Shown: piece by piece, positions 1 to 64,000 of the stretch
Position numbering within the stretch: position 1 is the stretch's first letter
Layout of the letters: each line of letters starts with the position of its first letter
IMG/VR virus record: IMGVR_UViG_3300043427_002233
Coordinates: 6,203 to 70,202 of that record
Origin: a virus
DNA: 64,000 bases
Direction: 5' to 3' (one strand)
Made by a program: the position numbers and the translations under genes
The notes under the pieces: generated by a model
What the model was told of the DNA's origin: nothing
What the model saw: the letters and a program-made list of their open reading frames with translations, nothing else
Databases searched by the model: none

Positions 1-3000
1 AGGAGGCAACTCAGCCAATCTCTTTTGATTTCTTTCATTGTTAACAAATTGATTGACTAATGTTCTCATTTGTCTTTGGTTGTTTTCATCAAGGATCATA
101 AAGCGTACTGAGCCAACGGCACTTCTAGAACTGCTTAACAAAGCATCTTTGTCAACTTGGAAAGCAATAATTCTACCAGGTTCAGCAGATACGTAATCCT
201 TAATATATTGATAAGCGATATAACCAAAGCTATCAGATGAAGCTCCTGATCCAGTAACGGACTTAATTGTATTCGTCTTTGTATCAAAGAAGAAAGTATT
301 TGCAAAGAACTTATCATATGTAACACCAGTAGATTGGTTGAGAATTGTAAATGCAATCTTTGTAGCATCTTCAACACCTATCTTAATATTTTGAGCATTC
401 ATAACTTTATGAACATTCTTAGAAAGTTCAATAATATTAAACATATACTTTCCTAAGAATTCTGAATGTTGTAAGTTTTGGACAAGTCTACTAGCTGTTA
501 AAGGTGAGTCAACATCTTTCTCGATAGCATTCTTTAAGTTGCTGATTAATGAAATATAAGGATTAGATTTTTGAATGTCAACTCCAGACGCCTTAATCAT
601 CTTAGCGGCAGCACTTGAAGAAGATACAGGTTTCTTCATTTGGTTGTTTAAAAAATCAGTTAATTGTTTCTTAGATTTTTCGGAATCGTTTTCAAAATAA
701 GTTAACACGTTTCTACGTGTAGCTGAAGGTAAGTTTGATAAAGTAATCAAACGTTCTTCAGAATAGAAGTCACTTTCAGTTCTATTCTTAAACATAGCTT
801 CATGATAGACACTATTATCAAGAATAGTTTTATATTTCTTTTTTAAACTTGAAAGCGAAGAAGCTTTAACACCCTTTGATTTCATAAAAGAAATGATTTG
901 ATCAAATTCATTTTCATCAAGTCGATATAAGTGATCGACAAATATAGACAGCTTTTCTTCTCCAGTAGTATCTGCGGTTGAAACTAAAGATTGAATCTTA
1001 GAGACAACAGGATTAATTTGCCCTTCTTTTGTAGTGGCATTTAAAATCTTAAAGTTTTGATCATAGACCATTGTATTAAAAATTTCAAATACATCTTTAT
1101 TTGTAATCTTAGCTTTAAATTTATTATTAACTCCAAGAGATGCTATTTCATATGAATCGACAATGGCTTTACCTTCAGACTCAGGTCCATAACCCAAAGC
1201 TTGTATATTGTTGACAGAAGCAAAACCATTATTTAAAACCTTTCTATTTAAAATTTTATTTACAGAAGTCACTATTTTATTAATACGAGGGTGATCTGCT
1301 GTATCTAATGTTACAGTTTTCTTGCGGATATCATCTAGAAGAATAGTGAGTTGATCTCCAAGAGATTCTCTAACATCTTTATCGGAAAGAATTTTATTAA
1401 GTTCAGCGTTCTCAGTACCTAGTTCCTTCATGATGCTGTCAGATAGTTGTCTAGCACCTAAAAGGAAACGATTTAACATTTCATAATATATGGTATCTTT
1501 TAATAAAACATCTTCTCCTGTGACTTTTGTATCTCCCATTGTCATAATCTCTTTATATGTTTTATTCTTCAACATATCAACAATTTTGGATTCTAAACCA
1601 AGGCCACGTTTAATAAATGAAACGGTGTCTAAATAAACATCTCGAATAAACTCTTCACTAAAAACTCCTATTTTGGTTTGGATAAAGTTAACCATATCAT
1701 AACCGGTAGTTTGTAAAGTATTTAAACGAGAGGTATTAGATACGGCAATGTTATCACCTTGAGAGATATTAAGTTCTCTAGTATTAAATTGTTCTTGCGC
1801 AGATATTTTGCTTGATAATTCTAATGGAAGAATAAAACGGAAGTTAACAGTACCATTTTTATTTATATAATCAAAAGCTAATTCTTTAAAGTTATCTTTA
1901 GGAACAACCTGATAAATTTTAAGGTTTCTACCAGATTTATCATCATAGTCTTTAAGATAAACAAAATTATAGAGGTCACCATTATCTTTAAATTCTTTAA
2001 TATTATCTTCTGAAAGGATCATTTCAGAAAAGACTAGAGTCTTCTCAAAGATTTTCTTCTTGGAAGTTTTAACAAATTCATCAATAGCATCAATAGTTTC
2101 CATAACAAAGTTATTCTTCTTTAAATTAATATCAATAGAAGAAGCGTTATGATTTAGACGTCTTGCCATAAAGTAAGCTTTAAATAAAGCACCACCGTTA
2201 CGACCTTGCTTTAGATTTAAATCCAAAGCATTAAAGATAGATAAGAATTTATTGGAGATAGAGAAATCGGTAGAGCCAACAAACCTAGGGAGCTTTTTAT
2301 CTTTAGCACCAAAAGCAAACTGAGTATTATCATCTATAAAGTTTAAGTTACTTGTACGATTTATAATACTTTCTTTAAGATCTAATGTTTTAATATAGGC
2401 GTCTTCAGCGACATCAGTCCATTTAACGGAGCCTTCATCGCTAAGAGCTTTCAGGAATAAAGCCTTTCCATTTTTTTCGAATTCAATATCAACGGCATTG
2501 TCTTCATGTTGAGCTTTGAAATAAATACCAGGAATGTTTTCTAAAGTTTCACCAATATCATAGAGCTCATAGTTAAGTCCACGTAGAATCGTTTCTAAAA
2601 GAACACGCTCTTCTGGACTATTGATTCTAATTCTTCCATCAATAAGTTGGAAATTAAATTCAAGAGTACCATTTACTAAACGATCTTTGTATAAATGTAC
2701 TAAGTTTTCGACAGTAAACATTTCTGAATTCAAGTTCAGTTTAGCCCAAGAAACAAACTTCTCACCAAATACTTGAGTAAGTTTAGAATCGGTATCAGTT
2801 GAAGATAGTATTTGATCTCTTTTGTTAGAAGATTGAGCAGCTTGTAAAAATCTTGCTTGTTCTCTTCCGAGAAGTTCATTGATATTTAAGATAATCTTAC
2901 CACTGGATTTTTGTGAAATAGTATCTTTAATAAAGATTTTTTCATAAAGATCCATTGCTTTTTGAATGTGAAGTTTTTCATCGCCAAGATCAAAAAGCCT

Positions 3001-6000
3001 CTTTATATTATCTGGATTACCTAAGACTGTTTCAAGAACTATTTTTTGAAGATTTTTATTTTCATCAAATCTATTTCTGGAAAAACCAGTATTTAGTTCT
3101 TTTTCTGGAATGTTAACAACAACTTCGACTGGTTTAGATTTAAGTTTAAAAACGGGGGCAATAGCTTGGGTAAATGAATCTTTGGTAACAATATTACTAA
3201 TTTTTTCGTTTTTATTTGCAGCTTCTGGATCAATTAATTTAATTCTATCTTCAACAACCTTAGCATTATCATAAAAAGGTTTTGCTTCTGACATAAGTGT
3301 ATTTTGTAAAGGCATGCCTAAAAAGTCTACAGGTTTAAGTCCTTCATTATAAAAAGCAATGTCCTTGTCATCTGCAATATCATTAGGACTTAAAGCGGGA
3401 AGTTTTAAAGTATCTTGTAAAAACTCTGACATCGCACGTACAACTTTGCTTCTTCCAAAGTTTACAATAATTGGTGTGGATGGTTTATTAACCCAAGAAG
3501 AAAAAGATTTTCGATCTGATGGGTTATAACCATAAGAAAAATACCAACGTTTAGGAACTGCTCCACGTTGTCCAATTGGATTGCTTGCAGTATATTTATC
3601 ACCTTCGCCAGAAGAAAAATAAAAAGGAATTTTAACACCTTTATATTCCACTAACGCAAAAGCTCTATTGCCTTCGACAAAGAAATCTTTTCCATTAATA
3701 CTAACTATTTTAAATTCGCCAGGATAATTTAAATATGTCTTTTCATTTGGTGGAGTTTCTCCAAATAGTTTTTTAGGAACTAATGTTTCTTCTGTAGCTT
3801 GAGCTTTACTTAATACAGCATCTTTACCGGGAGAAAGAACGTCTAATAAAGTTTGATCAAATAAAGAACTAAATATAAGTTTTTCAAGAATAGGTTGGTC
3901 TTTTGTATTAATAACAAAATTTCCACCTATTTTTGTACCAGCAATTTCAACTTGTCTAGACTTTTCAAATCTAGCATTATTAAAATAAGAACGAATAGAA
4001 GGTAAGAATTCAATCAACAAGGAACCAAAGTCAAGTTCATTTCTAGTGTCAGCAAAAGAAGCTTGAGCGTTCAACGTATCTAAGATGCTAATTAAAGAAC
4101 GTATATTCTCCTTTGTAAAAATGACATCATTATTAAGTTCTTCTAATAAAACTTTTGAACCATTTTTTACATACATTAAAAAACCTAAAAGCCGTTTAAC
4201 ATTTGGGTTGGAAATATCAAGATTGTCTAAATCAAGATTTTCATCTTTAATTTTCTGTAAACCAATAATAATTTGTGAAACAGCATCACTAAAAGTTCTA
4301 GCATATTTACCAAGAAGTGGTGAACTGTTTCCAAAACTAGAGGTAAGTTTTAACTTTGCAGATGATAAATCAATACCAAAAATTTTTTCTAGTTTGTTTA
4401 AACCATCTAATGTACCTTCGTCAATGGGTTCAACTTTTTCACCACCTGGCAAAACATCACCGACCTTTGGTCCTTGTTTTGTTTGTTCCTCTATAGATAC
4501 AGCTGGTTTAGAATTATAAATTTCTAAGATCGCATTTTTAAATGAATTAGTATTACCGTAGAAAAGGTTTTCAGTAATAGATTCTGCTTTAGCTTTGAAG
4601 ACTAAAGTTTTAATTTGTTGTTCAAGGTTTAAAGTATCTGAATCTTTCCATTCAGATTTGTCAGCATTAACCAACTTTGCACGAACTTCTTGAATTGCGA
4701 GTTTTATATCTTCTGTCGTAAAGTCAAGTGCTTTAAGACGTAAGTCCTGTGTCGACTTGACTTTGCCAAGTAACGCAGCAACAACGGTATTAACGTTTCT
4801 GCCACTAACTTTGATTTCTGCAAAGTTTTGTAACTTGGACAACACAGCTTCGGGTAAAGATTCTGTAAGAACCTTTTGAGCACCGGTTAGGTTTATAACA
4901 GTATTGACAACAGAGTCATAGAACTCTTTGTCTTCACTGATAGCTTCTTTACTTCCGAGGTTTTCGGAAAGAGTTTTGAAGAAACTTAATAAACGACTTT
5001 TGTCCTCTATAGGGTTTTGCGCGATAAACTTACCGAGTTCTTGTGCAGAGAACCCTTCGCGGCTCGCAATTAATATTTGAAGTTCTGGGCTTAAGTTGGT
5101 GTAGTAGTCTTCGAAGGCCTTGCGAGCCTTGTCTACTACACCTTGATCCCTTGTATTAGGATCGACGCCAGCTTTCGTTTTAAAATCTTGATAGAGACGA
5201 ATACCTTCATTGAGATCAATGGCTTGTTTAATACCGGTTAAATTATTAAGATTTATATTAGGATCGGAATTAAGTTTAGCAAATTCAGTTCCGGAAAGAA
5301 TGTAAGATGCGTCAAGTAAAGAAATAAAGTTATTGTTGATAAGTTTGTTTAAGAAACCGCTTGCAACAATATTATCTTCTTTTGAACCAGTATACGCTTT
5401 GCCTTGAATACCTAAGAATAAATCTTTAAATGATAAAGACTTTTCTTTTGAACTTGTGTTATATTTAACACCATATAAACCAACAAGCACTTCGTGTAAC
5501 TTCTTGAAAGTAGTAATTTTTAAACCATCATGGAATGCTGGAATTAAATAAGTACCATCCCGTAATTGATATATAGGTTGGATCATACCAGCTTTTGAAT
5601 CGACTTTAGCTATTTCGGATAACGTATTAAGTAAGCCGACGAGCTTAAGTCGAGCTGCTTGACCTTCAGAACTACCATCAGTTGGTAAATCAATTAAGGT
5701 AAACTTAGCAAGATTATTTGCTTTGCCTTTTCCAATTTGACCAACGTAAGGCATTAATAGTTTAACAAGATCATCGGATAAAACTTCGCCACCTAATTTA
5801 AATTGTGGCACTTCAACTTCCTTTCCGGAAGCGTCTTTAGTCTTAATGTTTGTAATTTGTAAATGTTCAAGATCAATAAGACCTTTGTCTAAACCACCAG
5901 CTTGACCAAGTTTAATAAAGTTTTCTTTATTCTTGATCAAAGAAGGAACGGTAACTTTCTTTAGAGATTCAAAAGCTCTAGCATTATCAACTAATTTAAA

Positions 6001-8523
6001 TTTAGCTAAGTTAGCCATTGCTCCTTCAAAGTCATTGACAACTTTTTCAATACTCTTTAGTTTCTTAACATCATAGGTTTTACTAACATGAGAATCTGGT
6101 CCGAAGATATCACCCTTTAAAAGTGCATCTTTTTCGATTGCAAGTTTATTAGCAACGACGGATGTAAAGGTTTCAATAGCAGCTCTAGTACCTAAGATGA
6201 TTTCATTTAAACGGGATTCATTATATTTTCCAATAATTGCATCACGAACAAATGACATATCATTGTCATCTTTAAAAGTATTATGCAAATAATTCATTGC
6301 CTTTTGAATACCCAAGGCAGGATTTTTTTCAGTATCGCGAATGCGGTTAGCTTCTTTAACAGCTAAGCTAATTGTTTCGGCAGCTTTAATATCAGCATCA
6401 TTCTTACTTGCAGCTTTTTGTGTAGAAATTTCTAACATTTTTCCAACAATATCTGAAGAGTAAATGCGGTTTAAGTTACCAACTTGAGCAGCAACACCAG
6501 ATGCGCCCATCTGCATATCATTACCACGGAACCCACCCATTAAGTTATTTTTAAATAACCAACCTTGGGTGACAAGGTTTTGTGGATCTAATAAATTAAG
6601 CCATGCTTGTTTGTCGAACATTTTACCAGTAGTAGCCAAAGAACTTTGGGTACCCATCGTTAAAAAGTTTTCCATCATATCCATTGCTGAGTTTGTAAAG
6701 ACAAATGATTTACGTTTGCTAGCATCAGCAGCCCAACGTAATAATGAATCTGCGAATGTGTCATCTAAAGCACCAGCAGCTTTAATGTCTGCAGATTTTT
6801 GGAATGTTGATTTCCACCAGTTAGCTAAACGAGTAGTAGCTGGCGTATCACCGACAGATCGTAGCAAGAAGGATAAACCAAAGTTTAAACCAGTCATCGC
6901 TAAAGCACTACCGATAATTTCATTATCATCTAAATCTAAAAATTCTTTAGATGCAGTTAAGGATGCAGTCGTAGTTGTAAAGTCTTTAACGGCTAAATAA
7001 CCAAGACCACGAACAGTGGCTTGAGTTGCAGTTAAGACGGCATTGGATGTACCAGCGCTGTAAACACCTTGTGATAAACCAACGACGCCGTTGATTGCGT
7101 TACCAATGTTTCGTAATCCCCACGTTGTAAATCCTTTAAGTCCACCATACTTAACGACTTCTTTACCTAAAATCTTTTGACCTTCTTTAGAAATACCTAA
7201 AACAACTTCTTTAGTTCCAACGCCAGATAATCCGCCACCAATAGCTGATAGTGCAAACATACCAGCAAGGTAACCGACTGCTCTTGATGTACCACGTCCA
7301 ATACCTTCGAAGTCAATCGAACCATCGGCTTTAGTAAATCCAGTTCCAGTAGAATAAACATTATTACCAAACATATATGATCCAGCTTTTGCACCTTCTA
7401 CTTCTACGTAGAGATCAGCGAGCTTATCATATTCCCAGTTTCCAGTAAATAAATTTTCAATCGTATCGACAAGACCAACAGTTCCATACATAAATAAATC
7501 AGCAACGCCAGCGACAGCGCTAAGTGCACCTTGTACAACTTGGTCGCCATAAACGCCAAACATGCCGTCGACTTCAATACGATCTAAAGATCCGTCTTCG
7601 TTGTAATACGAAATAGCTTTTGTGTCTGGAGCATCTGATCCAGCTTCACGAACTTTGTAAAGCATACCATCACGATGTAAGTAGTAATCAATCTTACCAT
7701 CACCGTCTACATCTACAGTAGGATTAAATCCTCTGAGTAAACCAGCTTTATAAAGTTTAATCTTTTCTTCATCCGATTCAACGATAGTATCAAGTTGTTT
7801 AAATTGTTCTTCGAAAAGTTCACGAACTTTTAAAGGGGGTAATTTATTTTTATCACCTAATTGTCCAAGAAAAGAGTTTTGAATATCGAGCGTATTACTT
7901 TCTGCATACCAAACTTCGTTTTGATAAAGCGTTTGAGCTTGTTGCAAAAGTGATGCGAGATAACTTGGATTATCAATTGGCGAATCATACATCCCTTGTT
8001 TACGCCGATTATACCAATACAAAGAAGAGGTCATATCATGACCATCTGCTTTTAATAAATCTTGTCCATAAGCTTTATACAAAAATGTTTGATAGCCAAG
8101 TTTACCACTTGCAACATCTTGCTCCAGCTTTTTAATTTTTTCTTCGCGTAATAATATTTTTGCGTCGATATCGAATCCGGTTGGAACGAACTTATTCGTA
8201 TTATAGTATTCGGTGAATGATTCGTTCGCTTTTAATCCAACAGCCGCACGCAATTCATTGGCTCTAGTTACACCTAACTTTTCGCCATATAATGATTTGT
8301 TTACTTCTGGTAAATTATAAGTTGGCGCGTCACTCACTCGGACTACACCGGATGCGAATTGCACTGCACCATCTTCTCTGGCTCGTTTGATTCCTTCATC
8401 TTCGAAGCTATTAAGATCGAATTCTACTTTAGGTAGTTCAACTTTAACTTCGGGTGCTGTAACTTTTACAGCGAAGGGATCTTGAGACTTGCCAAATCGA
8501 GGGTCGAAATTCTGACCATCCAT
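1..8523 (-). CDS. Giant virion/ejection (large polyvalent-type) protein, N-terminal >=2841 aa, runs off the left edge
   Basis: ATG at 8523 with GAGGAG SD and an extended -10 upstream. Starts MDGQNFDPRFGKSQDPF and is still open at base 1 (...NERNQKRLAELPP). Its absence from the ORF track is consistent with no in-window stop. Contains DVDGDGKIDY and VKIPFYFSSGEG...KRWY motifs. Confidence 0.85.
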   Translation of the reverse strand, partial: MDGQNFDPRFGKSQDPFAVKVTAPEVKVELPKVEFDLNSFEDEGIKRAREDGAVQFASGVVRVSDAPTYNLPEVNKSLYGEKLGVTRANELRAAVGLKANESFTEYYNTNKFVPTGFDIDAKILLREEKIKKLEQDVASGKLGYQTFLYKAYGQDLLKADGHDMTSSLYWYNRRKQGMYDSPIDNPSYLASLLQQAQTLYQNEVWYAESNTLDIQNSFLGQLGDKNKLPPLKVRELFEEQFKQLDTIVESDEEKIKLYKAGLLRGFNPTVDVDGDGKIDYYLHRDGMLYKVREAGSDAPDTKAISYYNEDGSLDRIEVDGMFGVYGDQVVQGALSAVAGVADLFMYGTVGLVDTIENLFTGNWEYDKLADLYVEVEGAKAGSYMFGNNVYSTGTGFTKADGSIDFEGIGRGTSRAVGYLAGMFALSAIGGGLSGVGTKEVVLGISKEGQKILGKEVVKYGGLKGFTTWGLRNIGNAINGVVGLSQGVYSAGTSNAVLTATQATVRGLGYLAVKDFTTTTASLTASKEFLDLDDNEIIGSALAMTGLNFGLSFLLRSVGDTPATTRLANWWKSTFQKSADIKAAGALDDTFADSLLRWAADASKRKSFVFTNSAMDMMENFLTMGTQSSLATTGKMFDKQAWLNLLDPQNLVTQGWLFKNNLMGGFRGNDMQMGASGVAAQVGNLNRIYSSDIVGKMLEISTQKAASKNDADIKAAETISLAVKEANRIRDTEKNPALGIQKAMNYLHNTFKDDNDMSFVRDAIIGKYNESRLNEIILGTRAAIETFTSVVANKLAIEKDALLKGDIFGPDSHVSKTYDVKKLKSIEKVVNDFEGAMANLAKFKLVDNARAFESLKKVTVPSLIKNKENFIKLGQAGGLDKGLIDLEHLQITNIKTKDASGKEVEVPQFKLGGEVLSDDLVKLLMPYVGQIGKGKANNLAKFTLIDLPTDGSSEGQAARLKLVGLLNTLSEIAKVDSKAGMIQPIYQLRDGTYLIPAFHDGLKITTFKKLHEVLVGLYGVKYNTSSKEKSLSFKDLFLGIQGKAYTGSKEDNIVASGFLNKLINNNFISLLDASYILSGTEFAKLNSDPNINLNNLTGIKQAIDLNEGIRLYQDFKTKAGVDPNTRDQGVVDKARKAFEDYYTNLSPELQILIASREGFSAQELGKFIAQNPIEDKSRLLSFFKTLSENLGSKEAISEDKEFYDSVVNTVINLTGAQKVLTESLPEAVLSKLQNFAEIKVSGRNVNTVVAALLGKVKSTQDLRLKALDFTTEDIKLAIQEVRAKLVNADKSEWKDSDTLNLEQQIKTLVFKAKAESITENLFYGNTNSFKNAILEIYNSKPAVSIEEQTKQGPKVGDVLPGGEKVEPIDEGTLDGLNKLEKIFGIDLSSAKLKLTSSFGNSSPLLGKYARTFSDAVSQIIIGLQKIKDENLDLDNLDISNPNVKRLLGFLMYVKNGSKVLLEELNNDVIFTKENIRSLISILDTLNAQASFADTRNELDFGSLLIEFLPSIRSYFNNARFEKSRQVEIAGTKIGGNFVINTKDQPILEKLIFSSLFDQTLLDVLSPGKDAVLSKAQATEETLVPKKLFGETPPNEKTYLNYPGEFKIVSINGKDFFVEGNRAFALVEYKGVKIPFYFSSGEGDKYTASNPIGQRGAVPKRWYFSYGYNPSDRKSFSSWVNKPSTPIIVNFGRSKVVRAMSEFLQDTLKLPALSPNDIADDKDIAFYNEGLKPVDFLGMPLQNTLMSEAKPFYDNAKVVEDRIKLIDPEAANKNEKISNIVTKDSFTQAIAPVFKLKSKPVEVVVNIPEKELNTGFSRNRFDENKNLQKIVLETVLGNPDNIKRLFDLGDEKLHIQKAMDLYEKIFIKDTISQKSSGKIILNINELLGREQARFLQAAQSSNKRDQILSSTDTDSKLTQVFGEKFVSWAKLNLNSEMFTVENLVHLYKDRLVNGTLEFNFQLIDGRIRINSPEERVLLETILRGLNYELYDIGETLENIPGIYFKAQHEDNAVDIEFEKNGKALFLKALSDEGSVKWTDVAEDAYIKTLDLKESIINRTSNLNFIDDNTQFAFGAKDKKLPRFVGSTDFSISNKFLSIFNALDLNLKQGRNGGALFKAYFMARRLNHNASSIDINLKKNNFVMETIDAIDEFVKTSKKKIFEKTLVFSEMILSEDNIKEFKDNGDLYNFVYLKDYDDKSGRNLKIYQVVPKDNFKELAFDYINKNGTVNFRFILPLELSSKISAQEQFNTRELNISQGDNIAVSNTSRLNTLQTTGYDMVNFIQTKIGVFSEEFIRDVYLDTVSFIKRGLGLESKIVDMLKNKTYKEIMTMGDTKVTGEDVLLKDTIYYEMLNRFLLGARQLSDSIMKELGTENAELNKILSDKDVRESLGDQLTILLDDIRKKTVTLDTADHPRINKIVTSVNKILNRKVLNNGFASVNNIQALGYGPESEGKAIVDSYEIASLGVNNKFKAKITNKDVFEIFNTMVYDQNFKILNATTKEGQINPVVSKIQSLVSTADTTGEEKLSIFVDHLYRLDENEFDQIISFMKSKGVKASSLSSLKKKYKTILDNSVYHEAMFKNRTESDFYSEERLITLSNLPSATRRNVLTYFENDSEKSKKQLTDFLNNQMKKPVSSSSAAAKMIKASGVDIQKSNPYISLISNLKNAIEKDVDSPLTASRLVQNLQHSEFLGKYMFNIIELSKNVHKVMNAQNIKIGVEDATKIAFTILNQSTGVTYDKFFANTFFFDTKTNTIKSVTGSGASSDSFGYIAYQYIKDYVSAEPGRIIAFQVDKDALLSSSRSAVGSVRFMILDENNQRQMRTLVNQFVNNERNQKRLAELPP

Positions 8524-8547
8524 ATTTATAATCTCCTCTAGTTAATT

Positions 8548-8556
8548 ATTGTATCA
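8548..8556 (-). promoter_or_regulatory. Extended -10 promoter (TGaTACAAT) for the giant gene
   Basis: TG-n-TACAAT about 25 nt upstream of ATG 8523; no clear -35. Confidence 0.55.
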
Positions 8557-8583
8557 CAAATAAAATAAAAGTGTACAACAAAA

Positions 8584-9192
8584 TTAAATATATTTAAATT
8601 TTAATTCGGACAACAAACGTTTCTTCGTACCTTTATTCTTATCATTGACATGGCGCCTAAAAGATGATAAGGAAACATCCAGCTCTTCGGCAGCATCTTT
8701 CAAAGATTCATAAACAACCCAGTGTTTATTAAGTAAAACCGCAATTTTCTTACCTCGGTGGCTATGATCGAAAGCTTCACCCGGTGGAACGATCAATAGA
8801 TTCTTAAAGCTACAGTTCGTCATCTTCCGGTTACGATGATAGATTTTGGAGTTCGGAACCCACAATCTAGAGAACGTCATCGCCACTAACTTTTTTAAAG
8901 GATATCGACGGTGATCGATAACAACCGCAAGGTATTCTTCACGTTTACTTTGCTTATTACGTTTATACAACTTCGTTGGTAATCTTTTAAAAAGGCTAGC
9001 GACCGGACCATTTTCCTGAAGATCACGTTTCATATACTTCTCCACATAACCTCTGGAGTTAACATAATATAAACAGTGAGCCGTCTCTTTAAAGAGGCGA
9101 CGGTAATGTTCCCAATTCAAACGACGATGTTCCTCAAGATCCTTGATGGTATCAATCGTCATGCTGGCAATAAATTCTAATTGTTCTTTCAT
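8584..9192 (-). CDS. Degenerate HNH/NUMOD-type DNA-binding protein
   Basis: LVAMTF...IYHRNRKMTNCSFKNL resembles an HNH_3 core with altered residues; C-terminal YESLKDAAEELDVS resembles a NUMOD1 HTH. Confidence 0.55.
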   Translation of the reverse strand: MKEQLEFIASMTIDTIKDLEEHRRLNWEHYRRLFKETAHCLYYVNSRGYVEKYMKRDLQENGPVASLFKRLPTKLYKRNKQSKREEYLAVVIDHRRYPLKKLVAMTFSRLWVPNSKIYHRNRKMTNCSFKNLLIVPPGEAFDHSHRGKKIAVLLNKHWVVYESLKDAAEELDVSLSSFRRHVNDKNKGTKKRLLSELKFKYI

Positions 9193-9199
9193 CTACTTT

Positions 9200-9229
9200 A
9201 TTATAAACACAAAAGAAAACAGTTGTCAA
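9200..9229 (-). promoter_or_regulatory. Sigma-A-type promoter, leaderless start at 9192
   Basis: TTGACA-18-TATAAT; ATG 7 nt after the -10; no SD. Confidence 0.75.
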
Positions 9230-9414
9230 CTATTTGCTGACAACCGTATCGTTCCGCCAAACTCATCTTCTTTTTCATCGACTTCATAGAACCAGTTCGA
9301 CATAAACATCGCGGCAGCTTTGAGACGATGTCTCGACGCGAAGCGTCCGGCGAATTTAGTCCGACCATGTCGATCGATTTCATACAGCGAGTAGATCTTA
9401 ATCTTCTTGACCAT
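9226..9414 (-). CDS. Hypothetical protein
   Basis: AAGGAGGTGA SD upstream and TGcTATGAT extended -10. Confidence 0.6.
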   Translation of the reverse strand: MVKKIKIYSLYEIDRHGRTKFAGRFASRHRLKAAAMFMSNWFYEVDEKEDEFGGTIRLSANS

Positions 9415-9502
9415 CGGGTGCGCTCACCTCCTTGAGTCCCATCATAGCACCACCTGTGGTCAAATCGTTTTGTAAAACGCTTACATTTTCCTGAAAGCCG
9501 TT

Positions 9503-9739
9503 TCAGAAATTCATCGTCACGGTTTTCTCGAACAACGCTTTCTCTTCTGGCTTATCCCACTTGATCATCAAGTTGGTACGTAGTTGGCCATAACGAGCGG
9601 TCAGATGCGTCTCTTCATCGACAAAGTTTAAACCGCCGTAACTTCTAAATCCCGATAAAGCCTTATTCACTTCGCTAACAATATGCTCCGGCGAATGCCC
9701 AACTTGAATCAACAAGTCATCCCGAAATAAATAAAACAT
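9503..9739 (-). CDS. Hypothetical protein
   Basis: TAATG coupling to the upstream ORF. Confidence 0.65.
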   Translation of the reverse strand: MFYLFRDDLLIQVGHSPEHIVSEVNKALSGFRSYGGLNFVDEETHLTARYGQLRTNLMIKWDKPEEKALFEKTVTMNF

Positions 9740-10068
9740 TATTTTTTTACTTTCTTCTTAACTGGCTTATCTCCATCCGTATCTCCCCGGGCAACGGTCC
9801 ATACCGGTTGATCGTCTAAATGATCAAGCCCATCTTCGAGTTCTGATTTAATATCTTTCCAGGTTCTTAACCCTTCATATTCTTCTTCGATTAATTCAAA
9901 TGATTTACCTTCGAAAACAGGGTGAACGAAAGAAATAATAAAGCGAATCTCATTCGTGTTAGCAAGTTCGGCATCGGCTTCGATCTTTACTTGATAGCCA
10001 TTCTTCGTTAGATGTTGAGCGATTGAGTTGGCGGATTCCCAGCCAACGACTGAAATTTCTCCGGACAT
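9739..10068 (-). CDS. Hypothetical protein
   Basis: GGAGGA SD; operon context. Confidence 0.7.
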   Translation of the reverse strand: MSGEISVVGWESANSIAQHLTKNGYQVKIEADAELANTNEIRFIISFVHPVFEGKSFELIEEEYEGLRTWKDIKSELEDGLDHLDDQPVWTVARGDTDGDKPVKKKVKK

Positions 10069-10070
10069 AT

Positions 10071-10520
10071 TTAGTCCTCCTTATTTTCTTTATAATACTC
10101 TTCTATCGCAACGAAGTCAACCATTAAATCTTTATCTAGTTTTTGATTAAGTTCAAGAGCACATTGATCACAGTATGGCGAGATCCAACCCATGGATATT
10201 TTAGTAGCAGGTTTGCCACAATGAATACAGATATAATAACTCATACGTTCGTATTTTGAGATGACATCATAAACTTCCCTTGATGCACCATGACAATAGA
10301 ATCTTAACCCGCCAAACTTTTCTTTGACTTGAGTGATCAGCAACTCTTCACCCTTAAGTGCTGTGGCAATCTCTTCCATCATCTGTTCGCCGAAGGCAAT
10401 CCTCCAGCCACCCGGCATTCCATCTAACCAGGTTACTTTAGTCGATCGGTCATACTTACCGGTCATAAGATTCCTCAAACGAAGGAACGGATATTTTTTA
10501 AGAAGTTCTTTATTATTCAT
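10071..10520 (-). CDS. Conserved phage protein (QVKEKFGGLRFY family) with Zn-binding cysteines
   Basis: QVKEKFGGLRFY motif, CIHCG and CDQC; leaderless start 6 nt after TATAAT (10527-10532). Confidence 0.75.
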   Translation of the reverse strand: MNNKELLKKYPFLRLRNLMTGKYDRSTKVTWLDGMPGGWRIAFGEQMMEEIATALKGEELLITQVKEKFGGLRFYCHGASREVYDVISKYERMSYYICIHCGKPATKISMGWISPYCDQCALELNQKLDKDLMVDFVAIEEYYKENKED

Positions 10521-10639
10521 GGTTCTATTATACTACTTTCTGCATTAATTGTCCTTTTAAATATGCAGTAATAGGATTATTCTAATATAATAGAAAGGCA
10601 TAGTCTAACCCCTAAACCCAAAAATTCTGTGGAGCGTGC

Positions 10640-10855
10640 TAGTATATATTATTGATGTTGTTAGTACCATTTGTGATTGTGTGATGTTGTTAGTACTGTT
10701 GTTGTGTTGTGGGGGTGCCTTCCCTACCACCAAACCAAGAAATACTTCCCCCACGTACCCCCAACACTAATAGTAACACTTAACACCCCCAAAAGTACTA
10801 CCCTACCCTATATATATACCATACATATATATATATACTCTCTCTCTACTATTAT
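10640..10855. repeat. Low-complexity GT-rich/CA-rich imperfect inverted repeat and (TA)n/(CT)n tract
   Basis: GATGTTGTTAGTAC occurs twice; GTGTTGTGGGGGT pairs with ACCCCCAACAC; TATATATA and CTCTCTCT runs. Confidence 0.6.
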
Positions 10856-10879
10856 CCAACGATAATGAATTTGACAGAA

Positions 10880-11065
10880 GCCCTAGTGGCGTATGAACGT
10901 TTGGGGTTTGATCGTAAGAATTAGATCGGCCCTGTCACTAGAGCCCTATACTAAAGTTTCCCCGAGCAACCGGATGACATTGCGTGTTCAGAACCCTTAT
11001 CGGGATGTCCCCTGGTTTATCGCTCGCAAAGTGATGGTCAAGATATGGCCATGTAACAATGCGTC
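10880..11065 (+). ncRNA. Candidate structured RNA/DNA element
   Basis: GC-rich island with stems CTAGTGGC/GTCACTAG, ATCGCT/AGTGAT, TGGTCA/TGGCCA and CATTG/CAATG; G-U pairs favour the + strand. Confidence 0.35.
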
Positions 11066-11066
11066 T

Positions 11067-11163
11067 CCCCCTGGTCCCCTGATCCCCTACCCTACTTATT
11101 CCCCTTACCCCCCCCTACCCCCTAGAATAGGCTACCCCTATTCCCCTAGTCCCCCCCACCCCC
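11067..11163 (-). repeat. G-quadruplex-competent tract (11 G-runs of 3-8 nt on the minus strand)
   Basis: Plus strand shows C5,C4,C4,C3,C4,C8,C5,C4,C4,C7,C5 with short linkers. Confidence 0.75.
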
Positions 11164-11219
11164 TAGTATCATTTGGTACTTTTGAGTGTTACGACTAGTG
11201 TGCAGACGTTATGTCTCAC

Positions 11220-11249
11220 GTGTGTGTGGTGTGTGTGTGGTGTGTGAGG
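11220..11249 (+). repeat. (TG)n-type simple repeat
   Basis: GTGTGTGTGGTGTGTGTGTGGTGTGTGAGG. Confidence 0.8.
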
Positions 11250-11369
11250 TCTGCTAGTATCTTTAGTTTGATACTTTATGGTGGATCTCATGGAATTGGG
11301 TTAACTCTTTCTATTATATTATCTAGATCATTATGTATGTTTATAATATAGTTTACAGAAAAGTTTTTC

Positions 11370-11700
11370 TACAGCCCTATTTTTAGGGTAACTCTGGGGT
11401 AAAGCAAGCGTACACTCCATAACTCATTAAATCCATAGTGGGTTATGGTGTGTATGTTTACAGTTATGTCGAGTTATACTTTGGCTAATCTACTTTTGCC
11501 ATTTTAACTTTGACTTAATGGAAACGTACACTGCAGAACTACAGTATATACTGTGTGTTTTATGTAGTGTTTCTTTATTGTTACATTACTTTTAAACTGA
11601 AGTGTATATTCCTATTTATATAGGACGCTGGGAAAAAGTTTTCCAATGGGGTTGAGTGCTTACGCCTCAACTTTATTGGTGAGCTTTAAGCTCAAGAAAG
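11370..11700 (+). ncRNA. Highly structured early leader or ncRNA (serial hairpins)
   Basis: Stems include GCGTACAC-CCATAACTCA/TGGGTTATGG-GTGTATGT, CACTGCA/TGTAGTG, TCCTAT/ATAGGA, CCAATGGGGTTGAG/CTCAACTTTATTGG and TGAGC/GCTCA; TATAAT at 11342-11347. Confidence 0.5.
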
Positions 11701-11710
11701 GGGAATCTAA

Positions 11711-11953
11711 ATGAATACTGAATTAGTTTCAAAGTCATTCAAATTTGAAAACGGTCTTCGCGCTGTTCTTTATGTCGAAGATCATTTTATAAGTTTTGAT
11801 GGCTATGTTCCTGTTGGTTATGGTTGGGCAGGATTATCTTTACTAGGTCTAAAGAGTGAAGTTATTCCTACTTTGATTGAATTAATTAAATCTTTACCAA
11901 GCGATACAACTTACGAACAACTTCAATCTGAAATGAATAAAGTTAATAAATAA
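11711..11953 (+). CDS. Hypothetical early protein
   Basis: AGAAAGGGG SD; first gene of the plus-strand block. Confidence 0.75.
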   Translation: MNTELVSKSFKFENGLRAVLYVEDHFISFDGYVPVGYGWAGLSLLGLKSEVIPTLIELIKSLPSDTTYEQLQSEMNKVNK

Positions 11954-12054
11954 CTTTGTGAAGTGCATTAGCAATAGTGCACTTTGCTGAGGTATTTAAA
12001 CCTCTAGCTGGTTACTCAATGTTAACTTGACCAGCCATAAATCAAGGAGGATTT

Positions 12055-12273
12055 ATGAAAAAGATTATTGTCTTTGACGCTAAGGGAAAGGTTGTTAAAA
12101 CCAAGTACCTGTTTAAGAGTATCACTACTGGTACTCTTAAATCTTTTACAGCATCCTTACCTCAATGGTGGGCTGCTTACTACATACCTTACAAAAACGT
12201 AAGGATTTACTATACTAGATGGAAAGGTTTAGAACCGTACTTGTTTGTGCGTGATTCATATAAAAAAATATGA
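12055..12273 (+). CDS. Hypothetical basic early protein
   Basis: AAGGAGG SD. Confidence 0.75.
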   Translation: MKKIIVFDAKGKVVKTKYLFKSITTGTLKSFTASLPQWWAAYYIPYKNVRIYYTRWKGLEPYLFVRDSYKKI

Positions 12274-12428
12274 AGATACCTCTTTACCTTTCAAAAAAAG
12301 GCTATGGTTGTTTTAAGTTAGGATCTTATTGGTATCCTACACAAAACAATATTTCTTTTAGTACTTTAAAATTTAAAACCAAAATTAGTTTACTTGGTTT
12401 CTTAGATTTTCATTCTCAAAACTCATAA
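12270..12428 (+). CDS. Small hypothetical protein (52 aa, MKIPLYLSKK...)
   Basis: ATGA overlap with the upstream stop; below the ORF-track size cutoff. Confidence 0.5.
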   Translation: MKIPLYLSKKGYGCFKLGSYWYPTQNNISFSTLKFKTKISLLGFLDFHSQNS

Positions 12429-12438
12429 ATATTTTGGC

Positions 12439-12550
12439 TAGTGTTGCAATAACCATGCGAAAGCTAAAGACACTACGTGACATTTGTGACGATAGACTAA
12501 CGGTGATAGTTAGTCGAGGGCTTTGAAAGGAACCCTGGGTTGCAACACCC
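12439..12550 (+). ncRNA. Candidate structured RNA motif in the early intergenic region
   Basis: GACTAAC/GTTAGTC hairpin, GC-GAAA-GC, AGGG/CCCT, GGGT-TGCAAC-ACCC; competing GTGTTGCAA/TTGCAACAC and TAGTGTT/GACACTA stems. Confidence 0.5.
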
Positions 12551-12561
12551 GAATAATTTGT

Positions 12562-12819
12562 ATGGGTAACTCCAACAAAGTAACGACGTTGATCCGTTAC
12601 ACTAAGAAGATCAACATTAGTGATGCCGATAAATCTTTATCGCGCATGCGTCAAGAAGCCAAGGTACGTGATTACCTTTGGTCTGAAGGAGGTTGTTTTT
12701 TAAAGATTTGGAATGGCTTTGAATATGTTGAACGCATGTTTGACATCAAAGAACTTTCTAAAGTCCGTGCTGCTTACTATTACCAAGACACGAAGACTCT
12801 CGTGCTTGAAATCTTTTAA
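12562..12819 (+). CDS. Hypothetical early protein
   Basis: ORF track frame; start moved to the first ATG after the structured element. Confidence 0.6.
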   Translation: MGNSNKVTTLIRYTKKINISDADKSLSRMRQEAKVRDYLWSEGGCFLKIWNGFEYVERMFDIKELSKVRAAYYYQDTKTLVLEIF

Positions 12820-12835
12820 GGAGGATTTATCTACC

Positions 12836-13384
12836 ATGAATAAACAATCATTTAACCTTGCTCTTCAATTATATACTTCTTTTTTAGAAATTAAAGAACC
12901 TCTTACGAAAGCTTTTCATGATCAATTTGGTTTTCGTAAAGACTTTGATTTAACACCTTACTATAATCGTTATGTACAGATTTCTTATTCACATAAACAT
13001 AAACATTACACTTTTATTTTTTTCCCTTTTAGAATTTTTACTCCTTCAATTATTGACACAACTAATCAGTTTACTTCTTTTCAAGCCTCTGAAGTTTATG
13101 CTTTTGAAAAGAACGATAACGTTGATTTTTGTTGTATTACACCTTCTGGTTATCAAATGGTTAATACTCGTTCTCTAAATTTTCCTTATTTTAATTTTAA
13201 AGATAATTCTTATGCTTTTCACACTCATACTTTTTATGATAAGGTTTCTCATGATTCCTTGAAGTTTCTTTCTACACTTCTTGAATCAATCAATGAAAAT
13301 TCCATCACCGATTGGACCGGTTCTTTTAAATACGTTCCTTTTTTAAAAAATGTTGTTGCTTCAGCTTTGTTAATGCTTTCATAA
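12836..13384 (+). CDS. Hypothetical early protein
   Basis: AAGGAGG SD before MNKQSF. Confidence 0.75.
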   Translation: MNKQSFNLALQLYTSFLEIKEPLTKAFHDQFGFRKDFDLTPYYNRYVQISYSHKHKHYTFIFFPFRIFTPSIIDTTNQFTSFQASEVYAFEKNDNVDFCCITPSGYQMVNTRSLNFPYFNFKDNSYAFHTHTFYDKVSHDSLKFLSTLLESINENSITDWTGSFKYVPFLKNVVASALLMLS

Positions 13385-13399
13385 GGAGGTTTTATTATT

Positions 13400-13549
13400 A
13401 TGAAACAAATCATACTTAATCATCTGGCTGTACTTATGGATAAACTTATTGGAAACTTGGCTACTGACGCAAGTGCTGATAAGAAAGATGCCTACGGAGT
13501 AGTTCTTCTTGAACTTCACCGGCTTGTTAAGGTTATTAAATCATTATGA
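13400..13549 (+). CDS. Small hypothetical protein (49 aa)
   Basis: AAGGAGGT SD; MKQIILNHLAVL... Confidence 0.65.
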   Translation: MKQIILNHLAVLMDKLIGNLATDASADKKDAYGVVLLELHRLVKVIKSL

Positions 13550-13695
13550 TTTATTTTTACCTCTGTATTGTATTAAGTGTGTTGTTATTTTTTAGTGCCG
13601 TTTACTACATTATATCGCTACGGTTCTATAAAAGAACTTTGGCTAGATATATAAATTTTTTCATCAGAATAGGAGGTATATCCGATGAAAATTAA
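13546..13695 (+). CDS. Small membrane protein (49 aa)
   Basis: ATGA coupling; hydrophobic N-half MIYFYLCIVLSVLLFFSAVYYIISL followed by basic residues. Confidence 0.5.
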   Translation: MIYFYLCIVLSVLLFFSAVYYIISLRFYKRTLARYINFFIRIGGISDEN

Positions 13696-13837
13696 ATCCC
13701 GTGGCAACTTAGTCTCATTGTTATCTGACGACAACGAATACGAATACTATGACTCTATCCGAATCAACAAGGTATCTTTGAAAGGAGACCGCCATGAGAA
13801 ACTTGCTCGACAAGAACTACGTAATACCGCCAAATAA
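13685..13837 (+). CDS. Small hypothetical protein (50 aa)
   Basis: AGGAGGT SD; MKIKSRGNLV...; overlaps the next gene by 44 bp. Confidence 0.5.
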   Translation: MKIKSRGNLVSLLSDDNEYEYYDSIRINKVSLKGDRHEKLARQELRNTAK

Positions 13838-14549
13838 GTGGACTAAAGAAATGTTTGACTCTATTGTTTCATTTCTTTATACACGAGATGAAAACATTTT
13901 TCACTTGGATCCTAATGGTAAACTTATCATTACTAATCCTGAAGCTGTCTTTGACAAAATGAGATCTCTATTACCACATCCTCGTATTGTTGAGATTTAT
14001 CTTGACCTAGCTACATTACGTAATCTTTTTTCTACTAAGTTTAAGATTAATCTTTCTGTTCTTGTTGATACGATTAGTGATAGATACTCCTCTTTCTTTA
14101 AGTCTGAAATGAAAGCACCTGCTTCCATTGACATGACTACCTCAACTATTATCTTCCGACAAGACAGTATTTTTAAAGCTATCCAAGAAAGATTTTTAGC
14201 TTTTATTGCTGTCAATTTTTCCGACCACTACATTTACCGAAGCGATGTTAGAGATGAATTAATTAACGTTATGTTATGTTTACATCTTTACCTTCTTGAT
14301 CATGAGTTAGGACATTTCTTTTTTAGTCCTAACCACGAACAAAAAGAAAAGATTAAAAGACAATTTATCACAAACAATCCAAAATATGCCGGTCTTGATG
14401 ATGGTACTATCCATCGTATGCTTAACTTTCTTGAAGACATGTATATTGAAGACCGTTTCAAATCTATTATTTATCCAAACGATCCAAAGATTCACCAAGT
14501 TTATGATCTTGGACGATTTTTATTAGGAAGGACAGGATATGCCAAATAA
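13794..14549 (+). CDS. Zincin-like HExxH metallopeptidase domain (N-terminal module of CobT/VWA-type proteins)
   Basis: DHELGH plus downstream NFLEDMYIE; GAAAGGAG SD. Confidence 0.7.
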   Translation: MRNLLDKNYVIPPNKWTKEMFDSIVSFLYTRDENIFHLDPNGKLIITNPEAVFDKMRSLLPHPRIVEIYLDLATLRNLFSTKFKINLSVLVDTISDRYSSFFKSEMKAPASIDMTTSTIIFRQDSIFKAIQERFLAFIAVNFSDHYIYRSDVRDELINVMLCLHLYLLDHELGHFFFSPNHEQKEKIKRQFITNNPKYAGLDDGTIHRMLNFLEDMYIEDRFKSIIYPNDPKIHQVYDLGRFLLGRTGYAK

Positions 14550-15774
14550 AACTACTGACTTTGGCGATGTTGAATCCGTATTGTATAAATTATTAAACAC
14601 ACGATATGTTTCTTATTCACCTGACTTAACATCATTGTTTTCCAATGTTCTTAATGAACACGACCCTGTTGCTCGTGGTGTGAAATTTCTTGAAGACATT
14701 GCTACACGCATTGACTTTTCTGAAATTGAAAATCCACCTCAACCTGATGAACCAAATAAACAAACAGTTGATGGTACTGATGGTGAAGGTGATGAAGATG
14801 GTGCCAACATGTTATCTTCTGCTCTTGAAGACTTAGCTCGTGGTAGAAATGCCGCGCCTAACTTTGGAACCATTAATGAAGAACATTCTCTACACTCATT
14901 TCAAACACTTAGTGTCTCTCCAAAACATCTTGAGTTTTATCACTCTATCACAGGATCGTTTACCGATTCCTGGCAACAATATTTACGGAGAGATGATGGA
15001 AGAATGCTTTCATTACGCAGTGGTAAGTTTTATAATCGACATGCTTATAAAACTGAACTAACTCCTGCTGTGTTTTACAAAGATGTTAATGTTATTCGTG
15101 AATCTGATCTGAAAGTATTTCTTTTTATTGACACCAGTGGTAGTACTTATACTGACATGGGTGGTAGAAAGAAAGACCTTGATCTTTCCTATTATGACAC
15201 TGCTGACATTGGCATGGTCTTGAAAGACAAGGACGAACGAAGTGAGGAATCTATATATTCTCTACATAAAACACAGAACATTTCCTCAAGTTATTATATG
15301 ACTACACTTGCACTTGCAATGGGTCATGTACTTAAACTTGGTAATTGTTCTCTCGACTTTTCTTATTTTGATAATCATAATAAGAACATAAAAGACATTT
15401 CCTATGTCGAAAAAGACTTAGAGAAATTATTTTATGCTAATAAACTTTTAGGCGGTGGTGGTACAGACCTTACCGAAAGTTTTAAGTATCTTGATTTTTG
15501 TATTCCTAATAGCAACAATCGTGACAAGTTGATACTTGTTCTAACTGATGGTGCTATTTCCAGTGAAAAACTTTTACAACAAAAGTTAACAAGCTTTGCA
15601 ACGGACTACAATGTTCGTGCTTTGTTTGTTGGTATTGGCGCTCGAATGCCTCAGAGTTTTGCATCAATTCCAAAATATGATGCACTATGTTATGTAGATG
15701 CGAACGACTTAGTCGCTCGTTTTGCTGGTGATTTTAGCCAGTTTTTACTACACAAATTCTTCTTGGAAGAATAG
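14539..15774 (+). CDS. VWA-domain protein (MoxR partner)
   Basis: MIDAS motifs FIDTSGS, GGGTD and ILVLTDG; acidic linker. Confidence 0.85.
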   Translation: MPNKTTDFGDVESVLYKLLNTRYVSYSPDLTSLFSNVLNEHDPVARGVKFLEDIATRIDFSEIENPPQPDEPNKQTVDGTDGEGDEDGANMLSSALEDLARGRNAAPNFGTINEEHSLHSFQTLSVSPKHLEFYHSITGSFTDSWQQYLRRDDGRMLSLRSGKFYNRHAYKTELTPAVFYKDVNVIRESDLKVFLFIDTSGSTYTDMGGRKKDLDLSYYDTADIGMVLKDKDERSEESIYSLHKTQNISSSYYMTTLALAMGHVLKLGNCSLDFSYFDNHNKNIKDISYVEKDLEKLFYANKLLGGGGTDLTESFKYLDFCIPNSNNRDKLILVLTDGAISSEKLLQQKLTSFATDYNVRALFVGIGARMPQSFASIPKYDALCYVDANDLVARFAGDFSQFLLHKFFLEE

Positions 15775-15793
15775 AATGAAAGGAGGAAAAACC

Positions 15794-16021
15794 ATGACAA
15801 TTATTAAAGCAGTTAAAGTCGTGTTAACTGATGCTCAAAAATCATTGATTAATGAACGCTATGGCCGTATGGCCTGGCCTATTATTAAAACAATTGAAAG
15901 AGTTGTTGATGCTGAACCATCACGTTCTCTTTCTGAGCTCGTAGAACATGCCATGATATATTTGGATGACCATTTTGGCGGACCAAATCTAGATGGCGAT
16001 GCTGTAAACAACATAGAATAA
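15794..16021 (+). CDS. Hypothetical protein
   Basis: GAAAGGAGG SD before MTIIK. Confidence 0.7.
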   Translation: MTIIKAVKVVLTDAQKSLINERYGRMAWPIIKTIERVVDAEPSRSLSELVEHAMIYLDDHFGGPNLDGDAVNNIE

Positions 16022-16036
16022 AGGAGGAAAATTTCT

Positions 16037-16546
16037 ATGGCAAAATTAAATTCTGTATCTTTTCTTTTCAATCTACAAAAGCGTATTGACTTGGCTCGTA
16101 AAGACTGGCCATCATCAATGACTTTTAGTTTTTTACCTACTAAAGCAGTTATAAAAAATATTGGTTATGAATCAAGTTCTTTTTCTTTTATTAAAGTAAC
16201 TGATATTATTAACCGAATTCAAAAGGATCCCATTACTGAGAAAGAAGCCTTTGCTTCTGAACTTACTTCTATGTTAGATCAAATCATTTTATCTATGGAA
16301 TCTTTATCAGTAAAAATTTTATCTGGTAAAGATGAATCAGATCTAAAATCTAAACGAAACTTCACTGATTTAATTATTGAATCACAAGAAGCTAGTGGTC
16401 CACACTTTGATGGACTACCTCTCCCACATCTCATGTTTGACTTCACAACCTTTTTAGTTATTAATGTTAATAACAACAAAGTTATCTTAGGTATTACTGT
16501 TGATGGTTCTAACAATATATCATCAGCCTATTTTATAGTTCAATAA
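16037..16546 (+). CDS. Hypothetical protein
   Basis: AAGGAGG SD. Confidence 0.75.
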   Translation: MAKLNSVSFLFNLQKRIDLARKDWPSSMTFSFLPTKAVIKNIGYESSSFSFIKVTDIINRIQKDPITEKEAFASELTSMLDQIILSMESLSVKILSGKDESDLKSKRNFTDLIIESQEASGPHFDGLPLPHLMFDFTTFLVINVNNNKVILGITVDGSNNISSAYFIVQ

Positions 16547-16559
16547 GGAGGAACTTAAC

Positions 16560-18092
16560 ATGGCAAAACAAACTGTCTATACTAGATTATTTTTATCAAC
16601 TGATAAAACTCGCTTAGTTTTATTAGCTGAGTATCCTAATTTACCATTCGTTAAACTATTTGTTGATGTTCATTCATCAGTTGCTCCGTTCAAAATTAGT
16701 ATTGCAAGCGATGGCTCTGAGTTCGATCAAGCTATTGCTTCTTTGTTTGAACCTTCTTTACAAGTTTTCTTTAGTAAAGTATTTGATATTGAACCTAATA
16801 AAATTGACGTTGCAAAAATTCCTTTATCAACTCTTACTGCTTTACCAGTTGCTACTGAATTGACTTTTGATTTTATTAAAATATTTGATTCGTATTCTTT
16901 ACGCAATTATGCATACAAACCAATGCCAAAGACAAAAAAGTATTTGGACAATCTATCTGTTGGTGATTATGTAAAGAAACATTTTGGTTATGAAATCGTT
17001 GATAAGACTTTTACATTACCTGATGTACTTACAGTTAATCCAATGAACCAAGATGCTTGGGAACACCCTGTCATTAAGGCAAATCCTGATAAGTTTAGAC
17101 CTAAAGTTGACAAAGATTTGGTTGAAGTAATTAAATCTGAATCAAAAGAATTTGAATATATTATGAATCACCTTAACAAGACTAATCCTATTTCACCAAA
17201 CAAGAACTATTTACTTGTTGGTAAACCTGCTGTTGGTAAATCAGAAACTGTTAGGGCAATTGCACACATTCTTAATTTACCTTACGCAGAATTTACTATT
17301 ACTAAGACTACTGAATTTGCTGATACCTTCGGTAAGATATCTGCAACCATGCCTAATGATTCCAGTAAGTCTTGGGCTTTCTTTGAATCTGACTTGAAAG
17401 CTGTTGCTGAAGCTGGTGGTATTGTCAACTTAGAAGAAGCAACTGCAATGTTAGAATCAAATCAAATTGAAGGTAACAATGTTATCTCTGGTTTAAATCG
17501 TTACTGCTATGTAGCCGGACATAAAGTTATGGTACATGAGAAAACTATTTTCTTTGGTACCGCTAACGCTGGAATGGGTGGGCTTTCTAAAATGCAACCT
17601 GCCTTCCTATCAAGATGGGAAGAAATTAATTTTGAAGAACCATCTACAAAGAGTCTTTATAAATACTACAATAAGAAGTATGCTAAATCTCTTGATCCTA
17701 TCGTTATCAAAGCTCTCGTCGATCTCACAATTGGTATTGGTGATGTTCTTTCCAACACCGAACAATTTAAGAGAGAAGATCCATTCTGGGGTCCAGCACC
17801 ACGTATTACTAATCGTAATCGTAGCAACCTTATTTATTTATTATTACTTAATCCTACTCTTTCTGTTTCTTCTGTAGTTGAAATGTTTATTCGCAATATG
17901 ATTCACACGAATTATTTTACTACGGAAGTTGTTGACAAAGTTTTAGTTGACTGCGAAAATGTTATTGGTATTTATAACCATACTGTAAAAGAATTTTATC
18001 ATCCAACTCCTTTGCTTACTAGCTTAGGAATCGTTGCAAGAAATTCTACTGGAACTAAATCCAAGAAAGATGAATATGAGGTTGAATTATAA
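16560..18092 (+). CDS. MoxR/CbbQ/CobS-like AAA+ ATPase
   Basis: Walker A GKPAVGKS, Walker B IVNLEE, sensor GTAN, PAFLSRW arginine finger. Confidence 0.85.
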   Translation: MAKQTVYTRLFLSTDKTRLVLLAEYPNLPFVKLFVDVHSSVAPFKISIASDGSEFDQAIASLFEPSLQVFFSKVFDIEPNKIDVAKIPLSTLTALPVATELTFDFIKIFDSYSLRNYAYKPMPKTKKYLDNLSVGDYVKKHFGYEIVDKTFTLPDVLTVNPMNQDAWEHPVIKANPDKFRPKVDKDLVEVIKSESKEFEYIMNHLNKTNPISPNKNYLLVGKPAVGKSETVRAIAHILNLPYAEFTITKTTEFADTFGKISATMPNDSSKSWAFFESDLKAVAEAGGIVNLEEATAMLESNQIEGNNVISGLNRYCYVAGHKVMVHEKTIFFGTANAGMGGLSKMQPAFLSRWEEINFEEPSTKSLYKYYNKKYAKSLDPIVIKALVDLTIGIGDVLSNTEQFKREDPFWGPAPRITNRNRSNLIYLLLLNPTLSVSSVVEMFIRNMIHTNYFTTEVVDKVLVDCENVIGIYNHTVKEFYHPTPLLTSLGIVARNSTGTKSKKDEYEVEL

Positions 18093-18466
18093 TGATTAAT
18101 CAAAACTTACCTGCCGTTGTTTACAACAAAGATACTTTTAAAGAATTTACTATCATTAATACACCACTTCGTGTGTATAAGATAGAAGATTATGCTTTTG
18201 TTTATTTTGGTCGACGCTTTCTGACAGAACAAGAACACTTAGTACTTGTTCCATTCGGTATTGATGCTGCTATCCCTCCCTATATGGGGGGTGTCGGCTA
18301 TTTACTTGTCAAAGATTCTACATCTATTAGAACTTTGACTTGTAAGCAATGCCAAACGCCATCCGAATCATTAGAAAGTTTTTATATACATGAAGATAAC
18401 TCTGATTACTTATGTCCACATTGTAATGTAGTTAGAATTCCATGGGAGGAAATAAAAAACAAATGA
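18092..18466 (+). CDS. Hypothetical protein with C-terminal Zn ribbon
   Basis: CKQC...CPHC. Confidence 0.7.
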   Translation: MINQNLPAVVYNKDTFKEFTIINTPLRVYKIEDYAFVYFGRRFLTEQEHLVLVPFGIDAAIPPYMGGVGYLLVKDSTSIRTLTCKQCQTPSESLESFYIHEDNSDYLCPHCNVVRIPWEEIKNK

Positions 18467-18915
18467 TATTATTTCAATACAACGGACAAGATCATTATCT
18501 TTATCCTATTGTTTCTGCTCGTTATGCATTTGATACAAGAAGTGTTTACGTTAATCAAACCTATAATGACACTGCATTTTTAAGGATGAAGTTGAACTTT
18601 CCGCACCGCTTAATTGCTGTGCAACATTCTGACTATGTTATACTTCGTAATTTTTATTATGAATTGTGTAACACATTGTTCTCTCCTACTATTACTTATC
18701 TCAAGGATGCAAGTAAAAATCTTGCTTATTTTAGAGTCACTGCTCCAAAAGAAAAAGGAGGATTATCAATGGAGCTTGACGCTATTGTCCTTGTTGAAAA
18801 GAATTTTGACTACACACAAAGCTATGCTGCAGGTGTTGTGATCAAAAGATTTTTACGGTTTACTAAAGACGGTCTAAAGTTTTTAGAAACCTACTACGGT
18901 TCATTACCATTTTAA
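18463..18915 (+). CDS. Hypothetical protein
   Basis: ATGA coupling; operon context. Confidence 0.7.
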   Translation: MILFQYNGQDHYLYPIVSARYAFDTRSVYVNQTYNDTAFLRMKLNFPHRLIAVQHSDYVILRNFYYELCNTLFSPTITYLKDASKNLAYFRVTAPKEKGGLSMELDAIVLVEKNFDYTQSYAAGVVIKRFLRFTKDGLKFLETYYGSLPF

Positions 18916-18927
18916 GGAGGTAACAAA

Positions 18928-19308
18928 ATGAACAAACAAATTATTGGTGTTTTGGCCCAACGTACTTCTGAAGGTTTATCTCTTCAAAAGTATATCCTTC
19001 AATACGAAAGTTACAAATCTTTATATCCTGTAATTAATTGTGATCTATTTGATATTCCAACTCGTTTCATTAAAGGGAAACCTTTTGACATTTATCTAGA
19101 TGATGAAGGTTTATTGAAAGGAAAACCTGTTGTCGCTGCATCTGATGATGGTCTTGAGGTACTTGTAGGAAATTTATTTTTCTGCAAGCACAACGATGAT
19201 GGAGGCATCGAATCTCTTACTGATGAAGAAGTCAATCTTATATTGTCATCTATTGAAGAAGACTTTGAAGGTAGTCGTGTTGTTTCTTATGGATTTAAGG
19301 AGGAATAA
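18928..19308 (+). CDS. DUF3846-like protein
   Basis: DIYLDDEGLL...LVGNLFF...SLTDEE pattern. Confidence 0.65.
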   Translation: MNKQIIGVLAQRTSEGLSLQKYILQYESYKSLYPVINCDLFDIPTRFIKGKPFDIYLDDEGLLKGKPVVAASDDGLEVLVGNLFFCKHNDDGGIESLTDEEVNLILSSIEEDFEGSRVVSYGFKEE

Positions 19309-19310
19309 TC

Positions 19311-19628
19311 ATGAGAAAATTTTCTGCTAATCCTAAGTTTACTGGACGTGAAGTTTTGATTACCATTGCTGTTATGTATAACAACAAATGGGACGATATG
19401 TACAAACATATAAAAGAAAAACGTTTGATTAGTGATGAACAATTTCTTCACGCAATGACTATGTACTCTGGTAAAGTCATGACTATTATTGATCCTGACT
19501 ATCCTGAAATACTTAAGTCTTCTTTTAAGCCACCTTTTGTTATCTTCTTTGATCGTAAAGATCAATTAAAAAATCTCGACTTCTCAAGTCCCGAAATTAT
19601 TTCTAATTTCTTAAAAGGAGGAAATTAA
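19311..19628 (+). CDS. Truncated DprA N-terminal homolog
   Basis: REVLITIAVMYNNKWDDMY...TIIDPDYPEILKSSFKPPFVIFF resembles the short N-terminus of DprA; the Rossmann core is absent. Confidence 0.65.
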   Translation: MRKFSANPKFTGREVLITIAVMYNNKWDDMYKHIKEKRLISDEQFLHAMTMYSGKVMTIIDPDYPEILKSSFKPPFVIFFDRKDQLKNLDFSSPEIISNFLKGGN

Positions 19629-19629
19629 A

Positions 19630-19989
19630 ATGAAAAAGAAAATTACAAAGTCTAATTTAAATGAAGGTGTTTATGTTAAGATGATTGCTGGCAAAGATGA
19701 AATACTTAACTTACGTCTTAATGATTTTGAAAATGGTGAACAAGTTAACGAAACTCTTAATGGTATGATTAAGATTATCTCTGCTGCCATCATTGGTAGT
19801 GCTTTGACAATCTTATCTGCTAATGAAATTACTGCATCATCTGAAACCTTACCCGCTCTTGCTGAAAAACTTATCTCAAAGTTTAATGAAGACTCTAAAG
19901 AATTTATGATGACTTCTATTAATGAAACTATGAATAAGCTTAGAAAAAAGAAAGATGAAACTCCATCTGACTTTAATGGTAAGGCCTAA
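19630..19989 (+). CDS. Hypothetical protein
   Basis: AAAGGAGG SD. Confidence 0.7.
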   Translation: MKKKITKSNLNEGVYVKMIAGKDEILNLRLNDFENGEQVNETLNGMIKIISAAIIGSALTILSANEITASSETLPALAEKLISKFNEDSKEFMMTSINETMNKLRKKKDETPSDFNGKA

Positions 19990-19990
19990 T

Positions 19991-20305
19991 ATGAAACTAC
20001 GTACACTTATTGCGTTTCTTGAAACGCTACCACAAGATTCTACTGTTCATATTTGCGGCACCGATAGATTCTTTATGTATTTTGGTAAAGAAAATAAAGA
20101 AACATTTATTACTTTTGATATTGATGAACTCGACGTTGAAGATTTTAAATCTAATGGTGTCAAAGGATTAAAGTTCTTTGACTCTATTACTGTCTCAACA
20201 CAATACGAAGCTGAATTAAAACGTAAGGCTAATTCAAATGAAGCTCTTGAAGTTTTTAAATCTGCTAAGGCTTTAGAGGATCTTAACATATGGAAAAAAA
20301 AATAA
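19991..20305 (+). CDS. Hypothetical protein
   Basis: MKLRTLIAFLETLPQD, a start pattern common in small phage proteins. Confidence 0.65.
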   Translation: MKLRTLIAFLETLPQDSTVHICGTDRFFMYFGKENKETFITFDIDELDVEDFKSNGVKGLKFFDSITVSTQYEAELKRKANSNEALEVFKSAKALEDLNIWKKK

Positions 20306-20457
20306 ATTACCCTACTTTAGTTGCCGACCTTATCCAAGAATTAGTTGACTTTGGTTATAACGTCAATGACATTATCTTTATACTTACTAACAATGGTATG
20401 ACTGATAAACAAATTAAAGAATGGTATGGTTTACCATTTACAATTGGAGGCAAATAA
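20290..20457 (+). CDS. Small hypothetical protein (55 aa)
   Basis: AGAGGA SD; MEKKINYPTLVADLIQEL...; last early gene. Confidence 0.6.
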   Translation: MEKKINYPTLVADLIQELVDFGYNVNDIIFILTNNGMTDKQIKEWYGLPFTIGGK

Positions 20458-20476
20458 TATCGCCTCTAATCTTTTT
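20444..20476 (+). terminator. Intrinsic terminator at the early/GroEL convergence
   Basis: TTGGAGGC/GCCTCTAA stem followed by TCTTTTTT. Confidence 0.6.
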
Positions 20477-21968
20477 TAATCAGTATGTAGGCACGTAGGT
20501 AGTTTGCTGCGATTGAACTTGCGTTCGTTAAGGATGTTTCGATTGATGCATAGCTATCTACGATGCCTGCTTTAGTTAAGTTTACTTCTTTCTTACTAAC
20601 TACATCTATCGCTATACTATTTTGTAACCCAGCTTCCTTAGTAATCTTTAACCCAGCATTGGATAAAATGGTTAACAACGGTTTACGTAAAACATTACTG
20701 AGCTCAGGTACCTCGAACGATACGTTCCATAATGCCTTACCCGCTCCGATTGTAATGCCTTTTTTAGTAGCCGTTTTTACCGCTCCGATTGCGTCGTCTA
20801 GCTTCAACTTAATCGTCATGTATTCTGTGACGGTTGGGGCATATATCTTAATCTTTGTTACGCCCGACTCTAGATTGGCTAGCCTACGTGTGATCATGTT
20901 GGCACGGTTCATTCCAGTGGTGTAAGCTTGTTCTTCAAGTTCTTTCTTGTAACTCTTGATACGTTGTAACAAAGCTTTAGCATTGGGTGCTTCTGCCGTA
21001 ATCGTCGTTTTCATTTGTTCAATGATAATAGACTTAGCCTTGCCTAACGAATCAAATACAAAGTCAGCTCCACTAACTGCATCCTGTGCTGTTCCGCCAG
21101 TATACGCAGCTACGTCTAAGAAGATCTCTTCTTGGGATACGTCGTTGATGAAGATGATTTGGAATTTGAATTTGTTTTCTGTCAAGGTATCTAATAATAA
21201 CTTTAAAGACTCCGGATTAAATTTGTTTGATACGATGAAGACGAACGGGTGATCGATCTGGTCTTGAGGGATAGAAGCGAAAAACTTCTGGGTATCCAGC
21301 TGTGTGAAGATGCCTTCCTTTAGGACGGCGATGAATGGGTTTTGGTATACGGTCTTCTCACCTTCGTTGCATAACGCTCTGAGTGACTCTGACATGTAAC
21401 CAGCATCTAACGTCATGCCAGATGTGAACTCCACATAAGATTCTTCTTTGATCCGCTCGTGCTCCGTGACTACGTTCATTGTCCCGCCAGACTTGCGATA
21501 TGCTTCAGCTACTAATGCGCCGATGGCCGGGATCTTTGTAACGATCGTTGATAGATTAGCTACCTGATCAATCGTAAGTTTGATGCGATACTTCTTGAGT
21601 TCGTCTTTTGCTTTCGCAACTAGCTCAAGTAGTTTGTCTGCAGCAACCTGCGGGTGTAACCCACGTTTGATCCAAGCTAAGCCTTGCTTGTATAACTCAT
21701 TCGTTAGTAAGACTGTTAAGGTCGTACCATCAAATGCTGTCTTCTCTGTATTGTTGGCAGCTTCAATCATGGAGATGGCTACCATCTTTTCAAATCCCTC
21801 GAAGTCGAATGCTTGCTTGGCCACGGTAACACCGTCGTCAGTTAAGATGGGCCGGCTGAATTCATCTTGAATGACAGCCATCCGACCCTTTGCTCCCATC
21901 GTTGGGACTACCATGTCTGCGATCTTCTGGAAAGTATCCTTGATGATCTTGATATCTGATGTCTTCAT
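20466..21968 (-). CDS. groEL: Phage-encoded group I chaperonin (GroEL/Cpn60-like)
   Basis: TMGAKGR, ILTDDGVTVAK, FDGTT, DDAIGAVK, GITIGAG and AGIVD motifs; no GGM tail. Confidence 0.9.
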   Translation of the reverse strand: MKTSDIKIIKDTFQKIADMVVPTMGAKGRMAVIQDEFSRPILTDDGVTVAKQAFDFEGFEKMVAISMIEAANNTEKTAFDGTTLTVLLTNELYKQGLAWIKRGLHPQVAADKLLELVAKAKDELKKYRIKLTIDQVANLSTIVTKIPAIGALVAEAYRKSGGTMNVVTEHERIKEESYVEFTSGMTLDAGYMSESLRALCNEGEKTVYQNPFIAVLKEGIFTQLDTQKFFASIPQDQIDHPFVFIVSNKFNPESLKLLLDTLTENKFKFQIIFINDVSQEEIFLDVAAYTGGTAQDAVSGADFVFDSLGKAKSIIIEQMKTTITAEAPNAKALLQRIKSYKKELEEQAYTTGMNRANMITRRLANLESGVTKIKIYAPTVTEYMTIKLKLDDAIGAVKTATKKGITIGAGKALWNVSFEVPELSNVLRKPLLTILSNAGLKITKEAGLQNSIAIDVVSKKEVNLTKAGIVDSYASIETSLTNASSIAANYLRAYILIKKD

Positions 21969-22816
21969 TTAGCTGGGCCTCCATATAAATAGGTCGTTTT
22001 CTTTTTAGCACCTTTCTTTGGCATTGGCGCAGCTAACTTACGTCTTGGTTGTTTTTTCATAGGCTTTTTAGCCTCCTTTGTTTTTGGATTATAATCGTCG
22101 TATATAAACCTGTCGTAGGCATCACCATACTCTTTTATGATTTCTTCTGATAACTTCTCTACCTTCTTGGTATTGTATAAGAAGTTGTCTGAGTCTTCGG
22201 TCATCCACTTGTCGTACTGTTCACAACTGTACTCTTGTGTGTTGATTTTCCATGGCTTGCCTTTGTACTCTGATGTAACAAAGCTGGGCTCGTACCATTT
22301 GATGATCCGATTGTTAGGCTGGAGTGCAAACAGTCCATTGTCTAACATGATCAGGTGGTGAGACTTGTGCTCTTGGAAATCCTCGGCTAATGTTAGATCG
22401 ATACCGGTGTTCTCATTGCTACCCCATTGAAGGGTTAACATGTAAGTACCACCTAGTGTATCGCCGTTCTTCATTAACACATCTACATTTGCATTATAGA
22501 CGTAGTTTAACCCAACCAGGGTAAATACCTTAGAGAAGCAATCCCATAGCTGTAATGAGTGGAAAGGATATGTTTTCCATACTTCCTCTGTATCAGGTAG
22601 TTTCCAGCAGATAGCGGAGATGGGAAGCTTGTCTCTCATCATGCCATGTTCTGTAAGAACTTGGAATAGTGCAGCCGATCCTTCGTTGCAGCGGATAGAA
22701 ATTAGAATCGCCTTTGTATATTTGCCTACGTATTCTTGGTTATCGGGATCATCAAAGAAGAATCCATCTCTAACCCAGACTTTAATAGGCGGTAAGCTGG
22801 CTTCAATAAACGCCAT
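21965..22816 (-). CDS. Conserved phage protein of unknown function
   Basis: LPPIKVWVR...DKLPISA...QLWDCFS...EHKSHH...LDNG..ALQPNNRI, a motif set I recognise from diverse phages; basic C-terminal tail. Confidence 0.75.
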   Translation of the reverse strand: MAFIEASLPPIKVWVRDGFFFDDPDNQEYVGKYTKAILISIRCNEGSAALFQVLTEHGMMRDKLPISAICWKLPDTEEVWKTYPFHSLQLWDCFSKVFTLVGLNYVYNANVDVLMKNGDTLGGTYMLTLQWGSNENTGIDLTLAEDFQEHKSHHLIMLDNGLFALQPNNRIIKWYEPSFVTSEYKGKPWKINTQEYSCEQYDKWMTEDSDNFLYNTKKVEKLSEEIIKEYGDAYDRFIYDDYNPKTKEAKKPMKKQPRRKLAAPMPKKGAKKKTTYLYGGPAK

Positions 22817-22837
22817 ACACTTTACCTCCTATTGATT

Positions 22838-22875
22838 AGTATAACAAAAAAGCATACTGATTGCAACAGTACGCT
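22838..22875 (-). promoter_or_regulatory. Overlapping terminator and sigma-A promoter
   Basis: Stem AGCGTACTG/CAGTATGCT plus U-tract; TTGCAA in the loop, 17 nt, then TGtTATACT. Confidence 0.7.
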
Positions 22876-22884
22876 TCATAATTT

Positions 22885-23061
22885 TTACATCTTCTTTAAT
22901 GTCATGGCTAGCCTGGCTCTTTGGCCTAGCTTGCCTGGTTTTTTAGCGGCTTCTTTAAGTTTAGCCGCGGGGATCTTCTCACCCTTCTTGACTCCAAGTG
23001 ACTTGCGAAGCGCGCCTGGTTTCTTGATTGCGGATTGAATCCATTTCTTTTCTGCCATCAT
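22885..23061 (-). CDS. Small highly basic phage protein (58 aa)
   Basis: MMAEKKWIQSAIKKPGALRKSLGVKKGEKIPAAKLKEAAKKPGKLGQRARLAMTLKKM; ATGA-coupled; missed by the ORF track. Confidence 0.8.
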   Translation of the reverse strand: MMAEKKWIQSAIKKPGALRKSLGVKKGEKIPAAKLKEAAKKPGKLGQRARLAMTLKKM

Positions 23062-23291
23062 TGCATCCTACCTTTTTTCTTCTGGATGTTACCAGCTTCT
23101 CGCATCTTAGCCCATGGAATCTTGCGCATGTTTTCGCCGTTGGTAGGAAGTTCACCTTCCTCCATCTCTTCTTCCATGTCTTCTTCCATCTCTTCTTCGG
23201 GATCCATTTCCATTTCCATTTCAAGGATCTCACGGTCAGTGTAACCGTCTTTCTTAAGTAACATCTTTTCTTGTGGTGTAAGTTTCTTCAT
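23058..23291 (-). CDS. Small protein with acidic EEEM-repeat core
   Basis: EMEMEMDPEEEMEEDMEEEMEE; AGGAGA SD. Confidence 0.7.
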   Translation of the reverse strand: MKKLTPQEKMLLKKDGYTDREILEMEMEMDPEEEMEEDMEEEMEEGELPTNGENMRKIPWAKMREAGNIQKKKGRMQ

Positions 23292-23293
23292 AC

Positions 23294-23539
23294 TTATCTC
23301 CTATACTTCGCAACTTTTTGTGCGATTGATTTTGGTTGTCTTACAAACTGCTTACCGGATTTATTACCAGCTGCCTTGGCTGCATTGGTTGCCGCCTTCT
23401 CTGAGGCTGATAATGCTGACCATGCTTTGTCTGGTAAGTAACGCTTCTTGCCTTCGGATGGTTTACCATCTGATGTACGCCATTTTTGTTTGGTCCAAGC
23501 TACCAGATCTTTCTGGGCTTCCGCTAAACTCTTAGCCAT
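23294..23539 (-). CDS. DUF5872-like basic protein (C-terminal half)
   Basis: WTKQKWRTSDGKPS...RYLPDKAW...ATNAAK...KQFV. Confidence 0.65.
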   Translation of the reverse strand: MAKSLAEAQKDLVAWTKQKWRTSDGKPSEGKKRYLPDKAWSALSASEKAATNAAKAAGNKSGKQFVRQPKSIAQKVAKYRR

Positions 23540-23724
23540 TACTTGTAACCTCCGCCTTTAGCTTTGTACTGACTAGCCAGTAACTGGGCCTTACGGGCTG
23601 ACCATTCACCCGGATCTCCGCCCTTACCTCCATAAAGAATCTTTTTAAATAGTTCTTTACGCATACCTGGCTTGGTATAATTACCAGCCTGATTAACTTT
23701 AGAATCTTTTTTCATATCTTGCAA
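23539..23724 (-). CDS. DUF5872-like basic protein (N-terminal half)
   Basis: NYTKPGMR...GGKGGDPGEWSARKAQLLASQYKAKGGGY. Confidence 0.65.
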   Translation of the reverse strand: MQDMKKDSKVNQAGNYTKPGMRKELFKKILYGGKGGDPGEWSARKAQLLASQYKAKGGGYK

Positions 23725-23885
23725 GCTCCATCTTCACAATCTTCTGATATAAAGATATCTTCCATCTTGTTTTCTTTACCGCACTTGATGCACTTAAGCA
23801 TGTGAATACCTTTGCGCTCATGTGGAAAAAAATCTGCGCCTCCGCATTGTGGACATACAACTAGCTTGCTATCTTTTTCTACCAT
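23712..23885 (-). CDS. Small Zn-ribbon protein
   Basis: CPQC...CIKC; ends DCEDGACKI. Confidence 0.55.
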   Translation of the reverse strand: MVEKDSKLVVCPQCGGADFFPHERKGIHMLKCIKCGKENKMEDIFISEDCEDGACKI

Positions 23886-24157
23886 TTTACTTTGTCCGCC
23901 CAATATGCAGCTGACATCTTACCCTTGCGGATATTAGATGCATGCCGCGCTTTGAATGCTTCCCGTCTTGCTCTGTAAGATGCTGACTCACCAGCTTTTG
24001 CGGGTGATCCTGACACGCCTTGTTGTCCGAAGCGAATCGTTTTAACTTGATCGCCTTCCTTAGCGACAACAACGTGTGACTTAGTGGGATGACTTGGTGT
24101 ACGTTTAGGTTGGTTGAACCCAGATACACCAGCATTTTTTAATCTTGAATCTTTCAC
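23879..24157 (-). CDS. Small basic conserved phage protein (DUF6321-like)
   Basis: KTIRFGQQG...RREAFKARH...SAAYWADKVKW. Confidence 0.7.
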   Translation of the reverse strand: MKDSRLKNAGVSGFNQPKRTPSHPTKSHVVVAKEGDQVKTIRFGQQGVSGSPAKAGESASYRARREAFKARHASNIRKGKMSAAYWADKVKW

Positions 24158-24345
24158 GATAGTCTCTCCTCTAACTCTTCTTCGAAGTGTTCTTGGAACA
24201 TTTCAAGAGTCATATGTAATATTCTACCATCAATTAGGAAAACTTCAAAAAGATCATCTGACTTTTCCTCTACACTAACAATGGCTTCAGGGTTTAATAA
24301 AACGAATCGTTCACCTTTACCATCTTTAACTCTAATCTTAATCAT
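24154..24345 (-). CDS. Hypothetical protein (FlbD-like pattern)
   Basis: VLLNPEAIVSVEE...LIDGR; AAGGAG SD. Confidence 0.55.
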   Translation of the reverse strand: MIKIRVKDGKGERFVLLNPEAIVSVEEKSDDLFEVFLIDGRILHMTLEMFQEHFEEELEERLS

Positions 24346-24348
24346 AAG

Positions 24349-24714
24349 TTACTCCTTCTTCTTTACGAAGCTTATTTTATATCCGCTAATTGGATAAGGA
24401 GTGTTCATGGCTATGTCTACTTTGTTACGTTTGAGTACGACTTCCTTCTCTAGATTCTTTTCTTTTAAGAATTCATAGAGTTGTTCGAAGTCTTTAAAGT
24501 AATGTTTGTCATCTGAATAAATGTAGTGCTCCGCTAGATAGTAATCTGAATCGTACACATAACTGTGATACTGATCAGTGACTAGCTGCTTGAAGTACTC
24601 TTCAGGTAACAACTCTTTTACTTTGTTGAAAAGCTTTTGTAGATACGGTATGTCACCTTTGAACTGTGACATGATCTCAAGAAACTTTTCTCGATCGATA
24701 AAGTAGTTAGGCAT
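24349..24714 (-). CDS. Hypothetical protein
   Basis: Operon context; GAGGA SD. Confidence 0.7.
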   Translation of the reverse strand: MPNYFIDREKFLEIMSQFKGDIPYLQKLFNKVKELLPEEYFKQLVTDQYHSYVYDSDYYLAEHYIYSDDKHYFKDFEQLYEFLKEKNLEKEVVLKRNKVDIAMNTPYPISGYKISFVKKKE

Positions 24715-24967
24715 TATCCTCTACCATGATTATATCACTGGCATTCAGAACTGCAAGTTGAATTCCGTCAACGGTAATTTCATTGCTTGCGTAAAGAGGG
24801 AACCAGACGATGGCACCTTTCTTTATTTCTAATTTCGGATCAGCTAAATAGACACTTGCTGTAACCACATCTCGCTTACCTCTAGTTTCCTTGAGGTTGA
24901 TACCGTTCTTAAGTTCGACACTGTTCTTAAGTTGAACGATCACGTTATTGTTTAATACTTGTTTCAT
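24707..24967 (-). CDS. groES: Co-chaperonin GroES/Cpn10-like
   Basis: VLNNNVIV...NGINL (mobile loop)...IKKGAIVWFPLYASNEITVDG...VLNASDII; 86 aa. Confidence 0.8.
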   Translation of the reverse strand: MKQVLNNNVIVQLKNSVELKNGINLKETRGKRDVVTASVYLADPKLEIKKGAIVWFPLYASNEITVDGIQLAVLNASDIIMVEDNA

Positions 24968-24970
24968 TTT

Positions 24971-26980
24971 TTATCTTCCAACTCTTGTTGAAGTTACTTC
25001 TTTAGGAGAATCTAACCACAACATTAACAACCCAATCATTTTTAATGTTGCCGTATCTCCATCTCTTTCTTTGAATGTTTGAAATGCATCTGATCCTATG
25101 TTCCAGGTTCCATTTGTTGCTGAAGTATTGAAAACTAATTTACCACCTTGATTAATAAAACCTTTTGTTTTTAAATCGGCAATTTGTGCTGAAGATAAAT
25201 TACCTGTGGAAATTTTTAATCCCCATTCTGAGGTTGATTTACCATCCATATAAAAGCTTTCGAACGAAACTGCTGACGCTGGAATACCATATCGTTGACT
25301 AAACACCTTTAACGCTGTCTCTTCTTGGTTTTTTCCTCCATTTAAATAATGCATTCTTGTCATAAAATTATTTATTTTTTCTAAAGTATTTTGTGGTGGA
25401 TATTCGTTTCCTTGATAAAGCGGTGTCGTTTTTAAATTATTAAAAAAACTCATATCGTTTGCATAGTTCTTAGCTATATCTTCTTTGCTCCAAACTATGT
25501 CACTTTGTCTTGCGAATTTTTCGTATGCAGAACTAAGATTTTCCCAATCAAAATCTTCTGTATTAAAAGGATTTACAAAATAATCAATTACACTTTCAGC
25601 GTTTTCTGTTGTCCATGTAGTTGGGATGTTTGATGATCCTTCATTAGATGTACTGCTACCCGAACTTGTTGTACCACCATAACCATAACTAATTGTTTTG
25701 CCATCAGACGTTAAAGAAGCTGTGAATGCATCACCGATAATTGCTTGTGCTTCTTCTGTTGTTAATCCAACAGATTCAAAGTAAGCTGCTAATTTATCAT
25801 TACCTTCTTGTGCAATAAATGTAGCAAACCCACCTTGGGTTGGCTCTTCATCATCTTCTAATGTAGCCATGTATGATGCGATAGATGATTGACCAAGGAA
25901 TCTAGCATAGCTTTTGAATGCTGAGTCAGCAAATTTAAGTTCTGAGTTATCATCTTTATTTAAGAAGTTATATAAATCTTCTTTAGTAACATCAGCAAAA
26001 TTCATCTTGACATATTGTTGTGTAGCAGGATCAATCATGTATGTACCATCATTGTTTCTAGCAATAAACATACTTGGATCGTCACCAATGGATGCTAAAA
26101 CTGCATCAAGCTTGGCTTGATTTTGTGCTTCACGTTCCATTGTGATCTGTCCAAACTTTGTAATATCATTTGGATCTAAGTTTTGTTCACCGAACCATAC
26201 GTCAACTTGATCTAATATCTTTTGCGCACGGTTTTTATCTTCTTCAGTTGAACCCATGTCTGATAATACTGACTGTGCTGCAGTACGTTGATTTAATAAG
26301 TCTCTAATTTCTGGTGACACATAGTAACCAAACATTTGAGCTTCAGTAACTGCCATTTGTTGAGCATCTTGATACAACTTATAAGCTAGGTTTTGTTTAC
26401 CTAAGTCATAGGATAATCTAGCTGCTTCAAGTTGTGTATCCATGCCATACTTTTGTAATTCTTGCGCTCCATACATCTGAGCTTGAATTGAAGCCTTAAG
26501 GTAATCACCTTGACGCTTCTGATCTAACATATAACCGCCAGTCCATCCAGCTTTTTCAGCTGATTGACCGCGCATGTATTCACCTAATGCAAGTTCTGTT
26601 TGACCTTGTTGTCCTTCGGATTGCACTTGTTGAGCACTACGTAACATTGTTTGTTTTGCTTTGTTTAAGTCAACTTTAAATTGTGACTCAGACATTTCTT
26701 GTGCTGTTGATTCCCACGACGAAACTAATGGTGCTGTCTCAGCATAATAATTACCGGATGGTGGTGTTGATCCACCCATAACTCCCGAAATAGGAGCTGG
26801 TGTTTCAACAGCCGGAGCTTCATAACCAGATTCCGGAGCTTCTTGAATAACAGATTGTTCAGGAATCGTAGGAACTCTAGGTGTAATTTCTGTACCTGTT
26901 CCTAGTACTGGAGTAATCTCAGCCTCCGGTGCATTTTGTTTCATGCTTGGCTTTGCTTTTGCTAAAACATCTACTGCCAT
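24971..26980 (-). CDS. Probable internal virion/ejection protein
   Basis: Q/A-rich helical N-half, S/G linker and globular C-terminus; GGAGGA SD before MAVDV. Confidence 0.5.
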   Translation of the reverse strand: MAVDVLAKAKPSMKQNAPEAEITPVLGTGTEITPRVPTIPEQSVIQEAPESGYEAPAVETPAPISGVMGGSTPPSGNYYAETAPLVSSWESTAQEMSESQFKVDLNKAKQTMLRSAQQVQSEGQQGQTELALGEYMRGQSAEKAGWTGGYMLDQKRQGDYLKASIQAQMYGAQELQKYGMDTQLEAARLSYDLGKQNLAYKLYQDAQQMAVTEAQMFGYYVSPEIRDLLNQRTAAQSVLSDMGSTEEDKNRAQKILDQVDVWFGEQNLDPNDITKFGQITMEREAQNQAKLDAVLASIGDDPSMFIARNNDGTYMIDPATQQYVKMNFADVTKEDLYNFLNKDDNSELKFADSAFKSYARFLGQSSIASYMATLEDDEEPTQGGFATFIAQEGNDKLAAYFESVGLTTEEAQAIIGDAFTASLTSDGKTISYGYGGTTSSGSSTSNEGSSNIPTTWTTENAESVIDYFVNPFNTEDFDWENLSSAYEKFARQSDIVWSKEDIAKNYANDMSFFNNLKTTPLYQGNEYPPQNTLEKINNFMTRMHYLNGGKNQEETALKVFSQRYGIPASAVSFESFYMDGKSTSEWGLKISTGNLSSAQIADLKTKGFINQGGKLVFNTSATNGTWNIGSDAFQTFKERDGDTATLKMIGLLMLWLDSPKEVTSTRVGR

Positions 26981-26981
26981 A

Positions 26982-27578
26982 CTATTGTCCTCCACCTAAT
27001 GCAGCCAATAAAGCTGGATCGATTTCTTGCGGTGCGCCTTCTGGCCCAGCTTCGACGGGTGCGCCTTCGGCAGGCCCCATTCCAGCTACCATAGGATTCT
27101 CTGCATCAATACCCATACCTTCAGCTGCAGATACTGGCATCTGAATATTTCCAGGTGATGTAATACGTTTAATAGATTCTCTACCGGATTCTGATAATTG
27201 ACCCAACGATTCTTCGAACTCGGCTTTAGAACCCTTGTCAGTAAAGTCTTTGGTTGCAGGATCATAACCTTGTTGAATGGCTTGATCGATTGCCATCATG
27301 CCACGTGGTGTCATAATCTGATACTTCTCAGGGTTTTTTTTCATATCAAACAAAAACTTTTCTACATACTTACCAAGTTTCTTTTTAACCTTACCAGGTT
27401 TGACTTGGTTTTCTGGTTCTATTTCAGTGAACAAAGCTTGCTTAGTTTTTGGGTCGATCTCATCTTCAGGCTCGACAGTTACCATGCCTTCTTGATTTTC
27501 CCCGCCATTAATCATAGCCCGTAAAACTTCAGGATCAAATTGTTGGTTGTCTAATTTGGTCTTCTTTTCTTCTTTCAT
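26982..27578 (-). CDS. Hypothetical protein with P/G/M/E-rich tail
   Basis: AAGGAG SD; ends IDPALLAALGGGQ. Confidence 0.7.
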   Translation of the reverse strand: MKEEKKTKLDNQQFDPEVLRAMINGGENQEGMVTVEPEDEIDPKTKQALFTEIEPENQVKPGKVKKKLGKYVEKFLFDMKKNPEKYQIMTPRGMMAIDQAIQQGYDPATKDFTDKGSKAEFEESLGQLSESGRESIKRITSPGNIQMPVSAAEGMGIDAENPMVAGMGPAEGAPVEAGPEGAPQEIDPALLAALGGGQ

Positions 27579-27579
27579 T

Positions 27580-27813
27580 CTAGATCTCCTTTAATATTGT
27601 TAGATCTTTACGATTGATAAACCCATGTCTATTAGCTAACACCATGAGTATACGATGTGATCTTTTGTTCTCATTGTATTCTCCAGTCTTAACTAAACGG
27701 ATAGCCTGTCTTATGTTGGATTGGAAGATTTCTTCTTTGCTTCTTAAACGTTTACGTTTTTTTCGCAAGGTAATTCTACTAATCTTACTATCTAAGAGGG
27801 CGTTTAAATCCAT
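27580..27813 (-). CDS. Small basic protein, leaderless first gene of the chaperonin operon
   Basis: ATG 6 nt after TGtTATAAT (27820-27825). Confidence 0.65.
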   Translation of the reverse strand: MDLNALLDSKISRITLRKKRKRLRSKEEIFQSNIRQAIRLVKTGEYNENKRSHRILMVLANRHGFINRKDLTILKEI

Positions 27814-27819
27814 AAATCA

Positions 27820-27852
27820 ATTATAACACAATCAATTGCAATATGTTATAAT
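27820..27852. promoter_or_regulatory. Back-to-back divergent extended -10 promoters
   Basis: ATTATAACA...TGTTATAAT inverted pair; each -10 lies 6-7 nt before an ATG. Confidence 0.75.
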
Positions 27853-27859
27853 GTTTTAT

Positions 27860-28600
27860 ATGTCCAAAACCGAAAGAATATTTCAACCTTTAGTCATACA
27901 GGATAAGCAAGAGTTTCTATCCTTGCTTAAATCCGGTAAACTTAAGTACTCTAAATATAATATCTTAAACGAACAACAAAAGCTATTCGTTGAGTTAGTT
28001 GTGTTTGGTGGTTACTCCGGTGAGCAGGCTATGAAAGCTATAGATCCTGAGATCCGTAACCCTAAACTCTTAGCTAACCGAATGGCATCTGATCCGGATG
28101 TGGCCACAACACTTGAAGAGTTGTCTGCTCAGAAGGATAAGAAGTTTATGACTGAGCTATCAGAGGCTCGTGAACTCGCGCTCTCTAAGCTTATGTTCAT
28201 TATGTCTACTACTAAAGACGAAGCATTAGCTGCGGCTGCTGCTAAGACAATCATTGATGCATCTGGCAAAGCTGTTGCTGCTAACGCTAAGAAAGATGAA
28301 GGTGCTGTTGGCCAAGTTAAATTCTCTATTCAAGTTGAGAATGCCTATATGGGTACACAGCCACCGCTAAAAGCTAAAGAAGATCCAGTTATCATAACGA
28401 TTGATGATCAGGAAGCTTCTCGTGTTAAACAAGAAACTCAAGCCGAACTTCAAGAAGTTAAGGCTAAGGTTCGTGAACAAGAAGAGTTACTTAATACTAC
28501 CAAGCAAGCTAACTCTAACCTTCCTGTGAACCCAGATACTGGTTTACCATACACGATCTCTTACGAAGGCGTTAACTCCTATGAAAAAGATGATAACTAA
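27860..28600 (+). CDS. terS: Probable terminase small subunit
   Basis: LNEQQKLFVELVV..GYSGEQAMKA...LANRMASDPDVATTLEEL resembles the TerS N-terminal HTH, followed by oligomerisation helices; leaderless start MSKTER. Confidence 0.6.
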   Translation: MSKTERIFQPLVIQDKQEFLSLLKSGKLKYSKYNILNEQQKLFVELVVFGGYSGEQAMKAIDPEIRNPKLLANRMASDPDVATTLEELSAQKDKKFMTELSEARELALSKLMFIMSTTKDEALAAAAAKTIIDASGKAVAANAKKDEGAVGQVKFSIQVENAYMGTQPPLKAKEDPVIITIDDQEASRVKQETQAELQEVKAKVREQEELLNTTKQANSNLPVNPDTGLPYTISYEGVNSYEKDDN

Positions 28601-28856
28601 AGCCAAGCTGCTTCTTAAGAATCTATTCTTAACGAAAGAAGGCTGGCTATCATGGATCATAGCTAATGTTATTACGTCACTTCCGTGGGCACTACCTTTA
28701 ATCTATGGATTTATTTTTAAAGATGCTAATGCATATGTAATCGCTGCATCTATTTGGACTTTTGTGATGCTACCCATTACACCCTTCTGGGTCTTTAACG
28801 TTTTGATTGCAACATTCTTTGTACAAAAAGTATTTAAAATAAAAAACCCACAGTGA
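28581..28856 (+). CDS. Small membrane protein
   Basis: 2-3 hydrophobic segments in 91 aa. Confidence 0.65.
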   Translation: MKKMITKAKLLLKNLFLTKEGWLSWIIANVITSLPWALPLIYGFIFKDANAYVIAASIWTFVMLPITPFWVFNVLIATFFVQKVFKIKNPQ

Positions 28857-28964
28857 AGGGGGAGACACTGTGGATCTTTTGAAAGGAGGGGCCATGGAAA
28901 TGAATTAACCATGGCTCCCTAGAAAGGAGGTATAGGGGAGAGGTCGCGTCTCTAACCCTACACC
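28838..28964 (-). ncRNA. Candidate anti-Shine-Dalgarno small RNA (~125 nt, three hairpins)
   Basis: Promoter TTGACT-16-TATAAT with TG extension (28968-28995); three stems with G-U pairs on the minus strand; ACCUCCUUUCUA, CCCUCCUUUC and loop UCUCCCCCUU; ends in a stem plus U6. Confidence 0.7.
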
Positions 28965-28981
28965 ATTATTATAACATGTCT

Positions 28982-30895
28982 TTATTTTAAGTCAATACCT
29001 AATTCGTTCTTAACATTCGTAACAAAGTTTGTTTGATTTAATGCGTGTCTAAGTGAGTCTGCGCACCATTTTTTATAACTTGAGTACGCAACGTCTTCAG
29101 ACATAATTTTAATATCAGTTGGATCTGCTTTCCATTTTTCGTGGAACCAAGACAATACAGATGAGTTATCAATCTTATATTGTTCCATCATATCAACAAC
29201 TTCTTTAGGTGTCGTAAACTCTTTTGTAGTTTTTAATAGACGATGAATTGCGACTACTGCTTTATAGGCTGTATAATCTAATGCTTCTTGTTCCATAAGC
29301 TTTCTTTTAAAGTTCATACCTTCTACTCTACTAACGGCTGTTAAGTCTGCAGTAAATGGTATGATAGTTAACCTTCTATAGAACCCGTATGATTGATCTG
29401 GAGTTCTTGGAAGTTTGTTAGCTGCAAAGAACATCGTGGCAAATAATGATTTAGAATAAGCATCTTTATATTTTTGCTCAACCATAATTTCTTCACCAGA
29501 TATAATTGACTTTACGATATCGCTATCATTTAAAGGTGCGCTACTTATATCACCTGCTAATGATGCAAGTTTATTGTTCATAGCTGATGCTCTAAAGTTA
29601 TTTGCAAGATCTTTAAATGCTATGGCTGTAGTATTTTCTCTACCTAATACTTCTTTAATAAGATCTAAGAATGTTGATTTACCATTACGTCCTGAACCCA
29701 CTAACAAGAATGCTTTTTGTAGTTCGTTTGTTTTTAACATTGAATATCCAATGGCTTCATATAATAACTGTTCGATACTTTGATTACCCTTAGTGGCTGT
29801 ATGAAAGAATTCATCGACAGTTTGAGATTTAGCATTTGGATTATAGTTAGCATTGATTTGTATTGATTCTAAACATTCTGGATTCATCGGTTTGAACTCT
29901 AGTGTATTAACATCTAGGATTCCGTTTTTAAATACAACTGTGTATGGGTTCTCATTGAACTTAACAGACTCATCGAATAAATATTGTTCAACGTATTTTA
30001 ATGTTTCATCTTTTTGATAGTTTTTTAAACTGGGTATTAATTTAGTCATGTAACCCAACAAATAATCTCTGTCTGTAGAATAAACTTTTTTTCGTTCGTT
30101 ATAAAAGTAAAGGTCTTTTGTCGTGCTATCTCTTTTAACATAGCAATTCTTAATAACATAATTGCCTAACCGATCATGGAAGAATTTGTCTTTGTCGACA
30201 AACTGTTTTACTAATTGTTCTTCACTTATTCTTAATACGTTTTCTAATTCAATATCTGCTAACGGGACTTGACAAAACTCCTGATTAACCATCTGCACCA
30301 CTTCATTCTGCATGATGGTACTAATACCTAATGCTTTTAGCTTACTTAATATGTCTATTAATACTACGTTTACATTGCTTTGTATTGGAAGTTTAATACC
30401 ATCTACAATATTGTTTGAGATCTTTCTTGTTGGTAATAACCATACAGGAAGTGAACTTATGAATTCACCATACTCAATCTTATATTGTGATAGTAAACTT
30501 GATACGCTATTCGGAACTCTGAATGGTAGTGTGATAACTCTTCCCGCTCCATATGTATTTGCATTGATACCGCAAGCTAATCGGTTAACAGTTGTTGTTC
30601 TATTGAAGTCTGACTTACAGACAATGTATAGTATCTTATCGTTTTTAGTGAAGACAAAGACCGGTTCGTTTTTAGAAATAATTACTGGCAGTATGTTTAC
30701 TTCTTCTGTTTCTATTACCAAGTAACCATGAGGAATAACCCATGACACTTCAAGTGTCGGATCTGAACCAAGATTCTTAACCAATGCACCGTTTGCTTTG
30801 AGTGGCGGTTGGCCAACTCTAGAAACTACGTACATAGATTCTTCTTGACTGTTTACGATGTTGTTGAAATCTCTAAAGTTCATTTTCCTCCTCAC
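28982..30895 (-). CDS. P4/D5-family SF3 helicase with degenerate N-terminal primase domain
   Basis: Walker A GSGRNGKST, LAGDI, FAANKLP, GFYRRL; D5_N VFKNGILD. Confidence 0.85.
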   Translation of the reverse strand: MRRKMNFRDFNNIVNSQEESMYVVSRVGQPPLKANGALVKNLGSDPTLEVSWVIPHGYLVIETEEVNILPVIISKNEPVFVFTKNDKILYIVCKSDFNRTTTVNRLACGINANTYGAGRVITLPFRVPNSVSSLLSQYKIEYGEFISSLPVWLLPTRKISNNIVDGIKLPIQSNVNVVLIDILSKLKALGISTIMQNEVVQMVNQEFCQVPLADIELENVLRISEEQLVKQFVDKDKFFHDRLGNYVIKNCYVKRDSTTKDLYFYNERKKVYSTDRDYLLGYMTKLIPSLKNYQKDETLKYVEQYLFDESVKFNENPYTVVFKNGILDVNTLEFKPMNPECLESIQINANYNPNAKSQTVDEFFHTATKGNQSIEQLLYEAIGYSMLKTNELQKAFLLVGSGRNGKSTFLDLIKEVLGRENTTAIAFKDLANNFRASAMNNKLASLAGDISSAPLNDSDIVKSIISGEEIMVEQKYKDAYSKSLFATMFFAANKLPRTPDQSYGFYRRLTIIPFTADLTAVSRVEGMNFKRKLMEQEALDYTAYKAVVAIHRLLKTTKEFTTPKEVVDMMEQYKIDNSSVLSWFHEKWKADPTDIKIMSEDVAYSSYKKWCADSLRHALNQTNFVTNVKNELGIDLK

Positions 30896-30916
30896 TTTCC
30901 TTAACGACGATTACGC

Positions 30917-31108
30917 TTAAGTTCCAAACAACTCATCAATTGATTTGCCTAGAGACTTAGCAAGTTTATTACAGATAAAGATCGATGGGTTTAGCTTGTT
31001 GTTTTCTATCTTTCGAATAGTCTCCCTGCTTATCCCGCAGATCCTGGCCAGTCCTTCTTGAGAAAGACCGGCACCAATCCTAGCAAGTTTTAATCTGTTA
31101 TTATCCAT
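30917..31108 (-). CDS. XRE-family HTH regulator
   Basis: LKLARIGAGLSQEGLARICGISRETIRKIENNKLNPS. Confidence 0.9.
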   Translation of the reverse strand: MDNNRLKLARIGAGLSQEGLARICGISRETIRKIENNKLNPSIFICNKLAKSLGKSIDELFGT

Positions 31109-31638
31109 TACCAAGGAAGATCTTCATCTTCTTTAATAACTTCTAAGACCGGAACATTCGATTGTGCGGAATTGACAACCGGTTTAAATACTTTAGCAGG
31201 TTGAATTGGAGTGCTTTGTTTAGGCATAGCATCTTGTAATGGTTTATAAGTAATGGTTTGATATTGACGTTTGTCGCCAGTCTTCTTGTCAATACCATCT
31301 TTAATTCCAAGATCTACTCGTAATGCTTTGTTTAATAAGATTGATTCAATATCAATATTCGTTGGTTCGTTTTCTGCATAAGCGCTACCAACAGCTCGAC
31401 GAAGGTTACGATACTTCCAGCTTAATGGCGAGGTTGCATCGAAGGTAATCTTATCATCAACATAACGATTCTTGTGTTCACCTTCTAAGACTTGCATCTT
31501 TACATATAAGGTGTTAGGAATGTTATCAGCAAGTTTTACTTGTGTGACAGTAACTAAAATATTTCTGCCAACGATCGGTGGGAATTTACCCACATCTTTG
31601 GTTGTGTCTTGTTTACCTTGTGTAATAATTAATGGCAT
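31108..31638 (-). CDS. DUF669-like single-stranded DNA-binding protein
   Basis: OB-like pattern (QVLEGEHKNR) and acidic DEDLPW C-terminus; near the Sak4-like ATPase. Confidence 0.65.
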   Translation of the reverse strand: MPLIITQGKQDTTKDVGKFPPIVGRNILVTVTQVKLADNIPNTLYVKMQVLEGEHKNRYVDDKITFDATSPLSWKYRNLRRAVGSAYAENEPTNIDIESILLNKALRVDLGIKDGIDKKTGDKRQYQTITYKPLQDAMPKQSTPIQPAKVFKPVVNSAQSNVPVLEVIKEDEDLPW

Positions 31639-31650
31639 ATTTTTTCCTCC

Positions 31651-31887
31651 TTAATAAGAACCTAATACGTATAACACGCCAACGATATCAATGATACCCA
31701 TGACAATAGAAACATAAGACCAAGTATTTTTTGGTGTGTCAATTACACCTAAAATAAGTGCGGCTACACCTAGTGGTAAACCGAATATAATAAATCCAAC
31801 AAACCCTAAGATTGATCCGATCAAACCTTTATTTACTGTTGGTGTAGGAGTTGGCGTAGGCGTAGGAGTTAAGTTTAAGTTATCCAT
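31651..31887 (-). CDS. Small membrane protein with (TP)n N-terminus
   Basis: TPTPTPTPTPT followed by 2-3 TM segments. Confidence 0.7.
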   Translation of the reverse strand: MDNLNLTPTPTPTPTPTVNKGLIGSILGFVGFIIFGLPLGVAALILGVIDTPKNTWSYVSIVMGIIDIVGVLYVLGSY

Positions 31888-31888
31888 A

Positions 31889-32035
31889 TTACTTTCCTTC
31901 TTTCTTTGTTTGTTGTTTTTCGATTTGCGCTCTAATGTTTTCGACTAAGATACTAACCGTTTCATAAGGTAGTTTGTATAACGAGGCAGCGATAATATTT
32001 AATTCTTGTTCAGTTAATTCTAAATTGTATTTCAT
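31889..32035 (-). CDS. Small hypothetical protein
   Basis: MKYNLELTEQELNII...LPYE; AAGGTGG SD. Confidence 0.6.
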   Translation of the reverse strand: MKYNLELTEQELNIIAASLYKLPYETVSILVENIRAQIEKQQTKKEGK

Positions 32036-32036
32036 A

Positions 32037-32228
32037 TTACTTGCCACCTTTTTCATCTCTAATAACGGTACCACTTAATATAGTGAATGCTTTTGCTAAG
32101 TTAGATAAAGCATGACCGTATTGTTCAGAGGTTGGATCAAGTGTTTCGATCTTATCGATTAACACATTGACGCTTGACATGATGGAAGAGAACATCTTTT
32201 CTACATTAATTTTGTTTGGTTGGTTCAT
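32037..32228 (-). CDS. Hypothetical protein
   Basis: Operon context. Confidence 0.6.
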   Translation of the reverse strand: MNQPNKINVEKMFSSIMSSVNVLIDKIETLDPTSEQYGHALSNLAKAFTILSGTVIRDEKGGK

Positions 32229-33045
32229 TGGCTTTGCCTTCTTTCTGTGCAGTTAATTTATCTAGCACGTTCTTTTTAAATTTTTCGAATGTAAGATTTT
32301 GAACTTTAGACGGCACCGTAATTTCTTGTGGTTTACGAGTCTTCGTAAGTAAGTAAGGGTGTGCATCTAAATATGTATAATAACGAATTTCATCTTTGAC
32401 TTCATTTGTTTTAGCATCGATAACCTTTTCGGTTTCGACTTTGGTGTACCAAACAAACGATGCCTTAGCACATAAAGCATATGCCGCACCATTCATTAAT
32501 GATGGGATTACTTTATTAAAGGATGCATTTTCTTCATCTTGAATTTCTTTTTGATGAGCGATCACAACAATCAATGCACCAGTCTTCTTGTGTAAGTACT
32601 TAGCTAAGTTCCAGATTTGTTCGTGGCTTGTTCTAGCTTGGCCCCATAAGTTAAGATTCATTGTATCTTTTTGACTTGATTCCATAAGATACTTCTTCAT
32701 TAAGAATTCAAGTTGAGTAGCACTATCAAACACAATGGTTGAATACGCTACTGGAATCTTAGTTCCTTTGTCATCCATCGTATAACCGTTTTCAACATCG
32801 GTTAAGATAGAATTTAATTCAAGGAAACTTTGTACGTCTACGACATGAACGTGTTCTGAGTGCGACTTAGAGATCGATCCAGTACCACCTTCTAAAATGT
32901 CTAAGATAAGCATAGGCTTTTCTTTTGTCTTTGGGAATGTAGATGCTAATACAGTCTTGCCAGTTCCTGGACCACCGTAAATAACGAACACTCCGTCGAT
33001 AGATGTTTCGGCAATAGTCTTACTTCTTTCTGATAAAATACTCAT
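32206..33045 (-). CDS. AAA_24/Sak4-like recombination ATPase
   Basis: IYGGPGTGKT, LDILEGG, IVFDSAT, VIAHQ. Confidence 0.85.
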   Translation of the reverse strand: MSILSERSKTIAETSIDGVFVIYGGPGTGKTVLASTFPKTKEKPMLILDILEGGTGSISKSHSEHVHVVDVQSFLELNSILTDVENGYTMDDKGTKIPVAYSTIVFDSATQLEFLMKKYLMESSQKDTMNLNLWGQARTSHEQIWNLAKYLHKKTGALIVVIAHQKEIQDEENASFNKVIPSLMNGAAYALCAKASFVWYTKVETEKVIDAKTNEVKDEIRYYTYLDAHPYLLTKTRKPQEITVPSKVQNLTFEKFKKNVLDKLTAQKEGKANEPTKQN

Positions 33046-33143
33046 GTAATTTTCCTCCTGTGTATTTTAATTAGCGAACAATGATAGGCAATACTTCTCA
33101 AAAAAAATGCGATGTTATCGATACATTTCTCCTTTCTGTAAAT

Positions 33144-33172
33144 AGTATAACACCGCTCTTTTTATTTGTCAA
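33144..33172 (-). promoter_or_regulatory. Near-consensus sigma-A promoter
   Basis: TTGACA-17-TATACT with TG extension. Confidence 0.8.
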
Positions 33173-33189
33173 CAACTATTTGCAACTAT

Positions 33190-34149
33190 TTATTTGCTTT
33201 TTAAATTATCAATAATAATCTTGCGATCAGACTGAGATGGGTTGGCCATGTCTAAGTTACATATATCTTTGAATGGACAGTAGTTACATAAGATGGATCT
33301 ATTTCTTGATGGGCCTGGTTGTGCCTTGATTGTCTTATATGTATTCCACATGTCTTCAAGGTTAGCTCTTACACTTTTACCATCTAATAATTGTACCCTA
33401 ATTCTTTGGAATAATGGGTGACCACGTTTTTCAAAGAACTCAATGATGTACTTATATTCAGGAGCATCATCTAATCCAAGCTCTGATAACTTTGCAAGAT
33501 AAGCTTCTTTAGTAACTAACTCAAGCTTCTTCTTGTCTACAGTAGGTTTACCGTTTAAGTTAATGGGCACAGCTTCAAGTCTAGCAATTCTTATCTCATC
33601 GATCTCTACTGCATTTACTTTTACTCCCAACTTTTCCTCAACATATGGAACATATAATAAAAGTTGTTGGTTATTTGTTACATCGTCCCAAGTATACTTA
33701 AGTGGTTTCAATGTTGTCTTATGATCTCTAATGACAATTAAATTATTTTCTTCGAACACGTGATCAACTACCATTGTTAAGTAATCTTCGTCTTCTAACT
33801 TTTCTTCAATGTTACCTTCGACCATCAATGTTTTTTCTTTGAACAAATCATTCTTATAGTAATTAATGTAGGATTGAAATACATCTGATAATAAGCCAGG
33901 ATCAAGTTGTAACTTACCTTGTCTGCATAACGTATCAAACTCTGTTAATGGTGGAGTTGGATCTTCGCCATTTAAATAAAGTTCAATAGCTTTGTGAAAT
34001 AATTTTCCTGGAATTGTTGATTCAGTTTCTTCCGTTTCAATTTGTTCTACATATTGATAGTGATGTTTCTTTGAACAATTTTGAAATGTTTTTAATCTAC
34101 TAAAACTAAATCGTTTAATATCTTTTTCGTGCTTAACATCTTCACTCAT
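33190..34149 (-). CDS. PD-(D/E)XK (RecB/Cas4-like) exonuclease
   Basis: FSFSRLKTFQNC, G.LFH, VVD...IRDHKT, QLLLY, C..CPF...C. Confidence 0.85.
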   Translation of the reverse strand: MSEDVKHEKDIKRFSFSRLKTFQNCSKKHHYQYVEQIETEETESTIPGKLFHKAIELYLNGEDPTPPLTEFDTLCRQGKLQLDPGLLSDVFQSYINYYKNDLFKEKTLMVEGNIEEKLEDEDYLTMVVDHVFEENNLIVIRDHKTTLKPLKYTWDDVTNNQQLLLYVPYVEEKLGVKVNAVEIDEIRIARLEAVPINLNGKPTVDKKKLELVTKEAYLAKLSELGLDDAPEYKYIIEFFEKRGHPLFQRIRVQLLDGKSVRANLEDMWNTYKTIKAQPGPSRNRSILCNYCPFKDICNLDMANPSQSDRKIIIDNLKSK

Positions 34150-34150
34150 A

Positions 34151-34444
34151 TTATTCTTCCTTAATAAAGATACCGTCTACAACTTTACCTTTACGGTTCT
34201 TAATAACATCGTAGGCAGCCTTGACACATTCTTCAATATCAAGATTAAGTTGTAAGGATAAGATTGTCAAGACAACGTAGATATCACCAATCGCATCAAT
34301 GGATTCTGTCATTCTTTTCTTAGCTAGACTAGATGCCAGTTCACCAACTTCTTCTGTGAGCTTAAGCATTTGTTTTGTTGGATCCATTGTCTGTAACCCA
34401 CGATCATATGCCCACTTGATAATTAAATTAGTTAGTTCCTTCAT
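34151..34444 (-). CDS. MazG-like nucleotide pyrophosphohydrolase
   Basis: KLTEEVGELA...DAIGDIYVVL...IKNRKGK..DGIFIKE. Confidence 0.9.
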   Translation of the reverse strand: MKELTNLIIKWAYDRGLQTMDPTKQMLKLTEEVGELASSLAKKRMTESIDAIGDIYVVLTILSLQLNLDIEECVKAAYDVIKNRKGKVVDGIFIKEE

Positions 34445-34874
34445 TTTCGTTTCTCCATTCTAACGTCCATAGACGTTTCTTTTTATCTATAATATATTTT
34501 ACATTATTTTTTTTGTGTGCGTAGAACGTACTATCACTACATCCAATAGTTTTAATAGCTTTATAATAGCTCTTAAAATTAAATTCTTTTATTTCTGAAT
34601 CAAACATTGGTTTAGCAATGACTAAGATTGGTTCAATGAATTCAAATCTAAACAATGGTTTAATGGTTTGTTTTCTTAATTCACCAGTCGTAGTAGTTGG
34701 TTGCCAATCATCTGACCGATTCGAATAATGATTTGGTTTAGTTGCTGATAACCTAATGTAATTAATACTACAGCCAGTAGCTTTAGCAGCTTCTTGAATA
34801 CTTTCAACAATTGCTTTTTTATTATCGGTGTTGCGATAAATAATTACTTGCTTCTTACGAGTTAACATTTTCAT
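34428..34874 (-). CDS. NUMOD1-like DNA-binding protein
   Basis: ESIQEAAKATGCS and FKSYYKAIKTIGCS tandem HTH-like motifs. Confidence 0.55.
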   Translation of the reverse strand: MKMLTRKKQVIIYRNTDNKKAIVESIQEAAKATGCSINYIRLSATKPNHYSNRSDDWQPTTTTGELRKQTIKPLFRFEFIEPILVIAKPMFDSEIKEFNFKSYYKAIKTIGCSDSTFYAHKKNNVKYIIDKKKRLWTLEWRNENEGTN

Positions 34875-35091
34875 TTACAATTTCCTCCTGCATTCTTTTA
34901 AAGATTAATGCTACTTCTGTAAACTCCATTTGTAAATGGTAAGCTAATGCTACCACAGTAGATACAGTTGGGTTTGGTTTTTGTTTTTGTAATAACTTGT
35001 AAACCGTTTGTTTTGAAATCATTTCTTTATTAAGTGATTCACAAAAACGATTTACACTTCCGAATTTTTCTTCGATAATTTGTTTGATCAT
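34855..35091 (-). CDS. HTH protein
   Basis: ISKQTVYKLL...NPTVSTVVALA. Confidence 0.7.
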   Translation of the reverse strand: MIKQIIEEKFGSVNRFCESLNKEMISKQTVYKLLQKQKPNPTVSTVVALAYHLQMEFTEVALIFKRMQEEIVNENVNS

Positions 35092-35092
35092 A

Positions 35093-35494
35093 TTAAATCC
35101 TTTCTATTTCGACAATGATTCTATCTTCATTGCCATGTAATTTGGTTGCATATAATTCTGCAACTTGTCTAACTGAATCATAAGCTGTACCTACAAGTGA
35201 TCTTGTAACTGAATCAGTAACCATTGTTATGATAGGTAATTTAGTTACAAACTTATTTTCTTTTTGTGTACTAGTTACTCTTCTTGTAGTTCTAATTTCT
35301 AAGTTTACAGCCACTGGTATTTCGTCATGATAATATACATCTCCGCATTGTCTAATGTATTCCATCGTTATTTTTCTTTGGAATAACTTTTGATCTAAAC
35401 CTTTTAATTCTGTGAAGAACTTCTGATCTAAAACAAATCTAACTTTCTTAGCTTGTTTGTTATTCAGATTTTGTTGCATAAGCTTTCCAGTCAT
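35093..35494 (-). CDS. RusA-like protein, catalytic residues apparently lost
   Basis: PVAVNLEI...TKLPII...SLVGTAYDSVRQVAELYATKLHG..RIIVEI mirrors the RusA C-half without KPDxDN or DD. Confidence 0.5.
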   Translation of the reverse strand: MTGKLMQQNLNNKQAKKVRFVLDQKFFTELKGLDQKLFQRKITMEYIRQCGDVYYHDEIPVAVNLEIRTTRRVTSTQKENKFVTKLPIITMVTDSVTRSLVGTAYDSVRQVAELYATKLHGNEDRIIVEIERI

Positions 35495-36653
35495 CCTTGA
35501 TGTGTTTGATGTGTGGAATCATTGAGTGGTTGCAGTCCATTAAGGTTCCTGTGCTGTCCACTTCGACTGTAATAATTAGTGCTCCACTATCGTTGCGTAT
35601 GCGTTTACCTTTTTCCCAATCAGATTGTAAGTGCGTGGATGGAACTTCAAAGTACCATACGTTGCGATACCACATACTAATATATTTATGGTGGTGACCA
35701 ACGAAAATCATGTGTGGTTTGTCGCCGCCACTTAAACTATCAAGATACTTCTGACCAGAGTAAGATAACGCATAAGACGAGCCATCTTGTGGGTGAAATA
35801 ATTCCATCTTGCAGTTTGGTGTAAGTTGAATAACAGCTGTATTAATACCTAGATACTGCATATCTTTACGGCTTGCGGCAATACGTTTACCAATGTTTGC
35901 ACCACCATTTTGAATATGGAAGTGGTCATGGTTACCAGTAATAAAGAAGGTTGTAATGCCTTCGCGTTCTGGATAGTTACGTATAATGTAATCAGCTTGA
36001 TCATCAAATCCAATTGAGTGTAACGAATACATGTGGTCATCTCTTGACTTCTTAAAACCTTCTGAAATATCACCACAGTGGTAGATGTTTGTAATACCTC
36101 TACGTTCTGCTTCGTCATACAAGTAATGTAAGAAAGTTAATTGTTCATTCTTACTACCCAAGTGGCTATCACTAATCACCATAAATGTAAACTTACTTGT
36201 TTCACCAATAGCGTGTTGATATACTTGGCGTTCAGGTATCAAAGATTTTTCTAATGTAAAGATAGGTTCGCCATCATCCCATGCATCTTTGATTTTATAG
36301 ATACCTTCAGATTCAATTTCTTTAACTAAACCTAAGACTTCGTATTTAGATAAACCAAGTTTATCCATAATTTGTGAAAGTTTTGAGTTAGATTGAATCA
36401 TCTTTAGTAAACCTTCTCGTTTCTTTGATGGATCTACTTTTTTAGAATCATCTTTTACTGCACTAAATGTAGGTGCTTTGACATCAAGTCTATCGTAACG
36501 TTTACGCCAAGAATCCCTTGATACAGATTCATTGAACTCTTTATTCAACGCTTTGAAAGCTTCACCCCATTTAACCTGTGCAAATTTATTTAAGTAACCG
36601 TGTGCAATGTCTACTAATCTAGCTCTGTCTGCAACTTTTTTAAAATCATACAT
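35460..36653 (-). CDS. Calcineurin-like metallophosphoesterase with N-terminal HTH
   Basis: ISDSHLG, HCGDI, GNHD, GHHH. Confidence 0.85.
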   Translation of the reverse strand: MYDFKKVADRARLVDIAHGYLNKFAQVKWGEAFKALNKEFNESVSRDSWRKRYDRLDVKAPTFSAVKDDSKKVDPSKKREGLLKMIQSNSKLSQIMDKLGLSKYEVLGLVKEIESEGIYKIKDAWDDGEPIFTLEKSLIPERQVYQHAIGETSKFTFMVISDSHLGSKNEQLTFLHYLYDEAERRGITNIYHCGDISEGFKKSRDDHMYSLHSIGFDDQADYIIRNYPEREGITTFFITGNHDHFHIQNGGANIGKRIAASRKDMQYLGINTAVIQLTPNCKMELFHPQDGSSYALSYSGQKYLDSLSGGDKPHMIFVGHHHKYISMWYRNVWYFEVPSTHLQSDWEKGKRIRNDSGALIITVEVDSTGTLMDCNHSMIPHIKHIKDDWKAYATKSE

Positions 36654-36808
36654 GTTTATTTCCTCCTTATGTAATGATTACAAATAACTTTACGTATTCT
36701 AATCGATACCTTTTTAACAACATCAATTGTTTTCTTGTAGGTATTCTTACTCTTTCTAATTCTCCAATTCTTCTGTTTAAGAAGAACAGTCTTGCATAAG
36801 TAAGGTGT

Positions 36809-37366
36809 TTACGATCCAATGATTTCTTGGAGCTCTTGCTCATACCTACTTTTCCTTTCTTGTTGGGCTCTTGTTGGATTTTGCATTTCATCTAGTTCGT
36901 TGATTCTTGCATTTAACCAAGCAATCCTAGCAAGACGATTCTTAAGTTCTGTTCGTTCTTGTTTGATTTGTTGCCGCTTTGATCTCATTGTTTGTTTATA
37001 TGAATCAAGCTCAACCCATCCCGTAGTTTTAGAATACTTTAGAACCTCCAAGTGTAACGAAGGGTACAAGTATTCAAACATCTTACGGTGGATCTCAAAT
37101 TCGGGTAACACCATACCCTTAACATCGATGATTCTTTCTAAATTTTTAGAAACATCTAAGAATTGAAAATCAGCCTCATAATGCATAGGCTTCCACTTCT
37201 TTCCTTTCTTTTCAAACTCTGGTATAAGCATGAAAAGAGGATGGATCTTAAGATCTTTGATCTCACCCTTTGCAAGACGTTCTTTAAGAATAAGATAATA
37301 ACTGTATTCCATTTCGGAATCAAATCTATATCCGTCTGCATCGACTTTTTTGGCGAAGATTCTCAT
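36809..37366 (-). CDS. DUF1064-like PD-(D/E)XK nuclease
   Basis: DGYRFDSEME...YEADF...IDVKG. Confidence 0.8.
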   Translation of the reverse strand: MRIFAKKVDADGYRFDSEMEYSYYLILKERLAKGEIKDLKIHPLFMLIPEFEKKGKKWKPMHYEADFQFLDVSKNLERIIDVKGMVLPEFEIHRKMFEYLYPSLHLEVLKYSKTTGWVELDSYKQTMRSKRQQIKQERTELKNRLARIAWLNARINELDEMQNPTRAQQERKSRYEQELQEIIGS

Positions 37367-37378
37367 ATCATCACCTGC

Positions 37379-37419
37379 CTTTCTAATACATATTATATAT
37401 TATATTAGAAAGATGTCAA
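37379..37419 (-). promoter_or_regulatory. Promoter of the DNA-metabolism operon with overlapping palindromic operator
   Basis: TTGACA-16-TATAAT; 10-bp inverted repeat CTTTCTAATA/TATTAGAAAG. Confidence 0.7.
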
Positions 37420-37438
37420 GAGATGTACGCTTTATTTT

Positions 37439-37627
37439 TTAAAGTAAATTTTCTAACTCGTTAATTTCAACTCGCCATTGATTCCGTTGTTGAATTAATT
37501 CATTTATATTATAAGGTAAAGCTTCCCCTATAAGACTTGCTTCATAGCATTTAATAATCTTATAATCTGTTTCAATAAGGTTTTGTTTTAAATCTCTTAA
37601 TCTACCACGTTGTATTGTATTTAACAT
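37439..37627 (-). CDS. Small tail-fibre-associated protein
   Basis: LKQNLIETDYKIIKCYEA...RNQWRVEINELE, a motif typical downstream of fibres. Confidence 0.65.
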   Translation of the reverse strand: MLNTIQRGRLRDLKQNLIETDYKIIKCYEASLIGEALPYNINELIQQRNQWRVEINELENLL

Positions 37628-37628
37628 A

Positions 37629-40600
37629 TTAACCTACCTTTGTTGCTACAATAGCAATCTTTTCTAATGCAACATCACCAGTTCCAGGTGCTGTTGAACA
37701 AGCGAATTGAAATGATAGTGTTTTGTCAGTTGTTGTTCCTGTATAAAGGAAACCTTTCATAGACCAATAGGTTTCTGTTCTTGACTGAGTGGCTGTTTGA
37801 GTAGTAATACCTAAACTTGTTCCTGATGTAGGAATGTTAATAGAATTGTTTTCCGTTGCAAAAGAACTTGCTGTTGTCGTTTGTTGCCATTCAAAAGCAC
37901 CATCAAATTTAGGAGTTCCTGTATTGTCACTTGTAATAACACTAATTACATTACCTACTAAGTTAGTAGTTGTAGTTTTTGACCACATTCCGTATACCGT
38001 TATAGAATAATAACCACTATGTGGTAACGTAATAGTGTGATATGTAGATGCTGTCGTTGTAGCGTTGGATTCTTTGGTAGACTTATAAGCAGTATATGTT
38101 GGTTTAACCCAAGTTCCGTTTTGTGCTAAGTAAGCGTCTGTGTTTGAATTAAAAGCTAATGTAGTATTTCTTAATAAGCCGCTTTGCGTAACAACAAGCG
38201 AGTCACCACTACTAATAGTTGAAGGACTTGATTGCCACCCTCCACCATTACTTATATTTCCATGGGTGTGATTTGATAAAGCATATGATCCCATACCTGA
38301 AACTAATTGATATGCTGATCCATGGTTACCATCAAGCAAATCAGCATTTAAATTAGTTACTACAGTTGTAGAATCAACTGTTAATGGTGCTGTTCCAGTA
38401 GCTACTGTAGAAGTAAATCTCGTAGCTTTAGCTACACCGTTAACTTCTAGTTTTTCGCCAGGTGATCTAGTACCAATACCAACGTTATTACCGTCAGGTT
38501 GTAATGCTAAGTTTTTATATGCAACTCCATCTTGTACAACTTGTATCGTACCCATGTCGTTACCATCTTCATAGTCTACCCAGACGCGTTTAGTTTCAGC
38601 GTCACCCATTACGTTTAATTGACCTGTAATTCTTGTTGCACCAACAACATGTAATTTAACAGCAGGACTACTCGTTCCAATTCCAACATTACCACCACTT
38701 GTGATACGCATTTTTTCAGTTCCATCTGTGAAAAAGGTTTGGAATCCACCCCAACCAGCAAAACCAGTTTGGAATCTCATTTGTCCGTTTGTCATTTCCA
38801 TCGCAACACTACCATAAATAGAAGAATCATTTTCAATACCAAAACCAACACCTCTAAAAGAACCATTTGTAGCACTTGATACTTTTGCGTAAGTTAAACC
38901 AGCACCTTTAACTTCAAATAACTGGTTAGGACTCGCTGTCCCAATCCCCACATTACCGTTGGGTAAAATGGTCATCTTTTGAGTAAATGTTCCAGCACTT
39001 GCAGTTCCAAATTGCAAATTACCACTATTGTTTGCACCACTTCTTTGAGAAGAAATACTTGCGATAACACTATTTGTTCCACTAACAGAATTATTAAAAA
39101 CTAAAGCACCAACATCGGTATCGGTTGTTCTTGAACCTTGAACATTCATATAAGCAGTTGGCAATCCTAAACCGACTGCACTAACACTAAATTCTCTACC
39201 AATACCTAAAATGCTCGGTGCAGTTGTTCCAATCCCAACATTACCATTACCGATAATACGCATTCTTTCAGTTGGAGAACTTGCATTAGGTGCAGTTCCA
39301 AAAGTTATGATACCCTCATCGCTAAATGTACCAATTCTAAATCCAATAGAAGATGTAATAAATTGATTAGCACTACCTGAAGCAACATTGATTTCTCTTA
39401 CTAAAGAGTTGGCAGTTGTAAATGCACTTCCGTTTGTTAAGCGTAAATTTCCTGAAGAAATTTGCAACGCTTCAGCAGGACTCGTTGTTCCAATACCAAC
39501 ATTACCGTTGGCAAGGATTCTTAATCTTTCCGTTGGATTAGAAGAACCATCTGCTTTCGTTAAGAATCGCATATTAGATGGCACAGTTCCATCACCATTA
39601 GAAACGATGTCTAATGTCTTAGTAAATGTAGAACCAGCGTCACTTTGATAAGAAGCAAGGAAACCACCAGCACTTGCCGAATATGTCTTTAATGCCGTAT
39701 TACCACTTTCAAATAATTTAATAATACCACCAGCAACTTCAAGTTTGGTAGATGGTGATGTGGAACCAATCCCAACATTACCTGCACTTGTTAAACGCAT
39801 ATATTCGGTTAATGCTGTTCCGTTGTAAGTTCTAAACTTAATGTTTGTGTCAGCACCATTGATGTCAGCGTTTCCGTTAAACCAAGTAATTTGCGAATGT
39901 AAGTTTATTGCTCCACCTACATGTAATAATTGATCTGGTACTGTGGCACCGATCCCTACTCGACCGTTAGAAGTAATTCTCATTACTTCGCTACCACCTT
40001 CAGCAAAAGCTAAAGTATCGGCTGCTGGTCTAAACATCCCTGTGTCTGTATCATTTATGAAAGAAAAAGCCGGAGCGGCAGCAGAATTATCAGATGTTCT
40101 GATCCAACCATTTGTACCACTCAACTCCATTAACGTTGTTTGTTGACCAAATAATAAATTATTATAAAGTTTATTTTGTCCAAATTTTGTTACGGTTGAA
40201 CCGGAAGAAGCTAAGTCTGGTCGTGAAAGTTTCCAGTCAATTTGACTTAGGTAACCAATCTTAGATGCTTTTGAAACAACAATAATTTCAATTACCGATC
40301 TACCAAAATCACTCTCATTAGAAGCTTGAGATATAAAATTTACGTTTGTATTATCATTAACAAAGTTTGAAAAAGTAACTTGTTTCCAACCTATGCCTTG
40401 TGCAGCATAACTATAGTTATAAGTTCTTAAATATTCAGCTTCTGGGGCCCCATCATAATAGTGCGAAAGATAAAATTGACCATACGGATAGCCTATTGAA
40501 CTACTAAAATCAGTAAGAACGTTATTACCTGGAGTAATTCTAATTTTAACATATTCCGTCGTTGCTACAGAAACATAACTATCATAATTCCCATCAAATA

Positions 40601-41357
40601 ATTGGCTAGCGGAAACACTTCCTAATGATGGAGAGTCCGTATATTGTGGAACATCTGGGTGTGCATAAACATAGATTGTACTATCAGGTCTAGCAGCTCC
40701 AAAGACAATAGCACCAGTAGAGTTATTATAAGTATACTGAGTGTTTCCTGATGGGGCTGATGCAACTTGTGTTGCCCTTGTTCCACCAGCTGAAATGTTT
40801 AAAAACACAACAACGTTTGTTGGTAATGGTGTTTGATCAAGAGTAAACGTTGTATTGTTAGCTGTCGTATAAGTATAAATAGATCGATAACCAGTATTTA
40901 AAATTGGATAAGTAACTGAGTTGTAAACTTTAAGGTGTCGCGTTGCAGTAACATACCACTTTTTATCAGCAGCATGCATTGCGTTATCAATTGAGTTAAT
41001 GTATAATTTCTTCCCACCAAATGGGTTGGTTGGCATTAATACATCGTTATAAGGGATACCACTGACATCAGGAGGTGTAGCCCACGAACCATCATTACGT
41101 AAGAACGTTGTTGTTCCAGTCCCTAAGGCAATAGAAGAGCGAACGATCGAATCTGAACCGTTTACAAGAACTAACTTTTGACCCGACGCTACAGCTGTAT
41201 CAGCTGTAATCGTTCCACCGTTAGTTATATTTCCATGAGTATGTGAGGTAGGCGTAAAAGTAGCAGGCTTATTATCAATGTTTGACCAATCAGCAGTAGG
41301 ATAAACAACATCGTACGCAGACGATCCTGTCTTCCTGCGAATTTTAACATTCGCCAT
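37629..41357 (-). CDS. Long tail fibre/receptor-binding protein
   Basis: Repeated ERMRI..GNVGIGT.SP units, AAPAFSFINDTDTGMFR and HTHGNI motifs. Confidence 0.85.
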   Translation of the reverse strand: MANVKIRRKTGSSAYDVVYPTADWSNIDNKPATFTPTSHTHGNITNGGTITADTAVASGQKLVLVNGSDSIVRSSIALGTGTTTFLRNDGSWATPPDVSGIPYNDVLMPTNPFGGKKLYINSIDNAMHAADKKWYVTATRHLKVYNSVTYPILNTGYRSIYTYTTANNTTFTLDQTPLPTNVVVFLNISAGGTRATQVASAPSGNTQYTYNNSTGAIVFGAARPDSTIYVYAHPDVPQYTDSPSLGSVSASQLFDGNYDSYVSVATTEYVKIRITPGNNVLTDFSSSIGYPYGQFYLSHYYDGAPEAEYLRTYNYSYAAQGIGWKQVTFSNFVNDNTNVNFISQASNESDFGRSVIEIIVVSKASKIGYLSQIDWKLSRPDLASSGSTVTKFGQNKLYNNLLFGQQTTLMELSGTNGWIRTSDNSAAAPAFSFINDTDTGMFRPAADTLAFAEGGSEVMRITSNGRVGIGATVPDQLLHVGGAINLHSQITWFNGNADINGADTNIKFRTYNGTALTEYMRLTSAGNVGIGSTSPSTKLEVAGGIIKLFESGNTALKTYSASAGGFLASYQSDAGSTFTKTLDIVSNGDGTVPSNMRFLTKADGSSNPTERLRILANGNVGIGTTSPAEALQISSGNLRLTNGSAFTTANSLVREINVASGSANQFITSSIGFRIGTFSDEGIITFGTAPNASSPTERMRIIGNGNVGIGTTAPSILGIGREFSVSAVGLGLPTAYMNVQGSRTTDTDVGALVFNNSVSGTNSVIASISSQRSGANNSGNLQFGTASAGTFTQKMTILPNGNVGIGTASPNQLFEVKGAGLTYAKVSSATNGSFRGVGFGIENDSSIYGSVAMEMTNGQMRFQTGFAGWGGFQTFFTDGTEKMRITSGGNVGIGTSSPAVKLHVVGATRITGQLNVMGDAETKRVWVDYEDGNDMGTIQVVQDGVAYKNLALQPDGNNVGIGTRSPGEKLEVNGVAKATRFTSTVATGTAPLTVDSTTVVTNLNADLLDGNHGSAYQLVSGMGSYALSNHTHGNISNGGGWQSSPSTISSGDSLVVTQSGLLRNTTLAFNSNTDAYLAQNGTWVKPTYTAYKSTKESNATTTASTYHTITLPHSGYYSITVYGMWSKTTTTNLVGNVISVITSDNTGTPKFDGAFEWQQTTTASSFATENNSINIPTSGTSLGITTQTATQSRTETYWSMKGFLYTGTTTDKTLSFQFACSTAPGTGDVALEKIAIVATKVG

Positions 41358-41360
41358 AAA

Positions 41361-42635
41361 TTACCACCCGTTCGAGGTACTTAAATCATCGTAAATATAT
41401 GAACCAATTGGAGCTGTAGAATCAGCGGTTGTCTTCGCCAAGTCATAATAAATATTAGGTTTATTACTTATAGAGTTTGTCACTAATGTATCGACTTCAG
41501 AAGTGCTATAGACACCTAAAGATTCTCTAACGGTAATACCACTTTCAGCAACAAAATTTGTTCCGTTACCAACAATAAAGTTACCATCAGTTACAGCTAA
41601 TCCAGCGATGTCAGCAAGTTTAGCGCTATAACCTTGGACATTTGTACCAATAACTAAACCCAACGTTGCTCTTTGAGCTGTAGTATCTGCATCATCTAAG
41701 ATTGCGCGACCTGCGGCTGTTAATGACATGGTTGTAAATGTATCATTACCATTACCATAAACAAGAGTATCAGCTGCAATAGTCAAACCTGCAAAGTTTG
41801 TCAGTGTCGCATCTAGTGGTTGATATTGTGAGTGAGTGTGTGATGCAGGAGCAATCTTGTTTGTAATAGGTGTGCCAGAATTATATAAATCTGTACCATC
41901 TACGGTAATATTGTCATATAAGAAGTTTTCTGTAACAACATCAGTATGTCCGTCTTGTAAACCTGTAGCGTTTGTTGTCTCATTATATCGTCCAGCGTTT
42001 TGCGTTGTTCCAACAACTGTAACAATACCGGCGTTTGCAGTTCCAGCATTTTCATAAACGTTATTAATAACAGAAGCAGTAAAAATAATTGCAGCACCAG
42101 AACTAGAACCATCTCCACCTCCGATAGCTTCAATAACAAACCAGTCTCCAGCTTCTAAAACTCCAGATGAAGTAGAGGCTGTACCGCTAGTCCCACCATC
42201 TGTTGGTCTAAATTGTAAAGTTGCATAAACAGCTGGGTCAGAACCTAATGCTAAGATGCCAGTAAGATCTGAAATAGTACCACCAGTAGTAATTAAAAAA
42301 TAATATCCTTTAATACTTCTATCAGCTGAATTAGCCGCATCTCTTGCGGCAATTAATGCAGCCGCTAAAGTTTGTCTCGTACCTTCAGTACCGACGTTAC
42401 CAGTTGTTGAACCATAATATAAAAGACTATCAAACACTGCATCAGGCAATTGAGCGATCGGAATTTTAATATTAGCATCTAAGGTAGCAACACCATTAGC
42501 AACACCTTTTTGAGTTAAAGGAACCTTTGCATCAAGCGCGGTTTGTAATCCATCTACTTGTGAAATAACAGTTGCAGGATAAAGATTCTCATATGTTGAG
42601 GATGCTGTCTTTCTTTTAATTTGAATGTTTGCCAT
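41361..42635 (-). CDS. Tail fibre protein
   Basis: KGVANGVATLD...QLP, QPLDATLT, AGRAILDDAD; N-terminus resembles that of the 37629 fibre. Confidence 0.8.
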   Translation of the reverse strand: MANIQIKRKTASSTYENLYPATVISQVDGLQTALDAKVPLTQKGVANGVATLDANIKIPIAQLPDAVFDSLLYYGSTTGNVGTEGTRQTLAAALIAARDAANSADRSIKGYYFLITTGGTISDLTGILALGSDPAVYATLQFRPTDGGTSGTASTSSGVLEAGDWFVIEAIGGGDGSSSGAAIIFTASVINNVYENAGTANAGIVTVVGTTQNAGRYNETTNATGLQDGHTDVVTENFLYDNITVDGTDLYNSGTPITNKIAPASHTHSQYQPLDATLTNFAGLTIAADTLVYGNGNDTFTTMSLTAAGRAILDDADTTAQRATLGLVIGTNVQGYSAKLADIAGLAVTDGNFIVGNGTNFVAESGITVRESLGVYSTSEVDTLVTNSISNKPNIYYDLAKTTADSTAPIGSYIYDDLSTSNGW

Positions 42636-42645
42636 AGTTTATCTC

Positions 42646-43107
42646 CTATTTTTTATTTATTTTTTCAGAAAGTATAGCTTCTGTTTCAATACCTAATTCC
42701 AATGTTCCTTGTAAACCCTTAAGTAAAGAACGAACATTTGTAACGTAAGGATTTAAAAAATCTAAAAGAGCTTTATTTCTGTCCTCTTGTATTTTAACAT
42801 CTTTTTTTAAATTTTCTAAAACATCAGGTGCTGGTGCAGTCTTCTTGTATGTCTCAAAATCTGATCTTAGTTTTATAAGTTCTTGAGTCTTAGATTCTAA
42901 AGATAAACTCACTTGAGCTAAGTTACTTTTAACGTTTTTATAATCTTGTAAATCTTTCTCTAAAAGATTTTTAACCTTGCCTATCTCGATGATCTCTTTA
43001 TCTTTAACGTCAACAGCAGATCTTAAATGACCAAGTTCTTCGATCTTATTATTAAGTTCGATTACCTTTACAATTAATTCTGCTTTAGATAGTTTGTCAA
43101 TTTCCAT
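42646..43107 (-). CDS. Coiled-coil protein
   Basis: Heptad-rich; AAGGAG SD and TGtTATAAT promoter at 43131-43139. Confidence 0.7.
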   Translation of the reverse strand: MEIDKLSKAELIVKVIELNNKIEELGHLRSAVDVKDKEIIEIGKVKNLLEKDLQDYKNVKSNLAQVSLSLESKTQELIKLRSDFETYKKTAPAPDVLENLKKDVKIQEDRNKALLDFLNPYVTNVRSLLKGLQGTLELGIETEAILSEKINKK

Positions 43108-43141
43108 TATAATATCTCCTTACTTAAACCATTATAACATA

Positions 43142-44086
43142 TTAGTTAGATACAAAAACACTGTTTTGATTTCCAAATATTGAGTCATCAGACCAAGCTT
43201 TATCTTCTGTAAAGTTACTATAAATATAAGTAACCTCTTTGACCACCCCATTAAATTTCACATAAACCTTATTCTTGGGTTTGATGGGTGTGTATAATTT
43301 AATATAATTCGCTAAATGGTTACCTTGTTTATCTGTGACAATAACGTTAACAAGAACTGGCGTTCTAGTCTTTAAACCTGTAAAGGTATATTTAATAACA
43401 CCAAGCTTGGAAGATTGATCAAGCGTACCATTCTCACTAAGTACCCTTTGATCAAATGGTTTAAGGTTGCGATAGTTAAGTAACTGAAACTTATATTCAA
43501 TATTCTTATTAATATAGTTAAAGTCACTTTCAATACCATAGTCATAATAGATAGAAACTGCTATCTCTTCTAGGCTACGATCGGTATCGTCAGTATCAAA
43601 GCATCTTATATCAAGATGTTTAATTTGTGGAATAGGAACTAAACTACTAATTAACTTTACATTCTCAGACCTTAATAAAATCTCACCTGTTGTAAACAAC
43701 AATGCGTTTGTAACACTATCAGATTTAATAAGGAACCTAAAGTCTCTTATCCAACGTAAATTGTTAAAGGTACTACGGTTTTGATTAGTAATATCAATCT
43801 TAAAAACAATCTCTTTAAATAGATTAACGTCCTCATTACCGGTCCAAACATTCTCTTCGTTTAAGTTAATCGTATAACGATCAACCCAATAAAAGGTTGG
43901 AGATAATAAATCAACAGCCTTTGTCTTTTCATCTTCTAGATAAAACCTAAGTCCAACATTACTGTTTTGTGGACTATTAGAATACAAAAGGATTGTAATA
44001 ATGGCTTCTTCTTTTTTGATAGAAATATTCTTTACTTCAAAAAAAGTATTAAGTTTATTAATCTTCTGAGCTGCCATACTCATCAA
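43142..44086 (-). CDS. Probable tail/structural protein
   Basis: Beta-rich; C-terminal KVYVKFNGVVKEV motif. Confidence 0.55.
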   Translation of the reverse strand: MMSMAAQKINKLNTFFEVKNISIKKEEAIITILLYSNSPQNSNVGLRFYLEDEKTKAVDLLSPTFYWVDRYTINLNEENVWTGNEDVNLFKEIVFKIDITNQNRSTFNNLRWIRDFRFLIKSDSVTNALLFTTGEILLRSENVKLISSLVPIPQIKHLDIRCFDTDDTDRSLEEIAVSIYYDYGIESDFNYINKNIEYKFQLLNYRNLKPFDQRVLSENGTLDQSSKLGVIKYTFTGLKTRTPVLVNVIVTDKQGNHLANYIKLYTPIKPKNKVYVKFNGVVKEVTYIYSNFTEDKAWSDDSIFGNQNSVFVSN

Positions 44087-44720
44087 CCTTTACATAAAGT
44101 GTATCAGCAGAGGCTCCAGATAATGCGCTTTCAGGTGCAATAGTATTTACAATAATCTTGTTTTCTAACGCCGTGACCCTAGCAGCTAAGGTAAGAAGGT
44201 CAGCTTCTTTAACTAATGAATATAAAGTACCGTTAATATTTACCTTAGGCATTGTCATAAACTCAGCATCTGTAGCAATTAAATAATTAGTATTAAGTTG
44301 TTCATCAACATTATAATTAATTATAATAAGTTCATCAGATGAAATAGCTCTTAACATATATAACTTATTAGCTTTAAGTTCTTTAGCTTTTGCTTGAGTA
44401 ACAACGACAGTATTATTAACTAAGCTTTTTTCTATCATAACTTTATATAATTTATTATTAACCGATGTACTGTCAAACCCTTCTGATGGTTGTAATAAAC
44501 TAACAAACTGAAGGTTATCAAAGTTATTTCTTGAATCTGTACCAGTTGGGATAAAGTAAAACACAGTATGTTGATCAATTAGACCAACCTTATGCTTGAC
44601 GAAATGAACGCTAGGATTCGTATTAGCAGCTAAAACAATTTCCCTATAGATATAAGGAGCATACTTAAGAGCATCCGCAGCTTTAGTTAATAAAGTAAGT
44701 TCTTGTGTAGTAAATGGCAT
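44058..44720 (-). CDS. Probable tail/structural protein
   Basis: LAARVTALENK trimer-like helix plus IIVNTIAP...DTLYVK. Confidence 0.5.
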   Translation of the reverse strand: MPFTTQELTLLTKAADALKYAPYIYREIVLAANTNPSVHFVKHKVGLIDQHTVFYFIPTGTDSRNNFDNLQFVSLLQPSEGFDSTSVNNKLYKVMIEKSLVNNTVVVTQAKAKELKANKLYMLRAISSDELIIINYNVDEQLNTNYLIATDAEFMTMPKVNINGTLYSLVKEADLLTLAARVTALENKIIVNTIAPESALSGASADTLYVKVDEYGSSED

Positions 44721-44721
44721 G

Positions 44722-45621
44722 TTATTGCACCACCTTGTTTTCCGCCTGTGCTTGTTGTTTTAGCCAGACTTTAAATTCTTGGGTAACTGCTTTTCTAAAT
44801 CGGATATCTTTAAGAGTAATTTTTTGATTCCAATCGTTAGCATACTTAATACTATTATACACCTGAAATAATAAAACAAAGAACTTAGTAATGACCGATA
44901 ACAACGCTGCATCATTAAAAATTAAGGTAACCAAGATCGAGGAAGCAACAGATGTTATTGCAATACCCAAGAATAAACTAGGTAACTTGTCTTTTACGAT
45001 CTTTGTTTCTGTGTCTTTTGTAATGAATTCATTTGGAGATCTATTATCATCTTTAGCATAATAACCACCCAGCACAATTGAGGATGTTAGCTTGTCGAAT
45101 GGGACATTCAGAGAATTCAAATTGTCAACAATCCAAAGATCTGTTAATCTGTTTTCATATTTGGATCGTTTACGACAGTAATGATTCTTCAGCTTTTGAG
45201 CAGGTGTCCCACTGTTCCAAATAAATAAATCTCTATCCTTCACTTTTTTATCCAACTCATAAAGCTTCTTCTTGACATTAAACTCATGTTGAAGTCTTTT
45301 ACGTTTAGGGTTAATATACTCAAGGAACCTAGCAAACAAGGTTGGAACGTATTCTTTATCAGCAAAATCTTTAATATCGTTTTCTAATTTAATATATTCT
45401 TTATCATTAGTTTTAAAGTTGTCAACGATCATAAATACTGTTGCTGTTACTGTTGTAATAATAGCAAACGAAGTAATGATTTGATCAACATACCAAGTAT
45501 AGCTTTGTAAGTTACCAAAGTTAATTCCAGAATCTTTGTCAATAAGGGATGTAACCCCAATAAGAACTAATGAAATAGCATAAAGGATAAAGTATTGAGT
45601 CTTTTTGTAGAATTTAATCAT
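44722..45621 (-). CDS. Four-TM membrane protein with central soluble domain
   Basis: Two N-terminal and two C-terminal hydrophobic segments. Confidence 0.7.
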   Translation of the reverse strand: MIKFYKKTQYFILYAISLVLIGVTSLIDKDSGINFGNLQSYTWYVDQIITSFAIITTVTATVFMIVDNFKTNDKEYIKLENDIKDFADKEYVPTLFARFLEYINPKRKRLQHEFNVKKKLYELDKKVKDRDLFIWNSGTPAQKLKNHYCRKRSKYENRLTDLWIVDNLNSLNVPFDKLTSSIVLGGYYAKDDNRSPNEFITKDTETKIVKDKLPSLFLGIAITSVASSILVTLIFNDAALLSVITKFFVLLFQVYNSIKYANDWNQKITLKDIRFRKAVTQEFKVWLKQQAQAENKVVQ

Positions 45622-45639
45622 AGTTAATCCACCTCAATA

Positions 45640-46119
45640 CTATTGTACAGCAGCTCTATCTTCTTGTAAAGCCTCTTTGATTTCTAGTTTACGTATTTCT
45701 TTTTTAACCTTATAGTCAGCTTGTTCCGAGAACGGCTTCACAAATAAGTAAGCAATGATTTGAGGTATAGCAACCCAGCCTATAATAAACTCTATGTTAT
45801 CAATACCATATCTTGCTAACGCAATAACGCCTAGTGCTAGGATAAACGCCCAAACCTTAGCTAATCCCAATAGAACAACCTTTAAGAGGCTAAATTCCCA
45901 AGACTCGATCCAGGTATAAACTTCCTTTTTAAATTGAAACAGAAGCATAATAGATACGATTAAGAACAACCCAGAGACTTTGATTTCAGCTTCTCTAAAC
46001 GTAAAGAAATCAAACTTAAACCCCATAACAATAAGAGGAATCAAGTAAGCTATAGCAATGAATAACAGTCTTAGCCAAAACCTTTGGCGTTTATACTTTT
46101 TAATGTTATCCATAAGCAC
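45640..46119 (-). CDS. Multi-pass membrane protein (holin candidate)
   Basis: About 4 TM segments; charged C-terminus. Confidence 0.65.
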   Translation of the reverse strand: MLMDNIKKYKRQRFWLRLLFIAIAYLIPLIVMGFKFDFFTFREAEIKVSGLFLIVSIMLLFQFKKEVYTWIESWEFSLLKVVLLGLAKVWAFILALGVIALARYGIDNIEFIIGWVAIPQIIAYLFVKPFSEQADYKVKKEIRKLEIKEALQEDRAAVQ

Positions 46120-46121
46120 CT

Positions 46122-46661
46122 TTATAATTTAATAGAATTAATAATATCAGTTACACTTGCTTCGGTAGCTTTAACTTCTTTTTGAATTGCTTCTGCTTTT
46201 TGTTCGATCACAGCTTCGGCCTTAGCTAAAACAACCTTTGGTTCTGTGGTTTTATTAATGGCTTCAATAATTTTAAGAGTAACTGGTTCTAATTCTACAT
46301 GACTAATCTTCTTAATTTCATGAGCATAGCCAGCGATTTGTTGTTTGGCTTTATCTAAGAGAACAGGTGAAGCAAGAGATAATGTAACTAACATATCAGC
46401 CATATAGGTTACGACTTCTTTTAGTTCTTTAACTTCTAAGTCAACACCTTTTTTAACCGTAACAATCTCTTGAGTAAGTTTGTCAACTTCTCCGGTTTTT
46501 ACTTTAGCGATTGCTCTTGATAATGTATCTCTTGAACGATAGATCATAGCGACAATACCACCGCCAACTAATAAAAATCCTTGAACAATATCCCAAAGTG
46601 AACTAAAGAAGGATACGTCTCCTCCAAATAAGTCAGCTAATAATTGTTGAATTGATTCCAT
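46122..46661 (-). CDS. Membrane-anchored coiled-coil protein
   Basis: N-terminal TM (GFLLVGGGIVAMIY) then helical domain. Confidence 0.65.
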   Translation of the reverse strand: MESIQQLLADLFGGDVSFFSSLWDIVQGFLLVGGGIVAMIYRSRDTLSRAIAKVKTGEVDKLTQEIVTVKKGVDLEVKELKEVVTYMADMLVTLSLASPVLLDKAKQQIAGYAHEIKKISHVELEPVTLKIIEAINKTTEPKVVLAKAEAVIEQKAEAIQKEVKATEASVTDIINSIKL

Positions 46662-46669
46662 AAATCCTC

Positions 46670-47416
46670 CTAGAATAATGCGGTATTCTTATGTGCCGCA
46701 TAATCTAATTCAAGTTGTTTAAGTTCGTTGATAATCTTTTCTTGTGTTTTTAGAATAGATTGAATAGCTAACGATTGATTCTTTACAACTTCTAATAATA
46801 ATTGTATCACTTCAAGGGACGACCTACCACTTTCGTCATAAGGGATATTCTTTAAATAAAGAGCAATGGATTCGTTAACAGCGGTAATGCCGTTAATCTG
46901 TTTGACTATATCAGCAAATGGAAATGCTGCAACAAAGTCACCAGTTGATGTAGCAACCGGAACCATGCCAACCTTAATATCTTTTTGATTTAATGGAGCT
47001 ATATTCTTTAAAGCACCTGTCCCAATAAGATGACCAATCTCAGATTCAATCTTAATTAACCTGGTATAAAGTTCTTTGATTTCATCCCCGACTTCTCTTT
47101 TAATAGAAAGTGTAATAAGTTCTAGATCAAAAACTAATTCAACTACATTGGTTGATTGAGAAAAAGTAGAATCAATAATTGTAAGATAGAATCTACTACC
47201 CTTTAAGAAAGGTAAGATATCCTTAGAGATATTTAATTTTGCTTTGTAAATTTCACCTTCACGTTCAAATGGCTTTGTATATACAAGTCCATTAGTTAGA
47301 ATTAGATTACCAATAAACTCAGCTTTAATATCTGATTGTAATTTTAAAGTTGTATTAGAAGACTTAATAACTGTATTATCGTAAACAAGGCCTTTTTGAT
47401 ATTTAAATATTAACAT
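46670..47416 (-). CDS. Probable tail protein
   Basis: VKQINGIT motif and C-terminal coiled coil. Confidence 0.5.
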   Translation of the reverse strand: MLIFKYQKGLVYDNTVIKSSNTTLKLQSDIKAEFIGNLILTNGLVYTKPFEREGEIYKAKLNISKDILPFLKGSRFYLTIIDSTFSQSTNVVELVFDLELITLSIKREVGDEIKELYTRLIKIESEIGHLIGTGALKNIAPLNQKDIKVGMVPVATSTGDFVAAFPFADIVKQINGITAVNESIALYLKNIPYDESGRSSLEVIQLLLEVVKNQSLAIQSILKTQEKIINELKQLELDYAAHKNTALF

Positions 47417-47424
47417 AATACCTC

Positions 47425-49857
47425 CTAGAAGTTAATCTTATAGATTGCGCGAATATAAATAGATGATGTAACAATATCATCAGAGTTCGCAAAAGAACCA
47501 TCCAGATGCCACCTTTTGGTATCAGAAAAAATTAAACCTTCAATAGCGTTCACTATGTTATAGTTTGGTCTAAACTTAGAACTATAGAATTCTAATCTAT
47601 TAGTTGTGTCATTCCAACCTTGTGATGATAAATAAAAATACGAGGCAGAAGTACCTGATAAAGATAGAGTTGTAAAATTACTTTCGTAGAATACATTGTT
47701 GTTTTCAAAACTCCAAACAACATAAAACCTCACATTGTTGCCGATTGTGACTCCTGAATTAAAGTTAATTGTCACACTATTTTCTTGAACTTCTTGATTG
47801 CCAGACCATAACAAAGTCTTTAGACCACCTAATGTACCACTAAAAGTTGGTGAAGCAAGGTTAGCTTTAAGATCTAAAGCAGCTTGTAGATTTGTTACAT
47901 CTGAAACGGCATGTGTATGAGATGATGCAGCTTTACCATCCAAAGTAGTTTGTAAGTTTGTAACATTTGCAATTGTATGAGTATGAACTGATGCAGCTTT
48001 GCCATCGATAGCTTCTTGTAAACCAGGAATATCTGCTATTGTTTTACCTTCACCTAATCTTACTTGAAGAATTTGTTGTGCACCACCAACGTAAGCAGCA
48101 ACTAAAATTCTTGCATTGGTTAAACCTGTTGGTTCAACGTTTGTTAAACGTCCAGGTGTCGTACCTGCAGCATCAAACCAAAGTTTATTACCTTCGGCAA
48201 AATTATTTATATAATTTAAAGATGATTGTGCTTGAGTTATTTGTCCAAAGTCATAAACATCTACGAATGAATTAGCATTAGCAGCAGCATCTGCAACCCC
48301 CATGATCAAATCAGGGTCAGCGTTACAACTATAGACTGTGTATGTTGTACCACCAAGTGTAACAGTTCTTTGAGTTTGACTAGCATTTGCTATAAGTTTA
48401 AATCCACCCTGAACGTTAACAAATTGAACTAAATTACCTTTTAAAATAGGTTCAATAGCTTTTGCTCTATAAAGTAATTCTGCAGTAAGTGGAAGAGTAA
48501 AAATTGTATTAAGAGTGAATGGATCTAGAGTGACAACTTGTTGAATAGAACCGGTATTTTCAACAATAAAAACATCTCCAACAATTAAAGTTGTTGAAGT
48601 TTCGCCCACAACCCAAGGGTTTGCAGCTGGTAATCCTTCGGTATCTGAAACTCTATAAATTCTATTTCCTCTAACACCGGTATCACCTCTAGGAATACTA
48701 AATGCTAAATTATAAGTATCTTCAACCGGTTCTGTTACTGTAACGGTAACAGACGATCCTGCATTTCCAGTTGTAGCGCTTGCTGTTAATGTTGGAGCAG
48801 GGCCGGTAACACCTTGTATTTGTCCAATATTCACCCATGCTAATGTCGTTAAATCCCAAAGGTAAACGGTATAAGGGGCAGCTGCACCTACAAACCAAGC
48901 TTCGCCAGTTGTTCCAGTTGCGGGTAAAGCTCCTGTGTTAGCTTTAATCCCTTTAGGAACGAAAGAACCTGTATCACCTTTATCACCTTTTGCACCTTTA
49001 ATATTAATAGGATTAATATTAGTTGGTTCAGTGTTAGACCAAGTTAAAAGAATTTCACCATTTGTTTGGGTTTCAATGATTGGATACCAACCATCACTTC
49101 TAATTTGTAAAGTTCTCCAGACCTTATTATCTCTTTCTTCATTTGTGTCAGTACTTAAATATGTTTTAAATTCAAGATATTTAGTCGAAGCATTTGGAAC
49201 TAAATACGGAGTATCTGTGAGATTAGTTCTATATCTAAATTCAATTAAACTTGTAGGACCTGATGGGCCTGTCGGACCAGCTAAACCCACAAGATTTGTA
49301 AGAAGTTGCCAAGCACCGTTTGATTTCAAATAAAGATTAAAGCTAGCTGTTTGAATAAAAATATCGCCATCAACACCTTGATTACTTGTTGGATTAGATG
49401 AACCAGTTAAAATAGTCTTACCATTAAGACCGTTAGTACCGTTTGTTCCGGCCGCTCCAGGGCTTCCAGCTTGACCAGCTGCACCTCTAATAATAACGCC
49501 TGTGTTAACGCCATTTAAAGTAATTAAACCATTAGCATCGATACTCATATTTGCTGGACTAAATAAAGTTTCGATTAAAACTTGAGAGTTATTAGCGATT
49601 AAAGTTTCATATTTTGTTTTAAGATCAACAAATACAGCTAATAAAGATTCAAAGTTTTCAGCAGTTAATAAAACATTATTGATCTGATTAACAATTGCTG
49701 TAAGTTGATTTTGAAAGACCAAGATCTTAGCGTCAACGTTATTGTTCCAATACTGAGCGTTAGATAAAAACGTTTCTAAATTATTTACAAACGTTACAAT
49801 TTCATTAAGTTTAGAACTTGTAATTTCTTGACCGAATTTAAATTTTTGAATTGGCAT
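47425..49857 (-). CDS. Collagen-like tail fibre protein
   Basis: Gly-X-Y runs, GVDGDIFI, HTHTIANVTNLQ repeats. Confidence 0.85.
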   Translation of the reverse strand: MPIQKFKFGQEITSSKLNEIVTFVNNLETFLSNAQYWNNNVDAKILVFQNQLTAIVNQINNVLLTAENFESLLAVFVDLKTKYETLIANNSQVLIETLFSPANMSIDANGLITLNGVNTGVIIRGAAGQAGSPGAAGTNGTNGLNGKTILTGSSNPTSNQGVDGDIFIQTASFNLYLKSNGAWQLLTNLVGLAGPTGPSGPTSLIEFRYRTNLTDTPYLVPNASTKYLEFKTYLSTDTNEERDNKVWRTLQIRSDGWYPIIETQTNGEILLTWSNTEPTNINPINIKGAKGDKGDTGSFVPKGIKANTGALPATGTTGEAWFVGAAAPYTVYLWDLTTLAWVNIGQIQGVTGPAPTLTASATTGNAGSSVTVTVTEPVEDTYNLAFSIPRGDTGVRGNRIYRVSDTEGLPAANPWVVGETSTTLIVGDVFIVENTGSIQQVVTLDPFTLNTIFTLPLTAELLYRAKAIEPILKGNLVQFVNVQGGFKLIANASQTQRTVTLGGTTYTVYSCNADPDLIMGVADAAANANSFVDVYDFGQITQAQSSLNYINNFAEGNKLWFDAAGTTPGRLTNVEPTGLTNARILVAAYVGGAQQILQVRLGEGKTIADIPGLQEAIDGKAASVHTHTIANVTNLQTTLDGKAASSHTHAVSDVTNLQAALDLKANLASPTFSGTLGGLKTLLWSGNQEVQENSVTINFNSGVTIGNNVRFYVVWSFENNNVFYESNFTTLSLSGTSASYFYLSSQGWNDTTNRLEFYSSKFRPNYNIVNAIEGLIFSDTKRWHLDGSFANSDDIVTSSIYIRAIYKINF

Positions 49858-49870
49858 TTTTATCTCCTCG

Positions 49871-52780
49871 TCATTCTATATCATACCATATATCGCCATT
49901 AGTTGCTTCAACCGGTTCATCTTGACTGATAAATAATCTAGTGCCACCCAATTGTGAATTTGTTTCAACTTTATTATATTGTCTAACACTTTCTAAAAGA
50001 GTAGAATCTTTAGTTAAAATTCTAAAGTCGTCACCCTTACGGACGATATCTTTGTAAAGCCCATATGGATTTTGATCAGGTATATCAACTGTAGTGTAGT
50101 TAAATGTGACGCTAGAGAATGAAAACTCACTTTCAGATTTGCTTGATACAAGTAATTCTATAAGTAAGAATGGAAACTTGTAAGTAGAGTTAACAACCTT
50201 ACTATCAATAATTGGGCTATCAAGCTTCAACGTATTGTTATTATAAAGATCTCCAACTCTTAAAGTCTTTTTATCTTGGATAAGTGGTTTGTTTTTCCAC
50301 TCTAAAATTTTATGACCTGCTTCATTAAACCCTTCAACTTCAATATCAATTTCTGAATATTGATTTCGATTATAAAAGAAAGTAGTATTATCTAGCAATT
50401 TATACATCTTTGGTTTTTCAAGATCATATGCCTTTAGTCTAATATGGCATGGATAAATGGTATCAAAGTCTTTATAGTTAACATCATTCATTGTGACAAG
50501 AGTATTGTTATATAAATAAATAGGATTGTTCTTTACATATATCAGATGATCAGTATTAAAAAGATCTGATTCATCTCTGAGCCATGGGAAGTAAACCTTA
50601 TTATCAGCTCTATAACCAAGTTTAAAATACATCTTTAAACGAACAGCTGGATAGACATTAGTAATAGAACCATCTGATTCTACAATATTTTTTTCATGCC
50701 ACATAATAGCATAATAGTCTTCAGTTATTTCACTAGTGCAGTTGTTATCATTCCATGGTATCGTTACGTTTTTGTTTTCAAACTTAACCTTATCATTTGC
50801 AGAGTAAAGATTTACTTTATCTTGATCTAATTCACCAGCTTGAATATAATAAATTGTATTAAAGTGTTTAAATAACAACATATTCTCAGCAACTTGAACA
50901 GTGGCTGGGTTATCGCAAGATACATTTGGAGATATTGTGACACGTCTATATGGAGAATAATACTGATCTGTCTCTACATCGTCTCCATTTCCTTTGACCA
51001 AGTGAATAGATCCACCAACAGAAGAACTATTGGCAAATGCAATGATGAATCCAGAGAATGCAATGACTTTTACCAACGCTTCATTCTTATTTGTTTTAAA
51101 TGAAAGGCCACCTCTTAGCGTTATATAAGTAGGATTATTAATTACAGTCTTAAACCATTCACCAGAATTCATAGCATCATCATAGAAACAGAACTTATTG
51201 CCATCAGCGTGAACTTTTGTACATGAATGAATTGTTTTAAACAAACCACTAGGCTTTATATTTATATCGTAAAGAACACTAGCTGCTTGTCCAAAGAAAG
51301 AACCGTCGATCTTGTTTATCTTAAAGTCAACGATTTTCTCTCCGTTGATATCAATTAACTCCTCTGATATATAAGAAACATTTGTTGTAGCGGTAGGTGA
51401 TTCGTCCACTTCAAAGCTCTTTGCAAACGATACCCTGTATTTGTAAGTCATAGCATCATCAACAGTAATAGTAGAGTAATCAAGTTTATAAACAGAATCA
51501 ACATATTCGTTGTTAATAAATGTTTTGGTACTATAGAAGTTATCTTCAAACCTTACGATAGTTCTCCATTGATTATTAACCAGCTTTTCCCATCTAAAAT
51601 AATATTCATTGATATCTTCATTAGCTGCTAATGTCATGATTGGTTTTAGAATAAAAGAAGCTTTACCATTAACAACACTATAAAGAGGAATTAAAGCACC
51701 AATAGAAGTAATGGCTTGATCAAACTCAGATTGCAAAGCTAAATCTGGGTATGGTGAAAGATAGTTATTACCTATTTGATTGAGAACAATACTATTTAAA
51801 AGCTTTGGTGATATAACGTAAGCTAATAATTTTCCATTGGTATCTGGATAGATGTTGACGATTCTTGTACCAGTAGCTAGGTAAAGAACATTATTAAATG
51901 TTCCTCCCTCTACTTTTTTCACATTCTGAAAAATAAGAGTTTCATCTATGTCATTTAACAATTCGAACCTGTTGTCAAAAGCTACGTTATAACCCCTAAC
52001 TAAATGTTCTTCAACACATTCATAATATGAATTACCATAAAGAACTAATTGACCTTTAAAGTATTTAATAAAGTTAGGTTCCCATGTAATAATATTATTA
52101 AATTGAGATTCACCTATCAAAGTCTTAAGGCTTTCTGTATTTTTAAGTAACCATTTAGCAGAAGTGTCGGGTTTAACAAATGTAATTGTTAAAAAATCAG
52201 TGTTTGGTTCACCAATAAATCTGTAATATTTATTATCATATAAAAAATAATTATCTAGTTCAATAATAAAATTTTCAATTAATCTATTAAATTCACCAAT
52301 ATATTTTAAACCGTTATCTTTTTCAATAACATAACCATTATGTAATACGGTTGTTGGTAAACTAGATGCTCTATATCTTTCAAGACCTACTGTTAAGTTT
52401 GTAGGATCGTGGATTAATGAGCGGCTATAATCAGAGAATTTTATTGGTAATTGAACTACTTCAATTTCTGTGTTTGGAGAATAAATACCATAATATAACT
52501 TCCCATCGGCCGCTATAATAAGATAAGTAACGTTGGTTGTAAACAATGAAATACCTTGAACGTTCTTTATATCTTCTTTAGCAATGATGGTACTTAATAT
52601 CTTAGCACCTTTTCTTTTTACTATGCCGCCAGAAAGATAATGAACATTTAATGCATCTCTTAATTCATTCGGATTGAGATGTTCGTTACTAGGATCGAGG
52701 TTAATACCACCAGTAAAAGACCTGTATGTAACAGGTTCGTCCGATACATATAAAGGATATTTTTTTACAATTGCCGGCAT
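49871..52780 (-). CDS. Probable tail nozzle/stabilisation protein (P22 gp10/T7 gp12-like position)
   Basis: FTGGIN...LNPNELRDALNV...GGIVKRKG N-terminus; beta-rich; follows the adaptor. Confidence 0.7.
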   Translation of the reverse strand: MPAIVKKYPLYVSDEPVTYRSFTGGINLDPSNEHLNPNELRDALNVHYLSGGIVKRKGAKILSTIIAKEDIKNVQGISLFTTNVTYLIIAADGKLYYGIYSPNTEIEVVQLPIKFSDYSRSLIHDPTNLTVGLERYRASSLPTTVLHNGYVIEKDNGLKYIGEFNRLIENFIIELDNYFLYDNKYYRFIGEPNTDFLTITFVKPDTSAKWLLKNTESLKTLIGESQFNNIITWEPNFIKYFKGQLVLYGNSYYECVEEHLVRGYNVAFDNRFELLNDIDETLIFQNVKKVEGGTFNNVLYLATGTRIVNIYPDTNGKLLAYVISPKLLNSIVLNQIGNNYLSPYPDLALQSEFDQAITSIGALIPLYSVVNGKASFILKPIMTLAANEDINEYYFRWEKLVNNQWRTIVRFEDNFYSTKTFINNEYVDSVYKLDYSTITVDDAMTYKYRVSFAKSFEVDESPTATTNVSYISEELIDINGEKIVDFKINKIDGSFFGQAASVLYDINIKPSGLFKTIHSCTKVHADGNKFCFYDDAMNSGEWFKTVINNPTYITLRGGLSFKTNKNEALVKVIAFSGFIIAFANSSSVGGSIHLVKGNGDDVETDQYYSPYRRVTISPNVSCDNPATVQVAENMLLFKHFNTIYYIQAGELDQDKVNLYSANDKVKFENKNVTIPWNDNNCTSEITEDYYAIMWHEKNIVESDGSITNVYPAVRLKMYFKLGYRADNKVYFPWLRDESDLFNTDHLIYVKNNPIYLYNNTLVTMNDVNYKDFDTIYPCHIRLKAYDLEKPKMYKLLDNTTFFYNRNQYSEIDIEVEGFNEAGHKILEWKNKPLIQDKKTLRVGDLYNNNTLKLDSPIIDSKVVNSTYKFPFLLIELLVSSKSESEFSFSSVTFNYTTVDIPDQNPYGLYKDIVRKGDDFRILTKDSTLLESVRQYNKVETNSQLGGTRLFISQDEPVEATNGDIWYDIE

Positions 52781-52782
52781 GA

Positions 52783-53484
52783 TTATTCCTCTACGTGAAC
52801 AATAGAATCTTCTTCAAAAAACTCATCTTCATAAGCTAACTCGTGTGTAATATCTTCTACATAATATTTATAGTTGTTAAGATACATCTGGATTTTTTCA
52901 GTGTCCTTAACAAATCTAGAGTAATAAAAATAGGCAGAATAAAACACTAGTGCATCTTCAAATTCTTCACGAATATCGATGTCAACGTTTTCTAGGTTCT
53001 GTTCATCTGAGAGGGATTCGGTAATTGTTGGAGCAATTAACTTGGAATAATAACCAAACTTAAAGTTTACAATAGCACCTAATTCTAGATCATATTCGAT
53101 GATAAGACGATCGTCTTTGATGTAAAAGATTGCACGATTACTACCAATCCAACTTCTAAATCTATTCATATACCAGTTCTTCTGAACATTTGGGTTACTC
53201 AAAGAATATCGCTTTGCTACAATACCATATTGTGGCAAGAAGATCTTAGTATAAAGAACTTTCCTAACTTGTGAAACAGGAATCTTAATTTCAATATAAC
53301 CAACTTCATTAACAACGACATCAGTTTGAGCAATATTATCGAACGTAATTTCTTTAAACAAACGATATCCTCTTGAGGTTAAATCAGCCATACAGTTAGA
53401 TATGGCGGTTTGTAAAGACCCAATGGTAAGAATGTCTAAACCAGTTGTTTCGATAACTCTTTCGTATAATCGTTTTAGTTTCAT
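52783..53484 (-). CDS. Probable head-tail adaptor
   Basis: DIREEFEDALVFYSAY motif; position after capsid genes. Confidence 0.65.
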   Translation of the reverse strand: MKLKRLYERVIETTGLDILTIGSLQTAISNCMADLTSRGYRLFKEITFDNIAQTDVVVNEVGYIEIKIPVSQVRKVLYTKIFLPQYGIVAKRYSLSNPNVQKNWYMNRFRSWIGSNRAIFYIKDDRLIIEYDLELGAIVNFKFGYYSKLIAPTITESLSDEQNLENVDIDIREEFEDALVFYSAYFYYSRFVKDTEKIQMYLNNYKYYVEDITHELAYEDEFFEEDSIVHVEE

Positions 53485-53855
53485 AGTTTAGTTCCTAGTG
53501 TCCTTTCGACTACGTTCATTGCAGTATTATCCTGTAGTCTCTTTTCTTCAGATTGTTCTAACCGATAGTTTGTTTTTTCTCTTCGATCTTGAACCTCTTT
53601 TATAAATTGTTTAAGGTTATTGGCTTTATAATCATTTATTAAAAAACCATTAACCATTTCTGGTTCAAGGCTAACGTTAAAGGAAATGTTATTAATCTTG
53701 TAGTTTTCTACTGAATGTACCTCATGTGTTCCTTTTAGAACATTATAAGCTACAAAGATATCTCCCTTAGACAATTTTAACATACGAGTTGAAATATTGT
53801 GAGCATTAGCAAATCGTAGTTCTGGCTGAAACCGTATGACATCTAAATAATTCAT
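53481..53855 (-). CDS. Hypothetical virion-module protein, leaderless
   Basis: MNYLD start 6 nt after TGtTATAAT (53862-53867). Confidence 0.65.
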   Translation of the reverse strand: MNYLDVIRFQPELRFANAHNISTRMLKLSKGDIFVAYNVLKGTHEVHSVENYKINNISFNVSLEPEMVNGFLINDYKANNLKQFIKEVQDRREKTNYRLEQSEEKRLQDNTAMNVVERTLGTKL

Positions 53856-53869
53856 ATACATATTATAAC

Positions 53870-53900
53870 AAAAAAAAGCCCACTAAGTTAATAGCGGGCT
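53870..53900 (-). terminator. Intrinsic terminator after the major capsid gene
   Basis: GCCCGCTA/TAGTGGGC stem plus U8. Confidence 0.85.
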
Positions 53901-53923
53901 CTTTCTTTAGTTAAAGAATAGTA

Positions 53924-55519
53924 TTAGTTACCAGCTGGGATTTCGTCTGTAAAGACTGGTGCCGCAACAGTATTAACGACTTTAACTTCTTGAACACCTT
54001 GATCCCAAGTGACGGCTTCGCCAACTCCAGGAGTCTTAGCATTTAGAATAATTGCGTGTGCTCTCCATGCATCTAAATACATGTCAGCATACTTGTTCAT
54101 GATACCTTCATAAAGTTCGGTACCAGGACGGCGTTGTAACACGCCTTCTTTTTCACCATTGGTGATCCAGGTGAAATCACGACGGACTAATTCACCAATC
54201 TTGGTGGTGTCTAACATATAGACGTTATTGTCGCGAGCATATTTATCTTTGACTAACGTGAAGTTGTCAAACTTAATATCCGCACGGCCACCTAATTGGA
54301 AACCAGTACCCGCTGAATCTAGCGAGTATTGTTTGAATTGATATAAAGCACGTTCAACCGAGGAGATAATCCGGTGGGTTGAAGCGACAAGGTTAACACC
54401 AGTTGCTTCTGGAGAAGTCAACATAATGTGGTCTGCCATATCGCGTAAAACTTCTTCGGTAAGGTATTGTGTACCACCTAAGTTAAGTTGCGTGTTCTTT
54501 AATGAAGCAAATACTTCACGATCAACACCGAAGATTGGTTCGGATTGATCAACTAAAATGTTGTGTAAACCAGTATATTCTGGTTGGACAACACCGTCAT
54601 CAACGATTTGACGGGAATAAACTTTGATACCAGCTTGTACAGCAGTAACGTTAGCGATAGAAGCAAAGAAGTCTGCCCATGCACCAACTACGCGTGTGCC
54701 GGCTGGGTTCGTAATTGCTCTACGGAGAAGTTTGTCAGCAATAAAGATAACAACTTCTTCATGGATACCAACGTTTGACTTTTGCCAGATACGTCCGATC
54801 CAACGATATTCATAAGCAGTAGCACCTTGAGCAGGAGTTGCGACCGTTTGTTCGATCATTAAACCCATACCTGGTAATACTGAATGGGAGTTACCCATTT
54901 TGAATTTTAAGACTTTGATTGCACCAGCATTGGCGTAGAACGTATTGTGTTCGGAACCACGTGCGTATGCAGGTCCAGTGCCGGATCCAGTAATCGTGGA
55001 TAAAGCAAGATAGTTAGTACCATCAACTGTAGCGGTAATAGCACCGATTAAACCAGCTTTAGAACCATAAGTGAAACGTTGTAACGTATGCTTAATGTTC
55101 ATTTGCATGCGGTCTAAGGAGTCTTTGACGACGTCTAATAAAGAGCCATCGCCAGTACCTTTTAAGATAGCTTCATCAGTAACAGCAAAGGTAGCCATTA
55201 ACTTGACGGTATCGAATTCGGCTTCAACCGTTTCAACACCTTTATTAAAGAATTGATCGAATCCTAATTCGTAACGGTCAGCAGATGCGCCCATTGCACG
55301 AACGTTATCCGTGATACCTAAAGCAAATGCTTTATATTTCTTTTTACCAGAGATAGTGTCTTTGGATAACTTATTGATTAAAGCTTCCATGACTGAGAAT
55401 TCGTTGCGAAGACCTTCTTGATATTCTAATTTTAAGAAGTCTTCAATTACGTTTTTGCTGCTAAAGCCGCCTGAGCCTAAGGCCAAGCCGGACGTTACAG
55501 CATTTGGTGTGTATGCCAT
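53924..55519 (-). CDS. Major capsid protein
   Basis: Follows the scaffold; strong SD, high-expression codon bias and own terminator; LKLEYQEGLRN, EYTGLHNI. Confidence 0.8.
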   Translation of the reverse strand: MAYTPNAVTSGLALGSGGFSSKNVIEDFLKLEYQEGLRNEFSVMEALINKLSKDTISGKKKYKAFALGITDNVRAMGASADRYELGFDQFFNKGVETVEAEFDTVKLMATFAVTDEAILKGTGDGSLLDVVKDSLDRMQMNIKHTLQRFTYGSKAGLIGAITATVDGTNYLALSTITGSGTGPAYARGSEHNTFYANAGAIKVLKFKMGNSHSVLPGMGLMIEQTVATPAQGATAYEYRWIGRIWQKSNVGIHEEVVIFIADKLLRRAITNPAGTRVVGAWADFFASIANVTAVQAGIKVYSRQIVDDGVVQPEYTGLHNILVDQSEPIFGVDREVFASLKNTQLNLGGTQYLTEEVLRDMADHIMLTSPEATGVNLVASTHRIISSVERALYQFKQYSLDSAGTGFQLGGRADIKFDNFTLVKDKYARDNNVYMLDTTKIGELVRRDFTWITNGEKEGVLQRRPGTELYEGIMNKYADMYLDAWRAHAIILNAKTPGVGEAVTWDQGVQEVKVVNTVAAPVFTDEIPAGN

Positions 55520-55550
55520 ATATGTTTCCTCCTACAGAAACAGTTTGAGA

Positions 55551-56186
55551 TTATTGAAACTTATTGCCGCCAGCTCCATTGAATCTCGTCTTAAGTGCAC
55601 TGAATGCATCTTTTGTATTTTTAACTTGTTGTCCAGTTTCAGGTACAGCGGAAGGCGTACCATCTTTAGGACTAATGATCGGCGGAGTGTTTTTTAATGT
55701 TTGCTCTTGAACTGAACTAATAGTTTTTCCATTTGTTTGTGCGATGGGTGTTTCGGTAGGAGTACCGCTCTTGCCAATCTTATGGATTGCATGTTCTTTG
55801 TTCTTTAAAGCTCTTGCGTACAATAAATCAAACGCATCAACTACAAATCCTTGAGTCGTGTTGCTCTTTTTCATATTAACCTTTAAGAAGGCTAACAGGT
55901 CTGGAAACACTGCATCAAATTCTTCTTTTTTAAAACTCTTAAGAATTTCTACAGTAGCTTCTGCAACAGTATCATCTCGCATCTTACGTTCGATATAGGC
56001 TTGTACACTTGGATCTACAGCTGGTGCACTTGGTTGTTGTGGCGCATTGCTCATTTGAGCGCGACTCGACTCCAACTGAGTGATGTAGCTATTTTGATCC
56101 TTCACTTGTTTTTCTCTCTTGTCTAGATCTTTTTTCAAAGCTTCTAGTTGCTTTTCTAATTCGTCTACGGATTTTTCTAATGGCAT
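55551..56186 (-). CDS. Scaffolding protein
   Basis: Coiled coil plus P/T-rich tail ending DAFSALK; lies between portal and capsid. Confidence 0.7.
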   Translation of the reverse strand: MPLEKSVDELEKQLEALKKDLDKREKQVKDQNSYITQLESSRAQMSNAPQQPSAPAVDPSVQAYIERKMRDDTVAEATVEILKSFKKEEFDAVFPDLLAFLKVNMKKSNTTQGFVVDAFDLLYARALKNKEHAIHKIGKSGTPTETPIAQTNGKTISSVQEQTLKNTPPIISPKDGTPSAVPETGQQVKNTKDAFSALKTRFNGAGGNKFQ

Positions 56187-56227
56187 AAATTACCTCCTAG
56201 AGCTGTTTTGCTTTAATGATCTTGGCG

Positions 56228-58156
56228 TTACCGCTGTTTCATTGCATTCTTGGCTGCTTGTAAGTTTGCCGGATTCATCTGTTGCGACTGTGATTGTTCG
56301 CTTGATAACTTCTCATGCTGTTCAATGTGCATAGCTAGCGCATCCATTAACTGTTTATACAGTTCAGGATTTTCTTCTTCAAGCTTTCTTACCGCCGGAG
56401 AGATTCGGAATAAGTTGTGCTCAACTAAGTGCTGGCCATGATTATGGAATTTCTCAACAGTTGGAACTTCCATCTTGTGCATGATCTTAGCATTTTCTTC
56501 ATCGACCAAGTCGTGAGTTGATCTTTCCAGAGGATCTAATGTATCTTGGAGATAAGTAGCTCTCATAGAATTAAGAACTTCTAACTTGGCAATGTAGGAC
56601 ATACCAGAGTTTGGGGCGAACATTCCTAGCCCCATAGCCTGTTGCATCTTCTTGTCGATTGTTTGATCGCTTTGCATCAGGAATTCCCTATTTACAATAG
56701 CGAGGTTCTCGGCATAGATACCTTTTAGACTATATTGATAAGCCTTTAAATCGGCTTTAGCAACCTTAAGTTTTTCAAACAAGACTTCTTCTCTGTCTTG
56801 TTCTAGATAGACAACTTTCTTAAAGACTTTAATTAAAGCTTCAGAAAGATTATCTAATGCGTTGACAAGTTTATTCTCATCAGATTCTGACATCTTGTCA
56901 ACAACTCCGTCAGTTCTTAAATTACCACGGCTTGCACCATAGGCTGTGATCTGAGATAATCCAGCTGCTACAAGCATATCATCTTCTAAAGTTCTGAGAT
57001 AATTAATAAATTCTGCAGAAAGTTTATCTTTTTGCACAGCAACAGGTTGTCTAGCATTTCTCTTTAAGCCAATTAGTTTACCAGGTTTAGTAGAAAAACT
57101 GTTCTTGTTGATTAAAGAACCTTCCCAATAATACATTTGTCCGATCGCAATATGGTTAACATATTCTAAGTATCTGTTCTTAACCGCGTTATACGTTTCT
57201 TGAATCGGAATAATTTGTTGATAAACGGTAACCCCGACAGTATGATGAGGTACAGTTTGTAAAGCAACAAAGTCGAAAGGAATCTTTCTTTGACCGTTCA
57301 CACCATTAGCAAATGGTAGAACATCGTCCCAAAGCACCTTTTCGTTGCAAATAATAATATACCTACCCTTAGGATATAATGCATCAGGCTTCTTATAATA
57401 TTCAAAGATATAAGCATATTCAATATCAGTTGATGCGAGATAACCTATATCAGAATACTTAGGATACGTAGGTAAATTGAATTCAGTGATGTCTTCTTTT
57501 TGTGCGTCAAAACCCCAACGTTTCTTAATATATTCCAACGGGAACGGTCTACGATGGACGAGTTCATTAACTTCATCCATAGATTCAACATGCCAGTTAT
57601 TAATAAAAACTTCATGTAAAGGTACAGCTAAAATAAATACTTTACCTTCTTTAATAGTAATATGGCCCTTTTCGCCACTACCTGTTTCAATATCTACTTG
57701 TGCAATTTCATCACCATCAGACCAATCGATACCAGTCTTAAACCATTCAAGACCATAGACATCAGCGTGTTTTACAGCTAAGTTAAATTTATCTTTAAAG
57801 TTAGATGTATTAATAAACTTGTTAATAAAGTTGTTAACTTTTCTTGAGTTCTCAATTTCTTTAGCAGAATTAGAAATAGGCTTCATGCCAGGGATTGGCA
57901 TGTTTTGAGTAAGGATTCCATAACGAGTTAAATAGATAGGAAGAATACGATTAAAGATTTTCTTTTCAGTATAGATTGAAGGATCAACTTGTTTGTCTTC
58001 GATCGTAAGAGTTTTGTTATTAATCTTCTTATTCTGACGACCTTTAATAAATTCATTATTATATTTACCTTGTGCAACAAAAGGACGAAGATGCGTCGTA
58101 CTATCATCTACGAAGTTCCTAATATAAGTTGTAATTGATCTAGGTGGTTTAGGCAC
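56228..58156 (-). CDS. Portal protein (P22-like size)
   Basis: 642 aa after terminase; FNRILP, IIPIQETYN, HNHGQHLVEH...MHIEQH. Confidence 0.8.
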   Translation of the reverse strand: MPKPPRSITTYIRNFVDDSTTHLRPFVAQGKYNNEFIKGRQNKKINNKTLTIEDKQVDPSIYTEKKIFNRILPIYLTRYGILTQNMPIPGMKPISNSAKEIENSRKVNNFINKFINTSNFKDKFNLAVKHADVYGLEWFKTGIDWSDGDEIAQVDIETGSGEKGHITIKEGKVFILAVPLHEVFINNWHVESMDEVNELVHRRPFPLEYIKKRWGFDAQKEDITEFNLPTYPKYSDIGYLASTDIEYAYIFEYYKKPDALYPKGRYIIICNEKVLWDDVLPFANGVNGQRKIPFDFVALQTVPHHTVGVTVYQQIIPIQETYNAVKNRYLEYVNHIAIGQMYYWEGSLINKNSFSTKPGKLIGLKRNARQPVAVQKDKLSAEFINYLRTLEDDMLVAAGLSQITAYGASRGNLRTDGVVDKMSESDENKLVNALDNLSEALIKVFKKVVYLEQDREEVLFEKLKVAKADLKAYQYSLKGIYAENLAIVNREFLMQSDQTIDKKMQQAMGLGMFAPNSGMSYIAKLEVLNSMRATYLQDTLDPLERSTHDLVDEENAKIMHKMEVPTVEKFHNHGQHLVEHNLFRISPAVRKLEEENPELYKQLMDALAMHIEQHEKLSSEQSQSQQMNPANLQAAKNAMKQR

Positions 58157-58167
58157 AATTTACTCCA

Positions 58168-58464
58168 TTATTCTTGTTCTGGTTGTTTTTCTTCGTTACC
58201 ATCGAAACTAAACGGATCGAATGATTCTTCAGTTTTTGGTTCTACATCTTCGGATTTTACATCTGCATTACCAGAAGATCGAATCCACGATTCTAACTCT
58301 GCCATAGTAAGACGTTCTTTTTCTTGAGATTCTTTTGCAATTAATAACAATCTTTTATTAATTTCATTAACCATTAACATTTGATTATAAATGATAATTG
58401 CTAAAACAATAATGGATGTTATTGCTAGTGCAATTAATGCGATACTAAGAATAATTATTTCCAT
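58168..58464 (-). CDS. Membrane-anchored small protein
   Basis: N-terminal hydrophobic helix and acidic tail. Confidence 0.65.
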   Translation of the reverse strand: MEIIILSIALIALAITSIIVLAIIIYNQMLMVNEINKRLLLIAKESQEKERLTMAELESWIRSSGNADVKSEDVEPKTEESFDPFSFDGNEEKQPEQE

Positions 58465-58748
58465 TCTAATTTAGTTTCTCCTTTTGGTTTAGGTTCTTTA
58501 ACGGGTTTTTTGACAGGCTTCTTTTCAGGCACGGCATTCACTTCGGTGACTTTAACACCTAAGTAAGATTCAAGTAATTCTTTACTGTTTAAAAGAGCTG
58601 TCTTTAAAACAGAGGAATTCATTGATATAATTATATCACGGCTAAATTCCGTAGTGAAAACTAGGTCCGGAGTAGTATAGCTTGGAGCACCAAGATAAAC
58701 CCTTTCAACCCTAGCTGGAACATCTTTGGCAAATTTAATCTTAAACAT
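58455..58748 (-). CDS. Hypothetical protein
   Basis: AGAGG SD; operon context. Confidence 0.65.
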   Translation of the reverse strand: MFKIKFAKDVPARVERVYLGAPSYTTPDLVFTTEFSRDIIISMNSSVLKTALLNSKELLESYLGVKVTEVNAVPEKKPVKKPVKEPKPKGETKLEWK

Positions 58749-58775
58749 ATGTATATACCTCTTTCCTTTATTATA

Positions 58776-60356
58776 TTATAAATCAAACATGTTATCAACA
58801 GACATTTCCAATTCTTCTTCTTCCTTTCTCTCTAACTCAGCTTCGTCTTCCTCAAGCAATCTTTGAAGGTGACTACGATTGTCAACTTTAACACCCTCTA
58901 ATCCAATGGGTTCTACGTCATCAGAATAATATATTAGAAACAAACCGTAGGCGTCAAGAGCGTGATCTTTACTAGCTCTAGCTAATTGAGTAGGATCAAC
59001 ATCGTCATAAACAGCCTTGTCAAGTTCGTCTATTAAATTAGAACAAACTTGAGAAACTTTAAACTTATATACACCGTCTGGATTACGTAAGGTCATAGCG
59101 GAATGAATCTTATCATAACGCATTTGAACTTTACCCTTACCTGATTCTACAGAGATTGGATTAAGACCTAAGGATTCAAATACGTCTGACTTTGTTTCAC
59201 CGATAACCTTACCCTTATCATCTCGATAACGATCACCTTGTCTAAACATATCATGTGGCAAACAAGTAGCGGATATCTCTAAACCTTCTGATTCTTTAGC
59301 AATCTCTTTAACAAAATCTTCAAAGACTAATTTCTGACCATACATTTCTTTAAAGGTAACGACTCTTTGATCAGGCATAATAGCGTGCCATAGAGCACAG
59401 TGATATGATGGTTGAAATCCCCAGTCAATTGAAATAATAATTTCTATAGATTCAGATAGGTTATTTAGATCCCTTTGAATCAAGCGGGGTTCAATACGTT
59501 GTTCAGCTTTAAGATCAAAGACTTTACCAGCAACAACGTTCCAGTTACCATACATATCCATTTGCTTCTGATGTTCAGGTAAAGCCATCAGGTTCGCAAC
59601 ATATGATTCGTTTAAGAAGGGATTGTCTTTATAAGAAGCAGGAATAAATCTTACAAATCTCTTAATAATCTTACCATCCTTAGGACTTGTGATCTCTTCA
59701 ACTTTATCTTTAGTTTGAGTTGGTGTATAGTGATCATCATATCTAACAACGGTAGGATCAATGAACCGTTCTTTAACCCATGTATGACCAATCCCACCAG
59801 GGTTACAACCGAAGACAACCTTAGTAGGAATCTTTATTGGTTGTCCGGTATATTTGTTCATAACCGTAGCAGAACGAACCATCGTTAACATATAGTCAAT
59901 CGTGCGTTCTTCGTGTTTAGTTACTTCGTCTACGATCAAGTAGTGAAATTCCCAACCTTGTTTTTCTCTAGCTTCTGCATAAGATGCTACGCGTTGTAGC
60001 GTAATATAACTGCCGTTAGGAAAAACAATAGAGCGACTAGGATACCAAGAAGAAGACTTTTCCTTATAATCATATAACTGTACTCCTTGTGCAAATTGAG
60101 GAAATAGGTTAGGAAGTTTATCAAGGAAGGATTGTTTAACAGCATCTAAGCTTTCACGAAAGATACCAATCTTTGCACCAGGATAAGTTTGTGCAAACAT
60201 AAAGGCGTCAGCCAAAGCTCCAGCTGATTTACCTGAACCTCTAGCCCCACCATACAGAATGATCCATAAGTCGTTATAACTTACAGGAGCATTGTGCAAC
60301 ATGAGTTGTTTTATATGTGGTTTATAATTGGGAGTAACTGTAATTGTATTTGCCAT
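58776..60356 (-). CDS. terL: Terminase large subunit
   Basis: YGGARGSGKS, LIVDE, CNPGGIGHTWVKERF, DNPFL, SIDWG, DHALDA. Confidence 0.95.
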   Translation of the reverse strand: MANTITVTPNYKPHIKQLMLHNAPVSYNDLWIILYGGARGSGKSAGALADAFMFAQTYPGAKIGIFRESLDAVKQSFLDKLPNLFPQFAQGVQLYDYKEKSSSWYPSRSIVFPNGSYITLQRVASYAEAREKQGWEFHYLIVDEVTKHEERTIDYMLTMVRSATVMNKYTGQPIKIPTKVVFGCNPGGIGHTWVKERFIDPTVVRYDDHYTPTQTKDKVEEITSPKDGKIIKRFVRFIPASYKDNPFLNESYVANLMALPEHQKQMDMYGNWNVVAGKVFDLKAEQRIEPRLIQRDLNNLSESIEIIISIDWGFQPSYHCALWHAIMPDQRVVTFKEMYGQKLVFEDFVKEIAKESEGLEISATCLPHDMFRQGDRYRDDKGKVIGETKSDVFESLGLNPISVESGKGKVQMRYDKIHSAMTLRNPDGVYKFKVSQVCSNLIDELDKAVYDDVDPTQLARASKDHALDAYGLFLIYYSDDVEPIGLEGVKVDNRSHLQRLLEEDEAELERKEEEELEMSVDNMFDL

Positions 60357-63300
60357 TATTCATTATCACTTTCATCAATCTTGTTGATTGTATACCAAGA
60401 AGCTCTATAAGCTGAGGCTGGTGCATATACTTTAAATAAGTCATTATACCTTGAATTTCTTACAAATGATGCATAGTTATTAGCATAGTTTGTTTTATAG
60501 TTTCTTGGAGCATACACTCTTGGAATATAAACTCTTGGAGTGTAATAGTTATTAGAATTATTTTGTTTATAAGCACTATTGATTTCCATAATCAAGTCAT
60601 CTAAGAATGGATAAGTTTGTCTTTCGTAAGCAATTGCGTCATTAATTGTTTTATATTCAGATTCACTTAATTGATTATAGAACTCATTAAGGTTAGGGAC
60701 TTGAGATAGTTTATATTCTAAACTATTATTTCTTAATGCGCTTCTTACTTCAGGCATGCCTACACCAGAGTTTAATGCATCTAAGATCATTCCATAAATA
60801 ACAGATGGTCTTGCTTTTCTTCTAAAAGCTCGTGATAAGTCTGATTTAAGATCACTATAATCTTCGGTATTAAAGGCTGATGAAGTGTAATTAACATCTT
60901 GTGGATTAGCAAATCTTGCTGATTGGATAATTGAATTAGCGCGATAATAGTTTTTAATATCGGATTTGAATGCTGTTGTGTTTCCCATTTCGGCATCGAC
61001 AACAACTCTAAACCCATGAACAAAAGCTTCAGCGAAGGTTTGATTCATATAAGGTAGATCTTTGTTAAGATAGTTTGTTAATGCATTTGATCCAGCACCA
61101 CCTAAGAAATAACCACCAAGTTTTCTTTGTAGATTTTCCCACATTGAATATTGATTTGAGGTATCGGTAATAGTACCACCAAAGGAATCAAATCCACCCA
61201 ATACTTCAGCGGTAAGCTTGAGTGGTGAAGGACCTCTTGATGCAACGTTATCTAAAAACCAACGAGTTGCTCCGTCAAAGAAAGAACCACCTTCTTCAAT
61301 AGCGTCACGGAAAGGCTTAACTGTCATAGAGTCAAGTAAGACATACTGATTAAATGTATTGAATTTATTCACAACAGGAGAACCAGTATAGATGGATCTA
61401 ATGAATTCTGGCATACCTTGTTCTTCTTTCCATTCTTCTTTTTCTTCTTCAGATAAGCCCATAGCTTGTCCCCATAATTCAAATATTAACCATGGTACAG
61501 CAAATAAACCAGAGATACCTAAGCTAGTAGAGGCTAACCATCGTAATGACATATTGGCATTATCGCCAGTTAACATTTCTTTAACGGCTGTATAACCAGA
61601 ACCTAACATACCTCTAGCAAAACGAGCGGCAGCTAATGGGAACGTAGTAAACATAGCAAGACCTTTAAGTTTTCTAGCAAGGATTGGGAAGTCACCTGGA
61701 GCACCAAGAATTTCAGACATTAAGAAGTAGGCCTTACGTCCGTTTTGTGAAACGACTGTATTACCATCTTCATCAACTTTAGCTTGTAAAGAGTCAACAG
61801 CTTTTTTAATATTATAAGCTGGACCAAAATTAACAGGTTTGTTATTGTCTAAGTTTTCTTTGACAGCTAACCAATATGAGTAACGACCAATAATATTTTG
61901 GACGTTAAAACCTTTACCAAGTGGTTTAGCAATTGGATCAACGATCTTATCTAAGAAACCTTCAGAGCTAAAGCCTGCAAAGATTTCTTGGAAGTCGGAA
62001 GATTTAGGATCAATACCAGATTCTGCTAAGAATTCAGCAAGTTCTGGTGATATAACATTAAACTTACTTTGCAAGAAAGCACTAATTTGATTAATTGCAG
62101 GACCTAACTTTAAGAATGTTTTTGGTTCAAAACTACCAAGAGTAGCTACGTCGTATGCAGTAAAGCCAATCAAACGGTCTAAATATCTAAATGGATTAGA
62201 CATTATTAACTTAGAAGTTAAAGCATTAAGCTTAGCGATCGTTTCAAGAATCTTGTTTGGCATCTTTTGAGTAAAGAAGTTCTTGTCTAAAGATTCAGCA
62301 AGAGATTTGTTTGCAAAGAAAACATCACCATTTAATGCGTCAATAATAATATTCTTTTCAAAACCACCAGAATAATTTGCAAACTTAACAATGTGTTTAA
62401 CAGCTTCTGTCGATCCATCATAAAGCATTTTATAATCACGTGGATCTTCAGCTAACTTACGACCAAAACGATCAGTCAAAACAGTACCATTTCTATCTGC
62501 TTCAGCTTTTAAAGAAATATACATAGCATTTAAAACATCTTTATCAATCTTAGAAGTGAGTGCAATGAGCACTTGGTTCTGATAATCATAGAGTTTTATA
62601 AGGTCACTATACTTCTTAGATTCATCCGAGTTAGATAGAGCGCTTCTTAAATTAACAAAAGCTTGTTCTCTAGAAACACCTTCAGATTTTTCGGCTATAA
62701 ATCTTTCTAAAATTTCATAGGTATTATATAAACCAATACCAATCTTACCGACATTGATATTGTCTTTTGTATTGATCTTACGTAAACCATATGCACTAAA
62801 AATAAAGTCATCAATTTCTTTAACAAAGTTATTAGTGTCTTCAATTAAATCTAAAGATCTTCCACCTTTGACTTCAAACTTGGATGCTTCAGCTAGAACT
62901 TCTTTTCTAATAATTCCAATTAAATGGTTCTTAACAGGAACGTTTGCCATCAAACCTAAGTCTTTAAGTTTGGTAGATAGTCTGACAACAGCAGCTTGCT
63001 TGCTGAGGATTGATAATTTCTTATGTGTATCATCAAAATAGTTGTAGGTGGATAGATCTACCTTTTCATATTCGCCTTCGTTATTAGGAGTAAACATAGA
63101 CAATCTCATGAATAACTTTTCTTCAGCCATAACTTTCTTTCTCATGGTTGGTTTTAATAAGAAGAATAAGTTATCGGATACTTCATCAGTCATGACAGAG
63201 TATTGTCTAAATTGTTGACCAAGGTATTTGTTTGTATTATTAAATTCAGAAACAATAGCACCGTAATTATTTTCAAAGTTTTCCATAAATTGTTCTGGTT

Positions 63301-64000
63301 TTTCAAATCCAGTTTTTAAATCATTGAAATCTTCAAGGTAAGTATTTCTTAATAACTCAAGTTTTTGTTTATCAGTAGCTTTAAGATCTTTAGATTGTAA
63401 TAAAGTGTCAATTTTTTGGAAAGCATAAATATAGAATTTAGATGCTGCATAAGTATTTAACTTTTGTACAGCACCGAAGGATGCAGCAAAATCGTGAAGT
63501 TCTTTGAGTGGTTGTGAGAATTGTAAGAGTAAAACTTTAGGTTCAACAAGATAATCTCTTACTGCTCTTTCAACTTCAATAGATAAACCACTATCCGTAT
63601 TAACTATTTTAAATAAACCAGATCTTAAAACATCTTCTTCAAATACAGTAGTTATCTTATCATTATCTATATCATAGGATAGTTTTTGTTTAAACTTCAT
63701 GTATGGGTGATCAGAAGGAACTTCTTCTGCAAATAAATTATTCCAAATATTTTGACCTTCAGTTTTTTCAATGACACCTGATGGCTTTGCCATAACTTCA
63801 TCCATCTTCTTGTTACGTTCTTGGTAATCAAAGGCTTTACCTTGAGCGGTAATTTCGTCAAACTGAGAGGCTTTGTTTAAAGATTCTTCAAGAGAGTCAG
63901 ACTTAAAATCAAATAGATCCATAAATCTTCTTGAGTTTAGTTTTTGTTTAATGTCATTTTCAAAAGAACTAAATGATGTTTCAACAAATTCAGTATCATA
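60356..64000 (-). CDS. C-terminal part (>=1214 aa) of a giant virion protein, LPD38-like end
   Basis: Frame stays open upstream of ATG 63922 to base 64000 (YDTEFVETSF...); SPLKLTAEVLGGFDSFGGTI and KLGGYFLGGAG resemble LPD38; TAATG-coupled to terL. Confidence 0.75.
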   Translation of the reverse strand, partial: YDTEFVETSFSSFENDIKQKLNSRRFMDLFDFKSDSLEESLNKASQFDEITAQGKAFDYQERNKKMDEVMAKPSGVIEKTEGQNIWNNLFAEEVPSDHPYMKFKQKLSYDIDNDKITTVFEEDVLRSGLFKIVNTDSGLSIEVERAVRDYLVEPKVLLLQFSQPLKELHDFAASFGAVQKLNTYAASKFYIYAFQKIDTLLQSKDLKATDKQKLELLRNTYLEDFNDLKTGFEKPEQFMENFENNYGAIVSEFNNTNKYLGQQFRQYSVMTDEVSDNLFFLLKPTMRKKVMAEEKLFMRLSMFTPNNEGEYEKVDLSTYNYFDDTHKKLSILSKQAAVVRLSTKLKDLGLMANVPVKNHLIGIIRKEVLAEASKFEVKGGRSLDLIEDTNNFVKEIDDFIFSAYGLRKINTKDNINVGKIGIGLYNTYEILERFIAEKSEGVSREQAFVNLRSALSNSDESKKYSDLIKLYDYQNQVLIALTSKIDKDVLNAMYISLKAEADRNGTVLTDRFGRKLAEDPRDYKMLYDGSTEAVKHIVKFANYSGGFEKNIIIDALNGDVFFANKSLAESLDKNFFTQKMPNKILETIAKLNALTSKLIMSNPFRYLDRLIGFTAYDVATLGSFEPKTFLKLGPAINQISAFLQSKFNVISPELAEFLAESGIDPKSSDFQEIFAGFSSEGFLDKIVDPIAKPLGKGFNVQNIIGRYSYWLAVKENLDNNKPVNFGPAYNIKKAVDSLQAKVDEDGNTVVSQNGRKAYFLMSEILGAPGDFPILARKLKGLAMFTTFPLAAARFARGMLGSGYTAVKEMLTGDNANMSLRWLASTSLGISGLFAVPWLIFELWGQAMGLSEEEKEEWKEEQGMPEFIRSIYTGSPVVNKFNTFNQYVLLDSMTVKPFRDAIEEGGSFFDGATRWFLDNVASRGPSPLKLTAEVLGGFDSFGGTITDTSNQYSMWENLQRKLGGYFLGGAGSNALTNYLNKDLPYMNQTFAEAFVHGFRVVVDAEMGNTTAFKSDIKNYYRANSIIQSARFANPQDVNYTSSAFNTEDYSDLKSDLSRAFRRKARPSVIYGMILDALNSGVGMPEVRSALRNNSLEYKLSQVPNLNEFYNQLSESEYKTINDAIAYERQTYPFLDDLIMEINSAYKQNNSNNYYTPRVYIPRVYAPRNYKTNYANNYASFVRNSRYNDLFKVYAPASAYRASWYTINKIDESDNE

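Follow-up and report, generated by a model that had tools for sequence, protein, structure and literature searches.

Five genes of an uncultured freshwater phage (70,202 bp; ~35% G+C; G000 in the comparisons) have a promoter-like TATAAT box almost abutting their start codons, which raises the question of how their messages begin and how they are translated. The window analysed is the 64,000-nt stretch from position 6,203 to position 70,202 of the record. The preliminary description had placed TATAAT 6 or 7 nt 5′ of ATGs without an SD at 9192(−), 10520(−), 27813(−), 27860(+), and 53855(−), and suggested that leaderless initiation might combine with a phage-encoded "anti-SD RNA" into a translational switch. 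All five sites read as claimed. The SD is indeed absent from each of them, with duplex energies of −1.6 to +1.0 kcal/mol, calculated as the duplex with a CCUCC-type anti-SD 10-mer, and the 6–7 nt spacer is too short for one. Most other G000 genes have SD duplex energies of −8 to −15 kcal/mol, and 50 of 76 genes from a crude caller score −6 or better. Strong SDs are retained by the capsid and giant genes and by the gene at the scaffold position, as that description also cautioned, and by the portal gene.

The spacing of the boxes departs clearly from random expectation. On both strands of the 70,202 bp, TATAAT-N3–10-ATG occurs 24 times, ten of them with N6–7; five of these ten are the named gene starts and open 77–246 codons, and the remaining five open merely 2, 17, 19, 41, and 55 codons. 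Among 73 curated starts, exact TATAAT boxes within 70 nt upstream end 6, 6, 6, 7, 7, 14, 21, 23, 25, 26, and 32 nt before the start (curated starts were used; an automatic rule shifted 9192 and 10520 to start codons behind weak SDs inside the genes). Five of the 73 starts thus have the box at distance 6–7, compared with 0.15 expected as the mean of shuffles; the maximum in dinucleotide shuffles was three, and 0 of 2000 attained five. The distances form two groups, 6–7 nt without an SD and 21–32 nt with one, with the exception of one TATAAT 14 nt before 24714. The first T of the −10-like TANNNT falls at −12 at the three N6 sites and at −13 at the two N7 sites. A near-consensus promoter is recognisable before 11 protein genes, the five in question and six SD-led ones (8523, judged by eye, 22816, 33045, 37366, 43107, and 58748); taken over all its sites, the consensus promoter scan showed no enrichment (66 sites vs 64.4 expected from shuffles).

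At 9192, a promoter-like TTGACA-18-TATAAT (9200..9229, minus strand; 12 of 12 matches) is separated by the 7-nt spacer aaagtag from the ATG, and a terminator hairpin (9247-9219) contains its −35 box in the 3′ arm. The 202-aa gene that follows (8584..9192, minus strand; SD energy −1.6) lies just upstream of the giant gene, and its product is probably a free-standing HNH endonuclease, a lead taken from a phrog_959 match (E 1.1e-5) and Atlas HNH_3 clusters. At 10520, AGGACA-17-TATAAT (10527..10555, minus strand; 10 of 12 matches) and the 6-nt spacer agaacc precede an SD-less 149-aa gene (10071..10520, minus strand) heading a four-gene unit (149, 109, 78, and 62 aa). Of the five sites this one has the weakest support, because the gene has no orthologue in G001, or by tblastn in G002 or G003, and the layout is its sole support.

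The third and fourth sites form a divergent pair with back-to-back overlapping promoters (27820..27852, both strands). TGT-TATAAT stands at 27825-27820 on the minus strand and at 27847-27852 on the plus strand, each −35-like ATAACA overlaps the −10 box of the opposite promoter, and the spacers are tgattt before 27813(−) and gttttat before 27860(+). Leaders would be impossible here since the gap between the two start codons is 46 nt. The 77-aa gene on one side (27580..27813, minus strand) heads a unit that reaches 20466 and includes GroES-like and GroEL-like genes, and the 246-aa gene on the other (27860..28600, plus strand) heads a two-gene unit; neither has an SD. At the fifth site (53862..53905, minus strand), the capsid gene is followed by a terminator hairpin (−19.8 kcal/mol, z −6.6) whose U-run runs into the promoter, TGT-TATAAT (53867-53862), followed by the 6-nt spacer atgtat. 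The SD-less 124-aa gene read from there (53481..53855, minus strand), downstream of the capsid gene, is the first of a tail/structural unit. Terminators stand immediately upstream of two of the promoters, those of 9192 and 53855. The term "operon-leading" applied to these genes in the preliminary description holds insofar as each is the first gene of its unit, but 9192 is a single-gene unit and heads no operon. Within the units, gene gaps are −4 to +2 nt, and the SD is missing solely at the first gene, all downstream cistrons being SD-bearing. Contigs from four DNA runs compared with 9100–29050 gave 820 differences and no gaps across 27103–28182 and 10090–10647. The sequencing runs listed as containing 26500–29500 are DNA runs from freshwater sites, with no RNA run among them.

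The label of small terminase (TerS) given to the 246-aa product stands on weak leads. The protein has no match in Pfam and a weak one to phrog_51 (E 0.006), and Terminase_2 occurs in 25–44% of the members of its Atlas clusters. Its structure model is of low confidence (pLDDT 54.8), and the best Foldseek rows obtained with this model are small terminases at E above 1, none being at E 0.001 or better.

The start codons themselves are supported to different degrees. The ORF list placed two starts further upstream, at 27836 (TTG) and 53861 (ATG); both were set aside, the alignment of relatives favouring 27860 and 53855. The N-termini of five homologues align at the 27860 ATG, the relatives likewise back 53855, and the 27813 start is aligned in the same way. 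The in-frame ATGs a few nucleotides further upstream (27851 and 53861) are excluded by comparison with relatives alone. Support for 9192 is indirect, its G001 orthologue having the same layout (TTGACG-18-TATAAT-N6-ATG) and a different N-terminus. ORF-based start calls such as 27836 and 53861 may err when the true ATG directly follows a promoter.

Relatives of the phage indicate that the layout is maintained in part of the family. Orthologues in G001 are 65–78% identical in amino acids to those of G000, and the primase of L031 is 90% identical. The leaderless layout is kept at six of six orthologous starts in these two genomes: G001 has the −10 box at N6, N7, N6, and N6 in its four orthologues, with no SD, and L031 keeps the spacing in both starts covered by its contig. 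At the 27813 orthologues, for example, L031 reads TGa-TATAAT-N6-ATG and G001 TGA-TATACT-N6-ATG. The spacer letters vary among the three genomes while the length stays at 6–7 nt, so that this spacing is found in 11 of 11 instances over G000, G001, and L031; early codons of the orthologues change mainly at third positions.

The layout is not kept in G002, G003, and the more distant G005, which are SD-led, and SD-led relatives were found at three of the leaderless-headed units. After the capsid gene, these three genomes have the same terminator and TG-extended −10 box followed by an SD-bearing leader. In an alignment of G000–G003, all four phages share an unchanged terminator U-run and TGTTATAAT, and 14 extra nucleotides including GAGGTG are present in G002 and G003; exactly these are missing from G000 and G001. 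In the outgroup G005, TGA-TATAAT is followed by 25 nt including AGGAG. Because the box adjoins the terminator and not the start codon across relatives, it is marked as a promoter, and because the same promoter of the distant relatives has an SD-bearing leader, the leaderless state looks derived and lineage-specific. The G000 lineage has probably lost the SD leader, and the state at 53855 looks derived by a single 14-nt difference.

It is quite likely, in our judgement, that the five genes are read from leaderless messages made by host-type promoters lying 6–7 nt before the ATG, with the transcript start sites and the mode of translation inferred from layout and comparison. A sigma-70/sigma-A promoter would drive each first cistron, and transcription would begin at the A of the AUG or one base before it; at the two sites with 7-nt spacers, a leader of one nucleotide and no leader at all are equally likely. 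The resulting message would have neither a 5′ leader nor an SD, and ribosomes would initiate on its 5′-terminal AUG, a capacity that is assumed for the host. Each first cistron might be translated solely from transcripts of its own promoter, since on read-through RNA its ATG would be internal and SD-less. The leaderless part of the preliminary proposal is therefore well supported by the sequence and by relatives, but the switch part rests on little.

The switch depends on a candidate small RNA from an intergenic region, 28845..28995 (minus strand), consisting of a predicted promoter, about 117 nt, and a terminator. The promoter is predicted as TTGACT-16-TGT-TATAAT (28995-28968; 11 of 12 matches), and the RNA carries two CCUCCUUUC motifs and, by prediction, a terminal hairpin with a U-run. 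This motif resembles the 16S rRNA 3′ tail itself. The predicted fold has a z of −5.1 and leaves the first CCUCCUUUC unpaired. The first motif is likewise unpaired in the MFE folds of L031, G001, and G002; the syntenic copies in these three genomes keep an unpaired CCUCCUU motif while their hairpin sequences change. The unpaired motif of the G002 copy is CACCUCCUUUU, G003 has a degenerate version, and G005 has UUCUCCUUA. No Rfam family matches the RNA. What is present in G000 and its relatives is described here as a candidate, syntenic RNA with an unpaired CCUCCUUUC.

As proposed, the RNA would mask SDs on the mRNAs of the host and of early phage genes; leaderless cistrons would escape, and translation would shift to them. 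We consider this improbable. The RNA has its own predicted promoter and terminator, folds well with its first motif exposed, and retains that motif in syntenic copies with diverging hairpins, and the five starts lack complementarity to it. Leaderless starts are confined to genomes with a perfect motif (five in G000, four in G001, and both of those covered in L031), and G003, with its degenerate motif, has none. However, G002 has the motif-bearing RNA and no leaderless start, both orthologous genes being SD-led, so that the co-occurrence in related phages that had been suggested as a check is borne out by G000, G001, and L031, which have both features, and by G003, which has neither, but not by G002. 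This co-occurrence is weak and is the sole support for the switch; all the genomes being related, it counts as roughly one evolutionary event. Also against the switch, strong SDs are kept by downstream cistrons, by the capsid, portal, and giant genes, and by the gene at the scaffold position: an RNA blocking SDs in general would affect late genes of the phage itself, and any immunity would cover five proteins, not operons. The small RNAs known to have C-rich seeds, moreover, act on specific targets and not globally. In favour of the switch, tight gene packing makes reinitiation after a leaderless first gene conceivable.

A broader version, in which the lineage reprogrammes translation, is a long shot. 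An abundant RNA mimicking the SD-binding 16S tail would soak up the SDs of messages from the host and from early phage genes. Several promoter-proximal phage genes would have dropped their SD leaders of 14 nt, so that ribosomes load at a 5′-terminal AUG, and the packed downstream genes would be fed by reinitiation. If this were true, the tmRNA-like element of G001 and the phage chaperonin would be in keeping with a broader emphasis on host protein synthesis.

Another reading, to which we give a slim chance, accepts the promoters as real but has the genes translated mainly from read-through RNA by coupling or another SD-independent route, or has RNAs that start inside the ORF so that a later codon is used. 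Tightly packed phage operons favour coupling, and read-through could reach 9192 and 53855, which lie downstream of same-strand genes (10520 does not); terminators stand upstream of both, however, and the divergent 27813 and 27860 have no same-strand gene upstream. Later starts with weak SDs are available at GTG 9045 (−7.0) in the 9192 ORF and at ATG 10466 (−5.6) in the 10520 ORF, but relatives' N-termini align from the first ATG. Moreover, a promoter with no bearing on the start codon would have no need of the constant spacing seen in all 11 instances. Scarcely credible, finally, is that the layout arose by chance in an AT-rich genome or from start codons called in error: TATAAT does occur 104 times on both strands of a genome of such low G+C, and half of the ten N6–7 cases are not gene starts, but the shuffles never attain five, all six orthologous starts are conserved, and the alignment after the capsid gene shows a clean indel.

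Leaderless messages of this kind would have parallels in bacteria. In Zheng et al. (2011; PMC3160421), an in silico signature of leaderless genes is a TANNNT about 12 nt before the start, and measurements in Lactococcus cremoris (PMC10986495) gave bimodal leader lengths, with none of 4–14 nt and ~13% leaderless mRNAs. The five phage genes are like such bacterial TA-led genes in having TANNNT about 12–13 nt before the ATG, no SD, and the first place in a unit, and like L. cremoris the phage has two leader-length groups, here deduced from −10 positions. The combination of leaderless starts with a strong-SD majority is that of some low-G+C Gram-positives (Lactococcus/Streptococcus, Mycoplasma). 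Unlike measured TA-led genes, these belong to an uncultured phage, and their 5′ ends are predicted from sequence; the leaderless share is also high compared with TA-led bacterial systems (five of 11 promoter-recognised protein genes).

Among phages, the classic leaderless mRNA is that of lambda cI from PRM. To our knowledge, leaderless initiation is well known yet has rarely been documented in phages beyond this case. The cI message, named as leaderless in PMC9031893, resembles those predicted here as a phage transcript that begins at the AUG and is translated free of an SD, but cI encodes the repressor of a lysis-lysogeny switch, whereas here the products are a probable HNH endonuclease, a possible TerS, the product of a capsid-following gene, and two unknowns. 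The phiKZ transcript map revealed no leaderless transcripts (PMC8244752), and the AR9 paper describes those of phages as often leaderless (PMC5312081). The conserved promoter with an SD-bearing 14-nt leader in some genomes and a leaderless start in others offers a natural pair for comparing the two modes of initiation on the same gene.

The switch idea is akin to the MazF "stress ribosome" or leaderless regulon model of Escherichia coli (PMC5001579), reportedly disputed, in that SD/anti-SD pairing is removed and leaderless messages are favoured. That model has the 16S rRNA trimmed at its tail and the leaders removed by cleavage, whereas here SDs would be masked by an RNA and leaders would be absent by design. 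The candidate RNA also recalls the RoxS/RsaE type of low-G+C Gram-positives with regard to its own promoter and terminator, to the hairpins flanking an unpaired pyrimidine-rich motif directed against GGAGG, and to its variable stems. Small RNAs of that type are said to pair with SD regions through unpaired C-rich seeds. The candidate differs from them in being phage-encoded, in belonging to no Rfam family, and in having a longer CCUCCUUUC instead of a CCC seed. Such an RNA, with an exposed anti-SD-like motif conserved in a phage family, makes SD masking and leaderless escape testable by simple reporters.

Hints of the host are sparse. Neither megablast of 20 kb of G000 nor tblastn of the capsid protein gave a match to cultured phages. 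The primase is at most 28% identical to those of cultured phages, with the best matches in Paenibacillus, Bacillus, Staphylococcus, Mycoplasmopsis, and Listeria phages, which hints no more than weakly at a host resembling low-G+C Gram-positives. A primase alignment search found no prophage relatives among 185,579 species genomes, and no integrase or lysogeny module was seen in G000. A code-4 (Mollicutes-type) host was also considered; the joined giant frame of 6,076 codons contains no table 11 stop and so gives no sign of TGA as a sense codon. There are no tRNA genes in the window, and no Rfam families at the gathering score in the window or at E 0.1 in 10400–13800. The capsid has 327 homologues, many of the relatives being uncultured, and the capsid alignment search of viral contigs gained G005 as the sole extra, more distant relative. 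G001 has a sub-threshold tmRNA-like element.

A TATAAT box ends 7 nt before the ATG at 9192(-) and 27860(+), and 6 nt before it at 10520(-), 27813(-) and 53855(-), with no Shine–Dalgarno (SD) site, all as stated in the preliminary description of this phage. At the five sites, the best pairing energies of the 20 nt upstream of the start with a CCUCC-type anti-SD 10-mer are -1.6, -1.6, -1.6, +1.0 and +1.0 kcal/mol; most genes of the genome score -8 to -15 with GGAGG 5–10 nt upstream of the ATG, and 29 of 47 GGAGG occurrences lie 3–13 nt ahead of an ORF start. The SD is absent only from the first cistron of each unit headed by these genes, and genes downstream either have one or overlap the preceding stop codon. 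Promoter-scan scores are 12, 10, 10, 10 and 10 of 12, with a TG extension at three sites, but the scan overall is at shuffle level (66 sites vs. 64.4) and hence is no evidence by itself. At 9192 the -35 box shares sequence with a terminator hairpin (-17.1 kcal/mol), and at 53855 the capsid gene end is followed by a hairpin (-19.8 kcal/mol, z -6.6) whose U-run is continuous with TGTTATAAT. The divergent start codons at 27813 and 27860 are 46 nt apart, which leaves no space for leaders, and the -35-like hexamer of each promoter overlaps the -10 box of the other. Across 27814–27859 the two -10 boxes are arranged as an inverted repeat centred on CAATTG. With this degree of overlap, simultaneous polymerase occupancy of both promoters is probably impossible; the region may be where transcription is directed to either the chaperonin-side unit or the 246-aa unit, or it may serve as an operator.

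Genome-wide, TATAAT-N3-10-ATG occurs 24 times on both strands, ten of these with N6-7; five of the ten are the named gene starts and the remaining five open 2–55 codons only. Within 70 nt upstream of 73 curated starts, exact TATAAT boxes end 6, 6, 6, 7, 7, 14, 21, 23, 25, 26 and 32 nt from the start, a bimodal distribution of 6–7 nt without SD vs. 21–32 nt with SD, the single exception lying 14 nt before 24714. Dinucleotide shuffles of the upstream regions of the same 73 starts gave a mean of 0.15 boxes at 6–7 nt, and at least five, the number observed, were reached in 0 of 2000. The same two-group pattern appears in measured leader lengths of Lactococcus cremoris, in which ~13% of mRNAs are reported to be leaderless and leaders of 4–14 nt to be absent (PMC10986495). 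At 58622–58658(-), TTCACT-17-TG-TATAAT ends 7 nt ahead of an in-frame internal ATG (58622) of a 97-aa gene (58455–58748); a leaderless shorter form of 55 aa is conceivable here, as is chance.

Closer relatives keep this layout. Four of the five genes have counterparts by orthology in the 62-kb genome G001 (proteins 65–79% identical), none of them with an SD: two starts read TGA-TATACT followed by N7-ATG and N6-ATG, respectively, one has a terminator and then TGT-TATAAT-N6-ATG, and one reads TTGACG-18-TATAAT-N6-ATG. For the 10520 gene, no orthologue was found in G001 or in the more distant G002 and G003. A 10.9-kb metagenome contig (L031; primase 90% identical) retains the layout in both genes that it covers, with mostly third-position differences from our phage in the first codons. 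Spacer length is 6–7 in all 11 instances from the three genomes, though spacer letters vary. In G001, two leaderless promoters are separated by an 88-nt element that has a TATAAT of its own (L005 1057–1144(-)). It scores below threshold against the tmRNA family (35.4 bits vs. a gathering score of 47; E 2.4e-11), was not called by ARAGORN, and has a 3' end similar to the T-arm and CCA-terminated acceptor stem of a tRNA. The window lacks this element, and there the corresponding promoters overlap.

The most interesting feature is an evolutionary contrast, SD-led vs. leaderless starts behind the same promoter. In the more distant relatives, G002 and G003 with capsids 53–56% identical and G005 at 46%, both terminator and TG-extended -10 box still follow the capsid gene, but a short SD-bearing leader comes after them. 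When this DNA is aligned for our phage, G001, G002 and G003, the U-run and TGTTATAAT are invariant in all four, and of these only G002 and G003 carry a 14-nt block with GAGGTG; in G005, box and ATG are 25 nt apart with AGGAG within. The 246-aa gene is operon-internal and SD-led in G002 and G003, where the N-terminus of its protein aligns at ATG 27860. At the head of the chaperonin-side unit, G003 has a gene with weak homology to the 77-aa one (27% identity, E 8e-4); its start region reads TGc-TATAAT, 18 nt including AAGGTGA, then ATG. Whole-genome counts of no-SD starts with a -10-like box at 6–7 nt are 4 in G001, 0 in both G002 and G003, and 5 in our phage, the last from curated starts, as the automatic start rule flagged 27813 only, shifting 9192 and 10520 downstream and choosing upstream ATGs for 27860 and 53855. 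At 53855 the -10 box keeps its position relative to the terminator, not to the ATG, and the outgroup G005 has an SD-led start there; the leaderless state is therefore, on sequence comparison, a derived trait of the lineage of our phage, L031 and G001. The other two comparable units are also SD-led in G002/G003.

For host RNA polymerase, the first base transcribed would most likely be the A of the ATG or, at N7 sites, the base before it, and ribosomes would initiate on the 5'-terminal AUG. The five phage starts fit a published in-silico leaderless signature, TANNNT ~12 nt before the start site, which in Firmicutes is reported mainly from Lactococcus/Streptococcus, Oenococcus/Leuconostoc and Mycoplasma (PMC3160421). 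The layout itself is confirmed at the five sites and in the closer relatives, and leaderless initiation from the predicted start sites is well supported by comparison.

The 202-aa protein (9192) is probably a free-standing HNH endonuclease, with matches to phrog_959 (E 1.1e-5) and Atlas HNH_3 clusters and nothing significant in Pfam; its terminator, promoter and leaderless ORF would constitute a self-contained cassette. Weak but concordant leads point to a small terminase for the 246-aa protein (27860): phrog_51 (E 0.006), Atlas clusters with Terminase_2 in 25–44% of members, and a helical structure model (pLDDT 54.8) whose top Foldseek rows are small terminases, all at E above 1. The 149-, 77- and 124-aa proteins gave no significant family match, and weak PHROG matches only to families of unknown function.

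The small RNA described earlier as an anti-SD RNA (28845–28995(-)) is flanked by the primase gene and the 27860 unit, and has a predicted promoter (TTGACT-16-TGT-TATAAT, 11/12 matches), a transcript of ~117 nt and a terminator. It has two CCUCCUUUC motifs, which with their flanks resemble the 16S rRNA 3' tail; in the predicted fold (-44.4 kcal/mol, z -5.1) the first is unpaired between hairpins. No Rfam family matched. Syntenic copies have two motifs in L031 (3660–3800(+)), one in G001 (CACCUCCUUUCU; L001 2178–2290(-)) and one in G002 (CACCUCCUUUUUU; 9080–9195(+)), a degenerate ACUCUCC in G003 and UUCUCCUUA in G005, and the motif is unpaired in predicted folds of all four perfect-motif copies (our phage, L031, G001 and G002). 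These copies indicate that the small RNA is a real conserved element, and by the same comparison it predates the leaderless state. Units of this type, next to the 3' end of the primase gene, contain one or two unpaired CCUCCUU(U), and hairpin sequences vary between phages. A 600-nt non-coding region of G003 (29850–30460(-)) contains CACCUCCUUA and CCUCCUGAU motifs, antisense to no gene start; G003 may have an anti-SD-like RNA there, elsewhere than its degenerate syntenic copy.

A translational switch, in which this RNA masks SD sites and leaderless genes escape so that expression shifts to selected phage operons, had been suggested and seems unlikely. Leaderless starts are found only in motif-bearing genomes, and this nested co-occurrence among related genomes supports the switch weakly; however, it represents one event, and G002 has the small RNA with zero leaderless starts. 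The capsid, portal and giant genes and all downstream cistrons retain SDs; for capsid and giant gene this caveat had been raised at the outset, and anti-SD pairing energies bear it out. No paper pairing such a phage RNA with leaderless genes was found in the open-access literature, and the term "leaderless" is absent from the available part of a phage small-RNA review (PMC12197685).

The window covers 64,000 of 70,202 bases of a virus record with ~35% G+C, whose ends share a 157-base overlap (156 bases identical), indicating that it is circular or terminally redundant. Near-identical DNA is present in freshwater metagenome runs from several studies; among cultured phages (50,697 records) there was no DNA or capsid match, and identity of the primase to those from phages of low-G+C Gram-positives does not exceed 28%. 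Encoded genes include large terminase, portal-like, tail-fibre, primase, Sak4-like and PD-(D/E)XK proteins. GroEL-like (500 aa; phrog_5725, E 1e-67) and GroES-like (86 aa; Cpn10, E 8.5e-5) proteins are encoded at 20466–24967(-), both in the unit whose first gene is the leaderless 77-aa one. The presumed early region (10521–11710 and 12429–13684) has ORF-free stretches of 156, 512, 284 and 300 nt without Rfam match at E 0.1, one containing a C/A-rich tract near 10650–10720(-). The giant gene and a "1188-aa ORF" are a single frame, 1–8523(-) joined to 60356–64000(-) across the genome ends, the tested parts of which had no Pfam or PHROGs match. With the 157-base overlap removed, this ORF has 6,076 codons from ATG 8523 to a stop at 60356 that overlaps the ATG of the large terminase.

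What the first reader, a model, noticed from the sequence alone, without database searches (positions are those of the whole stretch)
28838..28995. Phage sRNA that mimics the 16S rRNA anti-Shine-Dalgarno tail
Seen: an independent minus-strand unit with TTGACT-16-TATAAT (TG-extended), hairpin 1, ACCUCCUUUCUA, hairpin 2, CCCUCCUUUCAAAAGAU, then a terminator hairpin with loop UCUCCCCCUU and U6. G-U pairs fix the strand. Established: Bacillota 16S rRNA ends ...CACCUCCUUUCU(A), and C-rich sRNAs such as S. aureus RNAIII and RsaE block SD sequences. Inference: a multivalent anti-SD RNA that silences SD-led host or early phage mRNAs. The second motif is complementary over 14 nt, with one bulge, to the RBS of the early HExxH gene (ATCTTTGAAAGGAG, 13774-13787). 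GAAAGGAG also occurs at about 15778 and 33129-33137.
Basis: partly seen in the sequence, partly recalled or inferred. Interest (0 to 1): 0.85.

Follow-up and report, generated by a model that had tools for sequence, protein, structure and literature searches.

The report
Phage small RNA with anti-Shine-Dalgarno seed
An uncultured freshwater phage and its relatives keep a small non-coding RNA gene after their primase gene; its exposed stretch copies the ribosome's mRNA-docking tail, so it probably blocks ribosome-binding sites, as known bacterial small RNAs do.

Summary
At 28838-28995(-) there is an 11/12 TG-extended promoter, three hairpins, an exposed ACCUCCUUUCUA, a CU-rich terminator loop and a U-tract.

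Comparative evidence supports a real small-RNA gene.
- Promoter plus an ACCUCC within 75 nt occurs after the primase gene in 11 of 16 loci with 46-100% primase identity.
- In the six closest RNAs ACCUCC is 100% identical, while stem arms are 31-56% identical.
- The motif is unpaired with P >= 0.91.
- Unpaired letters are 80% C/U and 3% G.

No Rfam family matches. The design is that of LhrC, csRNA and SprX-type sRNAs that block Shine-Dalgarno sites. The seed equals the last 11 nt of the Bacillus subtilis 16S tail.

Not supported:
- Motif 2 is mostly paired and is absent from a relative.
- The HExxH target depends on stem letters and is not kept in that relative.
- No transcript was seen: the only RNA run does not cover the unit.
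- Global 16S mimicry is untested.

This scan has noted similar CU-rich phage sRNAs on other DNA. Verdict: new member of a known kind.

The parts
28990..28995 (-). -35 hexamer TTGACT; overlaps the last codons of the primase gene
   Evidence: a TTGxxx hexamer 16-18 nt before a TAxxxT hexamer was found in 20 of 24 distinct loci checked
28968..28976 (-). TG-extended -10 (TGtTATAAT); predicted start near 28961
   Evidence: the -10 lies after the primase stop, in non-coding DNA, and is kept in relatives
28931..28962 (-). 5'-terminal hairpin 1, beginning at the predicted transcript start
   Evidence: a hairpin ends 0-6 nt before ACCUCC in all 6 core RNAs, with 2-3 pair types at 5 of 6 base positions
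28920..28931 (-). Exposed seed ACCUCCUUUCUA, equal to the last 11 nt of the B. subtilis 16S 3' tail plus A
   Evidence: P(unpaired) 0.99-1.00; ACCUCC identical in 6 of 6 core RNAs and present in 11 of 16 loci with >=46% primase identity; tail sequence from PMC5732282
28887..28920 (-). Hairpin 2
   Evidence: a second hairpin with other letters is present in L002, L027, L029 and L030
28874..28890 (-). Motif 2, CCCUCCUUUCAAAAGAU; only CCUUUC (28886-28881) is predicted to be exposed
   Evidence: not present at this place in L002
28838..28880 (-). Intrinsic terminator: stem 28880-28841, CU-rich loop UCUCCCCCUU 28865-28856, U-tract. Probably also ends the convergent + strand operon, where it is followed by ATCTTTTG
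   Evidence: CU-rich terminator loops in L002, L027, L029 and L030
28982..30895 (-). Upstream neighbour: D5_N/DUF5906 primase-helicase gene (likely start 30883)
   Evidence: phrog_864 DNA primase, E 3e-94
28581..28856 (+). Convergent 91-aa membrane-protein gene; its last 19 nt overlap the RNA's 3' end. Not linked to the RNA, since L004 has the RNA but not this gene
13769..13796 (+). Translation initiation region of the 251-aa HExxH gene: best predicted pairing partner in this phage, not confirmed as conserved

Best explanation
This is a separately transcribed, stable small RNA gene of about 120-124 nt, belonging to an uncatalogued family in a large group of uncultured phages of roughly 70-79 kb.

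Proposed course of events:
1. Host RNA polymerase starts at a strong TG-extended sigma-A-type promoter that overlaps the end of the primase gene.
2. The RNA begins with a protective 5' hairpin and ends at an intrinsic terminator.
3. Between the hairpins it displays ACCUCCUUUCU(A) fully single-stranded. It displays further C/U-rich, G-free tracts in loops.
4. These tracts most likely pair with Shine-Dalgarno regions of mRNAs and keep 30S subunits off them, as LhrC, RsaE/RoxS, csRNAs and phage-borne SprX do.
5. The likeliest targets are initiation regions with long SDs of the GAAAGGAGG type, which are enriched in the plus-strand block at 11.7-20.5 kb.

Shown by computation: promoter, fold, conservation and exposure of the seed.

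Inferred: transcription, pairing, repression and target identity.

In this reading the likeness to the 16S tail follows from targeting SDs. It is not a separate mechanism.
For: Sequence and fold:
- The promoter scores 11 of 12 with TG.
- The fold is -49 kcal/mol, z = -6.4. In L002 it is -43.7 kcal/mol, z = -7.0, against -38.6 on the other strand.

Conservation:
- 16 distinct loci have 46-100% primase identity and readable downstream DNA: the window, L002, L003, L004, L009, L027-L031, L033-L037 and L044.
- 11 of them have ACCUCC within 75 nt of a -10 box: the window, L002, L004, L027-L031, L033, L034 and L037.
- In a 5-sequence MAFFT alignment the only contiguous invariant block is ACCTCCTT.
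- With the six core RNAs anchored on structure, ACCUCC is 100% identical and the 11-mer 88%. Hairpin-1 arms are 54-56% and terminator arms 31-41% identical, with 2-3 different standard pair types at 5 of 6 hairpin-1 positions.

Exposure and composition:
- The seed is unpaired with P >= 0.91 in the six core RNAs and in L004.
- Unpaired letters of the six core RNAs: C 111, U 117, A 50, G 8, of 286. Paired letters are 29% G.
- Each core RNA has two to four C-rich pyrimidine tracts, and at least two per RNA are largely unpaired.
- Hairpin 1 starts at the predicted +1 in all six.

Targets:
- 7 of 20 initiation regions in the plus block match the seed over at least 8 contiguous nt, against 8 of 54 elsewhere. 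One-sided Mann-Whitney p = 0.02.

Precedents, read as passages:
- PMC4132741: three redundant CU-rich sites, in loop A, the single strand and the terminator loop.
- PMC3091779: anti-SD and anti-AUG in the unpaired region between two stem-loops.
- PMC4005690: SprX is encoded by converting phages, and its C-rich loop blocks an RBS.
Against: - No transcript evidence. The only RNA run found (X20, contigs) covers 30641-30900 alone.
- The seed matches a large share of the phage's own SDs, including late genes such as 53924 and 55551. Specificity is therefore unexplained.
- With flanks shuffled around the core, the best seed-target energies are not exceptional: 209 of 300 shuffles do as well for motif 1, and 238 of 300 for the exposed part of motif 2.
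- The one outstanding target needs stem opening and is not kept in L002's phage.
- 5 of the 16 loci lack the motif: L003, L009, L035, L036 and L044.
- All 9 loci of the 40-42% clade lack it. Eight of these carry another RNA at the slot and L107 has no promoter by my scan.
- RNAalifold found no consensus pairs on the sequence-based alignment. The structural comparison therefore rests on separate folds.
- In L031, L033, L034 and L037 the seed is only 33-66% unpaired.
Confidence: 0.55

Rival explanations
1. A true 16S-tail mimic with a global or decoy role. The RNA, made in large amounts, either competes with 30S subunits for SD-led mRNAs in general while leaderless phage messages escape, or it soaks up a protein or nuclease that recognises the 16S 3' tail.
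For: - The seed equals the last 11 nt of the B. subtilis tail, and 13 nt in L002.
- It follows a hairpin directly, as the tail follows helix 45 (that anatomy is recalled).
- The promoter is very strong.
One search shows such boxes directly before the ATGs at 27813(-) and 53861(-).
Against: - Late and structural genes carry strong AGGAGG SDs, so a global block would hit the phage itself.
- The letter 5' of ACCUCC is the 16S letter C in only 4 of 11 RNAs, and the 3' extension decays to UG or GA in L034 and L037.
- No SSU rRNA match was found in the unit at E <= 10.
- No partner protein is known.
Confidence: 0.12
2. No trans function. The region is the shared bidirectional terminator and 3' untranslated region of the primase operon and the convergent operon, with hairpins that stabilise 3' ends and a promoter that matters little.
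For: - The unit lies between convergent genes.
- The terminator stem also folds on the + strand and is followed by ATCTTTTG.
- The -35 box overlaps conserved C-terminal codons of the primase.
Against: - The -10 box lies in non-coding DNA and is kept at 16-18 nt spacing in 20 of 24 loci.
- A terminator role does not explain an invariant, exposed ACCUCC amid freely changing stems.
- It also does not explain the near-absence of G from unpaired letters.
Confidence: 0.1
3. A cis-acting transcript. It acts as antisense or transcriptional interference against read-through from the convergent 249-aa/91-aa operon, or its transcription activates a replication origin next to the primase gene.
For: - The RNA's 3' end overlaps the last 19 nt of the 91-aa gene.
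- Origins often lie next to primase-helicase genes (recalled).
- The promoter slot is kept even where the RNA differs, as in the 40-42% clade.
Against: - The overlap is only the terminator.
- L004 keeps the RNA without the 91-aa gene.
- Neither role needs a conserved anti-SD stretch.
- The unit itself shows no repeated sequence, as read (no repeat search was run).
Confidence: 0.1
4. The conserved letters serve the other strand, as a Shine-Dalgarno site (AGAAAGGAGGT) for a small + strand gene.
For: On the + strand, GAAAGGAGG is followed after 4 nt by ATG GAA ATG AAT TAA, a 4-codon frame (read).
Against: - No start codon follows the conserved site at a usable distance in the window, L002, L027, L029 or L030. 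Only L028 has a 14-codon frame.
- The 4-codon frame belongs to motif 2, which L002 lacks.
- The + strand fold is less stable.
Confidence: 0.03

Closest known systems
LhrC1-5 of Listeria monocytogenes (PMC4132741, abstract and passages read)
   Same: - A small RNA of low-GC Gram-positive type with redundant CU-rich sites in a 5' hairpin loop, in the single strand between hairpins, and in the terminator loop.
- These sites bind the SD region and block translation.
- The RNA is poor in G.
- The phage RNAs show the same three locations.
   Different: - No sequence or structure match to any Rfam model.
- The central site here is ACCUCCUUUCU, the full anti-SD, rather than UCCC.
- It is phage-borne and single-copy, behind a constitutive-looking promoter rather than LisRK control.
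- In the window itself the hairpin-1 CU tract lies in the stem arm, not the loop.
csRNAs (CiaR-dependent sRNAs) of streptococci (PMC3091779, passages read)
   Same: - Two stem-loops flank an unpaired region that carries an anti-SD.
- They are proposed to block translation initiation regions.
   Different: - csRNAs pair anti-SD with anti-AUG in the exposed region. Here a CAU precedes only motif 2 and sits in the hairpin-2 stem.
- No Rfam match.
- Different promoter type (the CiaR box is recalled, not tested).
SprX/RsaOR of Staphylococcus aureus converting phages (PMC4005690, passages read), and the UCCC-motif sRNAs RsaE, RNAIII, SprD and FsrA as named in PMC4132741
   Same: Phage-encoded sRNA whose C-rich exposed loop pairs with a ribosome-binding site and blocks ribosome loading.
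   Different: - Unrelated sequence.
- SprX sits in temperate converting phages and regulates host genes.
- Here the lifestyle, host and targets are unknown.
3' tail of Bacillota 16S rRNA, GAUCACCUCCUUUCU (PMC5732282, passages read)
   Same: Identical over the last 11 nt in the window, L027 and L030, and over 13 nt in L002. The stretch is single-stranded and follows a hairpin.
   Different: - Not a captured rRNA piece: there is no SSU match.
- The hairpin has other letters and a C-rich loop.
- The motif is internal, not a 3' end.

Membership tests
Any Rfam 15 family (including LhrC, RsaE, csRNA-type models and SSU rRNA) | Match to the family covariance model | tested here: not met
   0 matches at gathering score in the whole window. 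In 28700-29100 at E <= 10 there are only 9 chance-level hits, the best at 19.7 bits against a 33-bit cut-off, and none to these families. Relatives L003-L009 gave nothing at this slot.
CU-rich, SD-blocking trans-acting sRNAs of low-GC Gram-positives (functional class) | Own promoter and intrinsic terminator | tested here: met
   Promoter 11 of 12 with TG; a GC stem followed by U6; both are kept in relatives.
CU-rich, SD-blocking trans-acting sRNAs of low-GC Gram-positives (functional class) | C/U-rich, G-poor seed exposed in loops or single strands and complementary to SD | tested here: met
   P(unpaired) >= 0.91 for the seed in the six core RNAs; 8 G among 286 unpaired letters; contiguous matches of 8-10 nt to 15 of 74 grouped initiation regions.
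CU-rich, SD-blocking trans-acting sRNAs of low-GC Gram-positives (functional class) | The RNA is made | tested here: inconclusive
   One RNA run was found. Its contigs cover only 30641-30900. Contigs cannot show absence.
CU-rich, SD-blocking trans-acting sRNAs of low-GC Gram-positives (functional class) | Represses translation of defined targets through the seed | not testable with these tools
   Only predictions are available. The best target is not conserved.
LhrC family | Three redundant CU-rich sites: loop A, single strand, terminator loop | tested here: met
   All three are present in L027, L028, L029 and L030. The window and L002 have the single strand and the terminator loop only. This is a likeness of design, not homology.
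csRNA family | Anti-SD together with anti-start codon in the unpaired region between two stem-loops | tested here: not met
   No CAU lies next to the exposed seed. The CAU before motif 2 lies in the hairpin-2 stem.
Type I toxin-antitoxin antisense RNA | Long 3' overlap with a convergent small toxin mRNA, and co-occurrence with it | tested here: not met
   The overlap is limited to the terminator. The neighbour has 91 aa. L004 has the RNA without that gene.

The most novel reading that the evidence does not exclude
The RNA is a genuine mimic of the 16S 3' tail, made in bulk early in infection. It titrates SD sequences as a class (or a factor that reads the tail) and shifts translation towards leaderless, operon-leading phage messages. 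That would be an RNA-based translational take-over switch not described for any phage. My searches listed no paper whose title or abstract describes such a system.
Probability: 0.08. Interest if true: 0.85.

Novelty: new member of a known kind. Interest (0 to 1): 0.45.

Why it matters
It adds an uncatalogued small-RNA family, with a clear candidate seed, to a large and widespread group of uncultured phages. One search found 296 primase relatives at E <= 1e-30.

It also shows a fixed "sRNA slot" after the primase gene in which different RNAs have been exchanged between clades.

Phage-encoded SD-blocking RNAs may be a common and under-annotated layer of phage gene control. This scan has noted similar CU-rich RNAs in other phages.

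If the seed acts broadly, it would bear on how phages re-programme translation. If it acts narrowly, it gives a tractable sRNA-target pair for study.

Tried and rejected
Searches and steps that led nowhere:
- Near or distant DNA matches in the GenBank phage collection: none.
- Expression: the single RNA run (X20) did not cover the unit, so nothing follows from it. In DNA runs of 95-99% relatives, X5 shows at most 1 change across 28776-29044, against 19 in 620 nt of the neighbouring gene. Because 67 differences were not listed, I use this only as a weak hint.
- RNAalifold on a MAFFT alignment gave no pairs, because the stems are not alignable. No covariance model was built.
- Host 16S tail: the MAG holding L107 has only a partial 16S covering model positions 9-873, so the host tail is not known. 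The host is unknown. 'Bacilli' rests on the title of one MAG record for a 42% relative, on sigma-A-type promoters and on strong SDs.

Readings considered and rejected:
- HExxH gene as a conserved specific target.
- A + strand SD or mini-ORF, and a minus-strand 69-aa ORF at 28703-28912. The latter starts inside hairpin 2, runs through the terminator and is absent in L002.
- A type I toxin-antitoxin pair with the 91-aa gene.
- GAAAGGAG enrichment in the window is not significant: 5 matches against 1.9 expected, and 6 of 100 shuffles reach 5.
- ACCTCCTTTC with up to 1 mismatch: 4 matches against 3.25 expected.

Supplementary files of the papers were not opened.
Full report
**Context**

The window is bases 6203-70202 of a 70,202-base linear IMG/VR virus record, estimated 65% complete. 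Runs holding near-identical DNA are labelled freshwater metagenomes.

The unit lies in a 125-nt gap between two genes:
- The stop of a 637-aa D5_N/DUF5906 primase-helicase gene at 28982-30895, minus strand (Pfam; PHROG DNA primase, E 3e-94).
- The stop of a convergent 91-aa membrane-protein gene at 28581-28856, plus strand. That gene overlaps a 249/254-aa gene of no known family.

**Observation**

The promoter TTGACT-16-TGtTATAAT scores 11 of 12 and is the best of 11 promoter-like sites in 2.5 kb.

The 125-nt RNA folds into three hairpins at -49.0 kcal/mol, z = -6.4, and 0 of 200 shuffles fold as well. The complement folds to -46.5 kcal/mol, z = -4.2.

ACCUCCUUUCUA is fully unpaired (P 0.99-1.00) and the terminator loop UCUCCCCCUU likewise. 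Motif 2 exposes only CCUUUC.

**Relatives**

The primase has 296 relatives at E <= 1e-30, many on contigs of 70-79 kb. Scans of viral, metagenome and genome collections gave loci with 40-69% primase identity.

I read the DNA after the primase stop in every locus of at least 40% identity that had downstream sequence. L032 and L010 end at the contig edge and were dropped.

A TTGxxx-16/18-TAxxxT promoter was found at the primase stop in 20 of 24 distinct loci. It was not found in L003, L029, L036 and L107. L029 has a TG-extended -10 only.

Among the 16 loci with 46-100% identity:
- 11 carry ACCUCC within 75 nt of the -10: the window, L002, L004, L027, L028, L029, L030, L031, L033, L034 and L037.
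- 5 do not: L003, L009, L035, L036 and L044.

None of the 9 loci of the 40-42% clade does. Eight of them carry a different RNA at the same slot.

**Conservation pattern**

In the six closest RNAs (the window, L002, L027, L028 truncated by its contig end, L029 and L030) the plan is the same: 5' hairpin, exposed ACCUCCUU(UCU), second hairpin, and a terminator with a CU-rich loop.

A MAFFT alignment of five of them has one contiguous invariant block, ACCTCCTT. RNAalifold finds no consensus on it, because the stems cannot be aligned by sequence.

Anchoring on each RNA's own fold gives these figures:

| Element | Mean pairwise identity |
|---|---|
| ACCUCC | 100% |
| 11-mer seed | 88% |
| Hairpin-1 arms | 54-56% |
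| Terminator arms | 31-41% |

Five of six hairpin-1 positions show two or three different standard pairs. This comparison is fitted to separate folds, so it shows that a hairpin is kept with other letters. It is not formal covariation.

Unpaired letters of the six RNAs are C 111, U 117, A 50 and G 8, of 286. Paired letters are 29% G. Hairpin 1 begins at the predicted +1 in all six, which is typical of stable RNAs in Bacillota (that generalisation is recalled).

**What it is not**

- No Rfam family matches, including SSU rRNA, so it is not a captured rRNA fragment.
- The conserved letters do not serve a + strand gene. No start codon follows at a usable distance in 5 of 6 core loci.
- It is not tied to the 91-aa gene: L004 keeps the RNA with the 249-aa homolog converging directly.

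**Mechanism**

The design matches sRNAs that block SD sites:
- LhrC has three redundant CU-rich sites, in loop A, the single strand and the terminator loop (PMC4132741).
- csRNAs carry anti-SD sequences in the unpaired region between two stem-loops (PMC3091779).
- SprX is encoded by converting phages and blocks an RBS with a C-rich loop (PMC4005690).

The seed equals the last 11 nt of the mature B. subtilis 16S tail, GAUCACCUCCUUUCU (PMC5732282). In L002 the match is 13 nt.

I take the likeness to follow from pairing with SDs that themselves evolved to fit that tail. The letter before ACCUCC is the 16S letter in only 4 of 11 RNAs, and the 3' extension fades in distant members.

**Targets**

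The phage's genes carry strong AGGAGG-type SDs in early-looking and in structural blocks alike, so a global block would hurt the phage.

The plus-strand block at 11.7-20.5 kb matches the seed best. Seven of 20 initiation regions have at least 8 contiguous nt, against 8 of 54 elsewhere, p = 0.02.

The pairing spans both the SD and the AUG. It needs letters buried in hairpin 2 and in the terminator stem, however. With the exposed part alone, 238 of 300 shuffles do as well.

In L002's phage (G001) the RNA lacks motif 2, and the HExxH-VWA ortholog ranks 44th, 24th and 12th of 74. There the best partners are simply the longest SDs, with up to 14 contiguous pairs at 58017. No specific target is therefore established.

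**Expression**

Not shown. One metatranscriptome run held 5% of the query words, and its contigs cover 30641-30900 only.

One DNA variant (one contig of run X13) inserts a C, giving ACCCUCCUUUCU, which keeps the anti-SD.

**Novelty**

Searches for a phage RNA that mimics the anti-SD or 16S tail listed no paper whose title or abstract describes one (listings and abstracts only).

The kind of RNA is well known, and notes of this scan describe comparable CU-rich sRNAs in other phages (unchecked by me). I class it as a new member of a known kind, of moderate interest. The bold reading, a global tail mimic coupled to leaderless phage messages, gets about 8%.

Noticed in passing
L006:3961-4125, L008:3952-4110, L007:3967-4110, L038-L042 (same slot after the primase stop): The 40-42% primase clade keeps a 12/12 promoter (TTGACA-17/18-TATAAT) at the same slot but a different ~100-116-nt RNA. 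It has a 5' hairpin, then a conserved single strand (CUCU..GUU.AA.GGUCUUGU..UUGUG type) and a terminator, without ACCUCC. The slot is conserved while its RNA has been exchanged.
   Followed up: partly
L033:2129-2560: In this 53% relative the promoter and ACCUCC leader run on for about 400 nt and contain a tRNA-Met (CAU) gene at 2465-2541 (ARAGORN). sRNA-like leader and tRNA appear to share one transcription unit.
   Followed up: partly
L003:3940-4240: The 51% relative has no promoter by my scan. It has a long GC-rich, apparently structured non-coding stretch of about 300 nt after the primase gene, with no Rfam match.
   Followed up: no
L042:4150-4215 (opposite strand): Two further CU-rich words (CCCCUCCUUUC and UCACCUCCUUUC) with a promoter-like site lie on the strand opposite to the primase, just past the slot RNA. 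This may be a second, convergent CU-rich sRNA.
   Followed up: no
window 28928 (run X13): One contig of a 95-99% relative has an extra C, turning ACCUCCUUUCU into ACCCUCCUUUCU. The anti-SD core is kept.
   Followed up: no
These may be leaderless messages, including the operon convergent on the sRNA.
   Followed up: no
L005:5075-5162: Sub-threshold tmRNA-model hit (35.4 bits against a 47-bit cut-off). ARAGORN finds nothing there, so it is probably chance.
   Followed up: yes
L107:3930-4230: In the contig filed under a 'Bacilli bacterium' MAG, the stretch after the primase gene holds a structured non-coding region. It ends in a T-arm-like GGTTCGACTCC and contains CCACCTCC. It was not scanned for tRNA or tmRNA.
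   Followed up: no
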